From: an uncultured cyanobacterium
GTDB taxonomy: Bacteria > Cyanobacteriota > Cyanobacteriia > Phormidesmidales > Phormidesmidaceae
Direction: 5' to 3'
NCBI GenBank assembly: GCA_963793265.1
Contig: CAWBZI010000004.1
Location: 128,001-192,000 of the forward strand
Length of the DNA: 64,000 bases
The translations under genes were made by a program, and so were the position numbers. Each line of letters starts with the position of its first letter. The stretch's first letter is position 1. Below, piece after piece: positions 1 through 64,000 of the stretch. Below the pieces are notes generated by a model. That model saw nothing but the letters and a program-made list of their open reading frames with translations. It made no database searches and was not told where the DNA came from.

Positions 1-1055
1 GCGATCGCATCTCCTACAGCCTCCAATCCTTTCTCTCCAAACACCTCATATACCGCTTCCATCCCAATCCCTTCTTTCAGCCGCAGGCCCACCATAAAAC
101 TCTCTAGCACCTGCTCCTGTGGGGATATTGCCGGATCTTGTGTGTGGCCGTTTTGCTGAACGAACTGTTCTACCCAGGCGCGGTAAGTGGTCTGAGTGCG
201 GGGGCGATCGCATCGCTGATGATCGATGTAGCTGGTCGCGCCCATACCGAAGCCGTAGTAAGGCTGGCTTTTCCAGTAGGTGAGGTTATGCCGGGCCGGG
301 TAGCCGGGTTTGGCGTAGTTACAAATTTCGTAGTGGTCGTAGCCGTGAGCGCTTAGGTAAGACTGGGCCATGCGGTACATGCTGGCGGTGTTTTCGTCAC
401 TGGGTAGGGGCGCTTGGCCGGGGGTGAAGTAGCGGGAAAAGGCGGTTTGGGGCTCGACGATTAGATCGTATTGGGAGATGTGGGTGGGGGTGAGGGCGAT
501 CGCTTCTGATAAGGAAGCCTGCCAGGTTTCTAGCGTTTGATACGGGAGCCCAGACATAAGATCGAGGCTGATATTTGCAATGTTTGCTTGGTGCAAAAGC
601 TCGACGCTTTGGTGAATATCTTGGCGGCGATGGAAGCGACCGCTGGCGGCTAATACCTCGTCGTGAAAGTCTTGTGCGCCTAAGCTAACCCGGTTGATAC
701 CTGCGGCTCGGTAGCCCTGCATGTGGATTAGATCGAACGTGGCAGGGTCGGCTTCCATGGAAATTTCGGCGGTGGGGGCGATGCCGAAGCGGTTGTCTAC
801 TGCGCTCAGAATTTCTTCTAGCTGAGGCACTGAGAGTAATGAGGGCGTGCCGCCGCCGAAGAATACGGTTTCTAGGGGCGTATTTGGCTGAGTTATGGGG
901 GTGGCTTGAATTTCTTTGATGAGGGTTTGGGTGTATTGTGCGATCGCCCCAGAGGTGTCACCCCGCTTGGTATCTCCTACGACTGAAATTGCAAAATCGC
1001 AGTAAAAGCAGCGCCGACGACAAAAGGGAATATGGATGTAAGCTGACTTTGCCAA
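1..1055 (-). CDS. hemW: Radical SAM heme chaperone HemW (HemN-like); 3' end runs off the window
   Basis: Not in the ORF track; translated by hand: SAYIHIPFCRRRCFYCDF, TVFFGGGTPS, RVSLGAQDF, HYEICNYA, HNLTYW. TTG start at 1055 inferred (in-frame stop upstream, no ATG). Confidence 0.9.
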   Translation of the reverse strand, partial: MAKSAYIHIPFCRRRCFYCDFAISVVGDTKRGDTSGAIAQYTQTLIKEIQATPITQPNTPLETVFFGGGTPSLLSVPQLEEILSAVDNRFGIAPTAEISMEADPATFDLIHMQGYRAAGINRVSLGAQDFHDEVLAASGRFHRRQDIHQSVELLHQANIANISLDLMSGLPYQTLETWQASLSEAIALTPTHISQYDLIVEPQTAFSRYFTPGQAPLPSDENTASMYRMAQSYLSAHGYDHYEICNYAKPGYPARHNLTYWKSQPYYGFGMGATSYIDHQRCDRPRTQTTYRAWVEQFVQQNGHTQDPAISPQEQVLESFMVGLRLKEGIGMEAVYEVFGEKGLEAVGDAI

Positions 1056-1323
1056 AGGCTTTTGCTTGCTGGTGAGTTCTTTGCTGATGGGTTCTTTACG
1101 AGTGAGTTATGTAGATCCTATGGAGGACTATGATTTGCAAGATTACAAAAAAAGAGATAAAGGGAGCGATTGTGAACCCAACCCCTATAATAGCCGTAAT
1201 CATAATCGCATCAATGCTTTAGCGCGTGTTAGCAGGTCTTTCTGAATCCGCTTACCTACACACACTTCAGCAGTTTTAGAAGCGGCATTTCACTAGGTGC
1301 TTAACCGGCCTCATTCATAACTT

Positions 1324-2409
1324 ATGCTCGACGCACTAATCATATTTTCATTCGTTTTAACTGGCGCAGGCATCGGCTTCTACAGCGTCGATTTTTTGCC
1401 CGACTCCGCGCTTCAGCAAGTCACTAATATCGAAGGCTTAGAGTCTGTAACCGGCGGCTTTGGTGCTCTCATCGGCGTGGGCGTGGGCCTAGTCGTGCAA
1501 ACCAGCTATCGACGGCTAGAGCGGCAAATCAAAGGTATGACGCCTGACTTACTGCTGGCGCGCGCGGTGGGCTTAGTCATTGGCTTGCTGATTGCTAACC
1601 TCATGCTAGCGCCTTTGTTTTTGCTGCCCATTCCTGAGAAATTTGGCTTTGTAAAACCAGTAACGGCAGTGATGGGCAGCTTGCTATTTGCCGTCTCAGG
1701 TATGTCATTGGCTGAGACGAACGGCAGAGCGCTGCTACGGCTGATTAATCCGAACAGCTACGAGACGATGCTGATTAACGAAGGCACGCTCAAGCCTGCG
1801 AAGAGTAAAGTACTCGATACAAGCTGCATTATTGACGGGCGCATTGAAGACCTATTACAAACCGGCTTTATTGATGGTCAGCTCGTGCTGCCGCAGTTTG
1901 TTTTGCAAGAGCTACAGCGCGTTGCCGACTCGGCCAGCGATCAGAAGCGAGCACGGGGAAGACGCGGCCTAGACATTATCAATCGTATTCGCGAGCAGTA
2001 TCCCGACCGCGTAATCATCGACCCGGCTGACTATGAAGACATCAACGCGGTTGATTCTAAGCTAGTGAAGTTGGCTCAGGAAATGAATGCGCAGCTACTA
2101 ACGAATGACTACAACTTGAATAAAGTTGCTAGCGTTCAGCAGGTAAGCGTATTGAACATCAACGACTTAGCAAAAGCAATTCGGCCTACTTACCTACCAG
2201 GCGATGACATTGAAATTAGAGTGCTCAAAGAAGGTAAAGAGCCTTCTCAAGGCGTGGGCTATTTAAATGACGGTACGATGGTGGTAGTCGAAGAAGGTCA
2301 TGACTTCATTGGTGACGACTTGCTAGTAGTGGTTACGGGCGCACTACAAACGTCTGCGGGCCGAATGATTTTTGCGCGGCCTAACCGTACGGCGATGGCG
2401 TCTTCTTAA
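1324..2409 (+). CDS. Membrane PIN/TRAM domain protein (YacL family)
   Basis: N-terminal TM helices; PIN motifs LDTSCIIDGRI and LLTNDYNL; TRAM motif GKEPSQGVGYLNDGTMVVVE..SAGRMIFA. Confidence 0.9.
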   Translation: MLDALIIFSFVLTGAGIGFYSVDFLPDSALQQVTNIEGLESVTGGFGALIGVGVGLVVQTSYRRLERQIKGMTPDLLLARAVGLVIGLLIANLMLAPLFLLPIPEKFGFVKPVTAVMGSLLFAVSGMSLAETNGRALLRLINPNSYETMLINEGTLKPAKSKVLDTSCIIDGRIEDLLQTGFIDGQLVLPQFVLQELQRVADSASDQKRARGRRGLDIINRIREQYPDRVIIDPADYEDINAVDSKLVKLAQEMNAQLLTNDYNLNKVASVQQVSVLNINDLAKAIRPTYLPGDDIEIRVLKEGKEPSQGVGYLNDGTMVVVEEGHDFIGDDLLVVVTGALQTSAGRMIFARPNRTAMASS

Positions 2410-2470
2410 GCACTATTGACATAACCATTAGTAACTACATGGCCCTGTATTGCTGAAGAAGGGTATACGA

Positions 2471-2683
2471 ATGTGCGCTACTTATCATTTGAATACTGAT
2501 GAAATCGATCAGGCTTTCTTGGAAGATTTGAAGGCTACCTTTGGAGAAAAGAGAATACAGATCGTTGTACATGAAATTGGCGAAACTGAATACTTGCTAA
2601 AATCCGACGCTAATAGAGAAAGACTCCTCACCGCAAAATCTAATATTGAACAAGGCAAGAACCTAGTCGTCGTAAATCTTTAG
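2471..2683 (+). CDS. Small protein resembling the C-terminal half of YefM/Axe-type antitoxins
   Basis: ETEYLLKSDANRERLL..NIEQGK resembles the YefM motif ETxYLLxSPxNxxRL; ATG at 2471 preferred over TTG at 2450. Confidence 0.55.
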   Translation: MCATYHLNTDEIDQAFLEDLKATFGEKRIQIVVHEIGETEYLLKSDANRERLLTAKSNIEQGKNLVVVNL

Positions 2684-2696
2684 AATGCAGGGCGGG

Positions 2697-3320
2697 TTAT
2701 TTTTGTAAGTTGAAAAAATATTCTGAGCCTGCGCAGTACTTTAAAATGCCAAGTAGCTTGCCAACATCACTAAGATAATACTCATCTAAGTCAGCTTCTA
2801 CAGTGTTTCCTTGCATCTGTAGAAATTTCCAGTTGCTGCCAGTTGTGACCACACCATAGACAGTCGAAACTGAATTCTGCTGGCGCTCATTGAAGATCTG
2901 CGCGGCAACCATTTCAGCAATACACTGCCCTAGTCCAGAGGCGATGTTGTCATTTTTTGCTTCAACAATTGTAATTACGGGCGATTTGATAAAGAGCTGT
3001 TCAGGAGAGCGGCTGATTAGAAAGTCGCAAAAGCCAGTAAGTCCTCTGATCGGCTCTACGTTAAATTCTTTACCTGAAAAAAGGCTGACATGACCAGATA
3101 ATTGCTGCTTCAGCTCAAATAAGATGGGTGCGATAATAAATTCTGAACGCGATTTTTCGGTGCCAATGGCAATGGCTAAGGGGCTGTACTGCTCTAGTAG
3201 TTGCGCTAGCAGGTCGCTGTAGGTAGTTGCCGGAATGTGGCTGAACAAGTGCTGCCGATCCTGCAATTGAACGCCTAGCTCGCTCTGAACGTTTTCAATG
3301 CTGAACTGACTATAGGGCAT
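2697..3320 (-). CDS. Cyanobacterial PD-(D/E)xK restriction-endonuclease-like hypothetical protein
   Basis: EKSRSEFIIAPIL, GFCDFL, IVEAK, GLGQCIAEMVAAQ, YGVVTTGSNWKF. Confidence 0.75.
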   Translation of the reverse strand: MPYSQFSIENVQSELGVQLQDRQHLFSHIPATTYSDLLAQLLEQYSPLAIAIGTEKSRSEFIIAPILFELKQQLSGHVSLFSGKEFNVEPIRGLTGFCDFLISRSPEQLFIKSPVITIVEAKNDNIASGLGQCIAEMVAAQIFNERQQNSVSTVYGVVTTGSNWKFLQMQGNTVEADLDEYYLSDVGKLLGILKYCAGSEYFFNLQK

Positions 3321-3368
3321 AGATAATTAGTACCACAGGTTCTTTCTTGAAGCATACATTACGCAGCT

Positions 3369-4025
3369 TTGGCTCTACCTATGACTAACAGAAATGGTTA
3401 CTCTATTAAAAGATGGACGCTAAGGGCCGGGATTTCTGTTCTTGTGCTAGGTGTCGGTCTTCCATTTCTTCAGGCAACTGTACTTCCAGCAGCTTTCGGT
3501 CTTGGCACTTCACTTTTATGGATTGTCGTTATTCCGGTGTCATTGATAATTGGAATTGTTTGTATTGTTTTAGGTCTTCTTTCGCCAATAGGGGAAGCTG
3601 TTTCTACCTTTCGCCTTTTGTTTTTGCTCGTTGGTGGACTACACCTATCTTTATTGTTGTTCTTGACTGGTAGCCTCTCTTGGAATGCTGTCATTGGGCC
3701 GTCTGCAAAGATTATTATTCCGAATGAGTTTAAGGGTCATTTCTTGATAGTTATAGATGACTTCACAGAGCCATCGCTGATGGCAACAGCCGGACGCAAG
3801 TACCTGTATAAGATTCCAGAGAACGGCAAACTCCGAGTTGATCAGGGCTGGATTGCTTTACATTTCGCGTTCGAGGATGGGTATAACGTTCTAGGTAGAC
3901 AGTATATGGTTCAGATTGTTCGCCGTAATGGTACACCGCTAAAATCTAGCGAGTTTGATTGTATGTGGCTAGCTGAGCCGGTAGGGCAGGGAATAGACTG
4001 CGATGTTCAACCCTTGTTAAATTAG
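3369..4025 (+). CDS. Hypothetical membrane protein (about 3 TM helices plus a soluble C-terminal domain)
   Basis: 218-aa ORF with hydrophobic N-terminal half; AT-richer than its neighbours; start may be ATG at 3381. Confidence 0.6.
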   Translation: MALPMTNRNGYSIKRWTLRAGISVLVLGVGLPFLQATVLPAAFGLGTSLLWIVVIPVSLIIGIVCIVLGLLSPIGEAVSTFRLLFLLVGGLHLSLLLFLTGSLSWNAVIGPSAKIIIPNEFKGHFLIVIDDFTEPSLMATAGRKYLYKIPENGKLRVDQGWIALHFAFEDGYNVLGRQYMVQIVRRNGTPLKSSEFDCMWLAEPVGQGIDCDVQPLLN

Positions 4026-5225
4026 CATTCCGGCGATGCAGGCGGTCATAAAGCAGGCGAGGGTGCCTGCGACCATGGCGCGGAAGCCAATGCGGGCTAA
4101 GTCGGCGCGGCGGTTGGGGGCCATGCCGCCGATGCCGCCAATTTGAATGCCAATAGAGCCGATGTTGGCAAAGCCGCAGAGGGCGTAGGTGGCGATGATG
4201 GCGGCGCGTTCGGAGATGGCGTTGTCTTCAATGAGAGTTTGCAAGTCCAGGTAGGCGATGAATTCGTTGAGGACTGTTTTTTTGCCGAGGAGCGCACCGA
4301 CTGCGGCGCAGTCTGTCCAGGGGACGCCCATGAGCCAGGCGACGGGGGCAAGGAGGGCGGCGAGGATGATTTCTAGAGAGAAATTAGGGAAGCCGAATAG
4401 GCCACCGATGAAGCCGAGGAGGGCATTGAAGGCGGCGAGGAGGGCGAGAAAAGCGATGATGAGTGCGCCGATGTTGAGGGCGAGTCTGAGGCCGTCCAGG
4501 GCTCCGGCGGCGATCGCATCAATCCCATTCGCCGTTGTCTTCTCTACCTCAATACTTACCTTGCCCCGCGTTGGCGACACCTCCGTCTCAGGAAACATAA
4601 TTTTCGAGATCGCCAGCGCTGCTGGGGCGGACATCACCGACGCTGCGATGAGGTGATTGGCGGGAATGCCGAAGCCTACATAAGCTGCAAGCACCCCCCC
4701 TGCGACGGTTGCAAAGCCGCCTGTCATAACGGCGTGAAGTTCTGAAAGCGTCATTGTCGCCACGTAGGGTTTGATGAGCAAAGGCGCTTCGGTTTGGCCG
4801 ACGAAGATGTTGCCTGCGGCTGAGAGGGTTTCGGAGCCGGAAGTTTTCATGGTTCGCATCATGGTCAAGGCGATCGCCTGCACGGCCTTTTGCAATATGC
4901 CGTAGTGGTAAAGCAGGCTGATGAAGGCGGAGAAGAAAATGACGGTGGGCAGCACTTTAAAGGCGAAAAAGAAGTCTTGAAAGTTTTCACCGAAGACAAA
5001 AGATGCGCCTGCATCTGAGTAGTCGAGAAAGGCGCTGACGCGATCGCCTAGCCACCGAAATATCGCCAGACCCACAGCGGTGCGAAGGATAAAAAGCGCA
5101 AAGATGAGCTGAAGAGCCAGACCCCAAAGCACTGGCCGCCAGCGAATAGCCGAGCGGTTGACTGAGGTGAGGTAGGCGAATGCGATGAAAACACCTAAGC
5201 CTAAAAGCGCGATGAGTCTTTCCAT
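4017..5225 (-). CDS. nupC: CNT-family (NupC) concentrative nucleoside transporter
   Basis: GNIFVGQTEAPL, MTGGFATVAGGV, NEFIAY, YALCGFANIGSIGIQIGG. Confidence 0.93.
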   Translation of the reverse strand: MERLIALLGLGVFIAFAYLTSVNRSAIRWRPVLWGLALQLIFALFILRTAVGLAIFRWLGDRVSAFLDYSDAGASFVFGENFQDFFFAFKVLPTVIFFSAFISLLYHYGILQKAVQAIALTMMRTMKTSGSETLSAAGNIFVGQTEAPLLIKPYVATMTLSELHAVMTGGFATVAGGVLAAYVGFGIPANHLIAASVMSAPAALAISKIMFPETEVSPTRGKVSIEVEKTTANGIDAIAAGALDGLRLALNIGALIIAFLALLAAFNALLGFIGGLFGFPNFSLEIILAALLAPVAWLMGVPWTDCAAVGALLGKKTVLNEFIAYLDLQTLIEDNAISERAAIIATYALCGFANIGSIGIQIGGIGGMAPNRRADLARIGFRAMVAGTLACFMTACIAGMLI

Positions 5226-5278
5226 AAGGTTTTTGATGGGTAGAGCTATGGCTACTTTGCCATGTGCCTACTTTTACC

Positions 5279-7000
5279 TTAAATCTGCAAGGTAAGCTGC
5301 CCGCTGTTAGACGCTGCCTGCCGCTGTTTGAGGTTTTGCTTTTTGGCGAACTGCTCGCGTTTAGGATTGCGCTGCCAGCCACCGCTGACGATAAACCACG
5401 TGCGGAGCTGCTTTATCTGCTGCTTGCCAAGGCTATCGAGATCTAGGGCCAGCGGGAAAAGATCCGCCGTGGGCCGCTGTGCCCAACTGACATCACTGGG
5501 AAAAAGATCCGCGCCGAAGGGGGTGACATCTGCGGGCATACGGGTGACAAGATCGACAACGTTGGGACTGTGAATGATATCGTGGCGCTGTTCGTCAATG
5601 AGGCGGGCGCGGCGGTTTCTGGCTTCTAGATAGTTCAGGATGGGAGACGGATAGCCTTTGACGGTGGGCGGGGAGCCGAGCTGTTCGGGCTTGAGGTGGG
5701 CCAGTTCGGGGAGCCAGTGGTGGATGAATTTGCCCTGTGGATCGCAGCGGTCGATGGCTTCTTGTTCGGGGTTGTAGATGCGAATCCAGGTTTGGTTGAG
5801 GCAGTGGGTGACGCCTGCCTGCTGCGCCCACTGGTAATGGTCGATGGGGCAGTCGCCGTCGATGAGGTGGCGCATAAAGTGGAGCGCGCCGTAGCGCCAG
5901 TCGATGCCGAGGAGGTTGCATAAGAAGCTGGCGTAGAGGGCGCGAATGCGGAAGTTAAGCGCGAGCCAGCCGCCTGTGGCCTGCAGGCAGCGGGCGGCAG
6001 CGTCAACGATGGGGAAGCCGGTGTGGCCGTTTTTCCAGGCGTCGTAGTGGGCCTGATTGAACTGCCAGCCGCCGTTTTGGTAGCCGCTGGTGAACCGGGT
6101 TTTTGGCTGGGTGCGCTCAAAGGGGGTGTAGAGCGATCGCACTTCTGCCTGGGGCAGGTATCGAAATCGCTGGGTAAAGCCGCTGCTCCATCTCAGCCTG
6201 GAAATCACGTGATGGCAGCTTCTTTGAACGCGCTTATTGTCTTTCCACTGCGGATCTGCCTGTCGCTGCCATATGGCCTGGGCGCTTTCGCGAATGGAGA
6301 TGGCTCCGTATTTTATATATGGGCTAAGGCCGGTGGTGGCGTTGGCATGAGGGTATGAGAGCTGCCAGTAGTAGTTCTCGGCTTTGCGCTGGTCGAAGAA
6401 TGCGTCGATGAGCTTTTTGGCTTCGGTGGTGCCGCCGGGCGGAATGAAGCTGCTGGTGCTGTGGTGGCCGACTTCTTGAAGCGTGGGTAGTGAATCTGAG
6501 GGAATATCGGGTGGGACGTTGATGTGCTGAGGGGTGGGGATGAGTGGCGATCGCATATCTCGATACCACTGCTGCCGGTAGTCGGGATAGTCGATGAGTT
6601 CGGCGGTAGTGCCGGGGGGCTCGAACCAGCGAATTTTGATATTTTCTTGAGCGATCGCCCGGTTCAAATTAGCGTCACGCACGCGGCCATAGATGCGCTC
6701 AACGTCTGTGTAGCTATAGATGCCGTCAGCGTCTGTAGCTTTGACGAGCTGCGGGAGGACGGTGACCGGATCGCCTGCACGTAAAATTAGCCTGCCGCCT
6801 CGCGATCGCAGGTCTTGATCAAGCGATTTGAGGCAGTCAAGCATGAAGCGTACTCTACCTGCGCCGGTTTCGGGATGTAGCAGTAGCGCCCGGTCGAAGA
6901 CAAAAACTGGAATGACTAAGCCGCGCCGGGCGGCTCTGTAAAGTGGTTCGTGATCGCTAATGCGTAAATCGCGACGAAACCAAACTAGCGTGCGGTTCAT
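5279..7000 (-). CDS. Photolyase/cryptochrome family FAD-binding protein with C-terminal extension
   Basis: WFRRDLRISDH, TGLSPYIKYGAIS, WKNGHTGFPIVDAA, FMRHLIDGD, RIYNP. Confidence 0.88.
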   Translation of the reverse strand: MNRTLVWFRRDLRISDHEPLYRAARRGLVIPVFVFDRALLLHPETGAGRVRFMLDCLKSLDQDLRSRGGRLILRAGDPVTVLPQLVKATDADGIYSYTDVERIYGRVRDANLNRAIAQENIKIRWFEPPGTTAELIDYPDYRQQWYRDMRSPLIPTPQHINVPPDIPSDSLPTLQEVGHHSTSSFIPPGGTTEAKKLIDAFFDQRKAENYYWQLSYPHANATTGLSPYIKYGAISIRESAQAIWQRQADPQWKDNKRVQRSCHHVISRLRWSSGFTQRFRYLPQAEVRSLYTPFERTQPKTRFTSGYQNGGWQFNQAHYDAWKNGHTGFPIVDAAARCLQATGGWLALNFRIRALYASFLCNLLGIDWRYGALHFMRHLIDGDCPIDHYQWAQQAGVTHCLNQTWIRIYNPEQEAIDRCDPQGKFIHHWLPELAHLKPEQLGSPPTVKGYPSPILNYLEARNRRARLIDEQRHDIIHSPNVVDLVTRMPADVTPFGADLFPSDVSWAQRPTADLFPLALDLDSLGKQQIKQLRTWFIVSGGWQRNPKREQFAKKQNLKQRQAASNSGQLTLQI

Positions 7001-7073
7001 AGGTCATCTGTTTACGTTCTTCTACTCTAAGCAAGATTTCAGAATTCAGCAGCGCGGCTAGTGGATATATAAG

Positions 7074-9038
7074 TTACGACTTTGTTCTTAGGCCGTATTT
7101 TTTGGAGCGTTTTGCGATCTCCTTAGGCTTAGATCTATTCTTTGCAGGCGGCTTTGCAGGAATAACGATAGGCTGAATGGCTTCTTCAATTTTCCCAAGG
7201 CAACCATCCCAGTCGCCTGCGGGGCGGCTCAGCAGTGCGATCACCTCAGCCGCAGGAACGGCCTTTTGAAATAAGTACCCCTGACCGTACTCACAGCCTA
7301 GCTGCTGCAGTTGTCGGAGCTGAGTTGTGTTTTCGATGCCCTCAGCGACAACCTGCATCCCCATCGTTTTAGCGATGTTGGCGATGAGAGGTACGACGCC
7401 TAAGCTGCTGGGTTCGGCTGTAATCGGATGAACGAAAGAGCGATCAACCTTGAGGCAGTTGACGGGTAGCGTATGAAGATAGCTAAGCGCTGAGTAGCCA
7501 GTGCCGAAGTCGTCGATGCTGATTCTGATGTCCTGGCTTTGAAGGGTGCGCAATACTTCATCAACGAAGGCTCGGTTGTTGATAATAGAGCGCTCGGTGA
7601 GTTCTAAGTGAATGCGATGAGAGTGGATGCCTGCGCTTTCAATAATGGTTTGCACGCGGCTTAAGATATTGGGCTGTAAAAGCTGCTGAGCAGCTACGTT
7701 GACGCTGACGGTGATGTGCTCGCCAATCTGATTAGCCTGTTCCCAGGCGGCGATCTGCTCGCAGGTCATTGACAAAATTAGCTCGCCAAGCGGCACGATT
7801 AGGCCAGTGTCTTCGGCAAAGCTGATAAATTCGTTGGGAGGAACGAGTCCTTTGGTGGGATGGTGCCATCTGACGAGCGCTTCAAAGCCAACGATTTCTA
7901 GCTGGTAGAGGTTGACGATGGGCTGGTAGTAAATTTCAAATTCTTTGCGCTCAATAGCCTGTCTAAGATCGGTTTCGAGCTGAAGCAGGTGCACTTCTTT
8001 GCGGTGCATGTCTGACTCGAACCAGCGGTATCGGCTGCGGCTACAGCCTTTGGCCTGGTACATGGCAACGTCGGCGTCGCGTAGCAGATGCTCGGCGGCG
8101 GTGTAGCCGATATCACCCCAAACTAAGCCGATGCTGGCGTCGATGAAGATTTCACGCCCGGCCAGGGTGAAGGGGCAAGAGATGGCGGTAAGCACTGACT
8201 GGGCGATCGCTTCTACCTCGTCGCGATCGCTAATATTGGCGAGTAAAAACGCAAACTCGTCGCCGCCAAAGCGCGCAGCAGTATCGATCACGCCTTGGTC
8301 ACGCTGAATTTTGCACAGGCGGCGAGCAACGCCTTTGAGGAGCTGATCGCCGACTCTATGGCCGAGCGAGTCGTTGATGCGTTTGAAGCGATCGCAGTCT
8401 AAAAAAACTACGGCAAAGTGCGCCTCTGGATGCGTGGTGGCATGCGCCATAATTTTGCTCAGGCGCTTCACAAACGCAAGCCGGTTTGGCAATCTCGTTA
8501 GCCGGTCAGTCAGCGTGCCTTCTAGTAGCTGACTATTGGCAAGTTTTAATAGCTGAGTGCGCTCTTCTACCTTTTGCTCAAGCGCCTGATGCTGCCGCTG
8601 CTGCACCTGTCTATCGACCTGCAGGGCAATTTGATGGCGTACTCTTGCTAAGACTTCTTCTGCCTGAAAAGGCTTGGTCACGTAGTCAGCAGCGCCATTT
8701 TGAAAGGCTTGAACCTTGTCAAAAGGGGCATCTAAAGCGCTAAGGAAGATAATTGGAATGGTGGCTGTTTCTGGCTGTGATCGGAGCTGCGCACAGACCG
8801 CATAGCCGTCCATTCCTGGCATCATAATGTCTAGCAAAATCACCGTAGGACGATGCTTTAGCGCCAGCGCAACGGCAGTAGACCCGTCCTGAGCTTCATA
8901 GACTTGATAGCCTGTTTTCGTGAGTAGTTTGGAGAGCACAAAGCGATTAGTGGGCGTGTCATCGACGACTAAAACACGGCCCATATAGCTAAACTCAGAA
9001 TTAGATACATTTAAATGATTCAGCAAGGTTTCGTCCAA
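7074..9038 (-). CDS. REC-GGDEF-EAL c-di-GMP signalling protein
   Basis: Receiver VLVVDD..LLDIMMP..KPF; ARFGGDEF; FEALVRW; DDFGTGYS; EGIE; QGYLF. Confidence 0.93.
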   Translation of the reverse strand: MDETLLNHLNVSNSEFSYMGRVLVVDDTPTNRFVLSKLLTKTGYQVYEAQDGSTAVALALKHRPTVILLDIMMPGMDGYAVCAQLRSQPETATIPIIFLSALDAPFDKVQAFQNGAADYVTKPFQAEEVLARVRHQIALQVDRQVQQRQHQALEQKVEERTQLLKLANSQLLEGTLTDRLTRLPNRLAFVKRLSKIMAHATTHPEAHFAVVFLDCDRFKRINDSLGHRVGDQLLKGVARRLCKIQRDQGVIDTAARFGGDEFAFLLANISDRDEVEAIAQSVLTAISCPFTLAGREIFIDASIGLVWGDIGYTAAEHLLRDADVAMYQAKGCSRSRYRWFESDMHRKEVHLLQLETDLRQAIERKEFEIYYQPIVNLYQLEIVGFEALVRWHHPTKGLVPPNEFISFAEDTGLIVPLGELILSMTCEQIAAWEQANQIGEHITVSVNVAAQQLLQPNILSRVQTIIESAGIHSHRIHLELTERSIINNRAFVDEVLRTLQSQDIRISIDDFGTGYSALSYLHTLPVNCLKVDRSFVHPITAEPSSLGVVPLIANIAKTMGMQVVAEGIENTTQLRQLQQLGCEYGQGYLFQKAVPAAEVIALLSRPAGDWDGCLGKIEEAIQPIVIPAKPPAKNRSKPKEIAKRSKKYGLRTKS

Positions 9039-9241
9039 AGAGAGCCGGACACGCGCGCTCGATAACTTAGCTTTTACAATGGCTAAGTGTATCTAAATAC
9101 AGACACTAATCAGCCTTATTCTCTAATTTTTTAGCTTTTTAAAAGGGTTAAGTAGAATTTTAGGCAGCTTTTGTTTCGCTACAGCTAATCGCTATTGATT
9201 GTTTAAGACTAATGCAGGCAGGCTATAATCCGAGCTATTTG

Positions 9242-9721
9242 TTAAGCTGCGTTGTCTTTTACAACTGTTTCTAAAAGGTTTTTACAGGCGTCGGTGAGCA
9301 GAGCAATAACGTAGTCAAAGCCAGCTTCTCCGCCGTAGTAAGGGTCAGGAACTTCTTCGTCGCTATGAGCCAAACAATACGCGCACATGAGCTTTACTTT
9401 GTGCGCGTATTGTTTATTCACGTCTAAAGATAGGATATCGCGATAGTTGCTGCGATCCATCGCCAATATCAAATCGTAGTCTTCAAAGTCTGCGGTGGTG
9501 AACTGCCGGGCACTACCGGCTAGCGTAATGCCCTGACGCTGAGCGGCAGTGTTCATGCGGCGATCGGGGGCGCTGCCGACATGATAGCTAGCGGTACCCG
9601 CAGAGTCGCAGACAACTTTGTCGGTGAGGTCTTGCTGCTTGATCAGGTGGTTCATGATGTTCTCCGCAGACGGAGAACGACAGATGTTGCCTAAGCAGAC
9701 AAAGAGAAGCCGGGTGACCAT
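9242..9721 (-). CDS. Low-molecular-weight protein-tyrosine phosphatase
   Basis: FVCLGNICRSP P-loop; VPDPYYG. Confidence 0.95.
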   Translation of the reverse strand: MVTRLLFVCLGNICRSPSAENIMNHLIKQQDLTDKVVCDSAGTASYHVGSAPDRRMNTAAQRQGITLAGSARQFTTADFEDYDLILAMDRSNYRDILSLDVNKQYAHKVKLMCAYCLAHSDEEVPDPYYGGEAGFDYVIALLTDACKNLLETVVKDNAA

Positions 9722-9771
9722 AACAGCAAAGAAAAAAGCAATAAGAAGAAAGATTTAGTCGCAGGCAATTT

Positions 9772-10116
9772 TTACAGGCCAGGTAGCTGAAGACCCCCGG
9801 TGAGTTCTTCCATTTGTTCGCGCATGGTGGCGGTGGATTTGTTGTAAGCGTCAAGCATCGCGGCTTTGACCAAATCAGAGAGAACCTCAGCGCCTTCACC
9901 CAAGGCGGCTTCTGAAATAACAACGTTGCGAGGCTCCTGGTTGCCGCTCATGGTAACTTTCACCATATCGCCACCAGCGGTACCTTCAATCTCCATTTGT
10001 TCTAGTTCTGCTTGCAGGCGCTGGGCTCCTTCTTGAACCTGCTGCGCTTTTTGAAAGGCTTCTTTGAGTTCTTTCATTTTGCCGAGTCCGAAGCCGAATC
10101 CTTGCCCTTTAGTCAT
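9772..10116 (-). CDS. ybaB: YbaB/EbfC nucleoid-associated protein
   Basis: [33 protein letters not shown]. Confidence 0.92.
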
Positions 10117-10151
10117 GATTTGGTGGTTTATTACAATAAATTGACTGTCAA

Positions 10152-10160
10152 ACTATAGCA
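10152..10160 (-). promoter_or_regulatory. Possible extended -10 promoter (TGcTATAGT) for ybaB
   Basis: Minus-strand TGCTATAGT about 35 nt upstream of the ybaB ATG; motif match only. Confidence 0.3.
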
Positions 10161-10180
10161 CTGGGGTGAAGTTTCGTTGA

Positions 10181-11092
10181 TTAGAACTCACCGATAATCT
10201 TGACTTCTGTCTCTAGTTCAATGCCGTTTCGATCGCGAATAACGGCCTGTGTATGACGAATGAGCGCTAGAACGTCGCTGGCTTTGGCTCCCCCTAAGTT
10301 CACAATAAAGTTGGCGTGTAGCGTAGAGGTTTGCGCCTGGCCGATTTGATTTCCTTTAAGCCCGGCTTGCTCGATTAGGCGTCCGGCGCTATTGCCGGGA
10401 GGATTGCGGAAGACGCTGCCACAGTTAGGTAGGTGGTAGGGCTGGGTTTGGCGACGAGATTTTAGGTCGGTGGCGGTGGCGGCTTTGATGGTGGCTGGGT
10501 CGTGGCCGGGGCTGAGCTGAAAGGTGGCGGAGAGGACGGTGCGATCGCCCCCCTGCAAGTCAGACGTACGGTAGCGAAACCCTAAGTCTTCTGGCTTCAG
10601 AATTGAAACCTCGCCATTAGGACTAATCACTTCGGCTTCAACTAAAATATCAGCAGTTTCGCCACCGTGAGCGCCCGCGTTCATCACGACCGCGCCGCCG
10701 ACCGTGCCGGGAATGCCAATCGTCCATTCAAAGCCTTTGAGGCCATGGCGCGCGGCTTTCCACGCCAGCGAAGACCAGGGCTCACCAGCCGCGGCAGTGA
10801 CTCGGCCCGTGGTGGCATCGAATGTGCTGTGGCGTAGGGCGCGGGTGCAGATAACCAGGCCACGTAGACCTGCATCGCTAATCAGAAGGTTAGATCCAGC
10901 GCCTAGTATTGTGATCGGCCAGCCTTTTTCCTGCGCGTATTGAATGGCGAACTTGAGCTGCTCTGGCGTTTTAGACAGCGTTAGACAATCGGCATTGCCA
11001 CCAACTCGAAAGGTGGTGAGCTTTGCTAGCGGTGCTTCATAGCTAAATCGGCCCATCATCGTCCTGGTGACAGGAACGCTGTGTGTAGTCAT
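10181..11092 (-). CDS. murB: UDP-N-acetylenolpyruvoylglucosamine reductase
   Basis: TTFRVGG, LGAGSNLL, GIPGTVGGAVVMNAGAHG, CGSVFRNP, HANFIVN, LETEV. Confidence 0.97.
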   Translation of the reverse strand: MTTHSVPVTRTMMGRFSYEAPLAKLTTFRVGGNADCLTLSKTPEQLKFAIQYAQEKGWPITILGAGSNLLISDAGLRGLVICTRALRHSTFDATTGRVTAAAGEPWSSLAWKAARHGLKGFEWTIGIPGTVGGAVVMNAGAHGGETADILVEAEVISPNGEVSILKPEDLGFRYRTSDLQGGDRTVLSATFQLSPGHDPATIKAATATDLKSRRQTQPYHLPNCGSVFRNPPGNSAGRLIEQAGLKGNQIGQAQTSTLHANFIVNLGGAKASDVLALIRHTQAVIRDRNGIELETEVKIIGEF

Positions 11093-11124
11093 TTGCTTTG
11101 AAAAAATAGGTGAGCGATTCGGTT

Positions 11125-12588
11125 TTAGGTTAAGGCGGCTTCGGGCTGCGGTGCGTTTTGGTAGGCTTCCATGACTTCGGGGATGACCTGATTAAGGTTG
11201 CCTGCGGTGAGGAAGATGACGATATCGCCGGGGTTGAGACTGGTTTTAAGGGCTTGTTTTACGGCGTCTATGCTGCCGTGGTATTCGGTGTTTGGCTGGT
11301 GCTGGGCGATCGCTTCGGTTACCTGCTCGCCGGTAATGCCGCTGGTGTTCGTTTCTCCGGCGCTGTAGATGTCGGTGACTAGAACCCGATCGGTGCCTGT
11401 AAAGGATTTTGAGAACTCGTCGAGTAGGATGGCCGCGCGGCTGTAGCGGTGAGGCTGAAAGACGGCGACGACTTTACGGGGGAGTCCAGACGCTAAGGGT
11501 TCGGTGCGCTGCACTTGGGCGGCAGCTAAGGTGGCCTGAACTTCGCTGGGGTGGTGGGCGTAGTCGTCAATAAATAAAATGTCGTTGTAGCAGCCGCGAT
11601 GCTCGAACCGGCGGGCCGCGCCGCCAAAGTTGGGGAGGTGGGTGGCGATCGCCTCAAAGCTCACGTCGAGATGGCGGGCCACAGCGACAGCGGCTAAAAC
11701 GTTGCTAAGGTTATGCAAGCCCAATAGCGGCGCGGTGAGGGTGCCGAGGGTTTTACCGCGCTCAATGATGTCGGCGGTGGTACCGGTGGCGTTTTCGCGA
11801 ATATTGGTGGCGATGTAGTCCGCGCCAGAGTTTGCTTCTAGGCTGTAGGAGATGTCGGGGGTGAGGCGATCGCGCACGGTCGGGCAGTCAATCGAGCCAA
11901 TCACCGTTTCGCACTGTTTGGCGAACTTATCAAAGATTTCGACGACCTGATCGAGGCTGCTGTAGTGGTCGGGGTGGTCTAGCTCGACGTTGGTAATCAC
12001 GCCGATGTAGGAGGAGAGCTTAACCAGTGAGCCGTCAGATTCATCGGCTTCAGCGACAACGTAATCACTCTGGCCGACGTAGGCGTTGCCTGACCACGCG
12101 CTGACTTCGCCGCCGATAATGATGGTCGGATCGACGCCTGCTTTGAGGAGGATGTAGCCGGTGATGCTGCTAGTGGTGGTTTTGCCATGGGTGCCTGCGA
12201 TCGCAATTCCTTTTTTCTCGTTCATCAGCGCCGCGAGAATATCGGAGCGATGAAAAATGGGACAGCCCAGGGCTAGGGCTTCTTTATACTCAGGGTTGTC
12301 TTTGCTAATCGCGGTAGAACAAACGACCTGCGGCAGCTTTTGAGTTCTGCGGCCCAAGCTATCAGGCGCAGACTGGCCTGTAAAGAAAGATAAATTTTCG
12401 GCCTGCTGCTGATTGAAAATGTGAGCGCCGTTTGTTTCTAGGCGCTGAGTGATATGGCTCAAGCGCAAATCTGAGCCTGAGACGGGCAGTTCTCTGCAAG
12501 CGAGCACATGAGCTAGGGCCGACATCCCGATTCCACCAATCCCAATAAAATGAAATGGCTTACCGCTGAAATCCACTGAATTCAGCAT
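11125..12588 (-). CDS. murC: UDP-N-acetylmuramate--L-alanine ligase
   Basis: HFIGIGGIGMSALA, AGTHGKTTT, EADESDGS, DDYAHHPSE, FQPHRYSR; ATG at 12588 preferred over 12696. Confidence 0.97.
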   Translation of the reverse strand: MLNSVDFSGKPFHFIGIGGIGMSALAHVLACRELPVSGSDLRLSHITQRLETNGAHIFNQQQAENLSFFTGQSAPDSLGRRTQKLPQVVCSTAISKDNPEYKEALALGCPIFHRSDILAALMNEKKGIAIAGTHGKTTTSSITGYILLKAGVDPTIIIGGEVSAWSGNAYVGQSDYVVAEADESDGSLVKLSSYIGVITNVELDHPDHYSSLDQVVEIFDKFAKQCETVIGSIDCPTVRDRLTPDISYSLEANSGADYIATNIRENATGTTADIIERGKTLGTLTAPLLGLHNLSNVLAAVAVARHLDVSFEAIATHLPNFGGAARRFEHRGCYNDILFIDDYAHHPSEVQATLAAAQVQRTEPLASGLPRKVVAVFQPHRYSRAAILLDEFSKSFTGTDRVLVTDIYSAGETNTSGITGEQVTEAIAQHQPNTEYHGSIDAVKQALKTSLNPGDIVIFLTAGNLNQVIPEVMEAYQNAPQPEAALT

Positions 12589-12825
12589 GTTTAACTTCCT
12601 CTCAAGCCTTAGCACGTCACTATAATCAGGCGTATCATACCAGGAATCTTCAGCCACTCGGTAACATCGGCCACACCCGCCTTGCAAACCTATCAAGAAC
12701 TTTAGAGGGACGGCAATGCGATATGATGATTACGCTTAATCAGGACTTTATTCGCATTAAAGTCTTTACTTAACATTTTCTTGACATCCCTTTTATTTCT
12801 TCTAGAGACACGAGGTTAACGCGCA

Positions 12826-13842
12826 GTGGTTAGAGTAGCGATCAATGGTTTTGGACGTATCGGTCGGAACTTTTTACGGTGTTGGTTGACCCGTGAAAAC
12901 AGCAATTTGGAGCTGGTTGCTGTAAACAACACTTCAGATCCCAGAATCAATACCCATTTGTTGAAGTACGATTCTTTGCTCGGACGTTTGGATGCCGACA
13001 TTTCTTACGATGCCAACACCATGACGGTGAACGGCAACGTAATCAAATGCTACTCCGACCGCAACCCCAGCAATCTTCCTTGGAAAGACTGGGACATTGA
13101 CTTGGTAATTGAGTCTACGGGCGTCTTTAACAGCGAAGAAGGCGCATCTCGCCACATTGAAGCAGGTGCGAAAAAAGTATTGATTACCGCCCCTGGTAAG
13201 GGCGGACACGTGGGCACCTATGTGATGGGTGTAAACGATCAGGACTACGAGCACGACAAGCAAAACGTGGTCAGCAACGCGAGCTGTACGACAAACTGCC
13301 TGGCTCCTGTGGTGAAGGTGATTAACGATAACTTTGGCATCGTTAAAGGCACCATGACGACGACGCACAGCTACACGGGCGACCAGCGGATTTTGGATGC
13401 GAGCCACCGCGATTTGCGCCGGGCTAGAGCTGCGGCTGTGAATATCGTGCCAACGACAACGGGTGCGGCTAAGGCCGTGGCTTTGGTAATTCCTGAGATG
13501 GCTGGCAAGCTGAACGGAATTGCGCTGCGCGTACCGACGCCTAACGTTTCGATTGTTGACTTGGTGGCTCAAGTTAAGAACAAGACGATTACTGAAGAGC
13601 TGAACGAAGTGCTTAAGAAGGCGTCTGAAACGACGATGAAGGGCATTTTGGGCTATACCGATGAGCCTTTGGTTTCGGTTGACTTCCGTAAGACGAATGA
13701 GTCGGCTACGATTGACTCGCAGCTATCGCTGGTGATGGATGGCGATATGATTAAGGTGATTGCCTGGTATGACAACGAGTGGGGCTATTCTCAGCGCGTT
13801 GTTGACTTGGCTGAGCTGGTGGCTTCTAAGTGGCCTAGCTAG
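12826..13842 (+). CDS. gap2: NAD(P)-dependent glyceraldehyde-3-phosphate dehydrogenase (Calvin-cycle type)
   Basis: [56 protein letters not shown]. Confidence 0.96.
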
Positions 13843-13879
13843 GCTTCTAATAGCTGTTAGCCTCGAATAATTGAAGATG

Positions 13880-13912
13880 AGCAGGTGTTTTGATAGCGCC
13901 TGCTTTTCTTTT
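13880..13912 (+). terminator. Intrinsic terminator after gap2
   Basis: Hairpin AGCAGGTGTT-..-TAGCGCCTGCT followed by TTTCTTTT. Confidence 0.7.
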
Positions 13913-14016
13913 GCGCTGGGCGCGTTTGATCTGAGTTAAATAAGAGAGAATTGGAGGAAGAGGTTTTTATTGGCTTTGGCTTGGGGTTGAGATTTTGATG
14001 GTGACAGGTTATCAGT

Positions 14017-14170
14017 GTGAGCTGCCGAGCCCTCATCCCTAGCCCTTTAAAGACACAACTTAGTGACACCTTGGTAGCATAGTGCGTTTTCCCGAGGGGA
14101 GAAGGGAACCGGACTCTGAAGTCCCTCTCCCCTCGGGAGAGGGATTTAGGGTGAGGGCTCGGCAACTTAC
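14017..14170. repeat. Cyanobacterial palindromic intergenic element (CCCTCTCCC..GGGAGAGGG type) carrying a ~41-bp nested insertion
   Basis: Imperfect terminal IR GTGAGCTGCCGAGCCCTCATCCCTA / TAGGGTGAGGGCTCGGCAACTTAC; intact hairpin TCCCTCTCCC-CTC-GGGAGAGGGA; the other hairpin is split by extra sequence. Confidence 0.8.
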
Positions 14171-14249
14171 GTCACAGGCAACACACCCTAAATCGAATCT
14201 GATAGAGTGCTCGGCAATCTTGTAGTTTTTTATATTCCTAGTTTCATTT

Positions 14250-15872
14250 GTGTCTAATTCTGTCTTCTCGCTTGAGAAATGTCTGTTTACGCCTGCGGGT
14301 CTTGCTGATAATGCGATACCTGTTATTTTTGCGTTCCCGAATGAATACAGCGTAGGAATCACAAGCTTGGGCTATCAGGTGGTGTGGGCGATGCTCTCTG
14401 AGCGGCCTGATATAGACGTGAGCCGGTTATTTACGGATGTGCGCGAGACGCTGCCTGCTCAAGCTGAGCTGATGGGATTCTCGCTTTCGTGGGAGCTGGA
14501 CTACGTTAATGTGCTGAACCTATTGGAAGATCAGCAAGTGCCGCTTCGGGCGACAGAGCGGACAAATGATCACCCTTTAGTGTTCGGCGGCGGGCCGGTT
14601 TTGACGGCGAATCCTGAGCCGTTTTCGGCCTTTTTTGATGTGGTTTTGCTGGGCGATGGCGAAACGCTGCTGGATGACTTTTTGGATGCGTATCAAACGG
14701 TGCGAGACGCTGATCGGATGGTACAGCTTAAGACGCTGGCGCAGGTGCCGGGGGTGTATGTACCGGCGCTGTATGCGGTGACGTACGAAAGTGCTGATGG
14801 GCCGCTGGCGTCTATTTTGCCGGTTGATAGCGATGTGCCTGCAACGGTGAAAAAGCAGACCTATCGGGGGAATGTGCTGTCGGCTTCGACGGTGGTGACC
14901 GAGAAGGCGGCCTGGGAAAATATTTTTATGGTGGAGGTGGTGCGGAGCTGCCCGGAGATGTGTCGGTTTTGTTTGGCGAGCTATCTAACGCTGCCGTTTA
15001 GGGCGGCGAGTGTGGAGGCGTCTTTAATACCAGCGATTGAGCGGGGGTTAGAGAAAACGCGGCGGCTGGGGCTACTGGGCGCTTCGATTACGCAGCACCC
15101 TGAGTTTGAGGCGCTGCTGGACTATATCAATCGGCCTGAGTATGACGATGTGCGGGTGAGCATGTCGTCGGTGCGAACGAACACAATTAACCAAAAGCTG
15201 GCGGAGACGCTGGTGAAGCACGATGCGCGGTCGGTGACGATTGCGATTGAGAGCGGCTCGCAGCGGGTGCGGGATATTGTGAACAAGAAGCTGGATACGG
15301 ATGAGATTGCGGCGGCGGCGGAGCAGGCGAAGGCGGGCGGGCTGAAGGCGCTGAAGCTGTATGGGATGGCGGGAGTGCCGGGTGAGACTGAAGACGATTT
15401 GATGCAGACGGCTGAGCTGATGATTGGCTTAAAAAAGCGGGTGCCGGGGCTGAGGTTTACGTTGGGGTGCTCTACGTTTGTGCCGAAGGGGCATACGCCG
15501 TTTCAGTGGTACGGGGTGAACCGTAAGGCCGAGAAGCGGCTGAAGTTTTTGCAGAAGCAACTGCGGCCTGCGGGGATTGATTTTCGGCCTGAGAGCTATA
15601 GCTGGTCGGTGATTCAGGCTTTGATTTCGCGGGGCGATCGCCGCCTGGCAGATCTGCTAGAACTCACCCGCGGCTATGGCGATACGCTGGGCAGCTATCG
15701 GCGGGCGTTTAAGGCGCTAAAGGGGACGCTGCCGCCGTTGGATTTTTATGTGCATGATGAATGGGCGCGCGATCGCGTTTTACCCTGGGAGCATTTGGAG
15801 GGGCCGCTGCCAAAGTCAACGCTGGTGAAGCATTTGGCTGAGGCGCAGGTGTTTATGGCTGAGGCAAGCTGA
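14250..15872 (+). CDS. B12-binding-domain-type radical SAM protein
   Basis: FPNEYSVGITSLGYQ, GGGPVLTANPEP, CPEMCRFC motif, FVPKGHTPFQW. Confidence 0.88.
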   Translation: MSNSVFSLEKCLFTPAGLADNAIPVIFAFPNEYSVGITSLGYQVVWAMLSERPDIDVSRLFTDVRETLPAQAELMGFSLSWELDYVNVLNLLEDQQVPLRATERTNDHPLVFGGGPVLTANPEPFSAFFDVVLLGDGETLLDDFLDAYQTVRDADRMVQLKTLAQVPGVYVPALYAVTYESADGPLASILPVDSDVPATVKKQTYRGNVLSASTVVTEKAAWENIFMVEVVRSCPEMCRFCLASYLTLPFRAASVEASLIPAIERGLEKTRRLGLLGASITQHPEFEALLDYINRPEYDDVRVSMSSVRTNTINQKLAETLVKHDARSVTIAIESGSQRVRDIVNKKLDTDEIAAAAEQAKAGGLKALKLYGMAGVPGETEDDLMQTAELMIGLKKRVPGLRFTLGCSTFVPKGHTPFQWYGVNRKAEKRLKFLQKQLRPAGIDFRPESYSWSVIQALISRGDRRLADLLELTRGYGDTLGSYRRAFKALKGTLPPLDFYVHDEWARDRVLPWEHLEGPLPKSTLVKHLAEAQVFMAEAS

Positions 15873-15874
15873 GT

Positions 15875-16159
15875 CTACGAGTCGCCGGTCATTTGGGCGG
15901 GCTGTAGGTTTTTGATGAATTCTTTTTCTTGGGCTTTTTCTGCTTTGGCTGCGGCTGCGCTGACTGCTTGCTGATGGTTTTTGGCGGCGCGGAGCTTGCT
16001 GCTAATGATGAAGGGAAGCGTGATGGGCCAGAGGATTGTGGAAATTGCGATGAATGCCCAAGCTCTGAGGCTCATCTTTCGAGTGGCACGATCTCTTAAG
16101 AAGGCGCTTAAGATAATCGCAAAGGTGATGGTGGCAACAGTCAAATACGTGGTAGTCAT
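15875..16159 (-). CDS. Small hypothetical membrane protein
   Basis: Two hydrophobic segments ending ILWPITLP; ATG at 16159 preferred. Confidence 0.6.
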   Translation of the reverse strand: MTTTYLTVATITFAIILSAFLRDRATRKMSLRAWAFIAISTILWPITLPFIISSKLRAAKNHQQAVSAAAAKAEKAQEKEFIKNLQPAQMTGDS

Positions 16160-16277
16160 TGACTTAAAGAAGAAGGGTTGAATGGTATAGAATTCCCAGC
16201 GAACCGGGAACAATCAGCGCTGGATTTAGAAAACTTGATATATTTTCTGTTTTAGCACGTTGCTATGGGTTTTACAG

Positions 16278-17331
16278 CTACGACGGACGGTGTGTGAAGT
16301 GTATTTCTGCTAATACGTGACGTAGCTTTTGGGCGGCTTGCTCAGGCGAGAGGCCAGTAACGTCCACTTCGTGAACAGGGCGATCGCGCTGCTCTAATCC
16401 ATAGCGATAGGCGCGGTCGTAGTAGTCGAGAGTGATCGTGACGGCGCTGGCCAAATCACCTGATTGAATGTGGGCGATCGCGGCTTGCGTTCTATCACCG
16501 CCAAGTCGTTTCCGAATCCGTTCAGTGGCAGCGACTAGCTCATCGCGATCGGCTTGACCATAAATGTCTACTAGCAGCGCAACTCTTTCGGCTACCGGGC
16601 GCGTAATTTCAAGGGCAAACGCACTTTCCATTTGCTCGAATAGCTCGGGCGGCACCCGGCAAGATCCGACGCTGCGGCTCTCGGCTTCTATCCAAATCGG
16701 ACGCTGATTGTCAAAGGTATCCCATTCGGTTGCGACCTTATTTTCAAAGTGTTCGGTGCTGGGCTGAGGAGGCAAACACAGCGCGCCATAGCTGCTACCT
16801 CGATGATTAGCGTGGCCTTCAAGATCGAGCACTTGTTCGCCTTGGGCTTTGAGTGCGTGGAGGATGTCTGTTTTGGCGGTGCCGGTCATGCCGCCTAGGA
16901 TGATGATCTTTTTGGGTGTGCTGACGGTGTTGCGAACCCACTGGCGGAAGGTTTTGTAGCCGCCTTGGAGGGTGATGGTTTGGAAACCTGAGAGGTTGAG
17001 CATCCAGGCGATCGCACCACTTCTCATGCCGCCACGCCAGCAGTGAATGCGAATGACTCTATCAGGGGCAATCTTTTTGGCGGTGCGGATCATCTCGCCA
17101 AATTTTGGCCCGGCAATGTCGAAGCCGAGTTCTACGGCCTGCTCACGGCTTTTTTGTTTGTAGCAGGTGCCGACTCGCGCTCGTTCGTCGTCGTTGAAAG
17201 AGCGGAAAGCTGATAGCTCCGGGAATGTGGCCCTGTTTGTATTCGCCTGGCGATCGCACGTCCAAAATGGGGCCGGGGGCCTCAAGAAATTCATCGATTG
17301 TGAGCTGAGGCGTAGCGGGCGCTTGGGACAC
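16278..17331 (-). pseudogene. mnmH: tRNA 2-selenouridine synthase split by a +1 frameshift (sequencing error, pseudogene or programmed shift)
   Basis: GTG at 17331 gives rhodanese ILDVRSPGEYKQGHIPGAISFPLF. The protein continues in another frame as NDDERARVGTCYKQ..HCWRGGMRS..GMTGTAKT..ANHRGS. Length 1054 = 351 codons + 1 nt; the extra base lies at about 17196-17199. Confidence 0.9.
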
Positions 17332-17361
17332 AGGTGCTTTTCTCTTAACCTTTGGCGGACG

Positions 17362-19677
17362 TTACTCGATTGTAAGGGGTTTAGCGATGGGTTTAGATTC
17401 ATGCGCTGAGCTAACTTGACCGATGCAGCGGCTGTAGCTGTAGCCCAGTCGCTTTAGTTCGTCTATGCAGGAGGCTACCTGTTCTGTTGGAATGCTAGCG
17501 AGCAAGCCGCCAGAGGTTTGTGGATCGAAGAGGGCTTGAAAGTTAGGAGAGGAAAGATGGGTGGTGTGGGTTTGGATGCGGGCGATCGCACTCTGTTTAT
17601 TTCGCTCATGCAGTGTACTAACAAGCCCTTTCTGCAAAGTGTCTTTTGCGCCAGGCAATCGCTCAATCGCTTCTAAATCAAGCGTAACGTTAACCTTCGA
17701 GGCAGTGACCATTTCTAACAGATGGCCAGCCAGCCCGAACCCGGTGACATCGGTACAGGCGGTGGCCCTATAGGCTCTGAGGCAGTCGGCGGCATTTTGA
17801 TTGGATTGCAGCATACTTTCAATGGCGCTTTCAATCCAGCGACCTTTGGCCTGACGCTGCATGTCGGCGGCGAAGAGGGTGCCAGTGCCAAGGGCTTTGG
17901 TGAGAATGAGAGACTGGCCGGGCTGAAGCCCGCTTTTGCGCCATATTTGGTCGGGATCTATCCAGCCGTTGCAGGCGAAGCCGAGGGCCAGTTCGGGGCC
18001 TTCGGTGGTGTGTCCGCCGACGAGGAAGGTTTTGGATGGGGCGATCGCAATAGACACCCCAGAAAGGAGCTGATAAAGGATTTCTTCTTGTTTGGCGTCG
18101 GTGCCGTAAGGAACGGTGGCTAAGGCTAAAACGCTGTGGCTAGTCGCGCCCATGGCAAACAGATCGCTGAGGCAGTGGTTAACGCAGATTTGTCCAAAGA
18201 TAAAGGGGTCGTCTACGAGGGCGCGGAACTGATCGACGGTATGGACGTTGAGTTTTCCAGATGGCGTTTTGATGATGGCAGCATCGTCGGGCGCGTCTAG
18301 ACCCGCGTAAATATTGTTGCGATCGGGCCAGTCTTCATTAGCGGGGGCTTCGGCGCGAATGCGGGTAAGTGCGCGGGTAAGTACCTGTTCTCCTACTTTG
18401 GAGCCACAACCAGAGCAGTGCATTCTGGATGTTTCTAATGAATCTCCTTTTGGTAAGGATGTTGCTAAGCGCTCTCTAGAATTTTGAGCTGCCTGCATGT
18501 CAGGAAACTCTGAAAATAAGCTCATGAACTTATGATCAATTCTGTTCTTCCAAGATCTGCACCATTTGGCTCTGACTGCGAATGGCCCCCAAGATGCGAT
18601 AGACGTTTCGGTGTCGGTGTCAATAATGTTGAGATAGCGGCTTTGAGGTCTGAAGGGTTTGAGCGGCTGATCGGTGACGTATCGCTTTAAGTTTTTGTAG
18701 AGCGGCGGGCCCTGGCGAACGGCAAATACGCCTGCTTTCGGGCGCTTGTGGTTGACCATAGTCGCTACGTCACCGGCTGCAAAGATGTTGGGGTGAGAGA
18801 GGGTTTGCAGGGTGTCTTTGACGGCGAGAAAGCCGCTGTCTGTGAGGGTGAGGCCGCTTTCTTTTAGCCAGGGAGGGGCGCTGGCGTTAGTGACCCAGAA
18901 GGTGCGATCGCACTCCACCGTCAGCCCAGAATCACAGCGCACCGAATTTGCAGTTACCTCACACACATTCTCTTCGGTGTGCACCTGAATACTTCTCTCG
19001 CGGCACATCTTCTCAACCATCCACTGCGTTAGCCGGTTGCGGCCTTTGGCTAAGTGTGGGCCACGTTGAAAAATATGAACAGCAATCTGCCCGGCAGGAG
19101 CTTGAGCGTAGTCTTTAATTAGGTGATGCAAGCGAACCTGCATGGCAAAGGCCATTTCTACACCACCGACGCCGCCGCCTACAATGCTGACGACAGCAGG
19201 CGCTTTCGGATCTTTTGAAAGTCTCTTTTTGAGCGTATCAAGATAGCTTTCCCAGGCTTTCAACAGCTTGGGTACAGGTTTAGCAGGAATGGCGTGTTCG
19301 GCTGCGCCAGGGACTTGAGACTTGGTAGGTGTGCTACCGATGTCTATAGAGAGCGCGTCGTATGCGATGGGCGGGTGATTTTTGCAAATCACTTTTTGCC
19401 CGCTGCTATCTAGCCCAATCATCTCGTCCATAATCAGCCGACAGTTGGCAAAGCGCGTCAGCGGTCTGAGGTCGATATGGGCGGTATCAAAGTCGTAAAG
19501 GCCCGAGATGTGGCAGGGCAACATGCCTGAGTAGGGCGTGTCGGCCAGGTTGGTAATTAGCGTGAGGCGGACGTCAGCAGGCCAGGGGTTCATGCCCATT
19601 TTGCGCAGCACGAGCGCGTGGCTGTGACCCCCACCGACTAGGACAAGATCTTGAGTGATGGGGGGAGCAGGTTGCAT
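17362..19677 (-). CDS. selD: Selenide,water dikinase SelD fused to an N-terminal FAD/NADH oxidoreductase domain
   Basis: LVLVGGGHSH, FAAGD, PKAGVFAVRQG; SelD part MHCSGCGSKV, DDAA, VGGHT, TDVTGFGLAGHL, DPQTSGGLL; ATG at 19677. Confidence 0.93.
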   Translation of the reverse strand: MQPAPPITQDLVLVGGGHSHALVLRKMGMNPWPADVRLTLITNLADTPYSGMLPCHISGLYDFDTAHIDLRPLTRFANCRLIMDEMIGLDSSGQKVICKNHPPIAYDALSIDIGSTPTKSQVPGAAEHAIPAKPVPKLLKAWESYLDTLKKRLSKDPKAPAVVSIVGGGVGGVEMAFAMQVRLHHLIKDYAQAPAGQIAVHIFQRGPHLAKGRNRLTQWMVEKMCRERSIQVHTEENVCEVTANSVRCDSGLTVECDRTFWVTNASAPPWLKESGLTLTDSGFLAVKDTLQTLSHPNIFAAGDVATMVNHKRPKAGVFAVRQGPPLYKNLKRYVTDQPLKPFRPQSRYLNIIDTDTETSIASWGPFAVRAKWCRSWKNRIDHKFMSLFSEFPDMQAAQNSRERLATSLPKGDSLETSRMHCSGCGSKVGEQVLTRALTRIRAEAPANEDWPDRNNIYAGLDAPDDAAIIKTPSGKLNVHTVDQFRALVDDPFIFGQICVNHCLSDLFAMGATSHSVLALATVPYGTDAKQEEILYQLLSGVSIAIAPSKTFLVGGHTTEGPELALGFACNGWIDPDQIWRKSGLQPGQSLILTKALGTGTLFAADMQRQAKGRWIESAIESMLQSNQNAADCLRAYRATACTDVTGFGLAGHLLEMVTASKVNVTLDLEAIERLPGAKDTLQKGLVSTLHERNKQSAIARIQTHTTHLSSPNFQALFDPQTSGGLLASIPTEQVASCIDELKRLGYSYSRCIGQVSSAHESKPIAKPLTIE

Positions 19678-19737
19678 AGGTATAGAATGTTGCGAGCACT
19701 TTCTATCCATTCTATTTACTCGAACGCCAGGTTGCTG

Positions 19738-21201
19738 ATGGATTACGAACGGATTAAGTACGAGACTGAAACGTCCCCTGCGCTGAAGCTGATTAAAAGC
19801 CAGAATGTTGCGTTTACCGTGAGCTTTTTACATAAGCAGTTCAAAACAGCGCATCGGGTTTCTGTAGCGCAGCTAGAGCTAGAGGAGAAGCTGGAGGACT
19901 ATATTGAGTATTTGCAGGGAGGGTATGCGGAGCTGAGGCTGAAGGGGGCGAAGGAGTATTTGAATGATTGGTGTAATGCGCAATGGCTGCGGAAGACGTT
20001 TGAGGATACGAGTGAGGCGGGCGATGAGCCGGTTTTTAGCCTCACGCCTGAGACGGAAAAGGCGATCGCCTGGCTAGAAGATTTGCAGCAGCGAAACGAC
20101 TTTATTGGCACGGAGTCTCGCTTTTTACAGATTGTGTCGCTGCTTAAAGAGATTAAAGAAGGAAGTACCGTTGATGTAGAGGCGCGGGTTGCGCAGCTAG
20201 AGCAGGATAAGGCGAAAATTCAGCAGGAGATTGATACGATTCGAGAAGCTGGCAAAGTCGATCCGTTTAATGAGACGCAGCTACGAGAGCGGTTTATGTC
20301 GGCAAATAGTCTGACGCGCCAGCTAATGAGTGACTTTCGGGCGGTGGAGGCGAAGTTTCGAGAGCTGACTCGGAAGGTGCAGGCGGATCAGCTAGAGATT
20401 GGTAGCCGTCGGGGTACGGTGGTGGGGCGAGTGCTAGATGCTGATGAGGCGCTTAAGGAGTCTGATCAGGGGCGGAGCTTTGAGACTTTTTTTAGATTTT
20501 TGATGTCGGAGAGTAAGCAACGCGAGCTAAAGGAGACGATTGCGGCGGTGTATGAACTGGATGCATTGCGATCGCTGACTAAAAACCAGGGCTTTCTGAG
20601 GCGAATTGTCCGAAACCTGCTCAACTCTGCCGATCACATTGTCGAGTCTAACCGTCGGCTCACTGAAAAGCTGCGGCAGATGCTTGACGAACGCAATATG
20701 CGAGAGAATCGGCGGGTGGCGGACTTGATTGTAGAGGTGCAAAGACTTTCTACACAGATAGCCAGTAGCGCGATAGACGAGAAGCGATTTTGGACAATAG
20801 AAGGCGCACCTGATATTAGTTTGGTGATGGAGCGACCGCTGCATCCGCTGGAAGAAAGCGAGGTGCCGACTTTTGCAGAAGTGAATTTTTCAGAGGCCGA
20901 TGACGATGAGCTAGAAGCAGAGCTAGACGAGCTAGCGCAACAGTTTTATGTGGATGAGCTGGTGCTGGCTGAGCGAATTGATAAAGCATTAGAGGACAGG
21001 GCTAAGATTGCGCTAACGGAGCTGATTGCGCTGTATCCGGTGACAAAAGGACTGCCGGAGGTGGTGGGCTACCTTTCGCTGGCAACGAGATCTGAACAGC
21101 ATTCTATAAGTTCTAGTACTATTGACTTATTAACGATTGAGGGGGTAGAGGCCGACACGCATTTGAAGCTGAAGCTGCCTCAAGTTGTTTTCTACCGGTA
21201 G
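19738..21201 (+). CDS. jetA: Wadjet JetA (DUF3375-like)
   Basis: FIGTESRF, SDQGRSFETF, YPVTKGLPEVVGYL; first gene of the jetABCD order; ATG at 19738 preferred. Confidence 0.88.
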   Translation: MDYERIKYETETSPALKLIKSQNVAFTVSFLHKQFKTAHRVSVAQLELEEKLEDYIEYLQGGYAELRLKGAKEYLNDWCNAQWLRKTFEDTSEAGDEPVFSLTPETEKAIAWLEDLQQRNDFIGTESRFLQIVSLLKEIKEGSTVDVEARVAQLEQDKAKIQQEIDTIREAGKVDPFNETQLRERFMSANSLTRQLMSDFRAVEAKFRELTRKVQADQLEIGSRRGTVVGRVLDADEALKESDQGRSFETFFRFLMSESKQRELKETIAAVYELDALRSLTKNQGFLRRIVRNLLNSADHIVESNRRLTEKLRQMLDERNMRENRRVADLIVEVQRLSTQIASSAIDEKRFWTIEGAPDISLVMERPLHPLEESEVPTFAEVNFSEADDDELEAELDELAQQFYVDELVLAERIDKALEDRAKIALTELIALYPVTKGLPEVVGYLSLATRSEQHSISSSTIDLLTIEGVEADTHLKLKLPQVVFYR

Positions 21202-21206
21202 GTTTA

Positions 21207-21812
21207 ATGTCGCCAGGTTTAACGTCGCCGGATAGGCCGCCGCCCTATGCGCCTGTTGTGATCAAGCTGCTGCAAGGCGTTGTGTACAGTGACGATTCGC
21301 CTTATTGGGATCTGCTACAAAGCTATCTCACGCCTGTGAGCGAGTATTTTAGCAAAATCGGTCTGCTTGTACAAAACTACGAGACTCAAGGCTTTGCTTT
21401 TTTAGAACAGCCTGATCCAGACCCGGACGATCCGCCCGGTGAACGGCTGCCTCGCCTGACGATTCGGCACCGGCTGAGCTTTAAAGCGACGGTGTTTTAT
21501 GTGCTGTTGCGCGAGCAGCTTCGGCAGTTTGATGCGAGCGATGAAACGGGGCGGCTGGTGATGAGTATGGAGGAGCTACGCGATATGCTTGCGCCTTATT
21601 TGCCGGAGGGGAATAACGAGGTTAAGTTTCGCAGTGAAGTGAAAAGGATGGTGAATTCGGCTGTTAAAGATATGGGCTTTTTGAAGCCGCTGTCGGGCTC
21701 AGAAGATAATTATGAGGTGCGTCCGATTATTAAGGCCAAGATTGATGCTGAAATGTTGGAGAGGCTAAAGGAAAAACTGGAAGATTATGCAGATGCGCTC
21801 ATCGACGACTGA
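21207..21812 (+). CDS. jetB: Wadjet JetB (DUF4194-like)
   Basis: VIKLLQGVVY, YFSKIGL..GFAFLEQ, YEVRPIIKAKID; lies between jetA and the SMC ATPase. Confidence 0.88.
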   Translation: MSPGLTSPDRPPPYAPVVIKLLQGVVYSDDSPYWDLLQSYLTPVSEYFSKIGLLVQNYETQGFAFLEQPDPDPDDPPGERLPRLTIRHRLSFKATVFYVLLREQLRQFDASDETGRLVMSMEELRDMLAPYLPEGNNEVKFRSEVKRMVNSAVKDMGFLKPLSGSEDNYEVRPIIKAKIDAEMLERLKEKLEDYADALIDD

Positions 21813-24800
21813 TTTGTTTGAAGCAGAGACGGCTCCAGAAAGTACAGAAGAGGAGACTACAGACGCGCTGGCGGGCTTTCGGCTGCAACGGCTAGAAGTG
21901 TTGAACTGGGGCACGTTTGACCAGCGGCCCTGGTCTTTGGATTTGGCGGGTGGTACGTCTTTGCTCACGGGTGAGAATGGGTCGGGGAAGTCTACGCTGG
22001 TAGATGGGCTGCTGACGCTGCTGGTGCCGAATAGAGGGCGAAACTACAATCAGGCTTCGGGGGATGCGGGGAAGAAGAAGGAGCGGAATGAGAAGAGCTA
22101 TGTGCAGGGGGCGTATGCTAGAACGCGCTCGGAAGAAGGCTATGAATCTAAGTCCAAGTATTTGAGAGAGAAAGGCGATATTTCGGTATTGCTGGCTTAT
22201 TTTAGCGATCGCACTCTACAAAAGGAAGTATCTCTAGCGCAGGTGCTTTGGATAGATAAGGGCAGCGTACGAAAGTTTTTTGTGATCGCTGATGCTGAGC
22301 TAAGAATGGAGCACTTTACCCAGTGTAAAGATGTCTCTTTGTTGAAGAGAACGCTGAAAGAGAATAACGTTGAGCTGTTTGATAACTTTTCTGTCTACGC
22401 TTTGCAGTTTCGCAGACGGTTTGGACTATCTTCTGATAAGGCGCTCGATCTGTTTAATCAGACGGTGAGCATTAAAGAGATTGACGGGCTCAACAAGTTT
22501 GTGCGCGACCATATGCTAGAAGCTGAGGACATGCGCCCGAAGATTGACGGGCTGCAACAGGGATATGAGAACTTGACGATTTCTCATACGGCGATTAAGA
22601 AAGCGCGGGAGCAGCTAGAGGCGCTGATGCCGCTGACGAAAGATGCAGATAAGTACCAAAAGCTTGAGCGCGAGGTGGCTTCGTTAGAGCGGGCTAAGGT
22701 GGTTGCGCCTGCTTTTTTTGCGGCTCGAAAGCTTGAGCTTCTGGTAGATGAGCTGCGAGATATTGAGCGGGAGTTGGGGCGATCGCAGAATGCGAAAGAT
22801 GAGTGCGATCGCCTCTTAAGCACACAGCGTCAGCAGGAGAAAGATCTTGAGTTTGCTATTCAGCAGGACAGCATTGGTCAGCGGCTAAAGGCGCTAAAGC
22901 AGGAGATAGAACAGATTCAAAAGGCGGTGAGACAGAAGCAGGCTGTTGCAAAAGGGTATGACGAGCTAGCTAAGTGGCTTGAGTTTGAGACTTATAGCGA
23001 CAGCGACACGTTTTATAAAAACCGGGACAAGGGAGAAAAGCTGGCTGAGACGATTAGCGGGGATCTGGCTGAGATTGTGAGGCAAAGAGATGCGCAAAAG
23101 CTACAGCAGTCTGAGCTAGAGAAGCAGCGATCGCAGCTAGATGAAGAACTTACGTCCTTGCGCAGCCGCAAAAGTCAGATTCCAAAGCAGACTTTAGATA
23201 TACGCGATCGCCTCACCGAAGCGCTCGATCTTAAGGATGCGGATCTCCCTTTTGTAGGTGAATTGCTTCAGGTGCGCTCTGAAGAAAAAGCTTGGGAAGG
23301 CGCAATTGAAAGGCTGCTGCGTGGATTTGGCCTGTGCTTGCTGGTGCCCGAAGCGCACTACTCGGCGGTGAATGCCTATGTGAACAAAACGAATTTGCGG
23401 GGGCGGCTCGTGTATTACAAGGTGACGCCGGTAGCACCGAATCCGACGAGGCGATCGCTCGACCCCAATCAGATTCCAGCCAAGCTACAGGTCAAGCAAG
23501 ATGACGTATTTTTTGAATGGCTGCGAGAGCGGCTGGTGCAGCAGTTTAACTATGTGTGCTGCACTGGTATTGAGCAGTTTCAGCGAGAGAAACGGGCGAT
23601 TACGCAAGCGGGCTTGATTAAGCATGGAAAGGGACGGCATGAGAAAGATGACAGTTCGAGAATTGATAACCGCAGTCGGTATATCTTAGGGTGGAACAAC
23701 GCGAGTAAAATTAAGGCGTTAGAAGAAGATTTGCAGGCGGTGAATCAGCAGCTTGCGGGTATTGTGAAGGCGATTGAGACGCTGGAGCGGCAGCAGGGGC
23801 AGCGAGAACAGCAGCGGTCTTGGCTGCAAGATTTTATGCGATTTGCTGATTTTGCTGAGATTGATTGGGAGCAGGCTGAGGGCGATCGCTTAGCCCTTGT
23901 GCAGCAAAAGAAGCAGCTAGAAGAAGGCTCTGACAGGCTCAAAAAGCTAGAGGCGCAGCTAAAAGAGATTCAAGTAGAGATAGCGCAGACGAGCGAGAAC
24001 AGAGATCAGGCCGTTAAAAACCATCAGTCGCTTACAGACCGAAAAGACTTCAACGTAAAGGCTCAAAAACAGTGTGAAGTTCTTTCAGCCGCCATACCTG
24101 CTGATGAAATTGAAGCGTTTGCAGCAAAGCACACTAAAAAGCTCAAAACCTATAAGCTGACGCTAGCAACAATTGCGGATGACGCGGCTGATATGAAGGA
24201 TGTGTTGCAGTCATTACTCAGGAAGCGAGAGCAGCAGCAAGGAGAGGTGAAAAATTCAATTGGCCGGTGTTTGGCTAAGTTCAAGGCAGAATTTGTTGAG
24301 GCCACGATGGAGCTTGGCGATGACTACCAGTACTTAGATGAGTATCTGGCGCTGAAAAAGAAGATTGAGCAGGACGATTTGCCGCAGTATGAGAAGCGCT
24401 TCAAGATGCTGATGAACGATACGGTGATTAAAACGTTTTCTATGTTCAAAAGTGATTTGGAGAAGCAAGAAGAAGAGATAGAATTTGCTATTCATGATCT
24501 CAATGAGTCGCTCAGGCAGATTGACTATACCGACAGTACCTATATTGAGCTGCGCTGTGAAAAGACAAAGCATCGCGAGATTAGAGACTTTAAGGAGAGC
24601 TTAAAGTACTGCTTAGGCGACGTGGCGCGTCAGACGCCAGAAGACAATGAGGAGCGCTTTCAGCGGATTCGGACAAACCTGATCGAGCGCTTTAAGGCTG
24701 AAGATAGATGGACAAAGCTGGTGACTGATGTGCGCAACTGGCTGGACTTTTCAGTAAGTGAGCGCTATCGGGAAGATGAGGTGGAAAAAGAGCACCACAC

Positions 24801-25200
24801 GGATTCTTCGGGAAAATCGGGCGGGCAGAAGGTGAAGCTGGCCTATACGATTTTGGCGAGTGCTATTGCCTATCAGTTTGGCCTGACGCAGCATGACGGC
24901 GCAGCTAACGATATATACAATCTCCAAAACCAAAAGACGTTTCGATTCGTTGTAATTGACGAAGCTTTCGGTCGCTCAGATGATGCTAACGCTCGCTATG
25001 CAATGGATCTGTTTAAGAGCTTAGATCTTCAATTGCTCGTGATTACGCCCATGGGCAAAATTAATGTTCTAACGCCCTACATCGATACCCTGCATCTGGT
25101 GTCTAACACCTCTGAGGGTAACTACTCCAAGGTGATTTCTATGTCTATTGAAGAATTTCTGCAGCGTCGGGAGTCGGGAGCTGCGGTGGCTGAATCGTGA
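21787..25200 (+). CDS. jetC: Wadjet JetC SMC-like ATPase
   Basis: LEVLNWGTF, Walker A GENGSGKS, long coiled coil, signature KSGGQ, Walker B VVIDEAF. Confidence 0.93.
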   Translation: MQMRSSTTDLFEAETAPESTEEETTDALAGFRLQRLEVLNWGTFDQRPWSLDLAGGTSLLTGENGSGKSTLVDGLLTLLVPNRGRNYNQASGDAGKKKERNEKSYVQGAYARTRSEEGYESKSKYLREKGDISVLLAYFSDRTLQKEVSLAQVLWIDKGSVRKFFVIADAELRMEHFTQCKDVSLLKRTLKENNVELFDNFSVYALQFRRRFGLSSDKALDLFNQTVSIKEIDGLNKFVRDHMLEAEDMRPKIDGLQQGYENLTISHTAIKKAREQLEALMPLTKDADKYQKLEREVASLERAKVVAPAFFAARKLELLVDELRDIERELGRSQNAKDECDRLLSTQRQQEKDLEFAIQQDSIGQRLKALKQEIEQIQKAVRQKQAVAKGYDELAKWLEFETYSDSDTFYKNRDKGEKLAETISGDLAEIVRQRDAQKLQQSELEKQRSQLDEELTSLRSRKSQIPKQTLDIRDRLTEALDLKDADLPFVGELLQVRSEEKAWEGAIERLLRGFGLCLLVPEAHYSAVNAYVNKTNLRGRLVYYKVTPVAPNPTRRSLDPNQIPAKLQVKQDDVFFEWLRERLVQQFNYVCCTGIEQFQREKRAITQAGLIKHGKGRHEKDDSSRIDNRSRYILGWNNASKIKALEEDLQAVNQQLAGIVKAIETLERQQGQREQQRSWLQDFMRFADFAEIDWEQAEGDRLALVQQKKQLEEGSDRLKKLEAQLKEIQVEIAQTSENRDQAVKNHQSLTDRKDFNVKAQKQCEVLSAAIPADEIEAFAAKHTKKLKTYKLTLATIADDAADMKDVLQSLLRKREQQQGEVKNSIGRCLAKFKAEFVEATMELGDDYQYLDEYLALKKKIEQDDLPQYEKRFKMLMNDTVIKTFSMFKSDLEKQEEEIEFAIHDLNESLRQIDYTDSTYIELRCEKTKHREIRDFKESLKYCLGDVARQTPEDNEERFQRIRTNLIERFKAEDRWTKLVTDVRNWLDFSVSERYREDEVEKEHHTDSSGKSGGQKVKLAYTILASAIAYQFGLTQHDGAANDIYNLQNQKTFRFVVIDEAFGRSDDANARYAMDLFKSLDLQLLVITPMGKINVLTPYIDTLHLVSNTSEGNYSKVISMSIEEFLQRRESGAAVAES

Positions 25201-25375
25201 TTAGTCCTGAAGAGATAAAGAAGAAGGCCGAGCGGTGCTATGAAGACTTTTTGAGAGGGGCGATCGCGCACGAATCTATCTTTCCAATTGATCTACCCAT
25301 TGGCCGCGTTCCTAAGGACTATCTTGAATTGCTCGAAGCGGTCACTGAGCTGATAAATGCCTCGAAAGCGATCGC
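25197..25375 (+). pseudogene. jetD: 5' fragment of Wadjet JetD (DUF3322-like N-terminus), truncated at a HIP1 site
   Basis: GTGA-coupled to the jetC stop; MISPEEIKKKAERCY..FPIDLP resembles the JetD N-terminus; beyond GCGATCGC 25368-25375 the DNA is antisense glgC; no TOPRIM domain. Confidence 0.75.
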
Positions 25376-25852
25376 AATCTCCTTTTCTCTCAAAATTAGA
25401 CTGATAGTAATCAGCGCCCATCAGCAGACTATTCGTAATTGTGCAGCCTGCTTCAATGCGCGAGCGTATGGTCAGGCCACTGATTGAGCAAGATCTATCA
25501 GCACTTGTCGCTTGAATACATAAATCCCCATTGAAGCGATGTAGGGTTTGCTTTGAGCCTCTGCTGGTGAGAGGCCCAAAGAGGCAGTGTCTACCTGCAT
25601 CTGTTGTAGAGCCTCGCCTTTAGGCTTTTCGCTAAAGTCAACAATGCGGCCATCCTCATTCATTTTCATCAGGCCAAAGCTAGAGGCGCGTTCCTCACCC
25701 ACGGGCAGTACTGCTAGGGTGATATCTGCGTCTGTTTCTCGATGTCGATAGATAAAATCTCGATAGTCCATACGATAGAGATGGTCGCCCGATAAAATCA
25801 GGTACTCATCTACATCGTTCTCTTGAAAAAGCGATATGTACTGTCGCACCGC
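25368..25852 (-). pseudogene. glgC: Internal remnant of ADP-glucose pyrophosphorylase with a frameshift and an internal deletion
   Basis: [40 protein letters not shown], then shifted frames LLNQWPDHT and IRSRIEAGCTITNSLLMGADYYQ..DCDR; both termini missing. Confidence 0.92.
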
Positions 25853-25872
25853 TAGGAGAAACGACTTATGGG

Positions 25873-27423
25873 TTACGTCGCGGCATCCGCTGATGTAATT
25901 AAAATGGTGCGGTCTAGGGCTTGGGAGAGCATGTCGCGATCGCCCCTCGCCGCCCATAGCTCAATTGCTAATTCTCCTTCCCCACTAGCAACAATCTCGA
26001 TATCTTTCTCTGAAATATTGCAAGCGATAGACTTCACCTGTTGATTTTTTGCTCTGTCTAACCCGATGGCAATTCTGAGCAGTCCTGCTAGTATCCATAC
26101 GGTTTGTTTTTGCTGGTCAGAAAGCCTTTTGAACTGTTTATGTTTTGATTTGGGATAAGCCTTGCGATGATAGCGAACAACGTGGCCAGTCAGCAGCATT
26201 TCTACGTCAGTGAAGCCGCGCGGCTTCTCTTTTTGAAGAATGTAACGGGAGCTTTTGTGATAGCTTTTGAAGGAGATATATTGACCAATATTGTGAAGCA
26301 GAGAAGCGTATTCTAAAATCTCTTTTTCTGTGTTGCCAAGCTCGTGTAAGGGCTGAGTTTGCTCGAATAGCTGTAGGGCTAAGTTGGCTACGTGACTGTT
26401 GCTCTCCCAGTCTGCTCCGTATTTGTCTACGAGCTGAGCGGCCTTTCGATGACGAAGACTTTCTGTTTCCAAAGAAAAGGTGGCGATGCTTTGCGAATGC
26501 CGTTCGATGTAGTCAAGGATGAGGCCCTCGCGTAAGGACGCTTCGCAAAGGGTGAGTTCTGTTACCTCTGCCATCTTCAATAGCTGTACGAGTAAAACGC
26601 CGCCCAGGTGAATAGCGTCGCTGCGCTTGCTGTTAACGCCGTCTACTTTCTCTCTTTTGCTAGGCTTAAGGCCGATGAGCTGATTTGTGATATCTTCGAT
26701 TTCGCTGAGTTGGACGACTTCGGCGTTAAGGGTTTGAAGGGGCTGTTTGTGGTGCTCTAGGTAGGCGGCTTCGCCCATCGTGCGAATGGTGCCGGAGGTG
26801 CCAATAACGCGGCTGAATCCGGCCTGCTTGGCCTCAGAGATTGGGTTTTGGGCAATAAAGCGGATGTGCGATTCTAAAACGCTGCGGGCTTCTTTGCTGA
26901 TAGCGCCTTCGTCTGGAAACATGTCGAGCAGGCGCAGTACGCCGAGCTTCATGCTGGTGCCAAAGAGAATATCCTGGCGGTTGCCGACAACGGCTTCGGT
27001 GCTGCCGCCGCCAATATCGAGGACAAGCGCGTTCTCGCCTTTTTCAAGGGCGATCGCGTTCCTCACTGCCAAAAAAATCAGCCGCGCTTCTTCCTTGCCT
27101 GAAATAATGCGCGGCCTGATGCCTGTACGCCGCACGACTTCTTTTAAAAACGCCTCGCCATTTTGCGCCTCTCTCGTGGCGCTGGTCGCTGCGGTGATGA
27201 TTTCGTCTACACCGAGTTCTTCGGCTAGGCGAACGTAGCGCTCGATGGTGTCGAGGCCAAGCTTGTAGGCGCGATCGCTCAACCGATTGGTGGCAAACAC
27301 GCCTGCGCCTAGTTTCGCCATTTCCTTAACGCGATCAATCACCTCAAAGTTGCGCTTTTGCAGCACTTTGACGACCACCATATGAATGGAGTTGGTGCCA
27401 ATATCAATTGCTGCTAACTTCAT
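25873..27423 (-). CDS. ppx: Ppx/GppA exopolyphosphatase with C-terminal HD-like domain
   Basis: [48 protein letters not shown]. Confidence 0.92.
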
Positions 27424-27484
27424 GGGCTTTAGTTTTCGCGAAATGTACAGGAACCTTTGGCTTGTTAGCGGCTTTTTAAGGCGA

Positions 27485-27946
27485 CTACAGCGCCTTCTCT
27501 ATAGCTGCTTTTAGTGTAGCGTCGTCGGGCGCGGTGCGAGGGCCAAAGCGCTCTACGGTTTCGCCGTCTTTGTGTACTAAAAACTTGCCGAAGTTCCAGT
27601 CGATATCTGCGCCATCACCGATTAAGAACTGATAGAGGGGGCTGCGGTTTGTGCCGTTCACATCTTGCTTTTCGAGCAGGGTAAAATCTACGTCGTACTT
27701 GGATTTGGCGAAGTCTTTGATTTCTGCCGGGCTACCGGGCTCCTGCCCGCCGAACTGATTGCAGGGAACGCCGACGATGACAAGACCGCGGTCGCCATAT
27801 TCTTTTTCTAGGGCAACCAGACCGTTGTACTGAGGGGTGAGGCCGCACTTGCTGGCGACGTTGACAAATAGGACGACTTTGTTTGCGATCGCATCAGCAG
27901 GAAGTGCTGTGCCGTCGAGGGTAGTTAGATTATTAGGTAAAGCCAT
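27485..27946 (-). CDS. Glutathione peroxidase (Cys type)
   Basis: NVASKCGLTPQY, PCNQFGGQEPG, WNFGKFL; ATG at 27946 preferred. Confidence 0.95.
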   Translation of the reverse strand: MALPNNLTTLDGTALPADAIANKVVLFVNVASKCGLTPQYNGLVALEKEYGDRGLVIVGVPCNQFGGQEPGSPAEIKDFAKSKYDVDFTLLEKQDVNGTNRSPLYQFLIGDGADIDWNFGKFLVHKDGETVERFGPRTAPDDATLKAAIEKAL

Positions 27947-28148
27947 GTTTGATTCCAAGGTTGTAGGTTGGGGCACCGCTCAGAGATAATCTATCGAGCT
28001 ATGCAAGCGCTTATTGTAGGCGTCTTGAAGACAGTCTGTCTATGGAATAAGATATTGTCTTTTTTAAAAGCGCCGTTCATAATCAGATCATCTGTGAGAG
28101 AAGGCGTACCGTATGGTTTCTTCTCTAATTATATTTAGGAGAAGATCT

Positions 28149-29135
28149 ATGGGGCTTTTGATAGACGGAAAGTGGCAAGACAAGTGGTACGACACTGAAA
28201 GCACAGGCGGTAAGTTTGAGCGTAAGGCATCGCAATTTCGTAATTGGATAACGTCGGATGGAAGTGCTGGGCCGAGTGGGAAAGGTGGCTTTGCTGCTGA
28301 GCCAAATCGATACCATTTGTACATTTCGTACGCTTGCCCATGGGCGCATCGAACGATGATTTTTCGGGCTCTGAAGGGGCTTGAGGAGATGATTCCTTTT
28401 TCTTCTGTGGATTGGTTTATGGGCGATCGCGGTTGGACGTTTCAGTCAGACGAAGCGGTGGTTAAAGATCCGCTGTTTAATTCTGAATACGCCTACGAAA
28501 TTTACACCCAAGCTGATAAGAACTATACCGGACGAGTAACGGTGCCGATTCTTTGGGATAAGCAGACCGGAACGATTGTGAATAATGAGTCTTCTGAAAT
28601 TATTCGTATGTTCAACAGCGCCTTTGATGAGGTGGGCGCTAAGGAAGGAGACTACTATCCAGAGGCGCTGAGAGCTGAAATTGATGAGGTAAATGACCGC
28701 GTTTATCACACTGTAAATAATGGTGTGTACAAGTGTGGATTTGCGACGACGCAAGCGGCTTATGAAGAAGCGCTTTATCCTTTATTTGAGAGCTTGGACT
28801 GGCTAGAAGAAAGACTTTCAACCCGCCGCTACTTAATGGGCGATAAGCTGACTGAGGCAGACTGGCGGCTATTTACGACGCTGGTGCGATTCGATCCTGT
28901 GTATGTGGGCCACTTTAAATGCAATGTCCGCCGAATTGTAGACTATCCGAATCTATGGGGATATGTGCGTGAGCTGTATCAAATGCCAAAGATTGCGGAT
29001 ACCGTTGATTTTTCGCATATTAAGCAGCACTACTACAAAAGCCACGAAACGATAAATCCAACAAGGATCGTACCAGTCGGGCCAGTGCTTGACTTGATGG
29101 CCCCTCATGAGCGAGACAGACCTTTTGGGAGATAG
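28149..29135 (+). CDS. yqjG: Glutathionyl-hydroquinone reductase (YqjG/ECM4-type GST)
   Basis: YISYACPWAHR, RVTVPILWD, NNESSEI, NNGVYKCGFA, RFDPVY, IKQHYY; ATG at 28149. Confidence 0.93.
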   Translation: MGLLIDGKWQDKWYDTESTGGKFERKASQFRNWITSDGSAGPSGKGGFAAEPNRYHLYISYACPWAHRTMIFRALKGLEEMIPFSSVDWFMGDRGWTFQSDEAVVKDPLFNSEYAYEIYTQADKNYTGRVTVPILWDKQTGTIVNNESSEIIRMFNSAFDEVGAKEGDYYPEALRAEIDEVNDRVYHTVNNGVYKCGFATTQAAYEEALYPLFESLDWLEERLSTRRYLMGDKLTEADWRLFTTLVRFDPVYVGHFKCNVRRIVDYPNLWGYVRELYQMPKIADTVDFSHIKQHYYKSHETINPTRIVPVGPVLDLMAPHERDRPFGR

Positions 29136-29143
29136 CACCCGAT

Positions 29144-29175
29144 AAAAGCGCCCGGATGATGTACCCAGGCGCTTA
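29144..29175. terminator. Probable bidirectional terminator between convergent genes
   Basis: AAGCGCC..GGCGCTT stem between the yqjG and CAP-protein stop codons. Confidence 0.5.
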
Positions 29176-29223
29176 TGAAAACAAGCTCTACAGATGAGCT
29201 ATGTGCAGTTGTTAGATAGCGGT

Positions 29224-29865
29224 TTATCGAGAGCCGAATACCTGAGTCCAGTACCAGCGACCGTTTTTGGCATAGCCAACGCCCAGCGCCCGGTAGCTAG
29301 GATTAAGGAGATTTCGGCGGTGCCCTGGACTTTTCATCAAACTGTTCATCACTTCGCCCACAGAGTTTTGGCCATAGGCTACGTTTTCGGCAATACCGCC
29401 TGAATAGCCCTGTCTGCGAGTGCGATCGCCCAGCGATGAGCCTTTCGATCCGGTGTGGCTCATGCGTTTATGCCGGGCCATGTCTGTAGAGTGCAGGTGC
29501 GCTGCCATCATCAGCCGTCTGTCAATCCTCAGCGAAGGTCTACCGTACTTGCGCCGAACGCGGTTCACGGCATTGAGCATAGCAGTTGCCGTTTTGGACA
29601 CTCGCGCTGCCCTAGTTTTAACCTCTTCTTCTAGATCTTCAGGCTCGGATGTGAGATCTTCTGGAGACGATTCTTCTGTATCCTCTTCTAACTGATCTAT
29701 CTGCTTCAACAGTTCGACTAGCTCACTATCGGCAAGCGCCTCCTCTTCTTGTACAGTAACTTCGCTACCTTGCTCATCAACTGCGATCGCCTCACAGATA
29801 TCAAAGTCGGTAGATGTTTCCGGCTCGTTCAAAGTAGCCGTAGTCTGAATCTCTTTCTCGCTCAT
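29224..29865 (-). CDS. CAP/SCP-domain protein with acidic N-terminal region
   Basis: AAHLHSTDMA..MSHTGS, AENVAYGQ, KSPGHRRNLL, YWTQVFG; AGGAG SD before ATG at 29865. Confidence 0.9.
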   Translation of the reverse strand: MSEKEIQTTATLNEPETSTDFDICEAIAVDEQGSEVTVQEEEALADSELVELLKQIDQLEEDTEESSPEDLTSEPEDLEEEVKTRAARVSKTATAMLNAVNRVRRKYGRPSLRIDRRLMMAAHLHSTDMARHKRMSHTGSKGSSLGDRTRRQGYSGGIAENVAYGQNSVGEVMNSLMKSPGHRRNLLNPSYRALGVGYAKNGRWYWTQVFGSR

Positions 29866-29988
29866 GACTGAACTCCTGTTCAATAGTTTAATTAATTGTT
29901 TTATCTTCTTTTCTCTCTTTAGTTTGAAAGAGATCGTGTTGAGAAGATGTCTTAAAGTTAAACGCTGATAGAAGCCATCGCATCTTAT

Positions 29989-30027
29989 AAATGTCATGTT
30001 CAAATGTCATGTTCAAATGTCATGTTC
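29989..30027. repeat. 13-bp tandem repeat x3 (AAATGTCATGTTC)
   Basis: Three exact copies, plus a partial AAATGTCA at 30036, in a divergent intergenic region. Confidence 0.9.
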
Positions 30028-30205
30028 ATCACGATAAATGTCACGAGCTAGGAAAAACATATTTGTAGTGACTGTTTTATCGTTGAATTGACGACATTTA
30101 AAGTAATTTTTTGAAGAGATTGCATAATTTCGGTGCTTTAATCCTGAGAATAAGCTGACCATTGAACGGTCTTGTTTAAATTCGTAGGAAGCACCCATCG
30201 CGCAT

Positions 30206-31720
30206 ATGAAAGTTGCTATTGTAGGAGCGGGTTTTGCAGGCTTAAGTACTGCTACAGTGCTCAAAGCTTGCGGTCACACCGTTACTATTTTTGAGAAAGA
30301 ACATGACGTAGGCGGCGTTTGGAGTGCTTCTCGCCGCTATCCAGGACTCACTACTCAGAACGTACGCTCAACCTATGCGCTCTCTGACTTTCCCTATCCA
30401 TCCGACTATCCAGAATGGCCTTCTGGCGAACAGGTTCAACGCTATTTAGAAGCCTACGTTCAGCACTTTGAGCTGCATAAAAATCTACGGTTGGGAACTG
30501 TCGTCACATCGGCTACGCCTGATCAGGAATCGGAGGGTTGGACTATTGCGAGCGATCGCGCAGAGACAACGACAACTGAAATGTTCGACTACCTTGTCGT
30601 CTGCAATGGAATTTTCTCTCAGCCTGTTGTTCCTAAGTTTGAAGGCTCTGAGGATTTTATCAGTAGGGGAGGGCGTATTCTGCACACCAGTGAATTTAAT
30701 CAAGTTGAGGACGCGAAAGATAAGCAGGTTTTGGTTATTGGTTACGGTAAGTCGGCCTGTGATGTGGCTCAGGCGGCTTCTACGGTAGCAGCAAGCACAA
30801 CGGTTGCGGCCAGACAGCTCATATGGAAAGTTCCTAAACGGCTGATGAATATTTTGAACTATAAGTATTTGCTCTTGACCCGTTTGGGAGAAGGGCTGTT
30901 TAGATACAGAAAGCTGCAGGGCTTTGAGAAGTTTTTACATGGTGTGGGTCAGCCGATCCGCAATACGATGCTGAACCAAGTCCGCTGGGTGGTGACCCGG
31001 CAGTGCGGCCTCAAGCCGCTCGACTTGGTGCCTGAGCAGCCTTTTGAGACGATTGCTCGAAGCACGGTTAGCTTAGTGAGCGATAATTTTTACGAGAGTA
31101 TTGCCAAAGGCAAGATGGCGGTTAAGAAGAACGCTGTGGTGTCGCGTATTGTGTCATCAGCGGCGCAGTCATTTGCTGAGCTGAGTACGGGCGATCGCAT
31201 CCCAACAGACATTATTATCTGTGGGACAGGCTGGACTCAGAGCGTCCCTTTCTTTACATCGGCGCTCAATGCCAAAATTCTCGATGCTCAGGGTAATTTT
31301 CGGCTTTACCGCTCTATGGTTCCGGTGGAGGTTCCCAACCTAGCCTTCAATGGCTATAACTCTTCTTTATTTAGTCAGCTAAACTGCGAGATAGGCGCGC
31401 TGTGGATTGCGAGTGTGATGAACAACAGCTTACGCTTACCCGCTCAATGCGATCAAAATGAAGCGATTGATCGACGACTGGAGTGGATGCAGCGCTTCAC
31501 AGAGGGTAAACATGCTAAGGGAACAAACATTATTCCATTCTCTATACATCATATCGATGAGCTACTTGAGGATATGAATTTGAGTGTAAGCCCTTTTATT
31601 CGACTAAAACAGTGGCTTTTACCCGTTGATCCTGGTGACTTTGCCTTTGCCAAGCAACGACTGCTCAAGCGATTTCTAAAGTCAAATGATGAAGGCCAAA
31701 GCTCAATAGATGACTGCTAG
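30206..31720 (+). CDS. Flavin-containing monooxygenase (FMO-like)
   Basis: IVGAGFAG, GGVW, FMO-like F..GGRILHTSEF, VIGYGKSA, ICGTGW. Confidence 0.88.
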   Translation: MKVAIVGAGFAGLSTATVLKACGHTVTIFEKEHDVGGVWSASRRYPGLTTQNVRSTYALSDFPYPSDYPEWPSGEQVQRYLEAYVQHFELHKNLRLGTVVTSATPDQESEGWTIASDRAETTTTEMFDYLVVCNGIFSQPVVPKFEGSEDFISRGGRILHTSEFNQVEDAKDKQVLVIGYGKSACDVAQAASTVAASTTVAARQLIWKVPKRLMNILNYKYLLLTRLGEGLFRYRKLQGFEKFLHGVGQPIRNTMLNQVRWVVTRQCGLKPLDLVPEQPFETIARSTVSLVSDNFYESIAKGKMAVKKNAVVSRIVSSAAQSFAELSTGDRIPTDIIICGTGWTQSVPFFTSALNAKILDAQGNFRLYRSMVPVEVPNLAFNGYNSSLFSQLNCEIGALWIASVMNNSLRLPAQCDQNEAIDRRLEWMQRFTEGKHAKGTNIIPFSIHHIDELLEDMNLSVSPFIRLKQWLLPVDPGDFAFAKQRLLKRFLKSNDEGQSSIDDC

Positions 31721-33583
31721 CCACCCCGCGCTACCGGCAGCAATTGCGGACAGTAAAAGGGAACTAAAGAGCCACCAGAGTGCGATCGCTGCCTGCTTTC
31801 GGGCTGCATCTGCCTGCGTCTGAATTTCTGTTTTAACGGCGGTGGCCTGCTCGTCAAGCTTTTCTTTGGCAATGCCTACCTGCTCTACTATTTTTTGCCT
31901 GGCGGTGTCTAGCGAGGCGCTATCGAGCAAGCTGCCTAGCTGATCTGTCTGAGACTGTAAGCTGCTCACCCAGGTGCCTACTTGTTTTGCAACAGAATTC
32001 CAGGCGGCTTCGCTCCATGCCAAAATCTCTTGAATTTCATCCACAGTGAGATCTTTTCTTTCTTCTAAGGCTTTTTGCCAGCCGGGTTTATCCCAAAGCG
32101 TTTCTAGCTCTGAGATGTCCGGTAGATCGGAAGGGTGAGGCAGCGATTTCAAGCCGCTGCTGATAATATGTGTGAGGTCTTTTGCTATCTGTACGGGATG
32201 AAAAGCGGCTTTGTTTTGTTTTTGTAGGTAGCAGGCAATCTGAGCCTTAAGCTTTTCTGTTAGGGTTTGAGCTTCGTGAACGGAGGGTATTAAGATTTCT
32301 TGCCATTCAATAGACTGTACGGACGCTTCTAAGGCGTGCTGAACTTTCTTAGGATATGATTCTGCTGCGCTTTCTGTCGGTGCGTGCTCTGGTTGCTGTT
32401 CCTGCTGCTCGTTTTGCTGTTCTTTGGGCCATGTCGACTCTAGAACATCTATGAGTTCCTGTTTTTTCTCTTCTGCTAAGTTTTGCCGTTTGGATAAGAC
32501 TGCTTCGATAGCGCCTACGTCTATTTGAATGTCGCTGAGCGTATCGACACTATGTTCTTCTTTTTGAGATTCTATTTTATCGACTAAGTTAGCGGGTGTG
32601 AGCAAGTCTGTGTTGGTGTAGCGGCAGTAAGACAGTAGCTTTCTCTGCATCGCTTTGGCCGCGACTGTTTGTTTGGCTGGTTGTTTTGAATGCTGTGCTA
32701 GATGGTTTTGCTGGTGTTCCTCATCTGTGCTCTCTTCGTGTGTGTTCTGGTCACTTTCACTTTGTAGAAACGAAGGTAGCTGCTGATATACCAAATCTTC
32801 TACTTCTGAGAGATCTACCTGTTCGAGAACTTGCTGTGAAAGCTGCTGCCAGCTCGGCAAGTCAAGAGCTGACTCAAGCTTTGAGATCATGCTAGATGAG
32901 TATATGGCAGGTGAATAGGACGGTGCTGAGGGCTTATCAGGTTCTTTGGTAGGGGCGATGTCGGTGAGGATGGTTTCTGTTTGATTAGGGGATAGGCGGG
33001 TGCGATCGCTAATTTCTGCAACCAGCGCTTCCCTTTGGCTAGCTAGTAGCGCAGGCAGTGCCTGCTGAGCATCTGTAACCTGTGATAGCTCTGCGGCTAA
33101 TGCTTGCAGCATAGACTGCTCTGATGGTTCGTTCTCAGGCGCGTTGGATGATGGTTTAAGCGCTGAGAATACTTGTTTGATGCTGGCGATCGCGCCGCCC
33201 AAAAGTGAATCTACAATACCTGCGATTGTCGTGGTGCCGAGCCAGGTGAGCAACAGCCAATAGGTCGCCCAGTAGATAAGGCCAAAGATAATGCCCTGTC
33301 GGGGGCTGATGATGAGGCTGAAGTCTGTGGAGAGAAAAGCCGTGATGAAAATGATGCTGGAAAGACCTAAGGCTATGCCGAAGCCAATCAGGTGGGTGAT
33401 GGGTAGCGAAAATTTTGACTGAGAGGGTTTGGTGGCTGCTGCGTTTGAAGCTTGGCCGGTGTTACCTTTGGCGGGTGATAGATCAAGGACGGTGAGGCCA
33501 AGGGCGATGCCTAAGCTGGCGAGCAGGAGTTGGAGGATGAGTGCGATCACGAGTCCGCCGACCAAAGAAAAAACGAATATCAT
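31703..33583 (-). CDS. Hypothetical membrane-anchored helical protein (cyanobacterial family)
   Basis: N-terminal TM helices, long acidic/helical middle, C-terminal ARKQAAIALWWLF..AAG membrane anchor. Confidence 0.7.
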   Translation of the reverse strand: MIFVFSLVGGLVIALILQLLLASLGIALGLTVLDLSPAKGNTGQASNAAATKPSQSKFSLPITHLIGFGIALGLSSIIFITAFLSTDFSLIISPRQGIIFGLIYWATYWLLLTWLGTTTIAGIVDSLLGGAIASIKQVFSALKPSSNAPENEPSEQSMLQALAAELSQVTDAQQALPALLASQREALVAEISDRTRLSPNQTETILTDIAPTKEPDKPSAPSYSPAIYSSSMISKLESALDLPSWQQLSQQVLEQVDLSEVEDLVYQQLPSFLQSESDQNTHEESTDEEHQQNHLAQHSKQPAKQTVAAKAMQRKLLSYCRYTNTDLLTPANLVDKIESQKEEHSVDTLSDIQIDVGAIEAVLSKRQNLAEEKKQELIDVLESTWPKEQQNEQQEQQPEHAPTESAAESYPKKVQHALEASVQSIEWQEILIPSVHEAQTLTEKLKAQIACYLQKQNKAAFHPVQIAKDLTHIISSGLKSLPHPSDLPDISELETLWDKPGWQKALEERKDLTVDEIQEILAWSEAAWNSVAKQVGTWVSSLQSQTDQLGSLLDSASLDTARQKIVEQVGIAKEKLDEQATAVKTEIQTQADAARKQAAIALWWLFSSLLLSAIAAGSAGWLAVIY

Positions 33584-33715
33584 CTTTCGCCCAGCTCACA
33601 TCCTACTTAGAATAGAGAGCTACGGGCGGGCCAGTCATCTATCAGGAGGACTGTTTTGCGATTGTGTATGGGCTAGATAGGTAGCACGTTTCAACTATGA
33701 GTATAGAGATGAACT

Positions 33716-34204
33716 ATGAACAGATACTATGCGTGGATTGCAGGTGGATTATCAATTGCTTTAGCGCTATGCGGACAAGCCAATGCGCAAGTGTCAGACA
33801 TTCCGTCTGCTGATAGGCATGGTAATTTTAACTCGGCAATTATAAGGGGTAATCGTGGGCTGCTTGGTAACCATCATTGGCTATTGATGGCCCAGCCAGA
33901 CGGCTTTCTGAACTGTCGCACTACCCCAAACGGTACAGTTAGATCGGTGATTGTGCCGGGTGCTATTATTACCGCTAAGTTTAGTGGCCCACTTAAGCTA
34001 GACGGCGGGCAAACGCCTAACCCTGCTGCCGATGCGATCGCCACTCATAACGGCAGGCCCTGGCTACGCATTACCGGAACACAAAGCGCCCTGATTCTTC
34101 CACCTCCAAGGAACCGCTATCGTCAGAACTATATAGGAGAGTGCTATGTAAGAGCAAATTCCCAATATATTGTTCCAGTCAACAACGATGTGGAACTGCA
34201 ATAG
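33716..34204 (+). CDS. Hypothetical secreted protein
   Basis: Signal peptide ending ANA; LNCR..PWL..CYVRANSQYIVPV. Confidence 0.65.
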   Translation: MNRYYAWIAGGLSIALALCGQANAQVSDIPSADRHGNFNSAIIRGNRGLLGNHHWLLMAQPDGFLNCRTTPNGTVRSVIVPGAIITAKFSGPLKLDGGQTPNPAADAIATHNGRPWLRITGTQSALILPPPRNRYRQNYIGECYVRANSQYIVPVNNDVELQ

Positions 34205-34263
34205 TTAAACAAAACGACAGTTCGCTATAGTAGGCAATGAGTTGTTGGGTATAGAGTGCTTGT

Positions 34264-34693
34264 ATGGTTGACCTGCCGGATGGGCGTGCAAGAACGATCG
34301 TAAGTCGTGGCATAGCTAATCGACGTATGAAACGCTACGCAGAAGCGATCGTTGACTTTGATCGACTGGTAGAACTTAGTCCAGAAGATAAAAGGACAAT
34401 TGCATGTCGTGGCACAAGCTATTAAGTTTGCTCAGGAAGCTTATCAATCCGATTTTCCAGATTATCAAAATACTTGTGTCATAGCGATTTTTCATCTTAC
34501 CGCTGGCAACATCTCTCAATCCAAGCATTTATATCAGAATGCTTTAGCGAACAAACCTATAGCTGAACCTATCAAATATGCCATTGGCAACTTAAAAGAT
34601 TTGCTTACTGTGCTGCCTAATTTCCCTAATGCTGAGAACCTACGCAATTACTTACAAGCTGCTCTATTAAAGGAAACTAATGATCTGAATTGA
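34264..34693 (+). pseudogene. Fragmented TPR-protein 3' remnant
   Basis: 34264-34425 reads SRGIANRRMKRYAEAIVDFDRLVELSPEDKRTIACRGTSY* (TPR consensus); the overlapping frame 34400-34693 resembles a TPR-protein C-terminus. Confidence 0.6.
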
Positions 34694-34715
34694 GCATTTT
34701 GCGGCGTTAGGGAGC

Positions 34716-34865
34716 TGCGCTCAAATAAAGTACCGGCAAACCGACAAATATTGCCCTGGGCATAGCGTGCTAAGCCCCTACGTCACCGTCAATTTCTGTA
34801 GGGGCTTAGCACTGCTATGCCCGAGGCAATGAACAGCGCTATCAGCGGTACTTTATTTAGACGCA
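34716..34865. repeat. REPIN-like long hairpin of two inverted GTAG-type REP units
   Basis: GGGCATAGCGTGCTAAGCCCCTAC / GTAGGGGCTTAGCACTGCTATGCCC inside a perfect 13-bp outer IR AAATAAAGTACCG (34723-35) / CGGTACTTTATTT (34846-58). Confidence 0.8.
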
Positions 34866-34913
34866 TGTCCCTTATCTATTCGCGTAGGCTGAGCAGTTAT
34901 GTAATTGTGTCTG

Positions 34914-35123
34914 GGCTATGCCTACTTTTTATAACAACTTATGCTTTTTGGTTAGGCGATCGCACTCCTCCCAAACCAACTTTCACTATTCCCTCAAGAG
35001 TAAACATACTTATCGCAGCAGCTTTCACTGATTGATTAAGCGATCGCACTCCTCCCAAACCAACTTTCACTCTCTTGCAATCAACTAACACTCCTCTCCT
35101 AACAACAAAAACTTCTTTATTTG
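34914..35123. repeat. Degenerate 21-bp-period tandem array (about 10 units)
   Basis: Units start at 34935, 34956, 34977, 34998, 35019, 35040, 35061, 35082 and 35103; consensus CAACTwwCACT......AA; 32-bp exact repeat at 34956 and 35040 (84 = 4 x 21). Confidence 0.8.
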
Positions 35124-35311
35124 TTGCAAAGCAATCAATATTTAGGCGCATCCTCATCTGAGCATCCTAAAACTTCTGTACTTTCACTGAACAGCAGATG
35201 TGCTTTATGTTCATCCTTACGGGCATATTGATCACAAGAAAGATAACAGACCGCCGCAAGGCAAAGAATTCTCTTTTTTGATAATTTACAACATATGCAG
35301 AGAGGTGAATT

Positions 35312-35680
35312 GTGCCAAGAAGAAAGAAAACATCTCAAATTCTACCTAAAGCCGTTAAGCGCCTGTCCGGTGTGAAGTCCATCAACGAAAAGCTTGACCT
35401 TGGCAACGGCATTACGGCCACTTCTTTTGCCAAAGAGATTGAAATCCTTCGTCAGAAAGTAGATGCTTACAACACGCTACTTTCTAAAGTAGATGCGGCT
35501 TCTAACGAGATAAAGCAGGCCGAAAAGAAAGTGCTGCTCACCTCTAAAAACGTACTTAAAGGCGTCGCAATTAAGTACGGCGACGATAGCAACGAGTACG
35601 AAATGGTCGGAGGCACCCGCACTACTGAGCGGCGTCGGCGTCGGGTGATTCCGTCAGCGGTAGAGACGGCCATTGTGTAG
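35312..35680 (+). CDS. Conserved hypothetical alpha-helical protein with basic N- and C-terminal tails
   Basis: GAGG SD then GTG; MPRRKKTS..LDLGNG..YN..GVAIKYGDDSNEYEMVGGTRTTERRRRR; a family I recognise from cyanobacteria, function unknown. Confidence 0.85.
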   Translation: MPRRKKTSQILPKAVKRLSGVKSINEKLDLGNGITATSFAKEIEILRQKVDAYNTLLSKVDAASNEIKQAEKKVLLTSKNVLKGVAIKYGDDSNEYEMVGGTRTTERRRRRVIPSAVETAIV

Positions 35681-35726
35681 CGATCGCGACGGCTTTTCCT
35701 TTTATGCGTGGTAAGTAACTTTAATC

Positions 35727-35755
35727 AGGAGGTGGCAGTAGTCACCTCCTTTTTT
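35727..35755 (+). terminator. Intrinsic terminator
   Basis: AGGAGGTGGC-AGTA-GTCACCTCCT followed by TTTTT. Confidence 0.75.
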
Positions 35756-36021
35756 CATGCTTTTGCCTTTACGCCAAAGTAACAGGCGGCGCAATGCCCA
35801 ATCCGAATGACCCAGGGTTGAGCGTCAGCGTTTCTCTTAAATAACCTATTCGTTGCAGGTAAAACATTTTCTGCAACCTCAAAGTTTCCGGTTTCAATAT
35901 CAATCGCTACAATGTTGCCTTTATTCCCGGCTTCAACTTTCTGCCGAATCTCAGATTCATACAGTGCTTGTCCACGTCTAGCTAGTTCTTCCTTGCTGTG
36001 GCGTCGCTGTCGAGGTTCCAT
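35755..36021 (-). CDS. Small hypothetical protein (DUF5678-like)
   Basis: EELARRGQALYE..GNIVAIDIETGNFEV..WVIRIG. Confidence 0.7.
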   Translation of the reverse strand: MEPRQRRHSKEELARRGQALYESEIRQKVEAGNKGNIVAIDIETGNFEVAENVLPATNRLFKRNADAQPWVIRIGHCAACYFGVKAKA

Positions 36022-36173
36022 AACTTAAACGCAAATAGATTCTATACCTAACTTAAGCATTCTATCAGATGCATTCAGTCCCCCAGCTCCTGCCTGTGCC
36101 GCTTGCAGACTACGTGCAAGCTATCTAATAAAGGCGGGTTGTCCATTTTCAATCAGGATCAACCCGCACTGTG

Positions 36174-36479
36174 CTAAATCAGTCTTCGCAACAAGCTGAT
36201 AGCCTCCCCTGGTTCAGGCGTAATGACAAGGGGCTCGGTTACGTTCAAGATGGGTGTCCACAGGACGGTTTCGGCGTAGTGCAGTGTGTGTAATAGGTGG
36301 ATGGTTTGGCGTATGACTCTGGGGGAGCCTAGTAGAATGTGTCGTAGCGGTTCTCGTGGTTGGTTGCCTTCTGGACTGCTTTCTAGTCGCTGCTGAGGTA
36401 GCGCTAAAGAGGTTGGTGAAGCACCGGGAAATAGGTCAGCAGTGAGCGGATGATTAGTCGTGAAAGTCTTTGTTTTCAT
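36174..36479 (-). CDS. Conserved cyanobacterial hypothetical protein
   Basis: REPLRHILLGSP..TIHLLHTLHYAE..W.P..PGEAISLL pattern; ATG at 36479 preferred. Confidence 0.7.
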   Translation of the reverse strand: MKTKTFTTNHPLTADLFPGASPTSLALPQQRLESSPEGNQPREPLRHILLGSPRVIRQTIHLLHTLHYAETVLWTPILNVTEPLVITPEPGEAISLLRRLI

Positions 36480-36816
36480 GGGTTTTCCATGTTGTGGTTT
36501 AGAAAAACCTATGAAAAACTTAGCCCCCCTAACTTGCCAAAAGTCAGGGGGGCTGTGGCATGATAGCCACAACTCCTCTCACTGGTGTTGTCAGTGTTAG
36601 GGGCGAGCTGTCAGCGTTGGGCCCTAATCCAATGCTGACGGCGACTAAATTTTTCAAGGCGGTTGAGCTACTGCGTAACTTTTCAGCACGTAGTAACCGT
36701 AAAGCTAGCCTATCAGTACGGTTTCAGAACCGTCAACTATTTGACATGAAACCTTGATAAATACGCAGGTGACTTCGTAAAACACTTTCAGCTTACTTGC
36801 GTAGCTTTCATACTGT

Positions 36817-37821
36817 TCAAACGTCTACTCCTTCATCCATTTCTCCCTCAAACAAAGTCTCTAAAGGACTCGCCTCTATATTCATCTCTTCAGTAATATA
36901 TCGAGACAGAACATCGTTTTGACCATGCGTGACATACACGTTCTTTGCTTTGGTCTGCTTCACCGTCTTAATCAGTCCCGGCCAGTCGGCATGGTCAGAA
37001 AGAACAAAGCCGCGTTCGTAGCCGCGTCGTCTGCGGGCTCCACGTACGGCCATCCAGCCAGAGGCAAAGGCAGTTTGGGGGCGTTTGAAGCGCTTCATCC
37101 AGCTTGAGCGATGGCCGGAAGGAGGGGCAATGATCAAATCGCCTGCGAATTTGTGGGATTTTTCCATTTCGGAGACGGGGACGGTCGGTACCATTTTGAT
37201 GCCGACCTCGCGGTAGATTTCGGTGAGGTGGTGAACTGCGCCGTGGAGGTAGACGGTTTTATCAGTGAACTTGGTGAGTTCGGCTAAGACGCGCTGGGAT
37301 TTGCCAAAGGCGTAGCAAAATAGCAAGGAAGGTCGGGTGAGGTCGCCCTGCCACCAGCTGTAGATTTCTTCGGCGGTGATTTCGCCGCTGTCCCAGTGGT
37401 AGATGGGCAGGCCAAAGGTGGCTTCGGTGATGAAGCTGTCGCATTCAACCACTTCAAAGGGCTCGCACGAAGGATCGAGATCGCGCTTGTAGTCGCCTGA
37501 GACGGCCCACACTTCGCCCTTGTGCTCTACGCGAATTTGGGCTGAGCCGAGGACGTGACCGGCTGAGTGAAAGGATATCCAGGTGTCGCCGAGCTTAATT
37601 TTTTCGCCGTAGGTGACGCCGTTAAGATCAATGTCTTGACCGAGGCGGCGGCGTAAAATGCCTTCGGAGATGGCGGTGGCGTAGTAGTGCTGGTGGCCGC
37701 TGTAGGCGTGGTCGGCATGGGCGTGGGTGATGAGGGCTGTTTCTACGGGTTTCCAAGGGTCGATGTAGAAGTTGCCGACTTCGCAGTAAAGACCTTCGGG
37801 GCGGACGGTGATGAGTGGCAT
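36817..37821 (-). CDS. Ligase-associated DNA damage response exonuclease (MBL/beta-CASP fold)
   Basis: YIDPWKPV..ITHAHADH, AGHVLGSAQ, SGDYKR, ITEATFGLP, ASGWM, LSDHADW, VTHG. Confidence 0.92.
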   Translation of the reverse strand: MPLITVRPEGLYCEVGNFYIDPWKPVETALITHAHADHAYSGHQHYYATAISEGILRRRLGQDIDLNGVTYGEKIKLGDTWISFHSAGHVLGSAQIRVEHKGEVWAVSGDYKRDLDPSCEPFEVVECDSFITEATFGLPIYHWDSGEITAEEIYSWWQGDLTRPSLLFCYAFGKSQRVLAELTKFTDKTVYLHGAVHHLTEIYREVGIKMVPTVPVSEMEKSHKFAGDLIIAPPSGHRSSWMKRFKRPQTAFASGWMAVRGARRRRGYERGFVLSDHADWPGLIKTVKQTKAKNVYVTHGQNDVLSRYITEEMNIEASPLETLFEGEMDEGVDV

Positions 37822-37959
37822 TTAGAGACGATGTGTGAGCGGTAAGGGGGCGACGGCTGGAACGCAGTTGTGAAGTCAACTTTGGTTGATTTCACCAAAT
37901 GAATAGCGGGAATGATGAACGTGGCTCTTTGCTTACTTTAACAACTTTTAATAACGGCT

Positions 37960-40092
37960 ATGCACCCTTCTTTGTCTACTGAGATAGACCCGCTCTGTGT
38001 CTTTCAAGCGCTTTGGCAAAATGAAATGGTGGGCTACGCTGTTTTAGAAGTGATAGAGACGCCGCCTGAAGACTTGCCGCCTGAAGGCTTGCCGCCTGAA
38101 GACTTGCCGCCTGAAGAATTTCGCTTTTTGAGCTTGAATGAGGCGATCGCGCATTCCGGCCTATTAAATGGCTCTTGCTCAATAGACCAACCGCTCTCTG
38201 CTGCGCTCTTACCACAAATTTCACAGCCGTTTTATCACTACTGTCATCAATGCCTCGAGACTCAAAAAACTGTTCAATTTGAAGTTTGTCTACCGGCATC
38301 ATCGGAGACGGCACTCTCAAGAGCAGTAACAAAGTGGTGGCAAATAAACGCTCATCCAATCGTTCGAGAGCGCCAGCTTGACTTAGATCCAGAATTAAAA
38401 TCTAAGCAGGTGGTTGATCAAATCGTCTTAACGGCTACAGATATCAGCGAGCATAAGCAGAGCCGCCTGCTGGCTATTATCGAATCAACACCAGATTTGG
38501 TCGGGATTGCAGACGCACAGGGCAACTGCGTTTATCTTAATAAGGCAGGTCGAGAGATTGTTGGATTCTCTGAGCACGAGGCAGTTAGATTTCAGATTGG
38601 TCAAACAATGCCGCCTGAGCAAAGAGAGACTTTTGCAACGACCGTTTTGCCACAGGCGATCGCCCAAGGAAGCTATTCTAGTGAGTCTATTTTATTGACT
38701 CGCACAGGCAAAGAACTGCCGGTTTCTCAGGTCTTTATGATACATAAAGATGAGTCGGGCGCGATTGCGTATATGTCTGTGATTATGAGAGATATTCGTG
38801 AGCTTAAGGCGGTTGAGGCGAGATTGCGCGATCGCGAACAGTTCTTAAGCAGCGTTTATGCCGGTGCAGATATTGCCATTTTTTCTTGGGACTTAGTAAG
38901 AGAACGACCCGGTAAGCTGAGATGCTCTGGCTGGAATCCAACCTGTGAAGCCTCTACAGGCTTAAGTGCCGACTTTGTTCTAGGTAAAGCCCCCTACGAA
39001 GTATTCGGCCCAGAGCAAGGGGCGATTATTGCGAAAAACAATCTTCAATGTGCCGCACAAAAACAATCAATGTGCTACGAGGAAGAAATTATTATCAACG
39101 ACTCTCCTACCTGGTGGGCAACTAAGCTAAATCCTATTCAAGATAGCGATGGGCAGATTTATCGCGTGGTTGGAACCACCACTAATATTACCGAACTCAA
39201 ACTGAATACTATCGAGCTTGAAGCGTACAGCCAGCGACAAACCCAGCAGACTGAAGAATTAACAACTGCGCTGTTACAGCTTAAGCGCACGCAGGCGCAG
39301 ATGATTCACAGCGAGAAAATGTCGAGCTTAGGTCAAATGGTCGCAGGCGTCGCCCACGAGATTAACAATCCAGTGAACTTTATTCACGCCAATATTAAGC
39401 CTGCTAGAACCTACGCTGCTGAGCTGATAGAACTCATCGAGAGCTACCAGCAAGCCTATCCTCAGCCTACGCCTGCACTAGCAGACCTGCTGGAGAACCT
39501 GGACTTTGAATTTATTAAAAAAGACTTTTTAGACCTGCTGGGCTCTATGAAAAGTGGCACTCAGCGAATCAGAGAAATTGTGCTCTCGCTGCGTAATTTT
39601 TCCAGGCTAGACGAGGCTGATATTAAAGCGGTTAATTTGCATGAAGGCATTGACAGTACGCTGGTAATTTTGGCCCATAAGCTTAAAGAAAATGCGACGC
39701 ATAGCATGGTTAAAATTGAAAAAGACTACCAGCCAATGCCGCTAGTGGAGTGCTACCCTAGCCAGCTCAATCAGGTGGTGATGAATATTGTGTCCAACTC
39801 GATTGACGCTTTGCAAGATGCGCGCGATCCGAAGATTACGATTTCAGTTTGTGCGCGTGATGACCAAGCATTCATTACCATTTCAGATAACGGAGCAGGA
39901 ATGCCTGAGTCTGTACGAGCCCGAATCTTTGATCCTTTTTTTACAACAAAGCCGGTTGGCCAGGGTACGGGTATGGGGCTTTCTATTTGCTATCAAATCG
40001 TGACGGAAAAACACGGTGGTAAACTTTTGGTGAATTCCGATCCAGAGCGAGGTACGCAGTTTATCATTCAGATTCCACTAAAGCAGTCCTGA
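37960..40092 (+). CDS. PAS-domain sensor histidine kinase
   Basis: PAS/PAC repeats; H-box [36 protein letters not shown]. Confidence 0.93.
38061..38117 (+). repeat. In-frame 15-bp tandem repeat ([10 protein letters not shown])
   Basis: GCCGCCTGAAG(A/G)CTT x3 plus a partial copy. Confidence 0.85.
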
Positions 40093-40192
40093 CGATACGC
40101 GATGGCACTTTAAATGACATTTTAGTACGGCTGCTTTTGGGTTTGCTCATCTGGTTTGTCTGCACGGGAAATTTCCCTGTATTATCGGTCTT

Positions 40193-41110
40193 ATGGCGGA
40201 GATTAATGTCAATCGAATTAAGCTGTCTCAGCTGCGGGCGCTAGTGGCGATCGCACGCACGGGCACATTCAGCGATGCGGCGGCAAAGCTAGAGCTTTCG
40301 CAGTCGGCAGTCAGTCATGCGATCGCAACGCTCGAAGATGAACTGGGCGTGAGCCTGCTGAGCCGAGGCCGTCAGGGCGCGGTGCTGACGCCGGTAGGGC
40401 AAGAGATTACCGCTGAAGCGACGAAGATGCTTTCTTTGCTTAAGGTAATTGGGCGTAGGGCTCAAGATGCCAAGGGTTTGCAGGCCGGGCTGGTGCGCGT
40501 GGTCGGCTTTCGCAGCGTTGCGACACACGTGCTGCCAGTGGTGATTGAGGAGTTTCGTAAACAGTATCCGGGGATTAGCGTTTCGATTGGCGAGGGCAAT
40601 GATGTCCGGGGGGCCGAGGAGATTTTGCGCCGGGGCGAGGCGGATGTGGGCTTTACCTATTTGCCAGTGAACGATGCGTTTGATGCGTGGGAGCTGTTTC
40701 GTGACGACTATGTGGCGCTGCTGCCTAAAGACAAAGCGCCTGAGGGCGAGGGGCCTTTGACGTGGGATGAGCTGATGGCGCTGCCGCTGATTTTGCCACT
40801 GCCGGACGATGGCTGTCGGTATAATGTGGATCAGTATTTGATGAAGCATGACCGGGCGATCGCACCTGCCTATGAAGTCAAAGAAGACTCCACGGTGGTG
40901 AGCATGGTGCGCCGGGGGTTGGGCGCGACAATTATTGCCCAGCTCGCTGCCGAACCGATTCCTGATGATGTGGTGGTGCGATCGCTGCCCGAGCCTTTGC
41001 AGCGAGTGATCGGAGTGATCACACTGGCCGACGCCCTGCAAACGCCGCCCGTGTTTGCCTTTTTAGATACGCTCAAAGAGACATGGAAGCAGAAACCTGC
41101 GATTATCTAA
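40193..41110 (+). CDS. LysR-family transcriptional regulator
   Basis: HTH FSDAAAKLELSQSAVSHAIATLEDELGVSLLSR..LTPVG. Confidence 0.95.
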   Translation: MAEINVNRIKLSQLRALVAIARTGTFSDAAAKLELSQSAVSHAIATLEDELGVSLLSRGRQGAVLTPVGQEITAEATKMLSLLKVIGRRAQDAKGLQAGLVRVVGFRSVATHVLPVVIEEFRKQYPGISVSIGEGNDVRGAEEILRRGEADVGFTYLPVNDAFDAWELFRDDYVALLPKDKAPEGEGPLTWDELMALPLILPLPDDGCRYNVDQYLMKHDRAIAPAYEVKEDSTVVSMVRRGLGATIIAQLAAEPIPDDVVVRSLPEPLQRVIGVITLADALQTPPVFAFLDTLKETWKQKPAII

Positions 41111-41144
41111 TACTGGTAAGACGTTGATTTTTGAAGGAACCCCC

Positions 41145-41798
41145 ATGCCCGAAAACATTCCTAGTTCTTCACAACTGGTTGACTATTGGGATAGCATTGC
41201 TTCGCTCAAGAAGTTTCGCCACCCTTTGCCGCCTGCTGTGGTTGACAAGTATTTTCCCAAAGGGGCAAAGGTGCTCGATATCGGCTGTGGCTATGGACGG
41301 CTAGTAGAGCGGCTGTTGGCGCAAGGCTTTTCGGTTGCTGGCACCGATACGTCTACAGCAATGCTAAAAGAAGCGCGTAAAAATGCGCCGGAAGCTGAGT
41401 TTCAAGAGTGTCGGAGCGACTTACCTTGGGATGATAAAACCTATGATGTTGTTCTTTTAGTAACGCTGCTAACTTCTGTTCCTTTTGACCTGGAGCAACG
41501 GCAGATTATGAGTGAAGTCAGGCGGGTGCTAAAGCCAGGCGGCCATGTGTTTGTAAGCGACTTGCCCTTGCAGTGGTCGGCGCAATATTTAGAAAGATAT
41601 CGCGACGGGCAAAAGCGCTATGGCCAGTACGGCGTATTCGACCTGGCTGACGGCGGCACGGTGCGCCATCACGAGCAGGGCTACTTTATGCAGCTTATGA
41701 ATGGGTTTGACCATTTGGAGATGGAAACTCATGACGTTGAAACCATGAACGGTAATCAGGCGCAGGCTGTGCGCTATGTCGGGCGGCTACCGGTTTAA
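41145..41798 (+). CDS. Class I SAM-dependent methyltransferase
   Basis: VLDIGCGYG, RVLKPGG; GAAGGA before ATG at 41145. Confidence 0.88.
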   Translation: MPENIPSSSQLVDYWDSIASLKKFRHPLPPAVVDKYFPKGAKVLDIGCGYGRLVERLLAQGFSVAGTDTSTAMLKEARKNAPEAEFQECRSDLPWDDKTYDVVLLVTLLTSVPFDLEQRQIMSEVRRVLKPGGHVFVSDLPLQWSAQYLERYRDGQKRYGQYGVFDLADGGTVRHHEQGYFMQLMNGFDHLEMETHDVETMNGNQAQAVRYVGRLPV

Positions 41799-42791
41799 AT
41801 TTGATCGGCTTACGGCTGCTGTTGGGCTACAGGCCACCAGTCCTTTGCCTTCTCTTTTAGCACTGTATAGCGCGGTGTCGGCGCGTTTCATCAGGCTATG
41901 AGTACTTTCATCAGGGCGGAGCTGAGCGACGCCGCTGCTGGTTGTTACATTAAAGTCAGCTAAAACCTGACAGCCTTGAACCACACTGGTGACGCGCTCA
42001 GCAAAAGAAAGTCCAGCGTCTAGATCTGCGTTCGACATAATCACACTGAATTCATCACCCCCGAGTCTTCCGGCCAGATCTTCTTTGCGTATTTCAGTGG
42101 CTAATATTGCCCCGAATGCGCGCAGCACATCATCTCCAGCATCGTGACCAGCGGTGTCGTTTACCGGCTTTAATCCATCGAGATCGAAGCTGACAACGGT
42201 CAGTGGCGTATTGTGGCGACGTGCCGCTGAGGTAGAACGATCTAGGGCCTCATAAAAGTGATGGCGCGAGGCCAGCGCTGTGAGGCTATCGGTGGCGGCG
42301 ATGCGAGAAATGGTTGCGTAGGCTTCTTGAAGGGCGGCGGCTTCTTCTGTGAGCTTTTGGTTGAGCGCAACGAGTTCTTGTTCCCGGCGGCGCAGTTCAG
42401 CTTCGGTGTGCTTGCGATAGGTCACGTCTTGAACAATACCGCACCAGGTTGCTAGTTCTCCGGGATCGCTAGACAGGGGCCGAGACGTGATATGAATCCA
42501 TTTGAGCGCTCCCGATTTCGTAATAATACGGCAGTCTTCACTAAACAATGTGCCTGCGCTATTAGCGATCCGGTCGGCTTCGCAGAGCGCTTCAATATCG
42601 TCGGGATGCACCATTTGCCAAAACAGCATGGAGTTACCCATTAAGTCAGCTTCTTTTAGCTCTAGCACCTCTTCTGAACCTGGCCCAACATAGAGATATT
42701 GATTGCTACCGTCAGGACGCAGTACATACTGATACAGTACGCCTGGAATCGTCGCGGAGAAAACTTCAAAGTTGCTCTGTGGGAGGCTCAT
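41787..42791 (-). CDS. PAS-GGDEF diguanylate cyclase
   Basis: VHPDD PAS/PAC; TDSLT; I-site RKED; GRLGGDEF. Confidence 0.92.
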   Translation of the reverse strand: MSLPQSNFEVFSATIPGVLYQYVLRPDGSNQYLYVGPGSEEVLELKEADLMGNSMLFWQMVHPDDIEALCEADRIANSAGTLFSEDCRIITKSGALKWIHITSRPLSSDPGELATWCGIVQDVTYRKHTEAELRRREQELVALNQKLTEEAAALQEAYATISRIAATDSLTALASRHHFYEALDRSTSAARRHNTPLTVVSFDLDGLKPVNDTAGHDAGDDVLRAFGAILATEIRKEDLAGRLGGDEFSVIMSNADLDAGLSFAERVTSVVQGCQVLADFNVTTSSGVAQLRPDESTHSLMKRADTALYSAKREGKGLVACSPTAAVSRSNLNR

Positions 42792-43045
42792 GCGATCTGC
42801 TTACGGCATATTGACTAAATTGTATAGTTGCTATTGTTTGCCATGGTGGTACCGTCTGTCCAACATCTGTGACTAACTCGTTCAATTCAGGTGTGCTGAA
42901 CGCGTCGTTTTTACAAAGCTTCTACTAAAGCGCAGATTGATGGGTCTTGTGACATTTGGGTGTGCGATCGCTAACATCTTGCTTCATCGGCACACTGTTA
43001 TTTTCATTCTTTAAAGAGATTGTTAAGGTTTGACCAATCGGTCTT

Positions 43046-44746
43046 GTGATCGTTGAGAAGCCCCGAAAAATGAGCCCGATGACTATGTTTTATAGCTTGC
43101 TAAAGCGACCCAAAATAGCCCGCTGGGTTTGGATAGCCGCTTTAATTTCAGTTTGTCTACTTTGGTATGCCAGTTCAGATGCCGTCGCGGCAACTTTGCC
43201 TACCTCGCTATCTGAAAAAGCCGATATTGTTATCGATGGCCGTCCTATTTTTCAGGTCGAGAATTCTGGTTTGTTTAGCGCCCAGCAGCGGGCGATGCAG
43301 ACGAATCAGCAGCTTGCAATGCTGGCTCAAAAGCAAGAAGATCCTCAAGTGAGAGTGGCTCTCCACAATCAGCAGCCGATTATTTTGGCCGGTGAGCACT
43401 ATTTATTAACGGTGACGCACCCAGATGCGAAGCTCAACGACGATCCTTCGGTGCTAGCTCAGGTGTGGGCAGGCCAGTTGGAGCGATCGCTACAGAGCGC
43501 TAAGCTAGAGCGATCGCCTGGCCATATCAGAGAGATGGTGCTGTTGAGCGGGCTAACTTTGCTGATGGCGATCGCGCTTCACATCAGCCTGGGCTACCTC
43601 TGGCGGCGAGTGCCACAGTATGCGCTTGGAGAGGCTGTCTCTGATGCTGGAGCCGCTAGCGGACAGGATTTTTATCGCTCTGTCAGCCTTAAGCTGTTGC
43701 TAGCGAGGCTAGGGCTTTGGACGGTTGCACTGAGCCACATTTCATCACTTTTTCCAACCTTAAGACAGCGGCGCTACAGCCTTTTCAACAACGTGATGAC
43801 GGGCATTCACTCGCCTGTTTTCAGCTTGGGCGGCAGACCTTACACATTAGTAGATGTTTTCATTTTGCTGGGGCTCATGGTGGGCCTGTTCACTTTAGTA
43901 AGGCTCTCTACCAGGCTGCTGTCTACGCATGTGCTCAGGCGAACGCCGCTGGCGAGAGGTTCAAGAGAAGTGATTACTCAATCGTTTCGCTACGGTGCGT
44001 TTTCGCTGGGTATGCTCGTATTGCTTAAGGTTTGGGGCATCGACCTGCGCTCTGTTGCGCTTTTAGGCAGTGCTCTGGGGATCGGCATTGGATTTGGCCT
44101 GCAAGATATTGCCAAGAATTTTGGTAGCGGGCTGGTGCTGCTGTTTGAGCGGTCTGTGCAGGTAGGAGACTTTATTGAAGTCGATGCGCATACGGGCGTT
44201 GTTGAGCGCATTGGCGCTCGCAGCATTACTTTAAGAACGCTGGATAATATTTCTGTGCTGGTGCCTAACGCTCACCTGCTGGATTCACAGGTGGTTAATT
44301 GGAATCACGATCATCCGGTGTCTCGGCTACATCTGACGATTGGTACGGCCTATGAGGCTGATTCTAAGCTGGTAAAGTCGCTGCTGTTAGAGGCAGCGCA
44401 TGACCATAGAGAAGTGCTGTCAGTGCCGCCTCCCGATGTGTTTTTGAAAAACTTTGGCGATAGTTCAATAGAGTTTGACCTGATGGTATGGATTCGTAAC
44501 CCCGAGCGCCACGCTGCGATTCGCAGTGCGCTCAACTTTCGGATAGAAGAGATTTTGAACTATCACGAAATTTCAATTCCGTTTCCTCAGCGCGACGTGA
44601 ATTTGCGCACGGGTCAGGTACCGATAGAATTTTCACCGGATGTCAAGGCGGCTTTGCTCAAAGCGTTTGGCGCGACTGAAGACTCGGCTGCTACGAAATC
44701 AGACAAGATTAGGCAGAACAGATACAAAGTATCGTCTCGCCCATAG
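43046..44746 (+). CDS. MscS-family mechanosensitive channel with N-terminal periplasmic domain
   Basis: GIGIGFGLQDIAKNFGSGL, QVGDFIE, VPNAHL, FGDSSIEF, IPFPQRDV. Confidence 0.92.
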   Translation: MIVEKPRKMSPMTMFYSLLKRPKIARWVWIAALISVCLLWYASSDAVAATLPTSLSEKADIVIDGRPIFQVENSGLFSAQQRAMQTNQQLAMLAQKQEDPQVRVALHNQQPIILAGEHYLLTVTHPDAKLNDDPSVLAQVWAGQLERSLQSAKLERSPGHIREMVLLSGLTLLMAIALHISLGYLWRRVPQYALGEAVSDAGAASGQDFYRSVSLKLLLARLGLWTVALSHISSLFPTLRQRRYSLFNNVMTGIHSPVFSLGGRPYTLVDVFILLGLMVGLFTLVRLSTRLLSTHVLRRTPLARGSREVITQSFRYGAFSLGMLVLLKVWGIDLRSVALLGSALGIGIGFGLQDIAKNFGSGLVLLFERSVQVGDFIEVDAHTGVVERIGARSITLRTLDNISVLVPNAHLLDSQVVNWNHDHPVSRLHLTIGTAYEADSKLVKSLLLEAAHDHREVLSVPPPDVFLKNFGDSSIEFDLMVWIRNPERHAAIRSALNFRIEEILNYHEISIPFPQRDVNLRTGQVPIEFSPDVKAALLKAFGATEDSAATKSDKIRQNRYKVSSRP

Positions 44747-44769
44747 TTATTGTTGCTTGCGTTCTAGCG

Positions 44770-44956
44770 AGCGGAACCTCTAGCTATCGATACTGAGCGG
44801 AATTAGCCTATCATTGTTGATCAGTGACCATAGAACTGAACAGACAGGTCGCTTAAGTGCTCGAATAGCTGATTGGCTTTTTCAATAAGCGAGATCGTCA
44901 ATGAATTGTTTGACAACAATATTGGCGTCGATGACGCATTTAAAGGTCGAGGTCAT
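44770..44956 (-). pseudogene. Decayed VapC (PIN) toxin
   Basis: ATGA-coupled to the antitoxin stop; MTSTFKCVIDANIVVKQFIDD, then a frameshift to LIEKANQLFEHL..; far too short for a PIN domain. Confidence 0.7.
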
Positions 44957-45216
44957 CGATCTCTATCTTCTCTGATTAGAAGCGTGCTATCAGGTAGGCC
45001 AGAATCTGCTGGGTTCTTCCGGGGAAAGTTTCTGATCTTGGCTAACGCCTCCTTTGTCCTCTCTAATTCTGTGAGTTGTTGAACGGGCTCAGCGCTGCTA
45101 GCCCAAGCAAGCATCTGAATCACAGCATCGTTTAGGCTAACGTTCTTAGTTTCAGCTAGCTTTTGAATTGATTGATAGAGAGGCTCGGGTAGATTTTGTA
45201 TTTGTAAATTAGCCAT
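44953..45216 (-). CDS. FitA/VapB-like ribbon-helix-helix antitoxin
   Basis: MANLQIQNLPEPLY..A....SLN..V and C-terminal DSTLLIREDRDR. Confidence 0.8.
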   Translation of the reverse strand: MANLQIQNLPEPLYQSIQKLAETKNVSLNDAVIQMLAWASSAEPVQQLTELERTKEALAKIRNFPRKNPADSGLPDSTLLIREDRDR

Positions 45217-45224
45217 CGTATTTT

Positions 45225-46259
45225 CTACAATCTGTTGTTTGATATCTCAGTTCGTGGATCTGTTGATCGGCTATCGCGGATTTGTTCGTAAAGAGACTTT
45301 TCTTTGTCGCTGATGTTCTTGGGCGGTGTAATCACAACTTTAACAAGCTGATCGCCGCGAGCTGTTCCTTTTTTGCTCGGCCAGCCCTTGCCACGTAGCC
45401 TCAAAGATTGACCAGACTTTACACCTGCTGGAATGCTTACCGTAACGCTCCCGTCCGGCGTGGGCACGTCAACTTTTGCGCCCAGCACAGCTTCATCGGG
45501 CGCGATGGGTACTTCGCACACCAAGTTATCGCCATCGAGTTCAAAGAATCCGTGGGATAGAAGTTCGACGGTGAGGTACACATCGCCGCGCTGTTTGGTT
45601 TGTGGATTGGTTGCGCCTTTTCCTTTAATCCGAATTTTGCTACCTGGCTTTACGCCTGCCGGAATGCGGACTTTTACAGACTCGCTGCCGATGGTGAAAC
45701 GCTTTTCGGTGCCGCGAAAGGCTTCAGACAGGCTGAGCTTGAGGTCTGCTTCTTGGTCAAAAGCCGTGCGGCCCGAAGCCGATCTACTGCTGGTGCGGCT
45801 GTTTGATCCAGCGGCAGCGCGGGGGTCAAAGCCGAAGCCGCCAGGGCCACCGGGGCTCTGCTGATAGCTATACGTTTGGCGTCGGCCACCGCCGCTAGCA
45901 CTGCGACCCATGAGTTCGTTAATGAAGTCTTCAAAGCTACCGTATGAGCCAAAGTCGAAGCCGCCGACACCGCCGGGGCCACCGAAGCCGCCCGGTGCAC
46001 CACCGCCCGCGCCAGCCCGATCTGCCTGCTGCCAGTATTGGCCGTATTGGTCATACTTTTGGCGCTTGTCCGCATCAGAAAGGACTTCGTAGGCTTCGCT
46101 GACCTCCTTGAACTTCGCTTCAGCTTTCTTGTTGTTGGGGTTTACATCTGGGTGATACTTTCGCGCTAGCTTGCGAAATGATTTTTTGATGTCGCTGGCA
46201 TCGGCTGTTTTGCTAACCCCTAAAATTGCGTAGTAGTCTTTGAAGTCAGTCGCAGCCAT
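45225..46259 (-). CDS. DnaJ-class co-chaperone lacking the zinc finger (CbpA-like)
   Basis: J domain with HPD, G/F-rich linker, DnaJ C-terminal domain. Confidence 0.93.
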
Positions 46260-46395
46260 GCTTAGCCTCCCTCCTCATAATGTTTTTTACTGTTTCGCTA
46301 GCACTAGATTTCAGCGTAGCAAAGCGCGCCTGGCTAGGAGGTTCGGTTGAGGGGTTCGGTTAGCCGGTTTCTGATGGGCGGATCGATTGGGTGTC

Positions 46396-47904
46396 CTACT
46401 GGGCGTCTCTGGCTCGTCCGTATAGCTCAGTCATTTGTCTGAGATGTTCGCAGAGGGTGGGGGTGAGCATGGCTTCTGCGTAGCGCCAGCCCCAGTTGCC
46501 TTCGCCGACGCCGGGTGTGTTCATGCGGGCCTGGGAGCCTAAGCCGAGTAGATCTTGTAGGGGAGTGACGGCCTGGTTGGCGGTAGAACTCATGGCGAGG
46601 CGAATCATTGACCAGTGAACGTTGTCAGGATTGAATGCGCCGACATAGGCAGCGAGGCGCTGCTTTTCGTAGTCTGTGCCCTGGTTAAACCAGCCGACGG
46701 TGGTGTCGTTGTCGTGGGTGCCGGTGTAGACGACGAAGTTGGGGGCGATGTTGAAGGGGAGATAGGGGTTTTTGTGGTCGCCGCCGAAGGCAAACTGAAG
46801 AATTTTCATGCCGGGGAAGTCGAACTTATCGCGGAGGGTTTCGACAGCTTCGTCAATTTCTCCTAAGTCTTCGGCTAGAAAGGGAAGCTGGCCTAGTTTT
46901 TCTTCGACTGTCTCGAAGAAGGCGACGCCGGGGGCTTCGATCCATTCGCCGTTGATGGCGGTTTCGTGGCCTGCGGGGATGGCCCAGTAGGCGGCAAAGG
47001 CTCTGAAGTGGTCAATGCGGATGATGTCTACTTGCTCTAGTAGGGCCTGAAGGCGCTGTATCCACCAGCTAAAGCCGCTGGCCTGGACGACTTCCCAGTT
47101 GTAGGTGGGGTTGCCCCAAAGCTGGCCGGTGCTGCTGAAGTAGTCAGGTGGGACGCCTGCCATTTGGGAGGGCTCTAGGGTTTCAGGGTCAAGCATGAAG
47201 TTTTCGGGGCGAGCCCATACGTCGGCGCTGTCGTGGGCGACGTAGATGGGCATGTCTCCGACGATTTTGATGCCGCGCTCGTTGGCGTAGCCTTTGACGG
47301 CTGACCACTGCCGGTAAAACTCGAACTGCATGTATTCATGGAAGAAGATTTCGGCGGCGAGATCTACTCTGGCCTGGTTGAGCGCGAAGGCGTCGCGTTT
47401 GGCGATCGCACTATCCCACTGCGACCAGGGCACCCCGCCATTGGCATCCTTAAGCGCCATGAATAGCCCGTAGTCTTCTAGCCACTCGCGGCAGACTCTG
47501 CGGAAGTTATCAAAGGCTTTGCGATCGCCCTCATTTGCCGTCTCCTTAAACCGCCCTGCTGCCTTGCGCAATAGCGATAGCTTAAACTCATACACCGCAT
47601 CGTAATCGACGGTTTGAGCAGAGAACCCTTGACCTAAGGTAAAGTCGTCTGCGTCTAGCAGTCCTTGGGCCTGAAGCGTCTCCAGGCTGATGAGTAAGGG
47701 ATTGCCTGCCATGGCAGAATAGGCCATGTAGGGCGAGTTACCGTGGCCGGTGGGGCCGAGCGGTAAAATCTGCCAGAGTGACTGCTGAGAGTCTTCTAAA
47801 AATTCTACAAATCGGTAAGCGTGAGCACCTAAGTCGCCAATGCCGAAGCGGCCCGGTAGCGAGGTGGGATGTAGCAAAATGCCGCTGGCTCTAGGAAAAG
47901 ACAT
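46396..47904 (-). CDS. malQ: 4-alpha-glucanotransferase (amylomaltase)
   Basis: GILLHPTSLPG, AGVPPDYFS, RIDHFR, AEDLG, YTGTHDNDT; ATG at 47904. Confidence 0.96.
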   Translation of the reverse strand: MSFPRASGILLHPTSLPGRFGIGDLGAHAYRFVEFLEDSQQSLWQILPLGPTGHGNSPYMAYSAMAGNPLLISLETLQAQGLLDADDFTLGQGFSAQTVDYDAVYEFKLSLLRKAAGRFKETANEGDRKAFDNFRRVCREWLEDYGLFMALKDANGGVPWSQWDSAIAKRDAFALNQARVDLAAEIFFHEYMQFEFYRQWSAVKGYANERGIKIVGDMPIYVAHDSADVWARPENFMLDPETLEPSQMAGVPPDYFSSTGQLWGNPTYNWEVVQASGFSWWIQRLQALLEQVDIIRIDHFRAFAAYWAIPAGHETAINGEWIEAPGVAFFETVEEKLGQLPFLAEDLGEIDEAVETLRDKFDFPGMKILQFAFGGDHKNPYLPFNIAPNFVVYTGTHDNDTTVGWFNQGTDYEKQRLAAYVGAFNPDNVHWSMIRLAMSSTANQAVTPLQDLLGLGSQARMNTPGVGEGNWGWRYAEAMLTPTLCEHLRQMTELYGRARDAQ

Positions 47905-48039
47905 AAATACTTCTATGGCGCTTTTGATTGCAATGCCAAGCACTCTATCACGGGCAAGCGAGCCCTAAACTCTGCTTTTTGAGAGAACAGTGGGAGAATG
48001 TCAAAACTTGAACATGCTTCATGCAAGGTTGGCATTGTT

Positions 48040-48480
48040 ATGGCTTCGCAAGACACCCCCAGAAATCCTGCGCCGACGGTGGATTTGATTATTGAAATGG
48101 TAGATCGGCCCCATCGGCCTATTGTGCTGATTGAGCGGCTAAATGTGCCCTATGGATGGGCGCTGCCAGGCGGCTTTGTAGACTATGGTGAGTCGGTGGA
48201 GACGGCGGCGGTGAGGGAGGCCCAAGAAGAGACAAGTTTGGCGGTGAGGCTGATAGAGCAGTTCTATGTGTATTCTGATCCGGCTAGAGACGAGCGGCAG
48301 CACACGCTGAGCATTGTTTTTATTGCGACGGCAACGGGCGAGGCAGCGGCACAAGATGACGCCAAAAGCTTAGAAATTTTGAACCCCTGGGAAATGCCTG
48401 AGGTGCTGTGCTTTGATCATGACAAAATTTTGCAGGACTACTGGCGCTATCGCCAGTACGGGCATCGACCGACGCTCTAG
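48040..48480 (+). CDS. NUDIX hydrolase
   Basis: Nudix box [24 protein letters not shown]; upstream ATG at 47998 also possible. Confidence 0.93.
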
Positions 48481-48628
48481 GCAACCACTCAGGGGATGAT
48501 CGGCAAAAGTTGAAGCCGTACTCATACTTATCAAAGACGCCTGTGTAAACATAATGTAGTAGGCGTACTTAGAATCGCAATCGAAACTACATTGATGCTT
48601 TTTATGAAGTCGGGCTGCACCCTTTTTT

Positions 48629-49699
48629 ATGTTAACTACGTCATCGCTCGATCTCAACAGTTTGAAAGCAGGGCTGAAAGAAAGCTTGAAAGAACAGTTA
48701 AAAGAGAACTTTCAGGATAATTCAGCCGCCGCAAGATATGCTACAGAGCTGAGTTTTTTGGCGCATGGTGAGGCGAATGCTATTTTTCGGTTGAGCGATC
48801 AGCAGCTTGTAAGGGTGGCAGTGAATACGCCTAATCAGCGCTTTGATGGGGAGGTGAGTCGGCTAACCGAGTTTGAGCAGGCGGTTTTGCTCTATATAAA
48901 AGGAACGGGCATTGGGCACGAGCTAGCAGCGGCAAAGCTGAGTCCTGATGCCTTATTTCCATATACTTATTTAATTACTAACTATCTGATTGGCCAACCG
49001 CTAGACTACAGCCGTACCCATTTAAGAAAGTGTGCTCATACGCTAGCTCATCTGCATAGGTTGCCACTGGCCGCAGATTATGACGTTGCTCAGCTTGTGC
49101 CGCCGCTGGTGTCTGTCGAGCAGCCGTTACAGCTTTTTTATCAGGAGTCAAAAGATTACGCTCAGCCTTATATTGAATCGACGGGGGCGGATTTGCGGAT
49201 TGTTGAGATGATTGAGGCTTTGTTGGTAAAGGCGCGATCGCACCTACCTGATGCCCAAAGGCTAATCGACTATCCTTATCGCTGCCTGGTGCATAGCGAT
49301 CACACTTACGACAACTGGGTGATCAATCAGCAAAGTGCCTACTTGATTGATTGGGAGTGGGCTGAGGTGGGCTCTCCGGCTGGTGATTTGGGCCACTTTT
49401 TATCGCCTGTGACGATTTGCAGGCGTGAGGGCTATCAGATGCCCGCCGAAGACCGAGCGTTTTTTTTGCGGTGTTATTACGAGGCTTTGGGCGATAGAGA
49501 CTTGGAGATTGCTATCAAACATCATTTTGCTGCGTTTGGCGCGTTTCCGGCGGTGCGATCGCTCTGCTGGACGGCGGGCTACTGGATTACTGCCAATCGC
49601 TGGTACGACGATGGCGAACAGGTCGATCCGAGCGATCGCTATGAACAGTTCAAAAGTCTGTGGCTTTCTGTGATGGACTGGTTAGATGAAGATATTTAA
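48629..49699 (+). CDS. Aminoglycoside-phosphotransferase/choline-kinase-like small-molecule kinase
   Basis: LAHGEAN loop, Brenner-like HSDHTYDN, LIDWE, DLGHFL. Confidence 0.8.
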   Translation: MLTTSSLDLNSLKAGLKESLKEQLKENFQDNSAAARYATELSFLAHGEANAIFRLSDQQLVRVAVNTPNQRFDGEVSRLTEFEQAVLLYIKGTGIGHELAAAKLSPDALFPYTYLITNYLIGQPLDYSRTHLRKCAHTLAHLHRLPLAADYDVAQLVPPLVSVEQPLQLFYQESKDYAQPYIESTGADLRIVEMIEALLVKARSHLPDAQRLIDYPYRCLVHSDHTYDNWVINQQSAYLIDWEWAEVGSPAGDLGHFLSPVTICRREGYQMPAEDRAFFLRCYYEALGDRDLEIAIKHHFAAFGAFPAVRSLCWTAGYWITANRWYDDGEQVDPSDRYEQFKSLWLSVMDWLDEDI

Positions 49700-50588
49700 T
49701 CGGATGCTAGATGAGCGGTGGCGGGCTTATTTGTTACTGCTGCCTGCGCTGAGCTTAGTCGGTCTGTTGTTTGGCGGCGGGCTGGCGCTGGCGTTTTTGC
49801 AGAGCTTGGGTTTGTGGGGGCTGACAGGAGACGGCGTGCTTTCGCTGGCGGCTTATGGCTCGGCGCTAGGGCGTGAGGGATTTTGGCGATCGCTTACCCT
49901 CAGCCTTTACATAGCACTCGTCTCGACTGGACTCTCGACGGTTCTAAGCATTGGCCTGGCGCTGTTGCTGCGCTCGGCGGGGCGGTGGGCGAGTTTTGCC
50001 TGTCAGCTCACGCTGCCGATTCCGCATCTGGTCGGGATTGCAGGGATGTTACTGCTGCTGTCGCCTAGCGGGCTGCTGTCGCGACTGCTGTTTGATTTGG
50101 GGTTAATTCAATCGGATCAGGGCTTTCCGCTGCTGGTGAATGACGGCGCTAATTTGGGTGTGATAATTCTCTTTTTGTGGAAGGAGATTCCGTTTATGAC
50201 GCTGATTTTGCTGGCGGTGCTGCGCGGAATTCGGCCTGAGTATGAGCGTCAGGCGAGAGCGTTGGGGGCGAGCCGGTGGCAGTGCTTTTGGTCGGTGACG
50301 CTGCCGCTGATGAAGCCGGGGATTGTGTCGGCAAGTTTGATTGTGTTTGGCTATGTGTTTGGCTCGTTTGAGGTGCCGTTTTTGCTAGGGGCGACCTATC
50401 CGCAAGCGCTGCCGGTGCTGGTGTATCAGGCGTTTACAAATGTGGACTTGGCGCAGCGGACGACGGCGATCGCCTTAGGTTTATTACTCTCATTTGTCTC
50501 GTTAGCACTTAGCGGGCTTTATTTGTGGCTAGGATCTAAAGATGCGAGTAAACCGTTAAAAAATTCTCTCTTTCAGCAACCATCATGA
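49686..50588 (+). CDS. ABC transporter permease (YnjC/PotB-like)
   Basis: TM helices; EAA loop YERQARALGAS; WKEIPF. Confidence 0.9.
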   Translation: MKIFNRMLDERWRAYLLLLPALSLVGLLFGGGLALAFLQSLGLWGLTGDGVLSLAAYGSALGREGFWRSLTLSLYIALVSTGLSTVLSIGLALLLRSAGRWASFACQLTLPIPHLVGIAGMLLLLSPSGLLSRLLFDLGLIQSDQGFPLLVNDGANLGVIILFLWKEIPFMTLILLAVLRGIRPEYERQARALGASRWQCFWSVTLPLMKPGIVSASLIVFGYVFGSFEVPFLLGATYPQALPVLVYQAFTNVDLAQRTTAIALGLLLSFVSLALSGLYLWLGSKDASKPLKNSLFQQPS

Positions 50589-51376
50589 CCAAAAATGCGC
50601 TGCTGGGCCTGATCATTAGCGTGCTGTTTCTGCCGTTCTTGCCGCTGCTGATTAGCTCGTTTGCAAACGGCTGGTATTTTCCGCAGCTATGGCCGCAAGA
50701 CTGGACGATGGTGCACTGGCAGGCGGTTTTTTCGACGACTTCTAAGGTGGGAGAGGGATTTTTGCAGAGTTTGGTGATTGCAGCGATCGCAACCGGCCTA
50801 GCCCTAGTCGTAGGGCTACCTGCGGGGCGGGCTTTGGGGCTGATGGATTTTCCTGGTAAGGCTGGGATTAAGCTGTTTTTGCTAATGCCGATTATTGTCT
50901 CGCCGCTGGCGACGCTGATGGGAATTCAGTCGGTGCTGATTCGGTTGGGGCTTAGCGGCACGGTGACGGGCGTGGTGCTGGTGCATTTGCTGCCGATCAT
51001 TCCTTATATGACTTTGGTGTTGAGCAGCGTGTTTGCTAATTTTGATCCAGGGTATGAGGTACAGGCGCGATCGCTCGGCGCATCCCCCTGGCAGGTGCTC
51101 ACTAACATCACGCTACCAATCATTTTGCCGGGCGTAGTAGTAGGCTCACTGTTTGCCTTTTTAATCTCGTGGAATGAGTTTTTGCTGACGTTTTTTGTCG
51201 GTGGCGGTCGGGTGTTTACGCTGCCGATGGTGCTGTTTACGTCGCTTCAAGGGGGGAACAGCGGGCTGACGGCGGCGATCGCGATTACTTCAGTCATACC
51301 CGCGCTGGTTTTTCTGTTGTTCTCTAGCCGGGCGCTGCAAAATGAGGCGGCAATTGGTGGGCTAGGAGACGTGTGA
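50585..51376 (+). CDS. ABC transporter permease (PotC-like)
   Basis: YEVQARSLGAS; FLISWNEF. Confidence 0.9.
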   Translation: MTKNALLGLIISVLFLPFLPLLISSFANGWYFPQLWPQDWTMVHWQAVFSTTSKVGEGFLQSLVIAAIATGLALVVGLPAGRALGLMDFPGKAGIKLFLLMPIIVSPLATLMGIQSVLIRLGLSGTVTGVVLVHLLPIIPYMTLVLSSVFANFDPGYEVQARSLGASPWQVLTNITLPIILPGVVVGSLFAFLISWNEFLLTFFVGGGRVFTLPMVLFTSLQGGNSGLTAAIAITSVIPALVFLLFSSRALQNEAAIGGLGDV

Positions 51377-52428
51377 TGCAGCTAGCGCTAAAGAATTTAA
51401 GCAAATCTTTTCGGGGTGTGCCTGCAGTTGAGCATCTGTGGCTAGAGATTAAGGCGGGTGAGATTGTCTCTTTGTTGGGGCCTTCGGGCTGCGGTAAGTC
51501 TACGACGTTGCAGCTAATTGCGGGGATTTTGCGGCCTGATGCGGGTCAGGTGGAGCTGGGTGATCGCGTACTTAATCGGGTGCCTCCTGAGCGGCGAAAT
51601 GTGGCTTTGATTTTGCAAAAGGGTCTGTTGTTCCCACATTTAAGCGTGGGAGAGAATGTGGCGTTTGGGCTGAAAATGCGGGGGGTGAATCGGGCGGAAC
51701 GGGAGGAGCAGGCGATCGCAATGCTCAAAAGGGTGCAGCTAGGCGGATTTGCGCACCGGCAGCCGTCTGAGCTTTCGGGCGGGCAGGCGCAGCGGGTGGC
51801 ACTGGCGCGGTCGCTGGTGATTCAGCCAAAGGTTTTGCTATTAGATGAGCCGCTGTCTGCTTTAGATGCTAATTTGCGGGAGGAAATGCAGGGCTTGATT
51901 CTTCAGCTTCAGGCGGAGACGGGCGTGACGCTGGTGATTGTGACGCACGATCAGGCGGAGGCGGTGGTGATGTCTCAGCGGATTGCGCTGATGTTTGAGG
52001 GGCGACTGCGGCAGGTGGCGACGCCCGAGGCGCTTTATCGGTATCCATGCGATGAGGAAACGGCGCGATTTTTTGGCGGGGTGAACTTTTTTACGACTAA
52101 AGCCAAGCAGCGCGAGTGGTGGCTAAATGAACAGACAATGCTGATGAGCGATCAGTCGCTCGAAGGTGATATTCAGGTCACGATTCGCCCGGAACACGTT
52201 CAAGTTTATGCGGCGCGTCCGAGTGAGGCTGACAATGTGCTGATGGCAACGGTCACAGCTAATCGATTCGTGGGCACTCAGCGGAAGCTAACGCTACAGC
52301 TTGCGACCGGGCCACCTTTGCAGGCATGGATCGCGCCTAATCAAACTTTTGCGGTTGGTCAGTCTGTATGGGTGCGCTTACCTGCTGATGGGCTTTGGGG
52401 CTTTCCTGTGACCGAAGGGCTAGAGTAG
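51376..52428 (+). CDS. ABC transporter ATP-binding protein (PotA-like, with TOBE domain)
   Basis: GPSGCGKS, LSGGQAQR, LLLDEP, VTHD; TGATG coupling (GTG at 51373 is the alternative start). Confidence 0.93.
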   Translation: MQLALKNLSKSFRGVPAVEHLWLEIKAGEIVSLLGPSGCGKSTTLQLIAGILRPDAGQVELGDRVLNRVPPERRNVALILQKGLLFPHLSVGENVAFGLKMRGVNRAEREEQAIAMLKRVQLGGFAHRQPSELSGGQAQRVALARSLVIQPKVLLLDEPLSALDANLREEMQGLILQLQAETGVTLVIVTHDQAEAVVMSQRIALMFEGRLRQVATPEALYRYPCDEETARFFGGVNFFTTKAKQREWWLNEQTMLMSDQSLEGDIQVTIRPEHVQVYAARPSEADNVLMATVTANRFVGTQRKLTLQLATGPPLQAWIAPNQTFAVGQSVWVRLPADGLWGFPVTEGLE

Positions 52429-52474
52429 ATCTCTTCTAACCCTATTTCATCTGTCCATTTTCTTTTAAAGCCTA

Positions 52475-53761
52475 ATGTCAAATATTTCTAAACATCGCTA
52501 TCCAATTACGCTACCTCGTCGCCAGTTTGTTGCGCTTTCAACAGCGGCTTTTTTAGGTGCGATCGCCACAAGCTGCACCAACCGTTCCACCTCATCTACT
52601 TCAGAAGATCTAGATCTTAGCACCGCAAGCTGGGACGAGATTGTTGCACAAGCCCAAGGAACCACCGTCAACTGGGCCATGTGGGGCGGCAGTGACAACA
52701 TTAATGCCTACGCCGACGAATGGGTTGCTGAGCAGCTCAAGAGCCAGTACGATGTGACGCTCAATCGTGTGCCGATTAACGACACGGTAGAAGCGGTGAA
52801 CAAAGTTGTAGGCGAAGTTCAGGCCGGGCTTAATAGCGGCGGCAGCATCGATCTCATTTGGATCAACGGAGAGAACTTTCGCACGCTAAAGCAGGGCAAT
52901 TTACTCTTTGGGCCTTTTACCGACAAGCTCCCGGCGATGGCCGCTTATGATCTGGATAATCCGGCGGTGCTCTCGGACTTTGGCTTGCCCACGGACGGCT
53001 ACGAAGCGCCTTATACCGGGGCCTACTATCTGATGGTGAAAGACAGCGCTAAGGTTCAGCAAACGCCTGAGACGTTTGATGCGCTGCTGGAATGGGCGAA
53101 AGAGAATCCGGGCCGATTTACCTATGCCGCGCCGCCTGCTTTTGACGGCAGCCGCTTCTTGCTGACGGTGCTCTATGGGGTGACAGGTGGCTATGAGCAG
53201 TATGCGGGCGCGGAATTTGATGAGGCGCTGTGGGCTGAGAAGTCGCCGCTGGTGGTGGACTATTTGGAGTCGCTAGAGCCCTATCTGTGGCGCAGGGGTA
53301 GAACGTATCCACCCTCGCAGGCACGGCTGAATGAGCTGTTTGCAAACGGTGAAATTTGGATGATGCCCGCGTTTGTTTCACAGATTGTAGAGGCCAAAAC
53401 GAACGGACAGTTTCCAGATACGGCTGAGGCGTTTGCAATGCCGGGTGCTTCTTTGAACGATCCTTCGTTCACGGCGATTCCGGTGAATGCGAGCAATCCG
53501 GCAGGGGCAATGGTGCTGGCCAATGTGCTCTCTAGTCCTGAAGGGCAGCTTGAGAAGTTTAAGCCGCAGGTGTGGGGCGATCCGCCGCTGCTGGCGGTGA
53601 GTAAGGTGCCGCCTGATTTGCAAAAGGAATTTGCGCAGGTGGAGGCTGATTATGGGGTGCCGCTGAAGGATCTGGTGGCGGATGTGGTACCGGTTGCCAA
53701 TGCCGAATATACGACTCGGCTAGAAACGCTTTGGAAAGAGAAAATTGCTACAACCAGTTAG
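52475..53761 (+). CDS. YnjB-like ABC substrate-binding lipoprotein (Tat-like signal)
   Basis: RRQFV..ATSC lipobox; WAMWGGS, IDLIWINGENF, NPGRFTY, WGDP. Confidence 0.85.
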   Translation: MSNISKHRYPITLPRRQFVALSTAAFLGAIATSCTNRSTSSTSEDLDLSTASWDEIVAQAQGTTVNWAMWGGSDNINAYADEWVAEQLKSQYDVTLNRVPINDTVEAVNKVVGEVQAGLNSGGSIDLIWINGENFRTLKQGNLLFGPFTDKLPAMAAYDLDNPAVLSDFGLPTDGYEAPYTGAYYLMVKDSAKVQQTPETFDALLEWAKENPGRFTYAAPPAFDGSRFLLTVLYGVTGGYEQYAGAEFDEALWAEKSPLVVDYLESLEPYLWRRGRTYPPSQARLNELFANGEIWMMPAFVSQIVEAKTNGQFPDTAEAFAMPGASLNDPSFTAIPVNASNPAGAMVLANVLSSPEGQLEKFKPQVWGDPPLLAVSKVPPDLQKEFAQVEADYGVPLKDLVADVVPVANAEYTTRLETLWKEKIATTS

Positions 53762-53801
53762 AAAATCTTAGAATTAAAGACCACTGGAGATACCTGTCTA
53801 T

Positions 53802-54632
53802 ATGGCTTTTAAAGAACGTGAGAGTCGCGATCGCGGCGTCATTGAGAACAACCGTTTGATGGAACTGCATCTTTATCCTGGCAACCGATGCAATCGAGAC
53901 TGTGATTTTTGTACGGTGTTTGGTACGCCAAAGGGTGACTATATTGCTTATGAGGCGGCGCATTTAGACGCGGCTTTGCGCTCTGTGATACTGAATGATC
54001 AAGGGGCGATTAAGTTTTATGGGGGTGAGCCGACGCTGGATCATCAGAATGTGATTTGGGCGATTTCTTATTTGCGCGATCACGATTTCACAGGCGCAAT
54101 TGTGATCTACTCCAACGGCATTCGCGCTGAGCAGCTAATTGAGGTTCTAGAATCTGATTCGCTAGGGAAAACAACCGCCTCACTTAATTACTCAATTGCC
54201 ACAGGAGACGGCGCGCCGCAGATGCCGCTAAAGGCTTTGAAGCGACTGGAAGACTATGAGGAAATGCACGAGGGAGCGATCGCAATCGGTCACCCTGACA
54301 TCGTGGACTCAGGTCGCGGCGTCGATCCGTTTACCGGCGAAGAAACCCGCCCCAAAGTTAACTCCACCTGCCCCCACTGCTACCCCGTACTCAAAAGCGA
54401 CGGCCAGTTTCACGCCTGCCCGTTTGCCATCGAAAACGACTCCCCCCACTTCCAGCTAGGCGACATCAACACGCCGCCTGCTGAAGTCGCCCAAAACTTT
54501 GACGCCTTCTTCGAGTGGCTTGACACTGTTCATCAGCCCTACGCCGAAGCCCACGAACTGCCCGCCTGCACGGTCTGCTGGAAACATTTACACGAACTAC
54601 CTGTGCCCAGAGGAATTCCTGTAAATGCTTAA
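53802..54632 (+). CDS. Radical SAM protein with Cys-rich C-terminus
   Basis: CNRDCDFC, YGGEPT, YSNG; C-terminal CPHC..HACPF..CTVC. Confidence 0.85.
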   Translation: MAFKERESRDRGVIENNRLMELHLYPGNRCNRDCDFCTVFGTPKGDYIAYEAAHLDAALRSVILNDQGAIKFYGGEPTLDHQNVIWAISYLRDHDFTGAIVIYSNGIRAEQLIEVLESDSLGKTTASLNYSIATGDGAPQMPLKALKRLEDYEEMHEGAIAIGHPDIVDSGRGVDPFTGEETRPKVNSTCPHCYPVLKSDGQFHACPFAIENDSPHFQLGDINTPPAEVAQNFDAFFEWLDTVHQPYAEAHELPACTVCWKHLHELPVPRGIPVNA

Positions 54633-54708
54633 CGCCGCCTAAAAGATGAGAACGGGGTCTAAAAATCGTCTAAATTAGACATTGATTTGTCGATGACAAG
54701 GAAACCCC

Positions 54709-55098
54709 GTGCGCAAAATTATTCAGACCGACCAGGCTCCCGCTCCCGTAGGCCCATACAACCAGGGCGTCGTTGCTTCGGGCGCGATGCTGTTTGTCGC
54801 CGGGCAAATTCCTTTAGATGCGACGACTGGCGAACTGGTCGGCACAACGGTGGCCGAGCAAACCGAAAAATCGCTACAAAATTTAGCAGCAGTAATCAAG
54901 GCGGCGGGCTCAGACATGTCTCAGGTCGTCAAAACATCAGTCTTTCTCAAAGACATGAACGACTTTGCTGAGATGAACAAGGTCTATGCTCAGCACTTCG
55001 GTGACGAAAGCGCTCCCGCTCGTGCCTGCGTAGAAGTCGCCCGCCTCCCCAAAGATGTTTTAGTCGAAATTGAATGCATCGCCATGGTACCGATCTAA
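54709..55098 (+). CDS. ridA: RidA-family enamine/imine deaminase
   Basis: APAPVGPYNQG, AGQIP, PARACVEVARLPKDVLVEIECIA. Confidence 0.93.
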   Translation: MRKIIQTDQAPAPVGPYNQGVVASGAMLFVAGQIPLDATTGELVGTTVAEQTEKSLQNLAAVIKAAGSDMSQVVKTSVFLKDMNDFAEMNKVYAQHFGDESAPARACVEVARLPKDVLVEIECIAMVPI

Positions 55099-55109
55099 CG
55101 GCAACCTCC

Positions 55110-55133
55110 GTAGGGGCGCAAGACCTTGCGCCC
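55110..55133 (+). repeat. Single GTAG-type REP
   Basis: GTAG-GGGCGCAAG-AC-CTTGCGCCC hairpin. Confidence 0.7.
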
Positions 55134-55190
55134 TCCGTCTGAGACAACACCCCCCACCCTTCACCCAACAGCAAATTCTCCCGAGGCACT

Positions 55191-56561
55191 ATGGCGGACT
55201 CACTCGCGATCGCAATCCTAGCAGCAGGCAAAGGCACCCGCATGAGGTCATCTTTACCCAAAGTCCTGCATCGCCTCAGCGGCCTTACGCTGGTTGAAAA
55301 CGTCCTGGCTAGCACCGCGCTTGTGAACCCTACCCGCAAACTTGCCATCATCGGCTACGAAGCCGATCAGGTGAAAGCAGCACTCTCTAAAGTGCCAGAT
55401 TTAGAGTTTGTTGAGCAGACCGAACAGCTCGGTACCGGCCACGCCGTACAGCAAGTAATTCCAGCGCTAGAAGGCTTTGAAGGAAATCTGTTAGTACTCA
55501 ATGGCGACGTGCCCTTACTACGGCCCGAAACGATTGAACAGATGTTGAAAACCCATACTGAGAACGATAACGCGGCGACTATCTTGACGGCGCAGATGGA
55601 CGATCCAACCGGCTATGGCCGCGTTTTCTGTGATGACAATTTAATTGTCGAAGAAATTGTCGAGCATCGTGACTGTAGTGAAGAGCAGCGAAACAACAAC
55701 AGAACAAACGCAGGTATTTATTGCTTTAAATGGTCGGCGCTGATGACGATTCTGCCTCACCTGAAGTCAGATAACGATCAGAATGAGTACTACTTAACAG
55801 ATGTGATCAAAGAACTCTCGCCTGTGATGGCGATGGACGTTTCACCTTCAGAAGTGGCGGGCATCAACAATCGCAAACAGCTTTCAGAAGCCGAAGCCGT
55901 GATGCAGAAGAGACTCAAAGATGAACTGTTACTTTCTGGCGTTACGTTGATTAATGCAGCTAGTATCACGATTGATTCGACGGTGACGGTAGAGCCTGAC
56001 GTCATTATTGAACCGCAGACGAACTTGCGCGGTAATTCTGTGATTAAGTCGGGCTGTCGGATTGGCCCCGGTTCTTTTGTTGAAAATAGTACGATTGGAG
56101 AAAATACGCTGCTGGTTCACTCAATGGTGACTGATAGCGAAGTTGCCGCAGGTGGCCGGATTGGGCCGTTTGCCCATATTCGCGGTAAGGCGCAGGTAGG
56201 AGAGAACTGCCGGATTGGTAACTTTGTTGAGATCAAGAAGTCGGTGATTGGTGCGAACTCAAATATGGCGCATCTTTCTTACTTGGGAGACGCTGAGCTA
56301 GGTGAGCAGGTGAATGTGGGAGCCGGGACGATTACGGCGAACTACGACGGTAAGTATAAGCATAAGACGGTGATTGGCGATCGCGCAAAAACTGGCGCAA
56401 ATACTACACTTGTCGCCCCTATTATCGTTGGTGAAGACGTAACGATTGCCGCAGGCTCCACGCTTACCAAAGACGTTGACCCTGACTGTTTAGCTTTGAC
56501 GCGATCGCCACAAAAGACGATTCCTGGATGGAAGCCTAAGTATCTAAGAGAGAAGCAGTAG
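55191..56561 (+). CDS. glmU: Bifunctional UDP-GlcNAc pyrophosphorylase / glucosamine-1-phosphate acetyltransferase
   Basis: [32 protein letters not shown], hexapeptide repeats, [15 protein letters not shown]. Confidence 0.97.
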
Positions 56562-56595
56562 TCTCTATGAGCCTTTGCGGCATGTATGCAATCTT

Positions 56596-57252
56596 TTAGA
56601 CGTACATTTCTAGTTCTCGTACAGTCTGAATGGTTTCACCGCTGGCTTCATCATTGGTCTTAGGGGGTATTGGTGCGCTATCTGAGCCAGTGCTAACAGA
56701 ATCTACTGCCTGAAGGGTAGGCGAAGCGAGTCGTTTGCCGCCTAACACCGCCGGTATATCTAGCAATAGAAGCGTGTGAGAATTACCGTGTAAATGGTAC
56801 GTGACCACATGAGAGATCCATCGCAGCGCCCGAGCCAATCGCTTTTCGTGTGGCACGGGTTTAAGCGCGTAGTTAGGCATATCAATCAAGTCTGGAGGCT
56901 CGTTTAAGGCAATTCCCCAGAATTCCCCATCAGTGTCGCGCAGCACCAGCAAAAAGGGCGGATTTTGATCGCCCGTTTGCCCTTCAGACTGCGAGGGGCG
57001 ACTGGCTGGCGGAAGTAGCTTATGTAACTCAATTATCTGAATGCTGTACGGCCCTAGCTGTACTAATCCCATGCTAACTAATCCCCCCTGATTGGGCGGT
57101 GGGGTGGCCACTACTTTCAAAATACCTGCGCTGGGCAGTGCTAACAGATGCCCTGACACCTTGAAGGTGATGTACTGCTTTACTTCAGCAGATTTGCGGG
57201 CGGCAGCTTCAAATTCTTGTTGAGAAATGCTCTGGGTGGCGATATTATTCAT
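56596..57252 (-). CDS. CheW-like coupling protein (divergent)
   Basis: YITFKV..LALP....KV; last gene of the Che operon, overlapping the CheA stop. Confidence 0.7.
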   Translation of the reverse strand: MNNIATQSISQQEFEAAARKSAEVKQYITFKVSGHLLALPSAGILKVVATPPPNQGGLVSMGLVQLGPYSIQIIELHKLLPPASRPSQSEGQTGDQNPPFLLVLRDTDGEFWGIALNEPPDLIDMPNYALKPVPHEKRLARALRWISHVVTYHLHGNSHTLLLLDIPAVLGGKRLASPTLQAVDSVSTGSDSAPIPPKTNDEASGETIQTVRELEMYV

Positions 57253-60200
57253 AAGGGCGCTCCCGCTGTACTGGCTCTTACTGCACTCGCTCTTACTGCA
57301 CTGGCTCCTACTGTATTGGCTCCTACTGTACTTAGAGAAGCTTGAGGAGAGACTTGAGGCAATGTTTGGAACTGACTTTCGATAGCCTCAGCAACGGTTT
57401 GAAGAAGCTGGGGCGTGAGGTAGGGTTTGGTGAGGTAGGCTGTAGCGCCAAGATTTTCGGTGAGCGAGCGATGCTTCGTACCGGCTCTTGATGTCAGCAT
57501 AATCGTTGGAATTGAGGCAATTTCTGGTCGCTGCTGGCGTACTTTTAAAAATTCAAAGCCGTTCATCCCAGGCATCTCAATATCACATAAAATAGCTTGA
57601 ACATCCGGGTATCGCGCTAGCTGCTGAAGAGCTTCTGCGCCGTCTTTGGCTTGAATAACCTGATAGTTAACGCGCTGTAGCGCATCTGCCAAAGCATCGC
57701 GCACTGTGATCGAATCGTCTACCGTCAAAATCAGCTTTTTAGCAAAAACGGGTTTCTGCGAAGCGCTGGCGATTTGAGATGAATGGCGATTTGAAGCATT
57801 TGCACTCGCGTCATCTCCTTTTTGCTGACGGTGCTGCGTTGAGACTACTTTTGCAAGTACTGTGCTATCGAGCACTAGGGTCAGTTGTCCATTTGGCAAA
57901 ACGCTGCTGCCGTATAGATAATCAGGCGGTGAGAGAGTTGTGCTCAATGGGCTGATGACTAGCTCCTGTTCGCCTAGCAGCTCATCGACTTCTAGGCCAA
58001 CTAGCGTATCGCCATGGCGCAGTAGCACGAGCGGAGATGAGATGCCTGAGTGAGTATCAGCAGTGAGAGGGGTTCGATGCTCAGGTAAAGACGAGGTATG
58101 AGGCAAGACCCGATCTAGCGTGCTAACAGGAATAAGATACTCCTGCTCGCTAGTTTGCCAGGTCAAGGTCTTGCCGCCCTCCCACACCCACATCTGCTCT
58201 AGTGTGGGCCTCAAAATATGCTCAATAGCTTCTGTCATCAGCGCATAAGTGCGATCTTTTACCCGACACAGCAGCATTTTAGCGATGCTCGTGTGGGTAG
58301 GAATTTTAAGCGTAAAGCAGGTGCTAACGGCAGGAACATAGCTGACGGCGGTTTCTCCTTGCAGCGATCGCACCCTGGCTCTAACGGCATCTAGCCCCAC
58401 CCCTCGGCCCGATATGCTATCAATATCGCCAGCCGTCGAAAACCCTGCTTCAAACAGCAAATCAGTCGTTTGCGAAAGCGTTAAGGTAGCCGCCTCAGCA
58501 ACGGTGATAAGCTGACTTTCGATGGCCTTAGTGCGAATGATCTCAAGGTCTAGCCCCTGCCCATCGTCTTTGATCGTAATGACGACATAGCGACCTTGCT
58601 GAGCGCCCGCGATGGTAATACGGCCAGCGGCAGGCTTGTTCTGGTCAATTCGTTCTTCAGGAAATTCTATGCCATGGTCAAACGCATTCCGTACAAGGTG
58701 TAGCAGTGGCTCATAGAGCTGATCGACAATCGCTCTATCTACCAAAAATTCGCCGCCTTCTATCACGACTTCAACCTGCTTACCATACTCGCCACAAAAC
58801 TGTGCCTGGAGCCGCGATACCGCAGCAGGCAGCCGCTGAAAGACCTGTCTTAAAGGCACCATTCTGGCAGTGAGCAGGGTTTCACGAGTATTTGCTAACA
58901 GCCGCTTTTGTCTGTCTAATGCTTGCTCCGAGCGCTTGACAAACAGTTCAATGGCATCGACACTTTCTGATTGCTGAATGCTCTCTTCTAAGCAAGACTG
59001 CACCAATAGCTGAATATCGTTGTACTGGTCTAGCTCCAAGGTATCAAATTGAGCATACGAGATGGCATTTGAGCTTGCAGCAGGCGTTGGTTTTGCTTGG
59101 AGATGGTCTGATGATGCTCGCGCAAACGATGCTTGGATGACGGTGCGATCGCGATACTGATTGAGCTGCCGCTGCTGCTGCAAAATGCGGTTTGACAGCT
59201 TTTTAACGAGCGCTGATAGCTGTTCGTTGTAGAGGGTTTGACGATTCTGCTGGGTGAGTAATTCACCCATTGCCTGAGAGAGCTGCTGCAGATGTTGGGC
59301 GCTCACGCGCGTTGTTATACGACGACTGCTTGAGGCTGAGGTATCTGCTGGGATATTGCCCGGCTGGCGAGGCTGCTTTTGCCGACTAGAACTGTTCCTT
59401 TCTGAAGCAGGCAGATTTAAAGCAGGCAGATCGTCTGTAAAAAGAGACGGATCGCCTGCAAACGGTGATGAGTCCTCCATTTCGCTATCTTCTAGCTGGA
59501 TAGCTGAAGATTCTACTTCAGCAATTACTGGCTCTGTAGAGGTAGCAACGTTTTCATGCTCATCGCTGTCGGCGGCGTCCTCTACAGATGCGATGGGTTG
59601 AGATAGCTGACCTACAGAGTGATCGCGCGGCTGTTCGCTTTGAGCGGATTTCCCAATGGGGTGAGTCAGTAGCTGCCACGGACGTTTAATCCAGCTACCT
59701 TTACGCTTTTTTCTAGCTTGAGCGTCTGCTTTTTCAAGTAGCGCCTGGCGAGAAGAAAAGCCGCAAAGCTGTTGCAGTGCAGCCGAAGGCACTCCACCTT
59801 GGGTGCGATCGCCCCCCAGCACGTCTGCTTTAGCCGCACAAAAGTTCTCTAGCGCGGCTTGGGCAATTGCCAAAGTCCGCTCTGGATGCTCTGTTAGTCC
59901 GTCTAACGTAATCTGGGCGATCTCTTGAAAGCCAGGCAAATCCAAAGATTCAGCTAGGCCAATAAAGACTTCTGCCTGACTCTTTAAAAGATCGCTCAGC
60001 GCAGCTAAATCGGGTTCTTCTAGCGCTTCTGAGAGTAACGTTAGTCGCTGGCTGACGCCTACTTCAAAGATAGATTGAGTCAGATCAAACCCTAGCTCGC
60101 TAGATGTTGGTATATGCCCCTCTTGGCCAAAGCGAGCGCCTAGCATCGCTTGGAGCTGACTGACCACCGCTGCCATCCGGTCTAGAATGTCCGACTCATC

Positions 60201-60539
60201 TACTTTTGATCCTTCTAGCTGCGCGGACATCAATAGCTGCAAGCAGTCATACCCATCGAAAATAAGCCGCTCCATCTCTACGCTCACATCTGTGTCCTGA
60301 TGACACAGCGCCTTAAAAATACTCTCTAAGGAGTGCGTTGTTTTGGTCACCGCATCTAGGCCGACGCTGGCAGATGCACCTTTTAAGGTGTGTGCCGCAC
60401 GCATGAGCGTATGCACCTTTTGAGGGCTAAAGTCTGATCTGAGATCTTGCAGTTCATCCCCCATCGTTTGTAGAAGCTCAGTTGCTTCTTGTTCAAAGTA
60501 CCGATAGGTTTGTTCAGAAACACGGCTGTCTGTCATCAT
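57249..60539 (-). CDS. CheA-like hybrid kinase (Hpt-HATPase-CheW-REC)
   Basis: RAAHTLKG, HLVRNAFDHGIE, DDGQG, SGRGVGLD, receiver TVDDS..CDIEMP..KP. Confidence 0.93.
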   Translation of the reverse strand: MMTDSRVSEQTYRYFEQEATELLQTMGDELQDLRSDFSPQKVHTLMRAAHTLKGASASVGLDAVTKTTHSLESIFKALCHQDTDVSVEMERLIFDGYDCLQLLMSAQLEGSKVDESDILDRMAAVVSQLQAMLGARFGQEGHIPTSSELGFDLTQSIFEVGVSQRLTLLSEALEEPDLAALSDLLKSQAEVFIGLAESLDLPGFQEIAQITLDGLTEHPERTLAIAQAALENFCAAKADVLGGDRTQGGVPSAALQQLCGFSSRQALLEKADAQARKKRKGSWIKRPWQLLTHPIGKSAQSEQPRDHSVGQLSQPIASVEDAADSDEHENVATSTEPVIAEVESSAIQLEDSEMEDSSPFAGDPSLFTDDLPALNLPASERNSSSRQKQPRQPGNIPADTSASSSRRITTRVSAQHLQQLSQAMGELLTQQNRQTLYNEQLSALVKKLSNRILQQQRQLNQYRDRTVIQASFARASSDHLQAKPTPAASSNAISYAQFDTLELDQYNDIQLLVQSCLEESIQQSESVDAIELFVKRSEQALDRQKRLLANTRETLLTARMVPLRQVFQRLPAAVSRLQAQFCGEYGKQVEVVIEGGEFLVDRAIVDQLYEPLLHLVRNAFDHGIEFPEERIDQNKPAAGRITIAGAQQGRYVVITIKDDGQGLDLEIIRTKAIESQLITVAEAATLTLSQTTDLLFEAGFSTAGDIDSISGRGVGLDAVRARVRSLQGETAVSYVPAVSTCFTLKIPTHTSIAKMLLCRVKDRTYALMTEAIEHILRPTLEQMWVWEGGKTLTWQTSEQEYLIPVSTLDRVLPHTSSLPEHRTPLTADTHSGISSPLVLLRHGDTLVGLEVDELLGEQELVISPLSTTLSPPDYLYGSSVLPNGQLTLVLDSTVLAKVVSTQHRQQKGDDASANASNRHSSQIASASQKPVFAKKLILTVDDSITVRDALADALQRVNYQVIQAKDGAEALQQLARYPDVQAILCDIEMPGMNGFEFLKVRQQRPEIASIPTIMLTSRAGTKHRSLTENLGATAYLTKPYLTPQLLQTVAEAIESQFQTLPQVSPQASLSTVGANTVGASAVRASAVRASTAGAPL

Positions 60540-60577
60540 ACGAGGGGCTAACGCTAGGTGATTTGAGATAAAAGAGG

Positions 60578-63463
60578 CTAAACCTTGAACTGGGTTGTGC
60601 TAGTCTGAAGCGCCTCGGCGGTTTCTAGCACCTGCTGAATAGATCCTGCGAGATGATGAGAACTATCAGAGGTTTGATTGGCAATCTCTGTCGCTTCAGT
60701 CATAGCCCGCGTTACGACCTTAAACTCACTGGCCTGCTGGTGAGTGGTTTGGGTAATATGGCCAATGAGCTGGCTGATCTCTTCAGTGGCTTTGACAATA
60801 GCCGTCAGATTTTGGCGAGCGTCGCTGACGAGCGTTGTTCCGGCTGCGACCTGCTGAATGCCAGTCTCCATTGCCGTCGAGACTTCAGCCGTACCCGTCT
60901 GAATTTCTTGCACAAACTGTTCAATCTCAGTGGCGGCTGCCGCCGACTGTCGGGCGAGCGATCGCACTTCATCGGCGACAACAGCAAATCCTCTGCCATA
61001 CTCTCCGGCCCGCGTTGCCTCAATTGAGGCATTTAGCGCCAGAAGCTGCGTTTGAGTCGTAAAGTGACTGATCAAACTCACGATTTTAGAAACCTTTTGC
61101 GAAGACTCGCTCAGTCGCTTAATGCGCTGGTTAGTTTCAGCGACCGTTGAGCGAATAGCCACAATCCCGTCTACTGTTCGGTTCATCGCACCGTCTCCTT
61201 TCTGCATGGTGCGGCTAGCCTGTCGCGCTGCGGTTTCTACCCGCTGCGCATCTCGGGCCACCGTTTCAGTCGAAACCACCATTTTTTGAATGAGAATTAG
61301 CGCCTGCTCTAGCGCCTGCGCCTGCTGCTGCGCCTGCTGAGTAACCGACTGGGCAGAGGTTTCGCTCAGCCGAGACGTTTCACCCACCTGGTCTGCGGCT
61401 ACCTGCACCTGGCTGACAATTTTTTGCAGGCTTTGTAGGGTGTTGTTGTAGGCACTAGCGACCGTACCGACTTCTGTTTCAGTGACTTGCGCCCGTACGG
61501 TCAGATCGCCTTTTAAGGCGGGGCCAACCGCTTTCAAAAGCTGAATGACCTGCTGCTGGAGTAGCTCTTTAGAGGCTTTTTCGCGGTTAGCTAGCTCTGT
61601 GAGCTTAGTCGTTTTGTCCTGCACCTGCTCTAAATATTCAGCCTGCTGCAGCGCCAGGTTTAGCTGAGCGCCAATGCGGTGTGCAAACTGTACGTCTGCT
61701 TCTGTCCACTCGCGAGGGCCGGTGCATTGATGAATAGCAAACAGACCCCACAGCACGTCGCCTACTAGCAGGGGCACCACAATACTGGCTTTTACCTGTA
61801 GCTCGCCCAGCAGCTCAATAAGACAGTAGCTGACATCTAGTTCGGCGATGTCATTGACAACCCAGTAGCGACCTTTGCGGTAGTTCTCGGCTTGCTCCTC
61901 AGCAAAGCAGTGATCTTGTACCTTAGCAGCCATCGCTGAGCGAACACCGACCGCCACATCTTCAACGACAAACTCACCCACGCTGTAGTTTTTCGTGGCG
62001 TCCATCTGAAACAGCCCTACTCGGTCGGCGGCTAGCAGGTGGCGAATATCTTGCACCGTTGCTCTGAGCGCTCTGGGTAATTCTTTGGTGCTACGCAGTC
62101 GTTCGGCAACTTTCGTAATCAGTTGCTCTCTGGCTACAGCGTCTTCAAGCTGCTGGTTAGTCGCTTGGATTTGGCCCAGATAGTCTGCCTGCTGCATGGC
62201 CAAATCAAGCTGGGCCGCAACCCGCCGCACAAAGGCTATTTCTAAGGCTTGCCACTGACGCGGCTCGGCGCACTGGTGAATACAAAACAGGCCCCATAGC
62301 TGATTGTCTTTCAGCATAGGAACGACAAGATTAGCTTTCACCTGAAACTGATCGAGCAAGTCAACGTAGCACTCAGGAATGCCTGCGTTGTGAACGTCAT
62401 CGATTGTCGAAATCCTGCCCTGCCGGTAGGCTTCAGCCATCGAATTGCTAAAGCAGTGATCTTCAACAACAATTTCTTTGGCTGAGACAAAGGCAGGGTT
62501 GACGCTTTCGGCAACCACTTCGCCCTGGGTATAGCCGCTCTCTGGCAAGAACTGAAAGACGGCGACGCGATCGCTCTTTAAAAAGTTCCTGAGCTTTCTT
62601 GCCGTTGACTCAAACACCTCAGAAAGATTCGAGAGTTCGCGAACGTTTTGAATGACGGTTGCGAGGGTTTCTCCACGGGCAATTTCTTGCTGGCTCTGCT
62701 GTTCTAGCCTGTATGTTTGCTGCCTGAGCGCAATATCTGAGGCGACTTGATGGAGAAAGGCAACTGTTTGCTCATCCCAAGATCTGCTCTTATCACACTG
62801 CTGAACCACGAGCAGTCCCCATGGCTGGCCGACTGTAACAATGGGCAGGCTCAAGCTGGCCTGTACCTGAAAACGCTGTAAAATCTGCATCTGATGAGGA
62901 GAAACAGCCTCCTCGCTAGCATTTGAGAGCGCGATAGGTTGCCCCTGATAGTCACTGGCGTTAGCAGCACCGAAAGCGATCGCATCGAAACTCTCTCCTA
63001 GCGTGGGCGTATAGCCTGCTGTGACAGACTCAGCGATGACGCTACCGGCTGATGGCATTGCGAACTGATAGACAAGAGCGCGATCGCATCGAAACTGCTT
63101 GCGAAGCGCAGAAACTGCAATTTGATAGAGATTTTCTGGCGTAGTCGCCTGATCCATCTGCCCGGCAATATCGAACGTCTCAAAGAGCGATCCTGGCTGC
63201 GTTCTATGCGCAGCAGTCATAGGCTCGTAGGCTGAGGCTGAGGCTATATCTGGTTCGCGTAATGGCTCATCGGATATCTCTTCTGGCAGGTGCGGAGCCT
63301 TTCCACTATCATCACCGCTGTCACCGTCGCCGCTGTCGTCGCTATCTCTCTCTAGAACGCTCGTGGCAATATTTCCATTGAGAGAGTGTTGCGCTAAGTC
63401 ATCAGCATCAACAAGATCGTTTGTAGCGTCGTAATCGTTTGTAGCGTCGTAGTTCATAGTCAT
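60578..63463 (-). CDS. Soluble methyl-accepting photoreceptor with three GAF domains (two DXCF cyanobacteriochrome GAFs), PixJ/PtxD-like
   Basis: GAF2 EDHCF..ECY; GAF3 QDHCF..YCL; MCP tip [34 protein letters not shown]; no TM segment seen. Confidence 0.92.
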
Positions 63464-63554
63464 AGTGAATGTCTAAATACGTTGGGATCGGGAATATAAA
63501 AAAGATAGAAACTTACTATTTTGTTCGCTGCTATCTGCCAGCTTATCTGCCAGC

Positions 63555-63998
63555 TTATTTGTCAGCTAAGGTGCGATCTTGCCGAAGTGACGATTCGAAA
63601 ATAGCGGCAACACTCAGAACCGTTCCTCCCTGCTGGGGGCAATATCCCAGCACAAAAGGCTCCAGGCTAGGCGGACACAAGCCGGTTTCCATATAAATTT
63701 GCTGCTCGTCAAATAAATCAATATCGCCAACCTGTTCTACAACGAGTCCTAACGCGTGACCCGAAAACTGAACCACAATGCTGATAGGCGGCTTCGCAAT
63801 CTGAGAGGGTTGAAATAAGGGCTCGTAGCCAACTAAATGATTGAGATCTACCAGCCAAAGAGTTTCGCCCTCCCATCCACATACGCCCAATACGCAATCA
63901 GGCATATCAGGCACTGGAAAAATATCTTCTAGTGATAGCTGGACAACTTCTGTAATTTGATCGAGTGGTAGTAACGCACTGCTCTTTTGCGAAAGCAT
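63555..63998 (-). CDS. CheW protein (5' end probably beyond the window)
   Basis: ITEVV..IFPVPDMPDCVLGV..W.GE.LWLVDL..GLVVEQV. Confidence 0.88.
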   Translation of the reverse strand: MLSQKSSALLPLDQITEVVQLSLEDIFPVPDMPDCVLGVCGWEGETLWLVDLNHLVGYEPLFQPSQIAKPPISIVVQFSGHALGLVVEQVGDIDLFDEQQIYMETGLCPPSLEPFVLGYCPQQGGTVLSVAAIFESSLRQDRTLADK

Positions 63999-64000
63999 AA

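Follow-up and report, generated by a model that had tools for sequence, protein, structure and literature searches.

The skew flip in the 64-kb window

Does the composition of DNA strands change at HIP1, the octamer GCGATCGC, which is its own reverse complement and for which, to our knowledge, no activity has been demonstrated in three decades? A sequence-only reading of 64,000 nucleotides from an uncultured cyanobacterium (the whole stretch analysed, hereafter the window) had claimed that local G/C skew flips at HIP1 sites, G-rich before and C-rich after. The window holds 90 GCGATCGC sites (at 1, 204, 496, 940, 4510 ... 62976, 63080, among others), of which 89 are scorable. With 50 bp flanks, the skew before exceeds the skew after at 74 of these 89 sites, whereas 89 positions drawn at random score a mean of 43 and a maximum of 58 in 2,000 trials. 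Because the regional background is G-rich (skew about +0.13), the flip in the window is a drop and not always a change of sign.

On the plus strand, the drop is seen at 4450-4577 around the HIP1 at 4510-4517 (G25/C14 before, G9/C22 after), within a NupC/NupG nucleoside transporter gene (4017-5225, minus); at 17522-17649 and 18844-18971 around the sites at 17582-17589 (G29/C3 before, G10/C15 after) and 18904-18911 (G25/C12 before, G8/C23 after), both within an oxidoreductase-SelD fusion gene (17362-19677, minus); at 47342-47469 around 47402-47409 (G22/C13 before, G12/C24 after), within a 4-alpha-glucanotransferase gene (46396-47943, minus); and at 49826-49953 and 51007-51134 around 49886-49893 (G26/C12 before, G11/C19 after) and 51067-51074 (G19/C8 before, G14/C22 after), within ABC permease genes on the plus strand (49686-50588 and 50585-51376, respectively). 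The HIP1 at 1-8 has a C-rich 3' flank (1-68, plus strand; G2/C26 in 60 bp) lying in a 351-codon open frame (3-1055, minus), which is cut by the window edge and carries a CxxxCxxC motif; it is presumably hemW, as it had been named, and its features are consistent with that family. All seven G/C counts quoted in the earlier reading were exact on recount, but some of its examples were flattering, as the sites at 54276, 496 and 11645 lack a clearly C-rich first 60 bp on the 3' side. The HIP1 at 496-503 has a G-rich 5' flank (436-503, plus strand; G29/C5) and is followed by G16/C13, which is not C-rich; the 60 bp after 11645 hold G18/C16; and the site at 54276-54283 is a weak example (54216-54420, plus strand; G20/C12 before, and G18/C18 over the 60 bp that follow), the C-rich stretch cited for it (54361-54420) being 78-137 bp away.

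The footprint across the genome

In our main genome, G000 (5.68 Mb, 98.97% complete), the flip is genome-wide, antisymmetric and centred on HIP1. The word is strongly over-represented there (6,884 copies vs 168-766 for one-mismatch words, both strands counted), with a spacing of ~0.8 kb, and 23% of the genome lies within 100 bp of some HIP1. In 30 bp flanks the skew is +0.22 before and -0.23 after the 6,884 sites, the half-difference of skew at HIP1 is 0.165 (z 86), and all 41 of the 150-kb blocks show this footprint on both sides. At fourfold sites on the sense strand, in genes of our own prediction, the skew runs +0.60/+0.48/+0.41/+0.33/+0.25/+0.17 before HIP1 and -0.60/-0.48/-0.41/-0.33/-0.25/-0.17 after it (bins from 4-10 to 101-150 bp). 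The decay lengths, 51 ± 5 bp plus 575 ± 74 bp, agree with the proposed reach of tens to hundreds of bp. As had also been proposed, the pattern is independent of gene strand: it is equal on sense and antisense, and either strand is rich in C and poor in G on the 3' side of HIP1. It is equal in all three codon frames of HIP1, and the codon boxes are shifted without exception (8/8 fourfold, 13/13 twofold).

The footprint lies mostly at silent sites, but first and second codon positions carry 20% and 12% of its fourfold effect, against 4% and 0% for the regional skew; intergenic DNA shows 28% of the fourfold effect, the regional skew being damped more there (13%). The base shifts near HIP1 resemble those of the regional, replichore-like skew, G versus C being dominant and the A/T change small. 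The two are nevertheless independent, as the sequence-only reading had held, because the ln(C/G) shift is ~1.0 on each side in G-rich, neutral and C-rich regions alike, and the symmetry of the footprint rules out an origin in transcription or replichore. A related explanation is that HIP1 is a feature of the replication fork, a lagging-strand priming site or a place of fork convergence, with a local leading/lagging bias in its flanks. The HIP1 spacing is near the length of Okazaki fragments, the change from G-rich to C-rich is of the sign expected at a terminus, and the base spectrum is that of the regional skew; however, a lagging-strand process should be one-sided in each replichore, yet both sides shift equally. 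We therefore regard it as very unlikely, with the caveat that regional skew is only a proxy for fork direction and that these genomes are heavily rearranged.

Controls

The footprint might instead be an artefact, arising from word composition, codon use, the position of genes or the formation of hairpins. Two observations lean that way, namely that the gene calls are our own and that synonymous shuffling, which removes most of the signal, leaves a quarter of it (0.171 to 0.043); this quarter survives because amino acids are also shifted. On the other side, the 141 other palindromic octamers present 30 or more times in G000 show no footprint (mean -0.004, SD 0.020), and one-mismatch words are flat as well. 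Moreover, several HIP1-rich genomes lack the footprint, which a word artefact could not bring about. Non-HIP1 GATC words in G000 show none (+0.05/-0.05; 6,642 words, strand-counted), and neither does Ala-Ile-Ala spelled GCTATTGC or GCCATTGC show a clear one (22 and 27 sites), non-HIP1 Ala-Ile-Ala being a control contaminated by decayed HIP1 words. An origin in hairpins or quasi-palindromes was rejected, with arm complementarity at chance level and no extra RNA folding (-0.51 ± 0.21 kcal/mol in 250 HIP1 windows vs -1.00 ± 0.28 kcal/mol in 124 control windows). An artefact is thus hardly credible. Of the three outcomes named beforehand as speaking against the flip (no antisymmetric skew, the same profile at control words, the same profile after shuffling), none was found.

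Neighbouring sites and decayed words

Where a second HIP1 lies on the same side, the footprint hardly grows (1.06-1.27 vs 1.17 for a single site), and an opposing HIP1 cancels it (0.10 at 4-40 bp). A nearest-only model beats an additive one by 82 log-likelihood units, the best weight of further sites being 0.24. The footprint is thus set mainly by the nearest HIP1 on either side. It also outlives its site: the decayed word GTGATCGC retains a footprint (0.74/0.63), and of 10 aligned GTGATCGC words, 6 have an intact HIP1 as their counterpart in the sister genome. The excess of GTGATCGC in G000 (766 copies vs 264 and 168 for the compared words) would fit 5mC at the altered base, the methylase specificities being putative. 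In Elhai's hypothetical repair scheme (see below), half-sites with G-mC on one strand would act on one side only. Half-sites in G091 score -0.55 ± 0.11 before and -0.10 ± 0.12 after (137 sites), and G-rich control words -0.29/-0.32; the apparent one-sided half-site footprint of G091 and G100 did not stand out from G-rich context in the samples covered, and none was seen in G000 or its genus.

These observations bear on the idea that the flanks are a diffuse extension of the HIP1 motif under weak selection, with a HIP1-bound protein or uptake machine tracking outward and favouring a C-rich, G-poor strand. The word itself is conserved: G011 and G047 (91% identity) share 186 of 219 sites, above the 53% of background octamers that are identical between them (10,588/19,856), and 37 of 41 are also kept in the more distant G004. 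Xu et al. interpreted this conservation as selection (PMC5861425, in its available text), and several one-base extensions (GGCGATCGCC) in Table 3 of Elhai, among the parts of PMC4390886 available to us, have the same polarity. Speaking against such selection, decayed words keep the footprint, its reach is smooth over hundreds of bp, the arms show neither mirror complementarity nor extra RNA folding, and the per-base profile around HIP1 has no position-specific consensus and no clear helical periodicity. Weak selection is thus improbable in our view, though the two-way redirection of changes described below is also expected under it.

Substitutions between relatives

The nearest relatives of G000 are only ~70-79% identical, and G004, G009 and G007 are heavily rearranged. 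Because a polarised three-genome spectrum failed, substitutions were compared in the unpolarised pair G011/G047 (160,526 aligned bp, 90.9% identical). At silent sites beside HIP1, divergence is 0.187, neither raised nor lowered. A model in which rates only rise predicts 0.231 and is rejected (z -4.4), as is one in which rates only fall (0.157, z +3.5), whereas two-way redirection predicts 0.191 (z -0.4). Because total divergence is unchanged, changes beside HIP1 are redirected rather than added or removed. On the 3' strand the estimated rates are raised for G>T (8.8 ± 1.8 vs 4.3), G>C (6.3 ± 1.4 vs 3.6) and T>C (30 ± 3 vs 21) and lowered for A>G (15 ± 2 vs 21) and C>G (2.4 vs 3.6); these estimates assume equilibrium and reversibility, come from one pair with 2,035 fourfold sites close to HIP1 and follow in part from composition itself. 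The suggestion that HIP1 is a polar entry point leaving a mutational footprint is thus supported in its polarity and centring, and its mutagenic resynthesis patch finds no support in the form proposed, the only-rise model having failed.

The same result weighs on single-strand exposure, in which a nick or break at HIP1 is followed by 5'-to-3' resection, the exposed 5' strand losing cytosine by deamination or UV damage and the resynthesised strand being cleaned. The likeness of the base shifts to the regional skew would favour it, as would the context of the changes: G loss on the 3' strand is greatest before A (template 5'-TC; -0.68 to -1.10 vs -0.40 to -0.79 elsewhere), and TTC/ATC codon boxes shift most. 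However, the context effect is modest and every context shifts, G+C at fourfold sites is not lowered near HIP1 (0.57-0.61 vs 0.52-0.57 further out), and a process that only raises rates is the one rejected above. We consider exposure an improbable source of the footprint.

A proposed choice of strand at HIP1

The reading that we prefer, while giving it somewhat less than an even chance, is that HIP1 may be an entry site deciding which strand is rewritten near a mismatch or damaged pair. A nick would be made at or beside the nearest HIP1; in the available text of PMC4390886, Elhai (2015) postulated that HIP1 is nicked opposite a methylated GC. The strand extending 3' of the nick would be removed 5'-to-3' by excision or nick translation, in tracts mostly <100 bp and sometimes of several hundred, and recopied from its partner, whichever of the two was newly made or damaged. 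This would erase errors on the rewritten strand and fix those on the template strand, leaving the error total unchanged. Studies of MutS and of polymerase errors point to G.T, G.G and G.A; should G be present in most of the mismatches that are recognised, the rewritten strand would lose G and gain C, and A/T would hardly move, as observed. The likeliest machinery would be MutS with an endonuclease-type MutL and a putative HIP1-reading factor. Composition gives the axis only, and we infer which strand is rewritten. This strand choice must act on most lesions near HIP1 to bias mutations so much, and it is not obvious what a cell would gain from repair blind to the age of the strands; both points count against it. 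The same figures would be expected from biased gene conversion or weak selection.

Biased gene conversion would place the bias in fixation, not mutation. Transformed or chromosome-copy DNA would be cut, loaded or invading at HIP1, giving heteroduplex of fixed polarity, and G-containing donor mismatches would be corrected away more than C-containing ones, raising C and lowering G 3' of HIP1. A fixation bias favours one direction at the cost of the other and hardly alters total divergence, which matches the result above; in a large population it might need no more than rare events, HIP1-bounded fragments would account for the dominance of the nearest site, and the footprint enters codon positions 1 and 2 more than the regional skew does, shifting amino acids. 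A Chi-like 3' end at HIP1 would, however, give the opposite polarity under Hex/MutS rules, and a donor 5' end is needed there. In the available text of a preprint (bioRxiv 2024.09.10.611283), methylated HIP1 lifts transformation of PCC 7002 up to >100-fold, which favours conversion, but the effect survives addAB deletion, which does not. HIP1 also co-varies with competence genes (PMC13756078, as far as available). ComEC is found in 19 of 19 genomes, but these include ones with no detectable footprint, and 50 kb of the PCC 7002 plasmid pAQ7 shows no footprint (0.02 ± 0.11, 66 sites). We regard gene conversion as the main rival of strand choice, with a somewhat lower probability.

Distribution among genomes and candidate genes

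All 20 genus samples show the footprint, which outside the genus ranges from strong to undetectable. Scores are 0.70 in G091, 0.31 in G100 and 0.33 in G018; G016 has no clear footprint (0.11 ± 0.08, 140 kb), and the reversed one suggested by a single 20 kb sample of it was gone at that length. No footprint is seen in plasmid samples of PCC 6803 or in a plasmid of S. elongatus, and pCC7120beta shows a weak positive one. A survey of named genomes by a signalling protein returned mostly non-cyanobacterial loci, with 9 of 80 scored and 5 re-scored. The word GGGATCCC leans the opposite way in G015 (-0.24 ± 0.09, 72 sites), and genomes with GGGATCCC, GGCGCC or TCGATCGA form a further group for scoring.

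G000 encodes MutS, and its MutL carries EQHIAHERVLYE, which resembles the endonuclease motif; MutL was found in 19 of 21 genomes searched, including ones without a detectable footprint. G000 also encodes a Dam-type methylase and a conserved orphan C5 methylase (specificities putative), for which an exact look-up returned no name. The orthologue of this putative CGATCG methylase occurs in 12 of 21 genomes, including G016, and was not found with the same query in the footprint-positive G091, G100 and G018. A link between the footprint and the putative methylase across lineages is thus doubtful, although the loss in these three could be recent or another methylase could serve. The N6/N4 methylase family occurs in 10 of 21 genomes. 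None of the families profiled (MutL, NucS-like, C5 orthologue, N6/N4 methylase, ComEC) separates positive from negative genomes.

Relation to known systems

E. coli mismatch repair is bidirectional and directed to the new strand. Its Dam/MutH system is likewise triggered by a mismatch and uses a nearby methylatable palindrome; GATC lies inside HIP1, and MutS and MutL are encoded in G000. However, Dam/MutH lowers new-strand errors, and rates that only fall are rejected here (one genome pair, equilibrium assumed). MutH (PF02976) has no match in G000, the E. coli control being positive, and it is described as absent from cyanobacteria in the available text of PMC5101192. Any GATC signals in Dam/MutH, whereas GATC outside HIP1 leaves no footprint in G000; nor does GATC in E. 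coli (0.045 ± 0.031, 437 sites). Dcm/Vsr nicks at a methyl-cytosine palindrome and rewrites 5'-to-3' on either strand, a polarity that would match the footprint. The Vsr patch is shorter than ~10 bases, compared with decay lengths of 51 and 575 bp here, and is triggered only by T.G at the site. Vsr (PF03852) has no match in G000 (E. coli control positive), and CCWGG in E. coli shows no footprint (-0.045 ± 0.047, 263 sites). NucS/EndoMS (PF01939) was found in none of G000, G004, G011 and G091, with partial matches in 5 of 21 genomes.

Like HIP1, Chi sites and DNA uptake sequences are short words present in many copies, and they anchor polar processing or uptake; HIP1 boosts transformation in PCC 7002. 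Chi and uptake sequences are oriented and not palindromes, unlike HIP1, and the HIP1 effect on transformation persists without addAB (bioRxiv 2024.09.10.611283, available text). No flanking skew flip at Chi or uptake sequences was found in the literature searched. Replication-strand GC skew has the same base spectrum, but it flips once per replichore, whereas the HIP1 footprint flips thousands of times per genome over ~50-600 bp and adds to the regional skew in G000.

The closest precedent in word and mechanism is the G-mC-directed repair of Elhai (PMC4390886), with a postulated HIP1 nick and strand removal by MutS/MutL up to ~1 kb; several of its palindromic one- to two-base HIP1 extensions are G-before/C-after, as here. 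In the portions of that paper available, the scheme is a hypothesis on the origin of HIP1 sites, unlike the footprint; flank skew, excision polarity and a distance profile do not appear, and "skew" occurs 0 times in its main text. It is also tied to CGATCG methylation, whereas presence of the footprint and detection of the putative C5 methylase disagree in G016, G018, G091 and G100.

Meaning for HIP1 and cyanobacterial genomes

A one-way G/C footprint at HIP1 was not found in the literature searched. It provides direct evidence at the genome level for a directional and strand-specific process that begins at HIP1, and it supplies the polarity, the reach (~50 bp plus a tail), the nearest-site rule and the neutral total rate of that process. 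As a tentative extension of strand choice, more likely wrong than right, many cyanobacteria may run a system without a described counterpart, in which HIP1 position alone tells repair or recombination which strand to overwrite, independently of strand age and methylation state and without MutH, Vsr or NucS. A palindrome about once per kilobase would then cut the chromosome into thousands of small polar domains, proteins would be affected (more Ile, Thr, Asn, His and Pro, less Val, Met, Glu and Gly after sites), overwriting would be the long-sought activity of HIP1, and lineages without the footprint would have lost or changed the reader.

The footprint turns the open question of HIP1 into specific assays and a score computable in any genome, which allows lineages with and without it to be compared for the responsible factor. 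It also alters which amino acids are used, and models of codon usage, GC skew and substitution in cyanobacteria would be confounded by it.

The skew flip at HIP1

The window corresponds to C4:128001-192000 in its source genome, G000 (5.68 Mb, 50.7% G+C, 7 contigs), in which a purpose-built dicodon model called 4,764 genes (84% coding); one window protein has its closest named matches in Phormidesmis sp. (74%) and, next, in Leptolyngbya sp. BC1307 (68%), which makes the organism probably a filamentous cyanobacterium allied to Phormidesmis. The sequence-only reading held that G/C skew, (G-C)/(G+C), turns from positive to negative at HIP1, a very common palindromic octamer. Its seven hand counts were all exact on recount, and among the 90 HIP1 sites of the window, skew is higher before than after at 74/89, versus a mean of 43 and a maximum of 58 in 2,000 random draws. 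Of its twelve named examples, those at 496, 11645 and 54276 are weak over the first 60 downstream bases. Genome-wide (6,884 sites), skew drops from +0.22 in the 30 bp preceding HIP1 to -0.23 in the 30 bp following it; the flip occurs at 85% of sites. The half-difference at HIP1 is 0.165 (z = 86), versus -0.004 (SD 0.020) for 141 other palindromic octamers, of which the two top-scoring overlap HIP1 halves. CGATCG and GATC outside HIP1 and other short palindromes are flat in this genome, and a clear footprint appears in just 2 of the 12 one-mismatch words, GTGATCGC (0.12-0.13) and GCAATCGC (0.05). An artefact is an extremely unlikely source of such a pattern; the footprint is strong, real and apparently undescribed. 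A full-text search of main texts, mostly outside subscription papers, found no description of it. Neither PMC4390886 nor PMC5861425 uses the word "skew" in the available portions, that of PMC13756078 uses it in a different sense, and the flank bias reported in these portions of the three papers consists of one- to two-base extensions.

Anatomy of the footprint

At fourfold sites on the sense strand, skew after HIP1 is -0.60, -0.48, -0.41, -0.33, -0.25 and -0.17 in bins from 4-10 to 101-150 bp, and the values before HIP1 are the same with positive sign. Gene direction thus has no role, in line with the claim that it does not by itself explain the switch. The decay fits two lengths, 51 bp and 575 bp, in line with the proposed reach of tens to hundreds of bp. 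C at fourfold sites goes up (about 0.29 to 0.45) and G goes down (0.26 to 0.11), with A and T shifting by a few points. The footprint is alike in all three HIP1 reading frames and is found on both sides in 41/41 blocks of 150 kb. Replication strand alone does not explain it either, since the ln(C/G) shift is about 1.0 on each side at any regional skew; replication as the cause is very improbable. The regional skew itself is patchy at fourfold sites (SD 0.32 in ln C/G, 60 kb blocks) and hardly seen at codon positions 1-2 or intergenically.

All codon boxes are shifted (8/8 fourfold and 13 twofold), and the shift of every twofold box indicates that transitions take part. Set against 1.01 at fourfold sites, the effect amounts to 0.71 at twofold sites, 0.20 at codon position 1, 0.13 at position 2 and 0.28 at intergenic positions. 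Because regional skew is damped even more strongly in intergenic DNA (0.10 vs 0.80), the weak intergenic footprint is not special to HIP1. Synonymous shuffling, a check put forward with the original claim, lowered the signal from 0.171 to 0.043, and the part that remains is amino-acid change: over 2,570 Ala-Ile-Ala HIP1 sites, Ile, Thr, Asn, His and Pro increase after HIP1, and Val, Met, Glu and Gly decrease. Diffuse selection on the HIP1 flanks is an improbable explanation. Genome-wide, 2,968 of 3,321 Ala-Ile-Ala tripeptides are spelled as HIP1. The base directly 5' of HIP1 also tunes the same-strand 3' footprint (T/C 1.03-1.05, A/G 0.84-0.88, with frame uncontrolled).

It is mainly the nearest site that matters. 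A second HIP1 located beyond the first contributes little more (1.06-1.27 vs 1.17 at isolated sites), and an opposing HIP1 cancels the effect (0.10, 0.54, 0.73 and 1.03 from <40 to 151-300 bp away). In log-likelihood, a nearest-only model is 82 units ahead of an additive one, with a best weight of 0.24 for further sites. Neither mirror complementarity of the HIP1 arms nor unusual folding of the flanks was found.

Site turnover and substitution rate

Relatives at 85-90% identity are heavily rearranged. In 160,526 aligned bases of two relatives, G011 and G047 (90.9% identity), 186/219 HIP1 sites are common to both. At the 33 unshared sites, the other genome has GTGATCGC at 10 and GCAATCGC at 5, and 6/10 aligned GTGATCGC words have HIP1 as their counterpart in the sister genome. 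These words are thus for the most part decayed or flickering HIP1 that retain the footprint, which accounts for their signal among one-mismatch words. Unshared sites show about half the effect (0.06-0.09 vs 0.13-0.14 at shared sites), as expected from a mixture of young gains and recent losses; a skewed context may also favour HIP1 gain, which is compatible with the few sites (15 and 18).

Within genes, 617 silent differences lie at most 40 bp from shared HIP1, versus 655 expected, and silent divergence there is 0.187 (3,946 sites). For this one pair, with the changed composition taken as given and equilibrium and reversibility assumed, the predicted divergence is 0.157 if rates are only lowered (z = +3.5), 0.231 if only raised (z = -4.4) and 0.191 under two-way redirection (z = -0.4); a narrower distance cut gave an identical outcome. 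The first misfit argues, for one pair at assumed equilibrium, against a simple fidelity gain near HIP1. Of the strand-polar process originally proposed, the polar bias centred on HIP1 stands, but the second misfit, again in one pair, speaks against an error-prone patch. Single-strand damage plus clean-up near HIP1 has a similarly small probability to diffuse selection.

Distribution across genomes

All 20 genus samples are positive, 19 at z of at least 2.8. Outside the genus, where samples span 13-260 kb and kin are not independent, 23/26 have positive sign and 9/26 reach at least 2 standard errors. Positive cases are G091 (0.70±0.05), G073 (0.83±0.15), Microcoleus loci (0.46), pCC7120beta (0.47), a Pseudanabaenaceae locus (0.41), G018 (0.33), G100 (0.31), G061 (0.31) and G082 (0.23). 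Fairly well-powered samples with no clear footprint are those of G016 (0.11±0.08, 217 sites), G017 (0.08±0.07, 162 sites), G020 (0.14±0.11), an S. elongatus plasmid (0.04±0.08) and pAQ7 of PCC 7002 (0.02±0.11), plasmids being possibly off equilibrium. G017 carries a block 87% identical to S. elongatus plasmids. In 100 kb of E. coli K-12, nothing appears at 437 GATC or 263 CCWGG sites.

CGATCGC half-sites are many relative to HIP1 in genomes with no clear footprint (110/162, 110/42 and 57/85; loci L003, L184 and L185, L004, L198 and L199, and L008 and other G016 loci) and scarce in G000 (733/6,884) and G073 (1/40); the footprint-positive G018 breaks this trend (84/50). An alternative palindrome in G015, GGGATCCC, leans the opposite way (-0.24±0.09, 72 sites at L007, L196 and L197), possibly by chance.

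Candidate machinery and mechanism

G000 encodes MutS and a MutL with a stretch resembling the MutL endonuclease motif. It also has a methylase of the Dam type and, at C4:630912-632333, a conserved orphan C5 methylase of putative CGATCG specificity; no MutH, Vsr or NucS was found in it. G017 has zero matches to C5 or N6/N4 methylase families, and S. elongatus lacks a CGATCG methylase according to the available portion of PMC4390886; both findings agree with a methylation requirement. Disagreeing with it, G091, G100 and G018 have the footprint with no C5 orthologue found, and G016 has the orthologue with no clear footprint. Elhai's model predicts a one-sided half-site effect. The apparently one-sided effect at G091 half-sites matches what a weak effect on both sides would give over a G-rich baseline.

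The bias at HIP1 is polar, strand-symmetric, nearest-site and rate-neutral, with repair and recombination as the leading candidate mechanisms. Tentatively, it is quite possible that a nick is made in the strand running 3' from the closest HIP1 and that this strand is then rewritten, no matter which of the two carries the error; G-containing mismatches would then lead to G loss and C gain on the rewritten strand. This step draws on a general mismatch hierarchy, and our comparisons draw on general features of Vsr, Chi and Hex. If heteroduplex from HIP1-anchored recombination were corrected with a bias, the same numbers would result; this main alternative is somewhat less likely, and the available portions of two sources lend it outside support, from transformation experiments (bioRxiv 2024.09.10.611283) and a phylogenetic correlation (PMC13756078).

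Two C5 methyltransferase genes of G000 are apparently broken or split (C1:809848-811017 and C4:93034-94084). GG[AT]CC is very rare there, with 138 strand-counted occurrences lying away from HIP1, which hints at a restriction system, either lost or still present. At 16278-19677 of the window, an oxidoreductase-SelD fusion adjoins the gene for tRNA 2-selenouridine synthase (MnmH). The ComEC-family frame (C6:84222-85778 in G000) is split in G082 and G020. In G000, G004 and G011 its length is about 520-545 codons, versus 723-857 in most other genomes, and this shorter frame bears on the competence of the genus.
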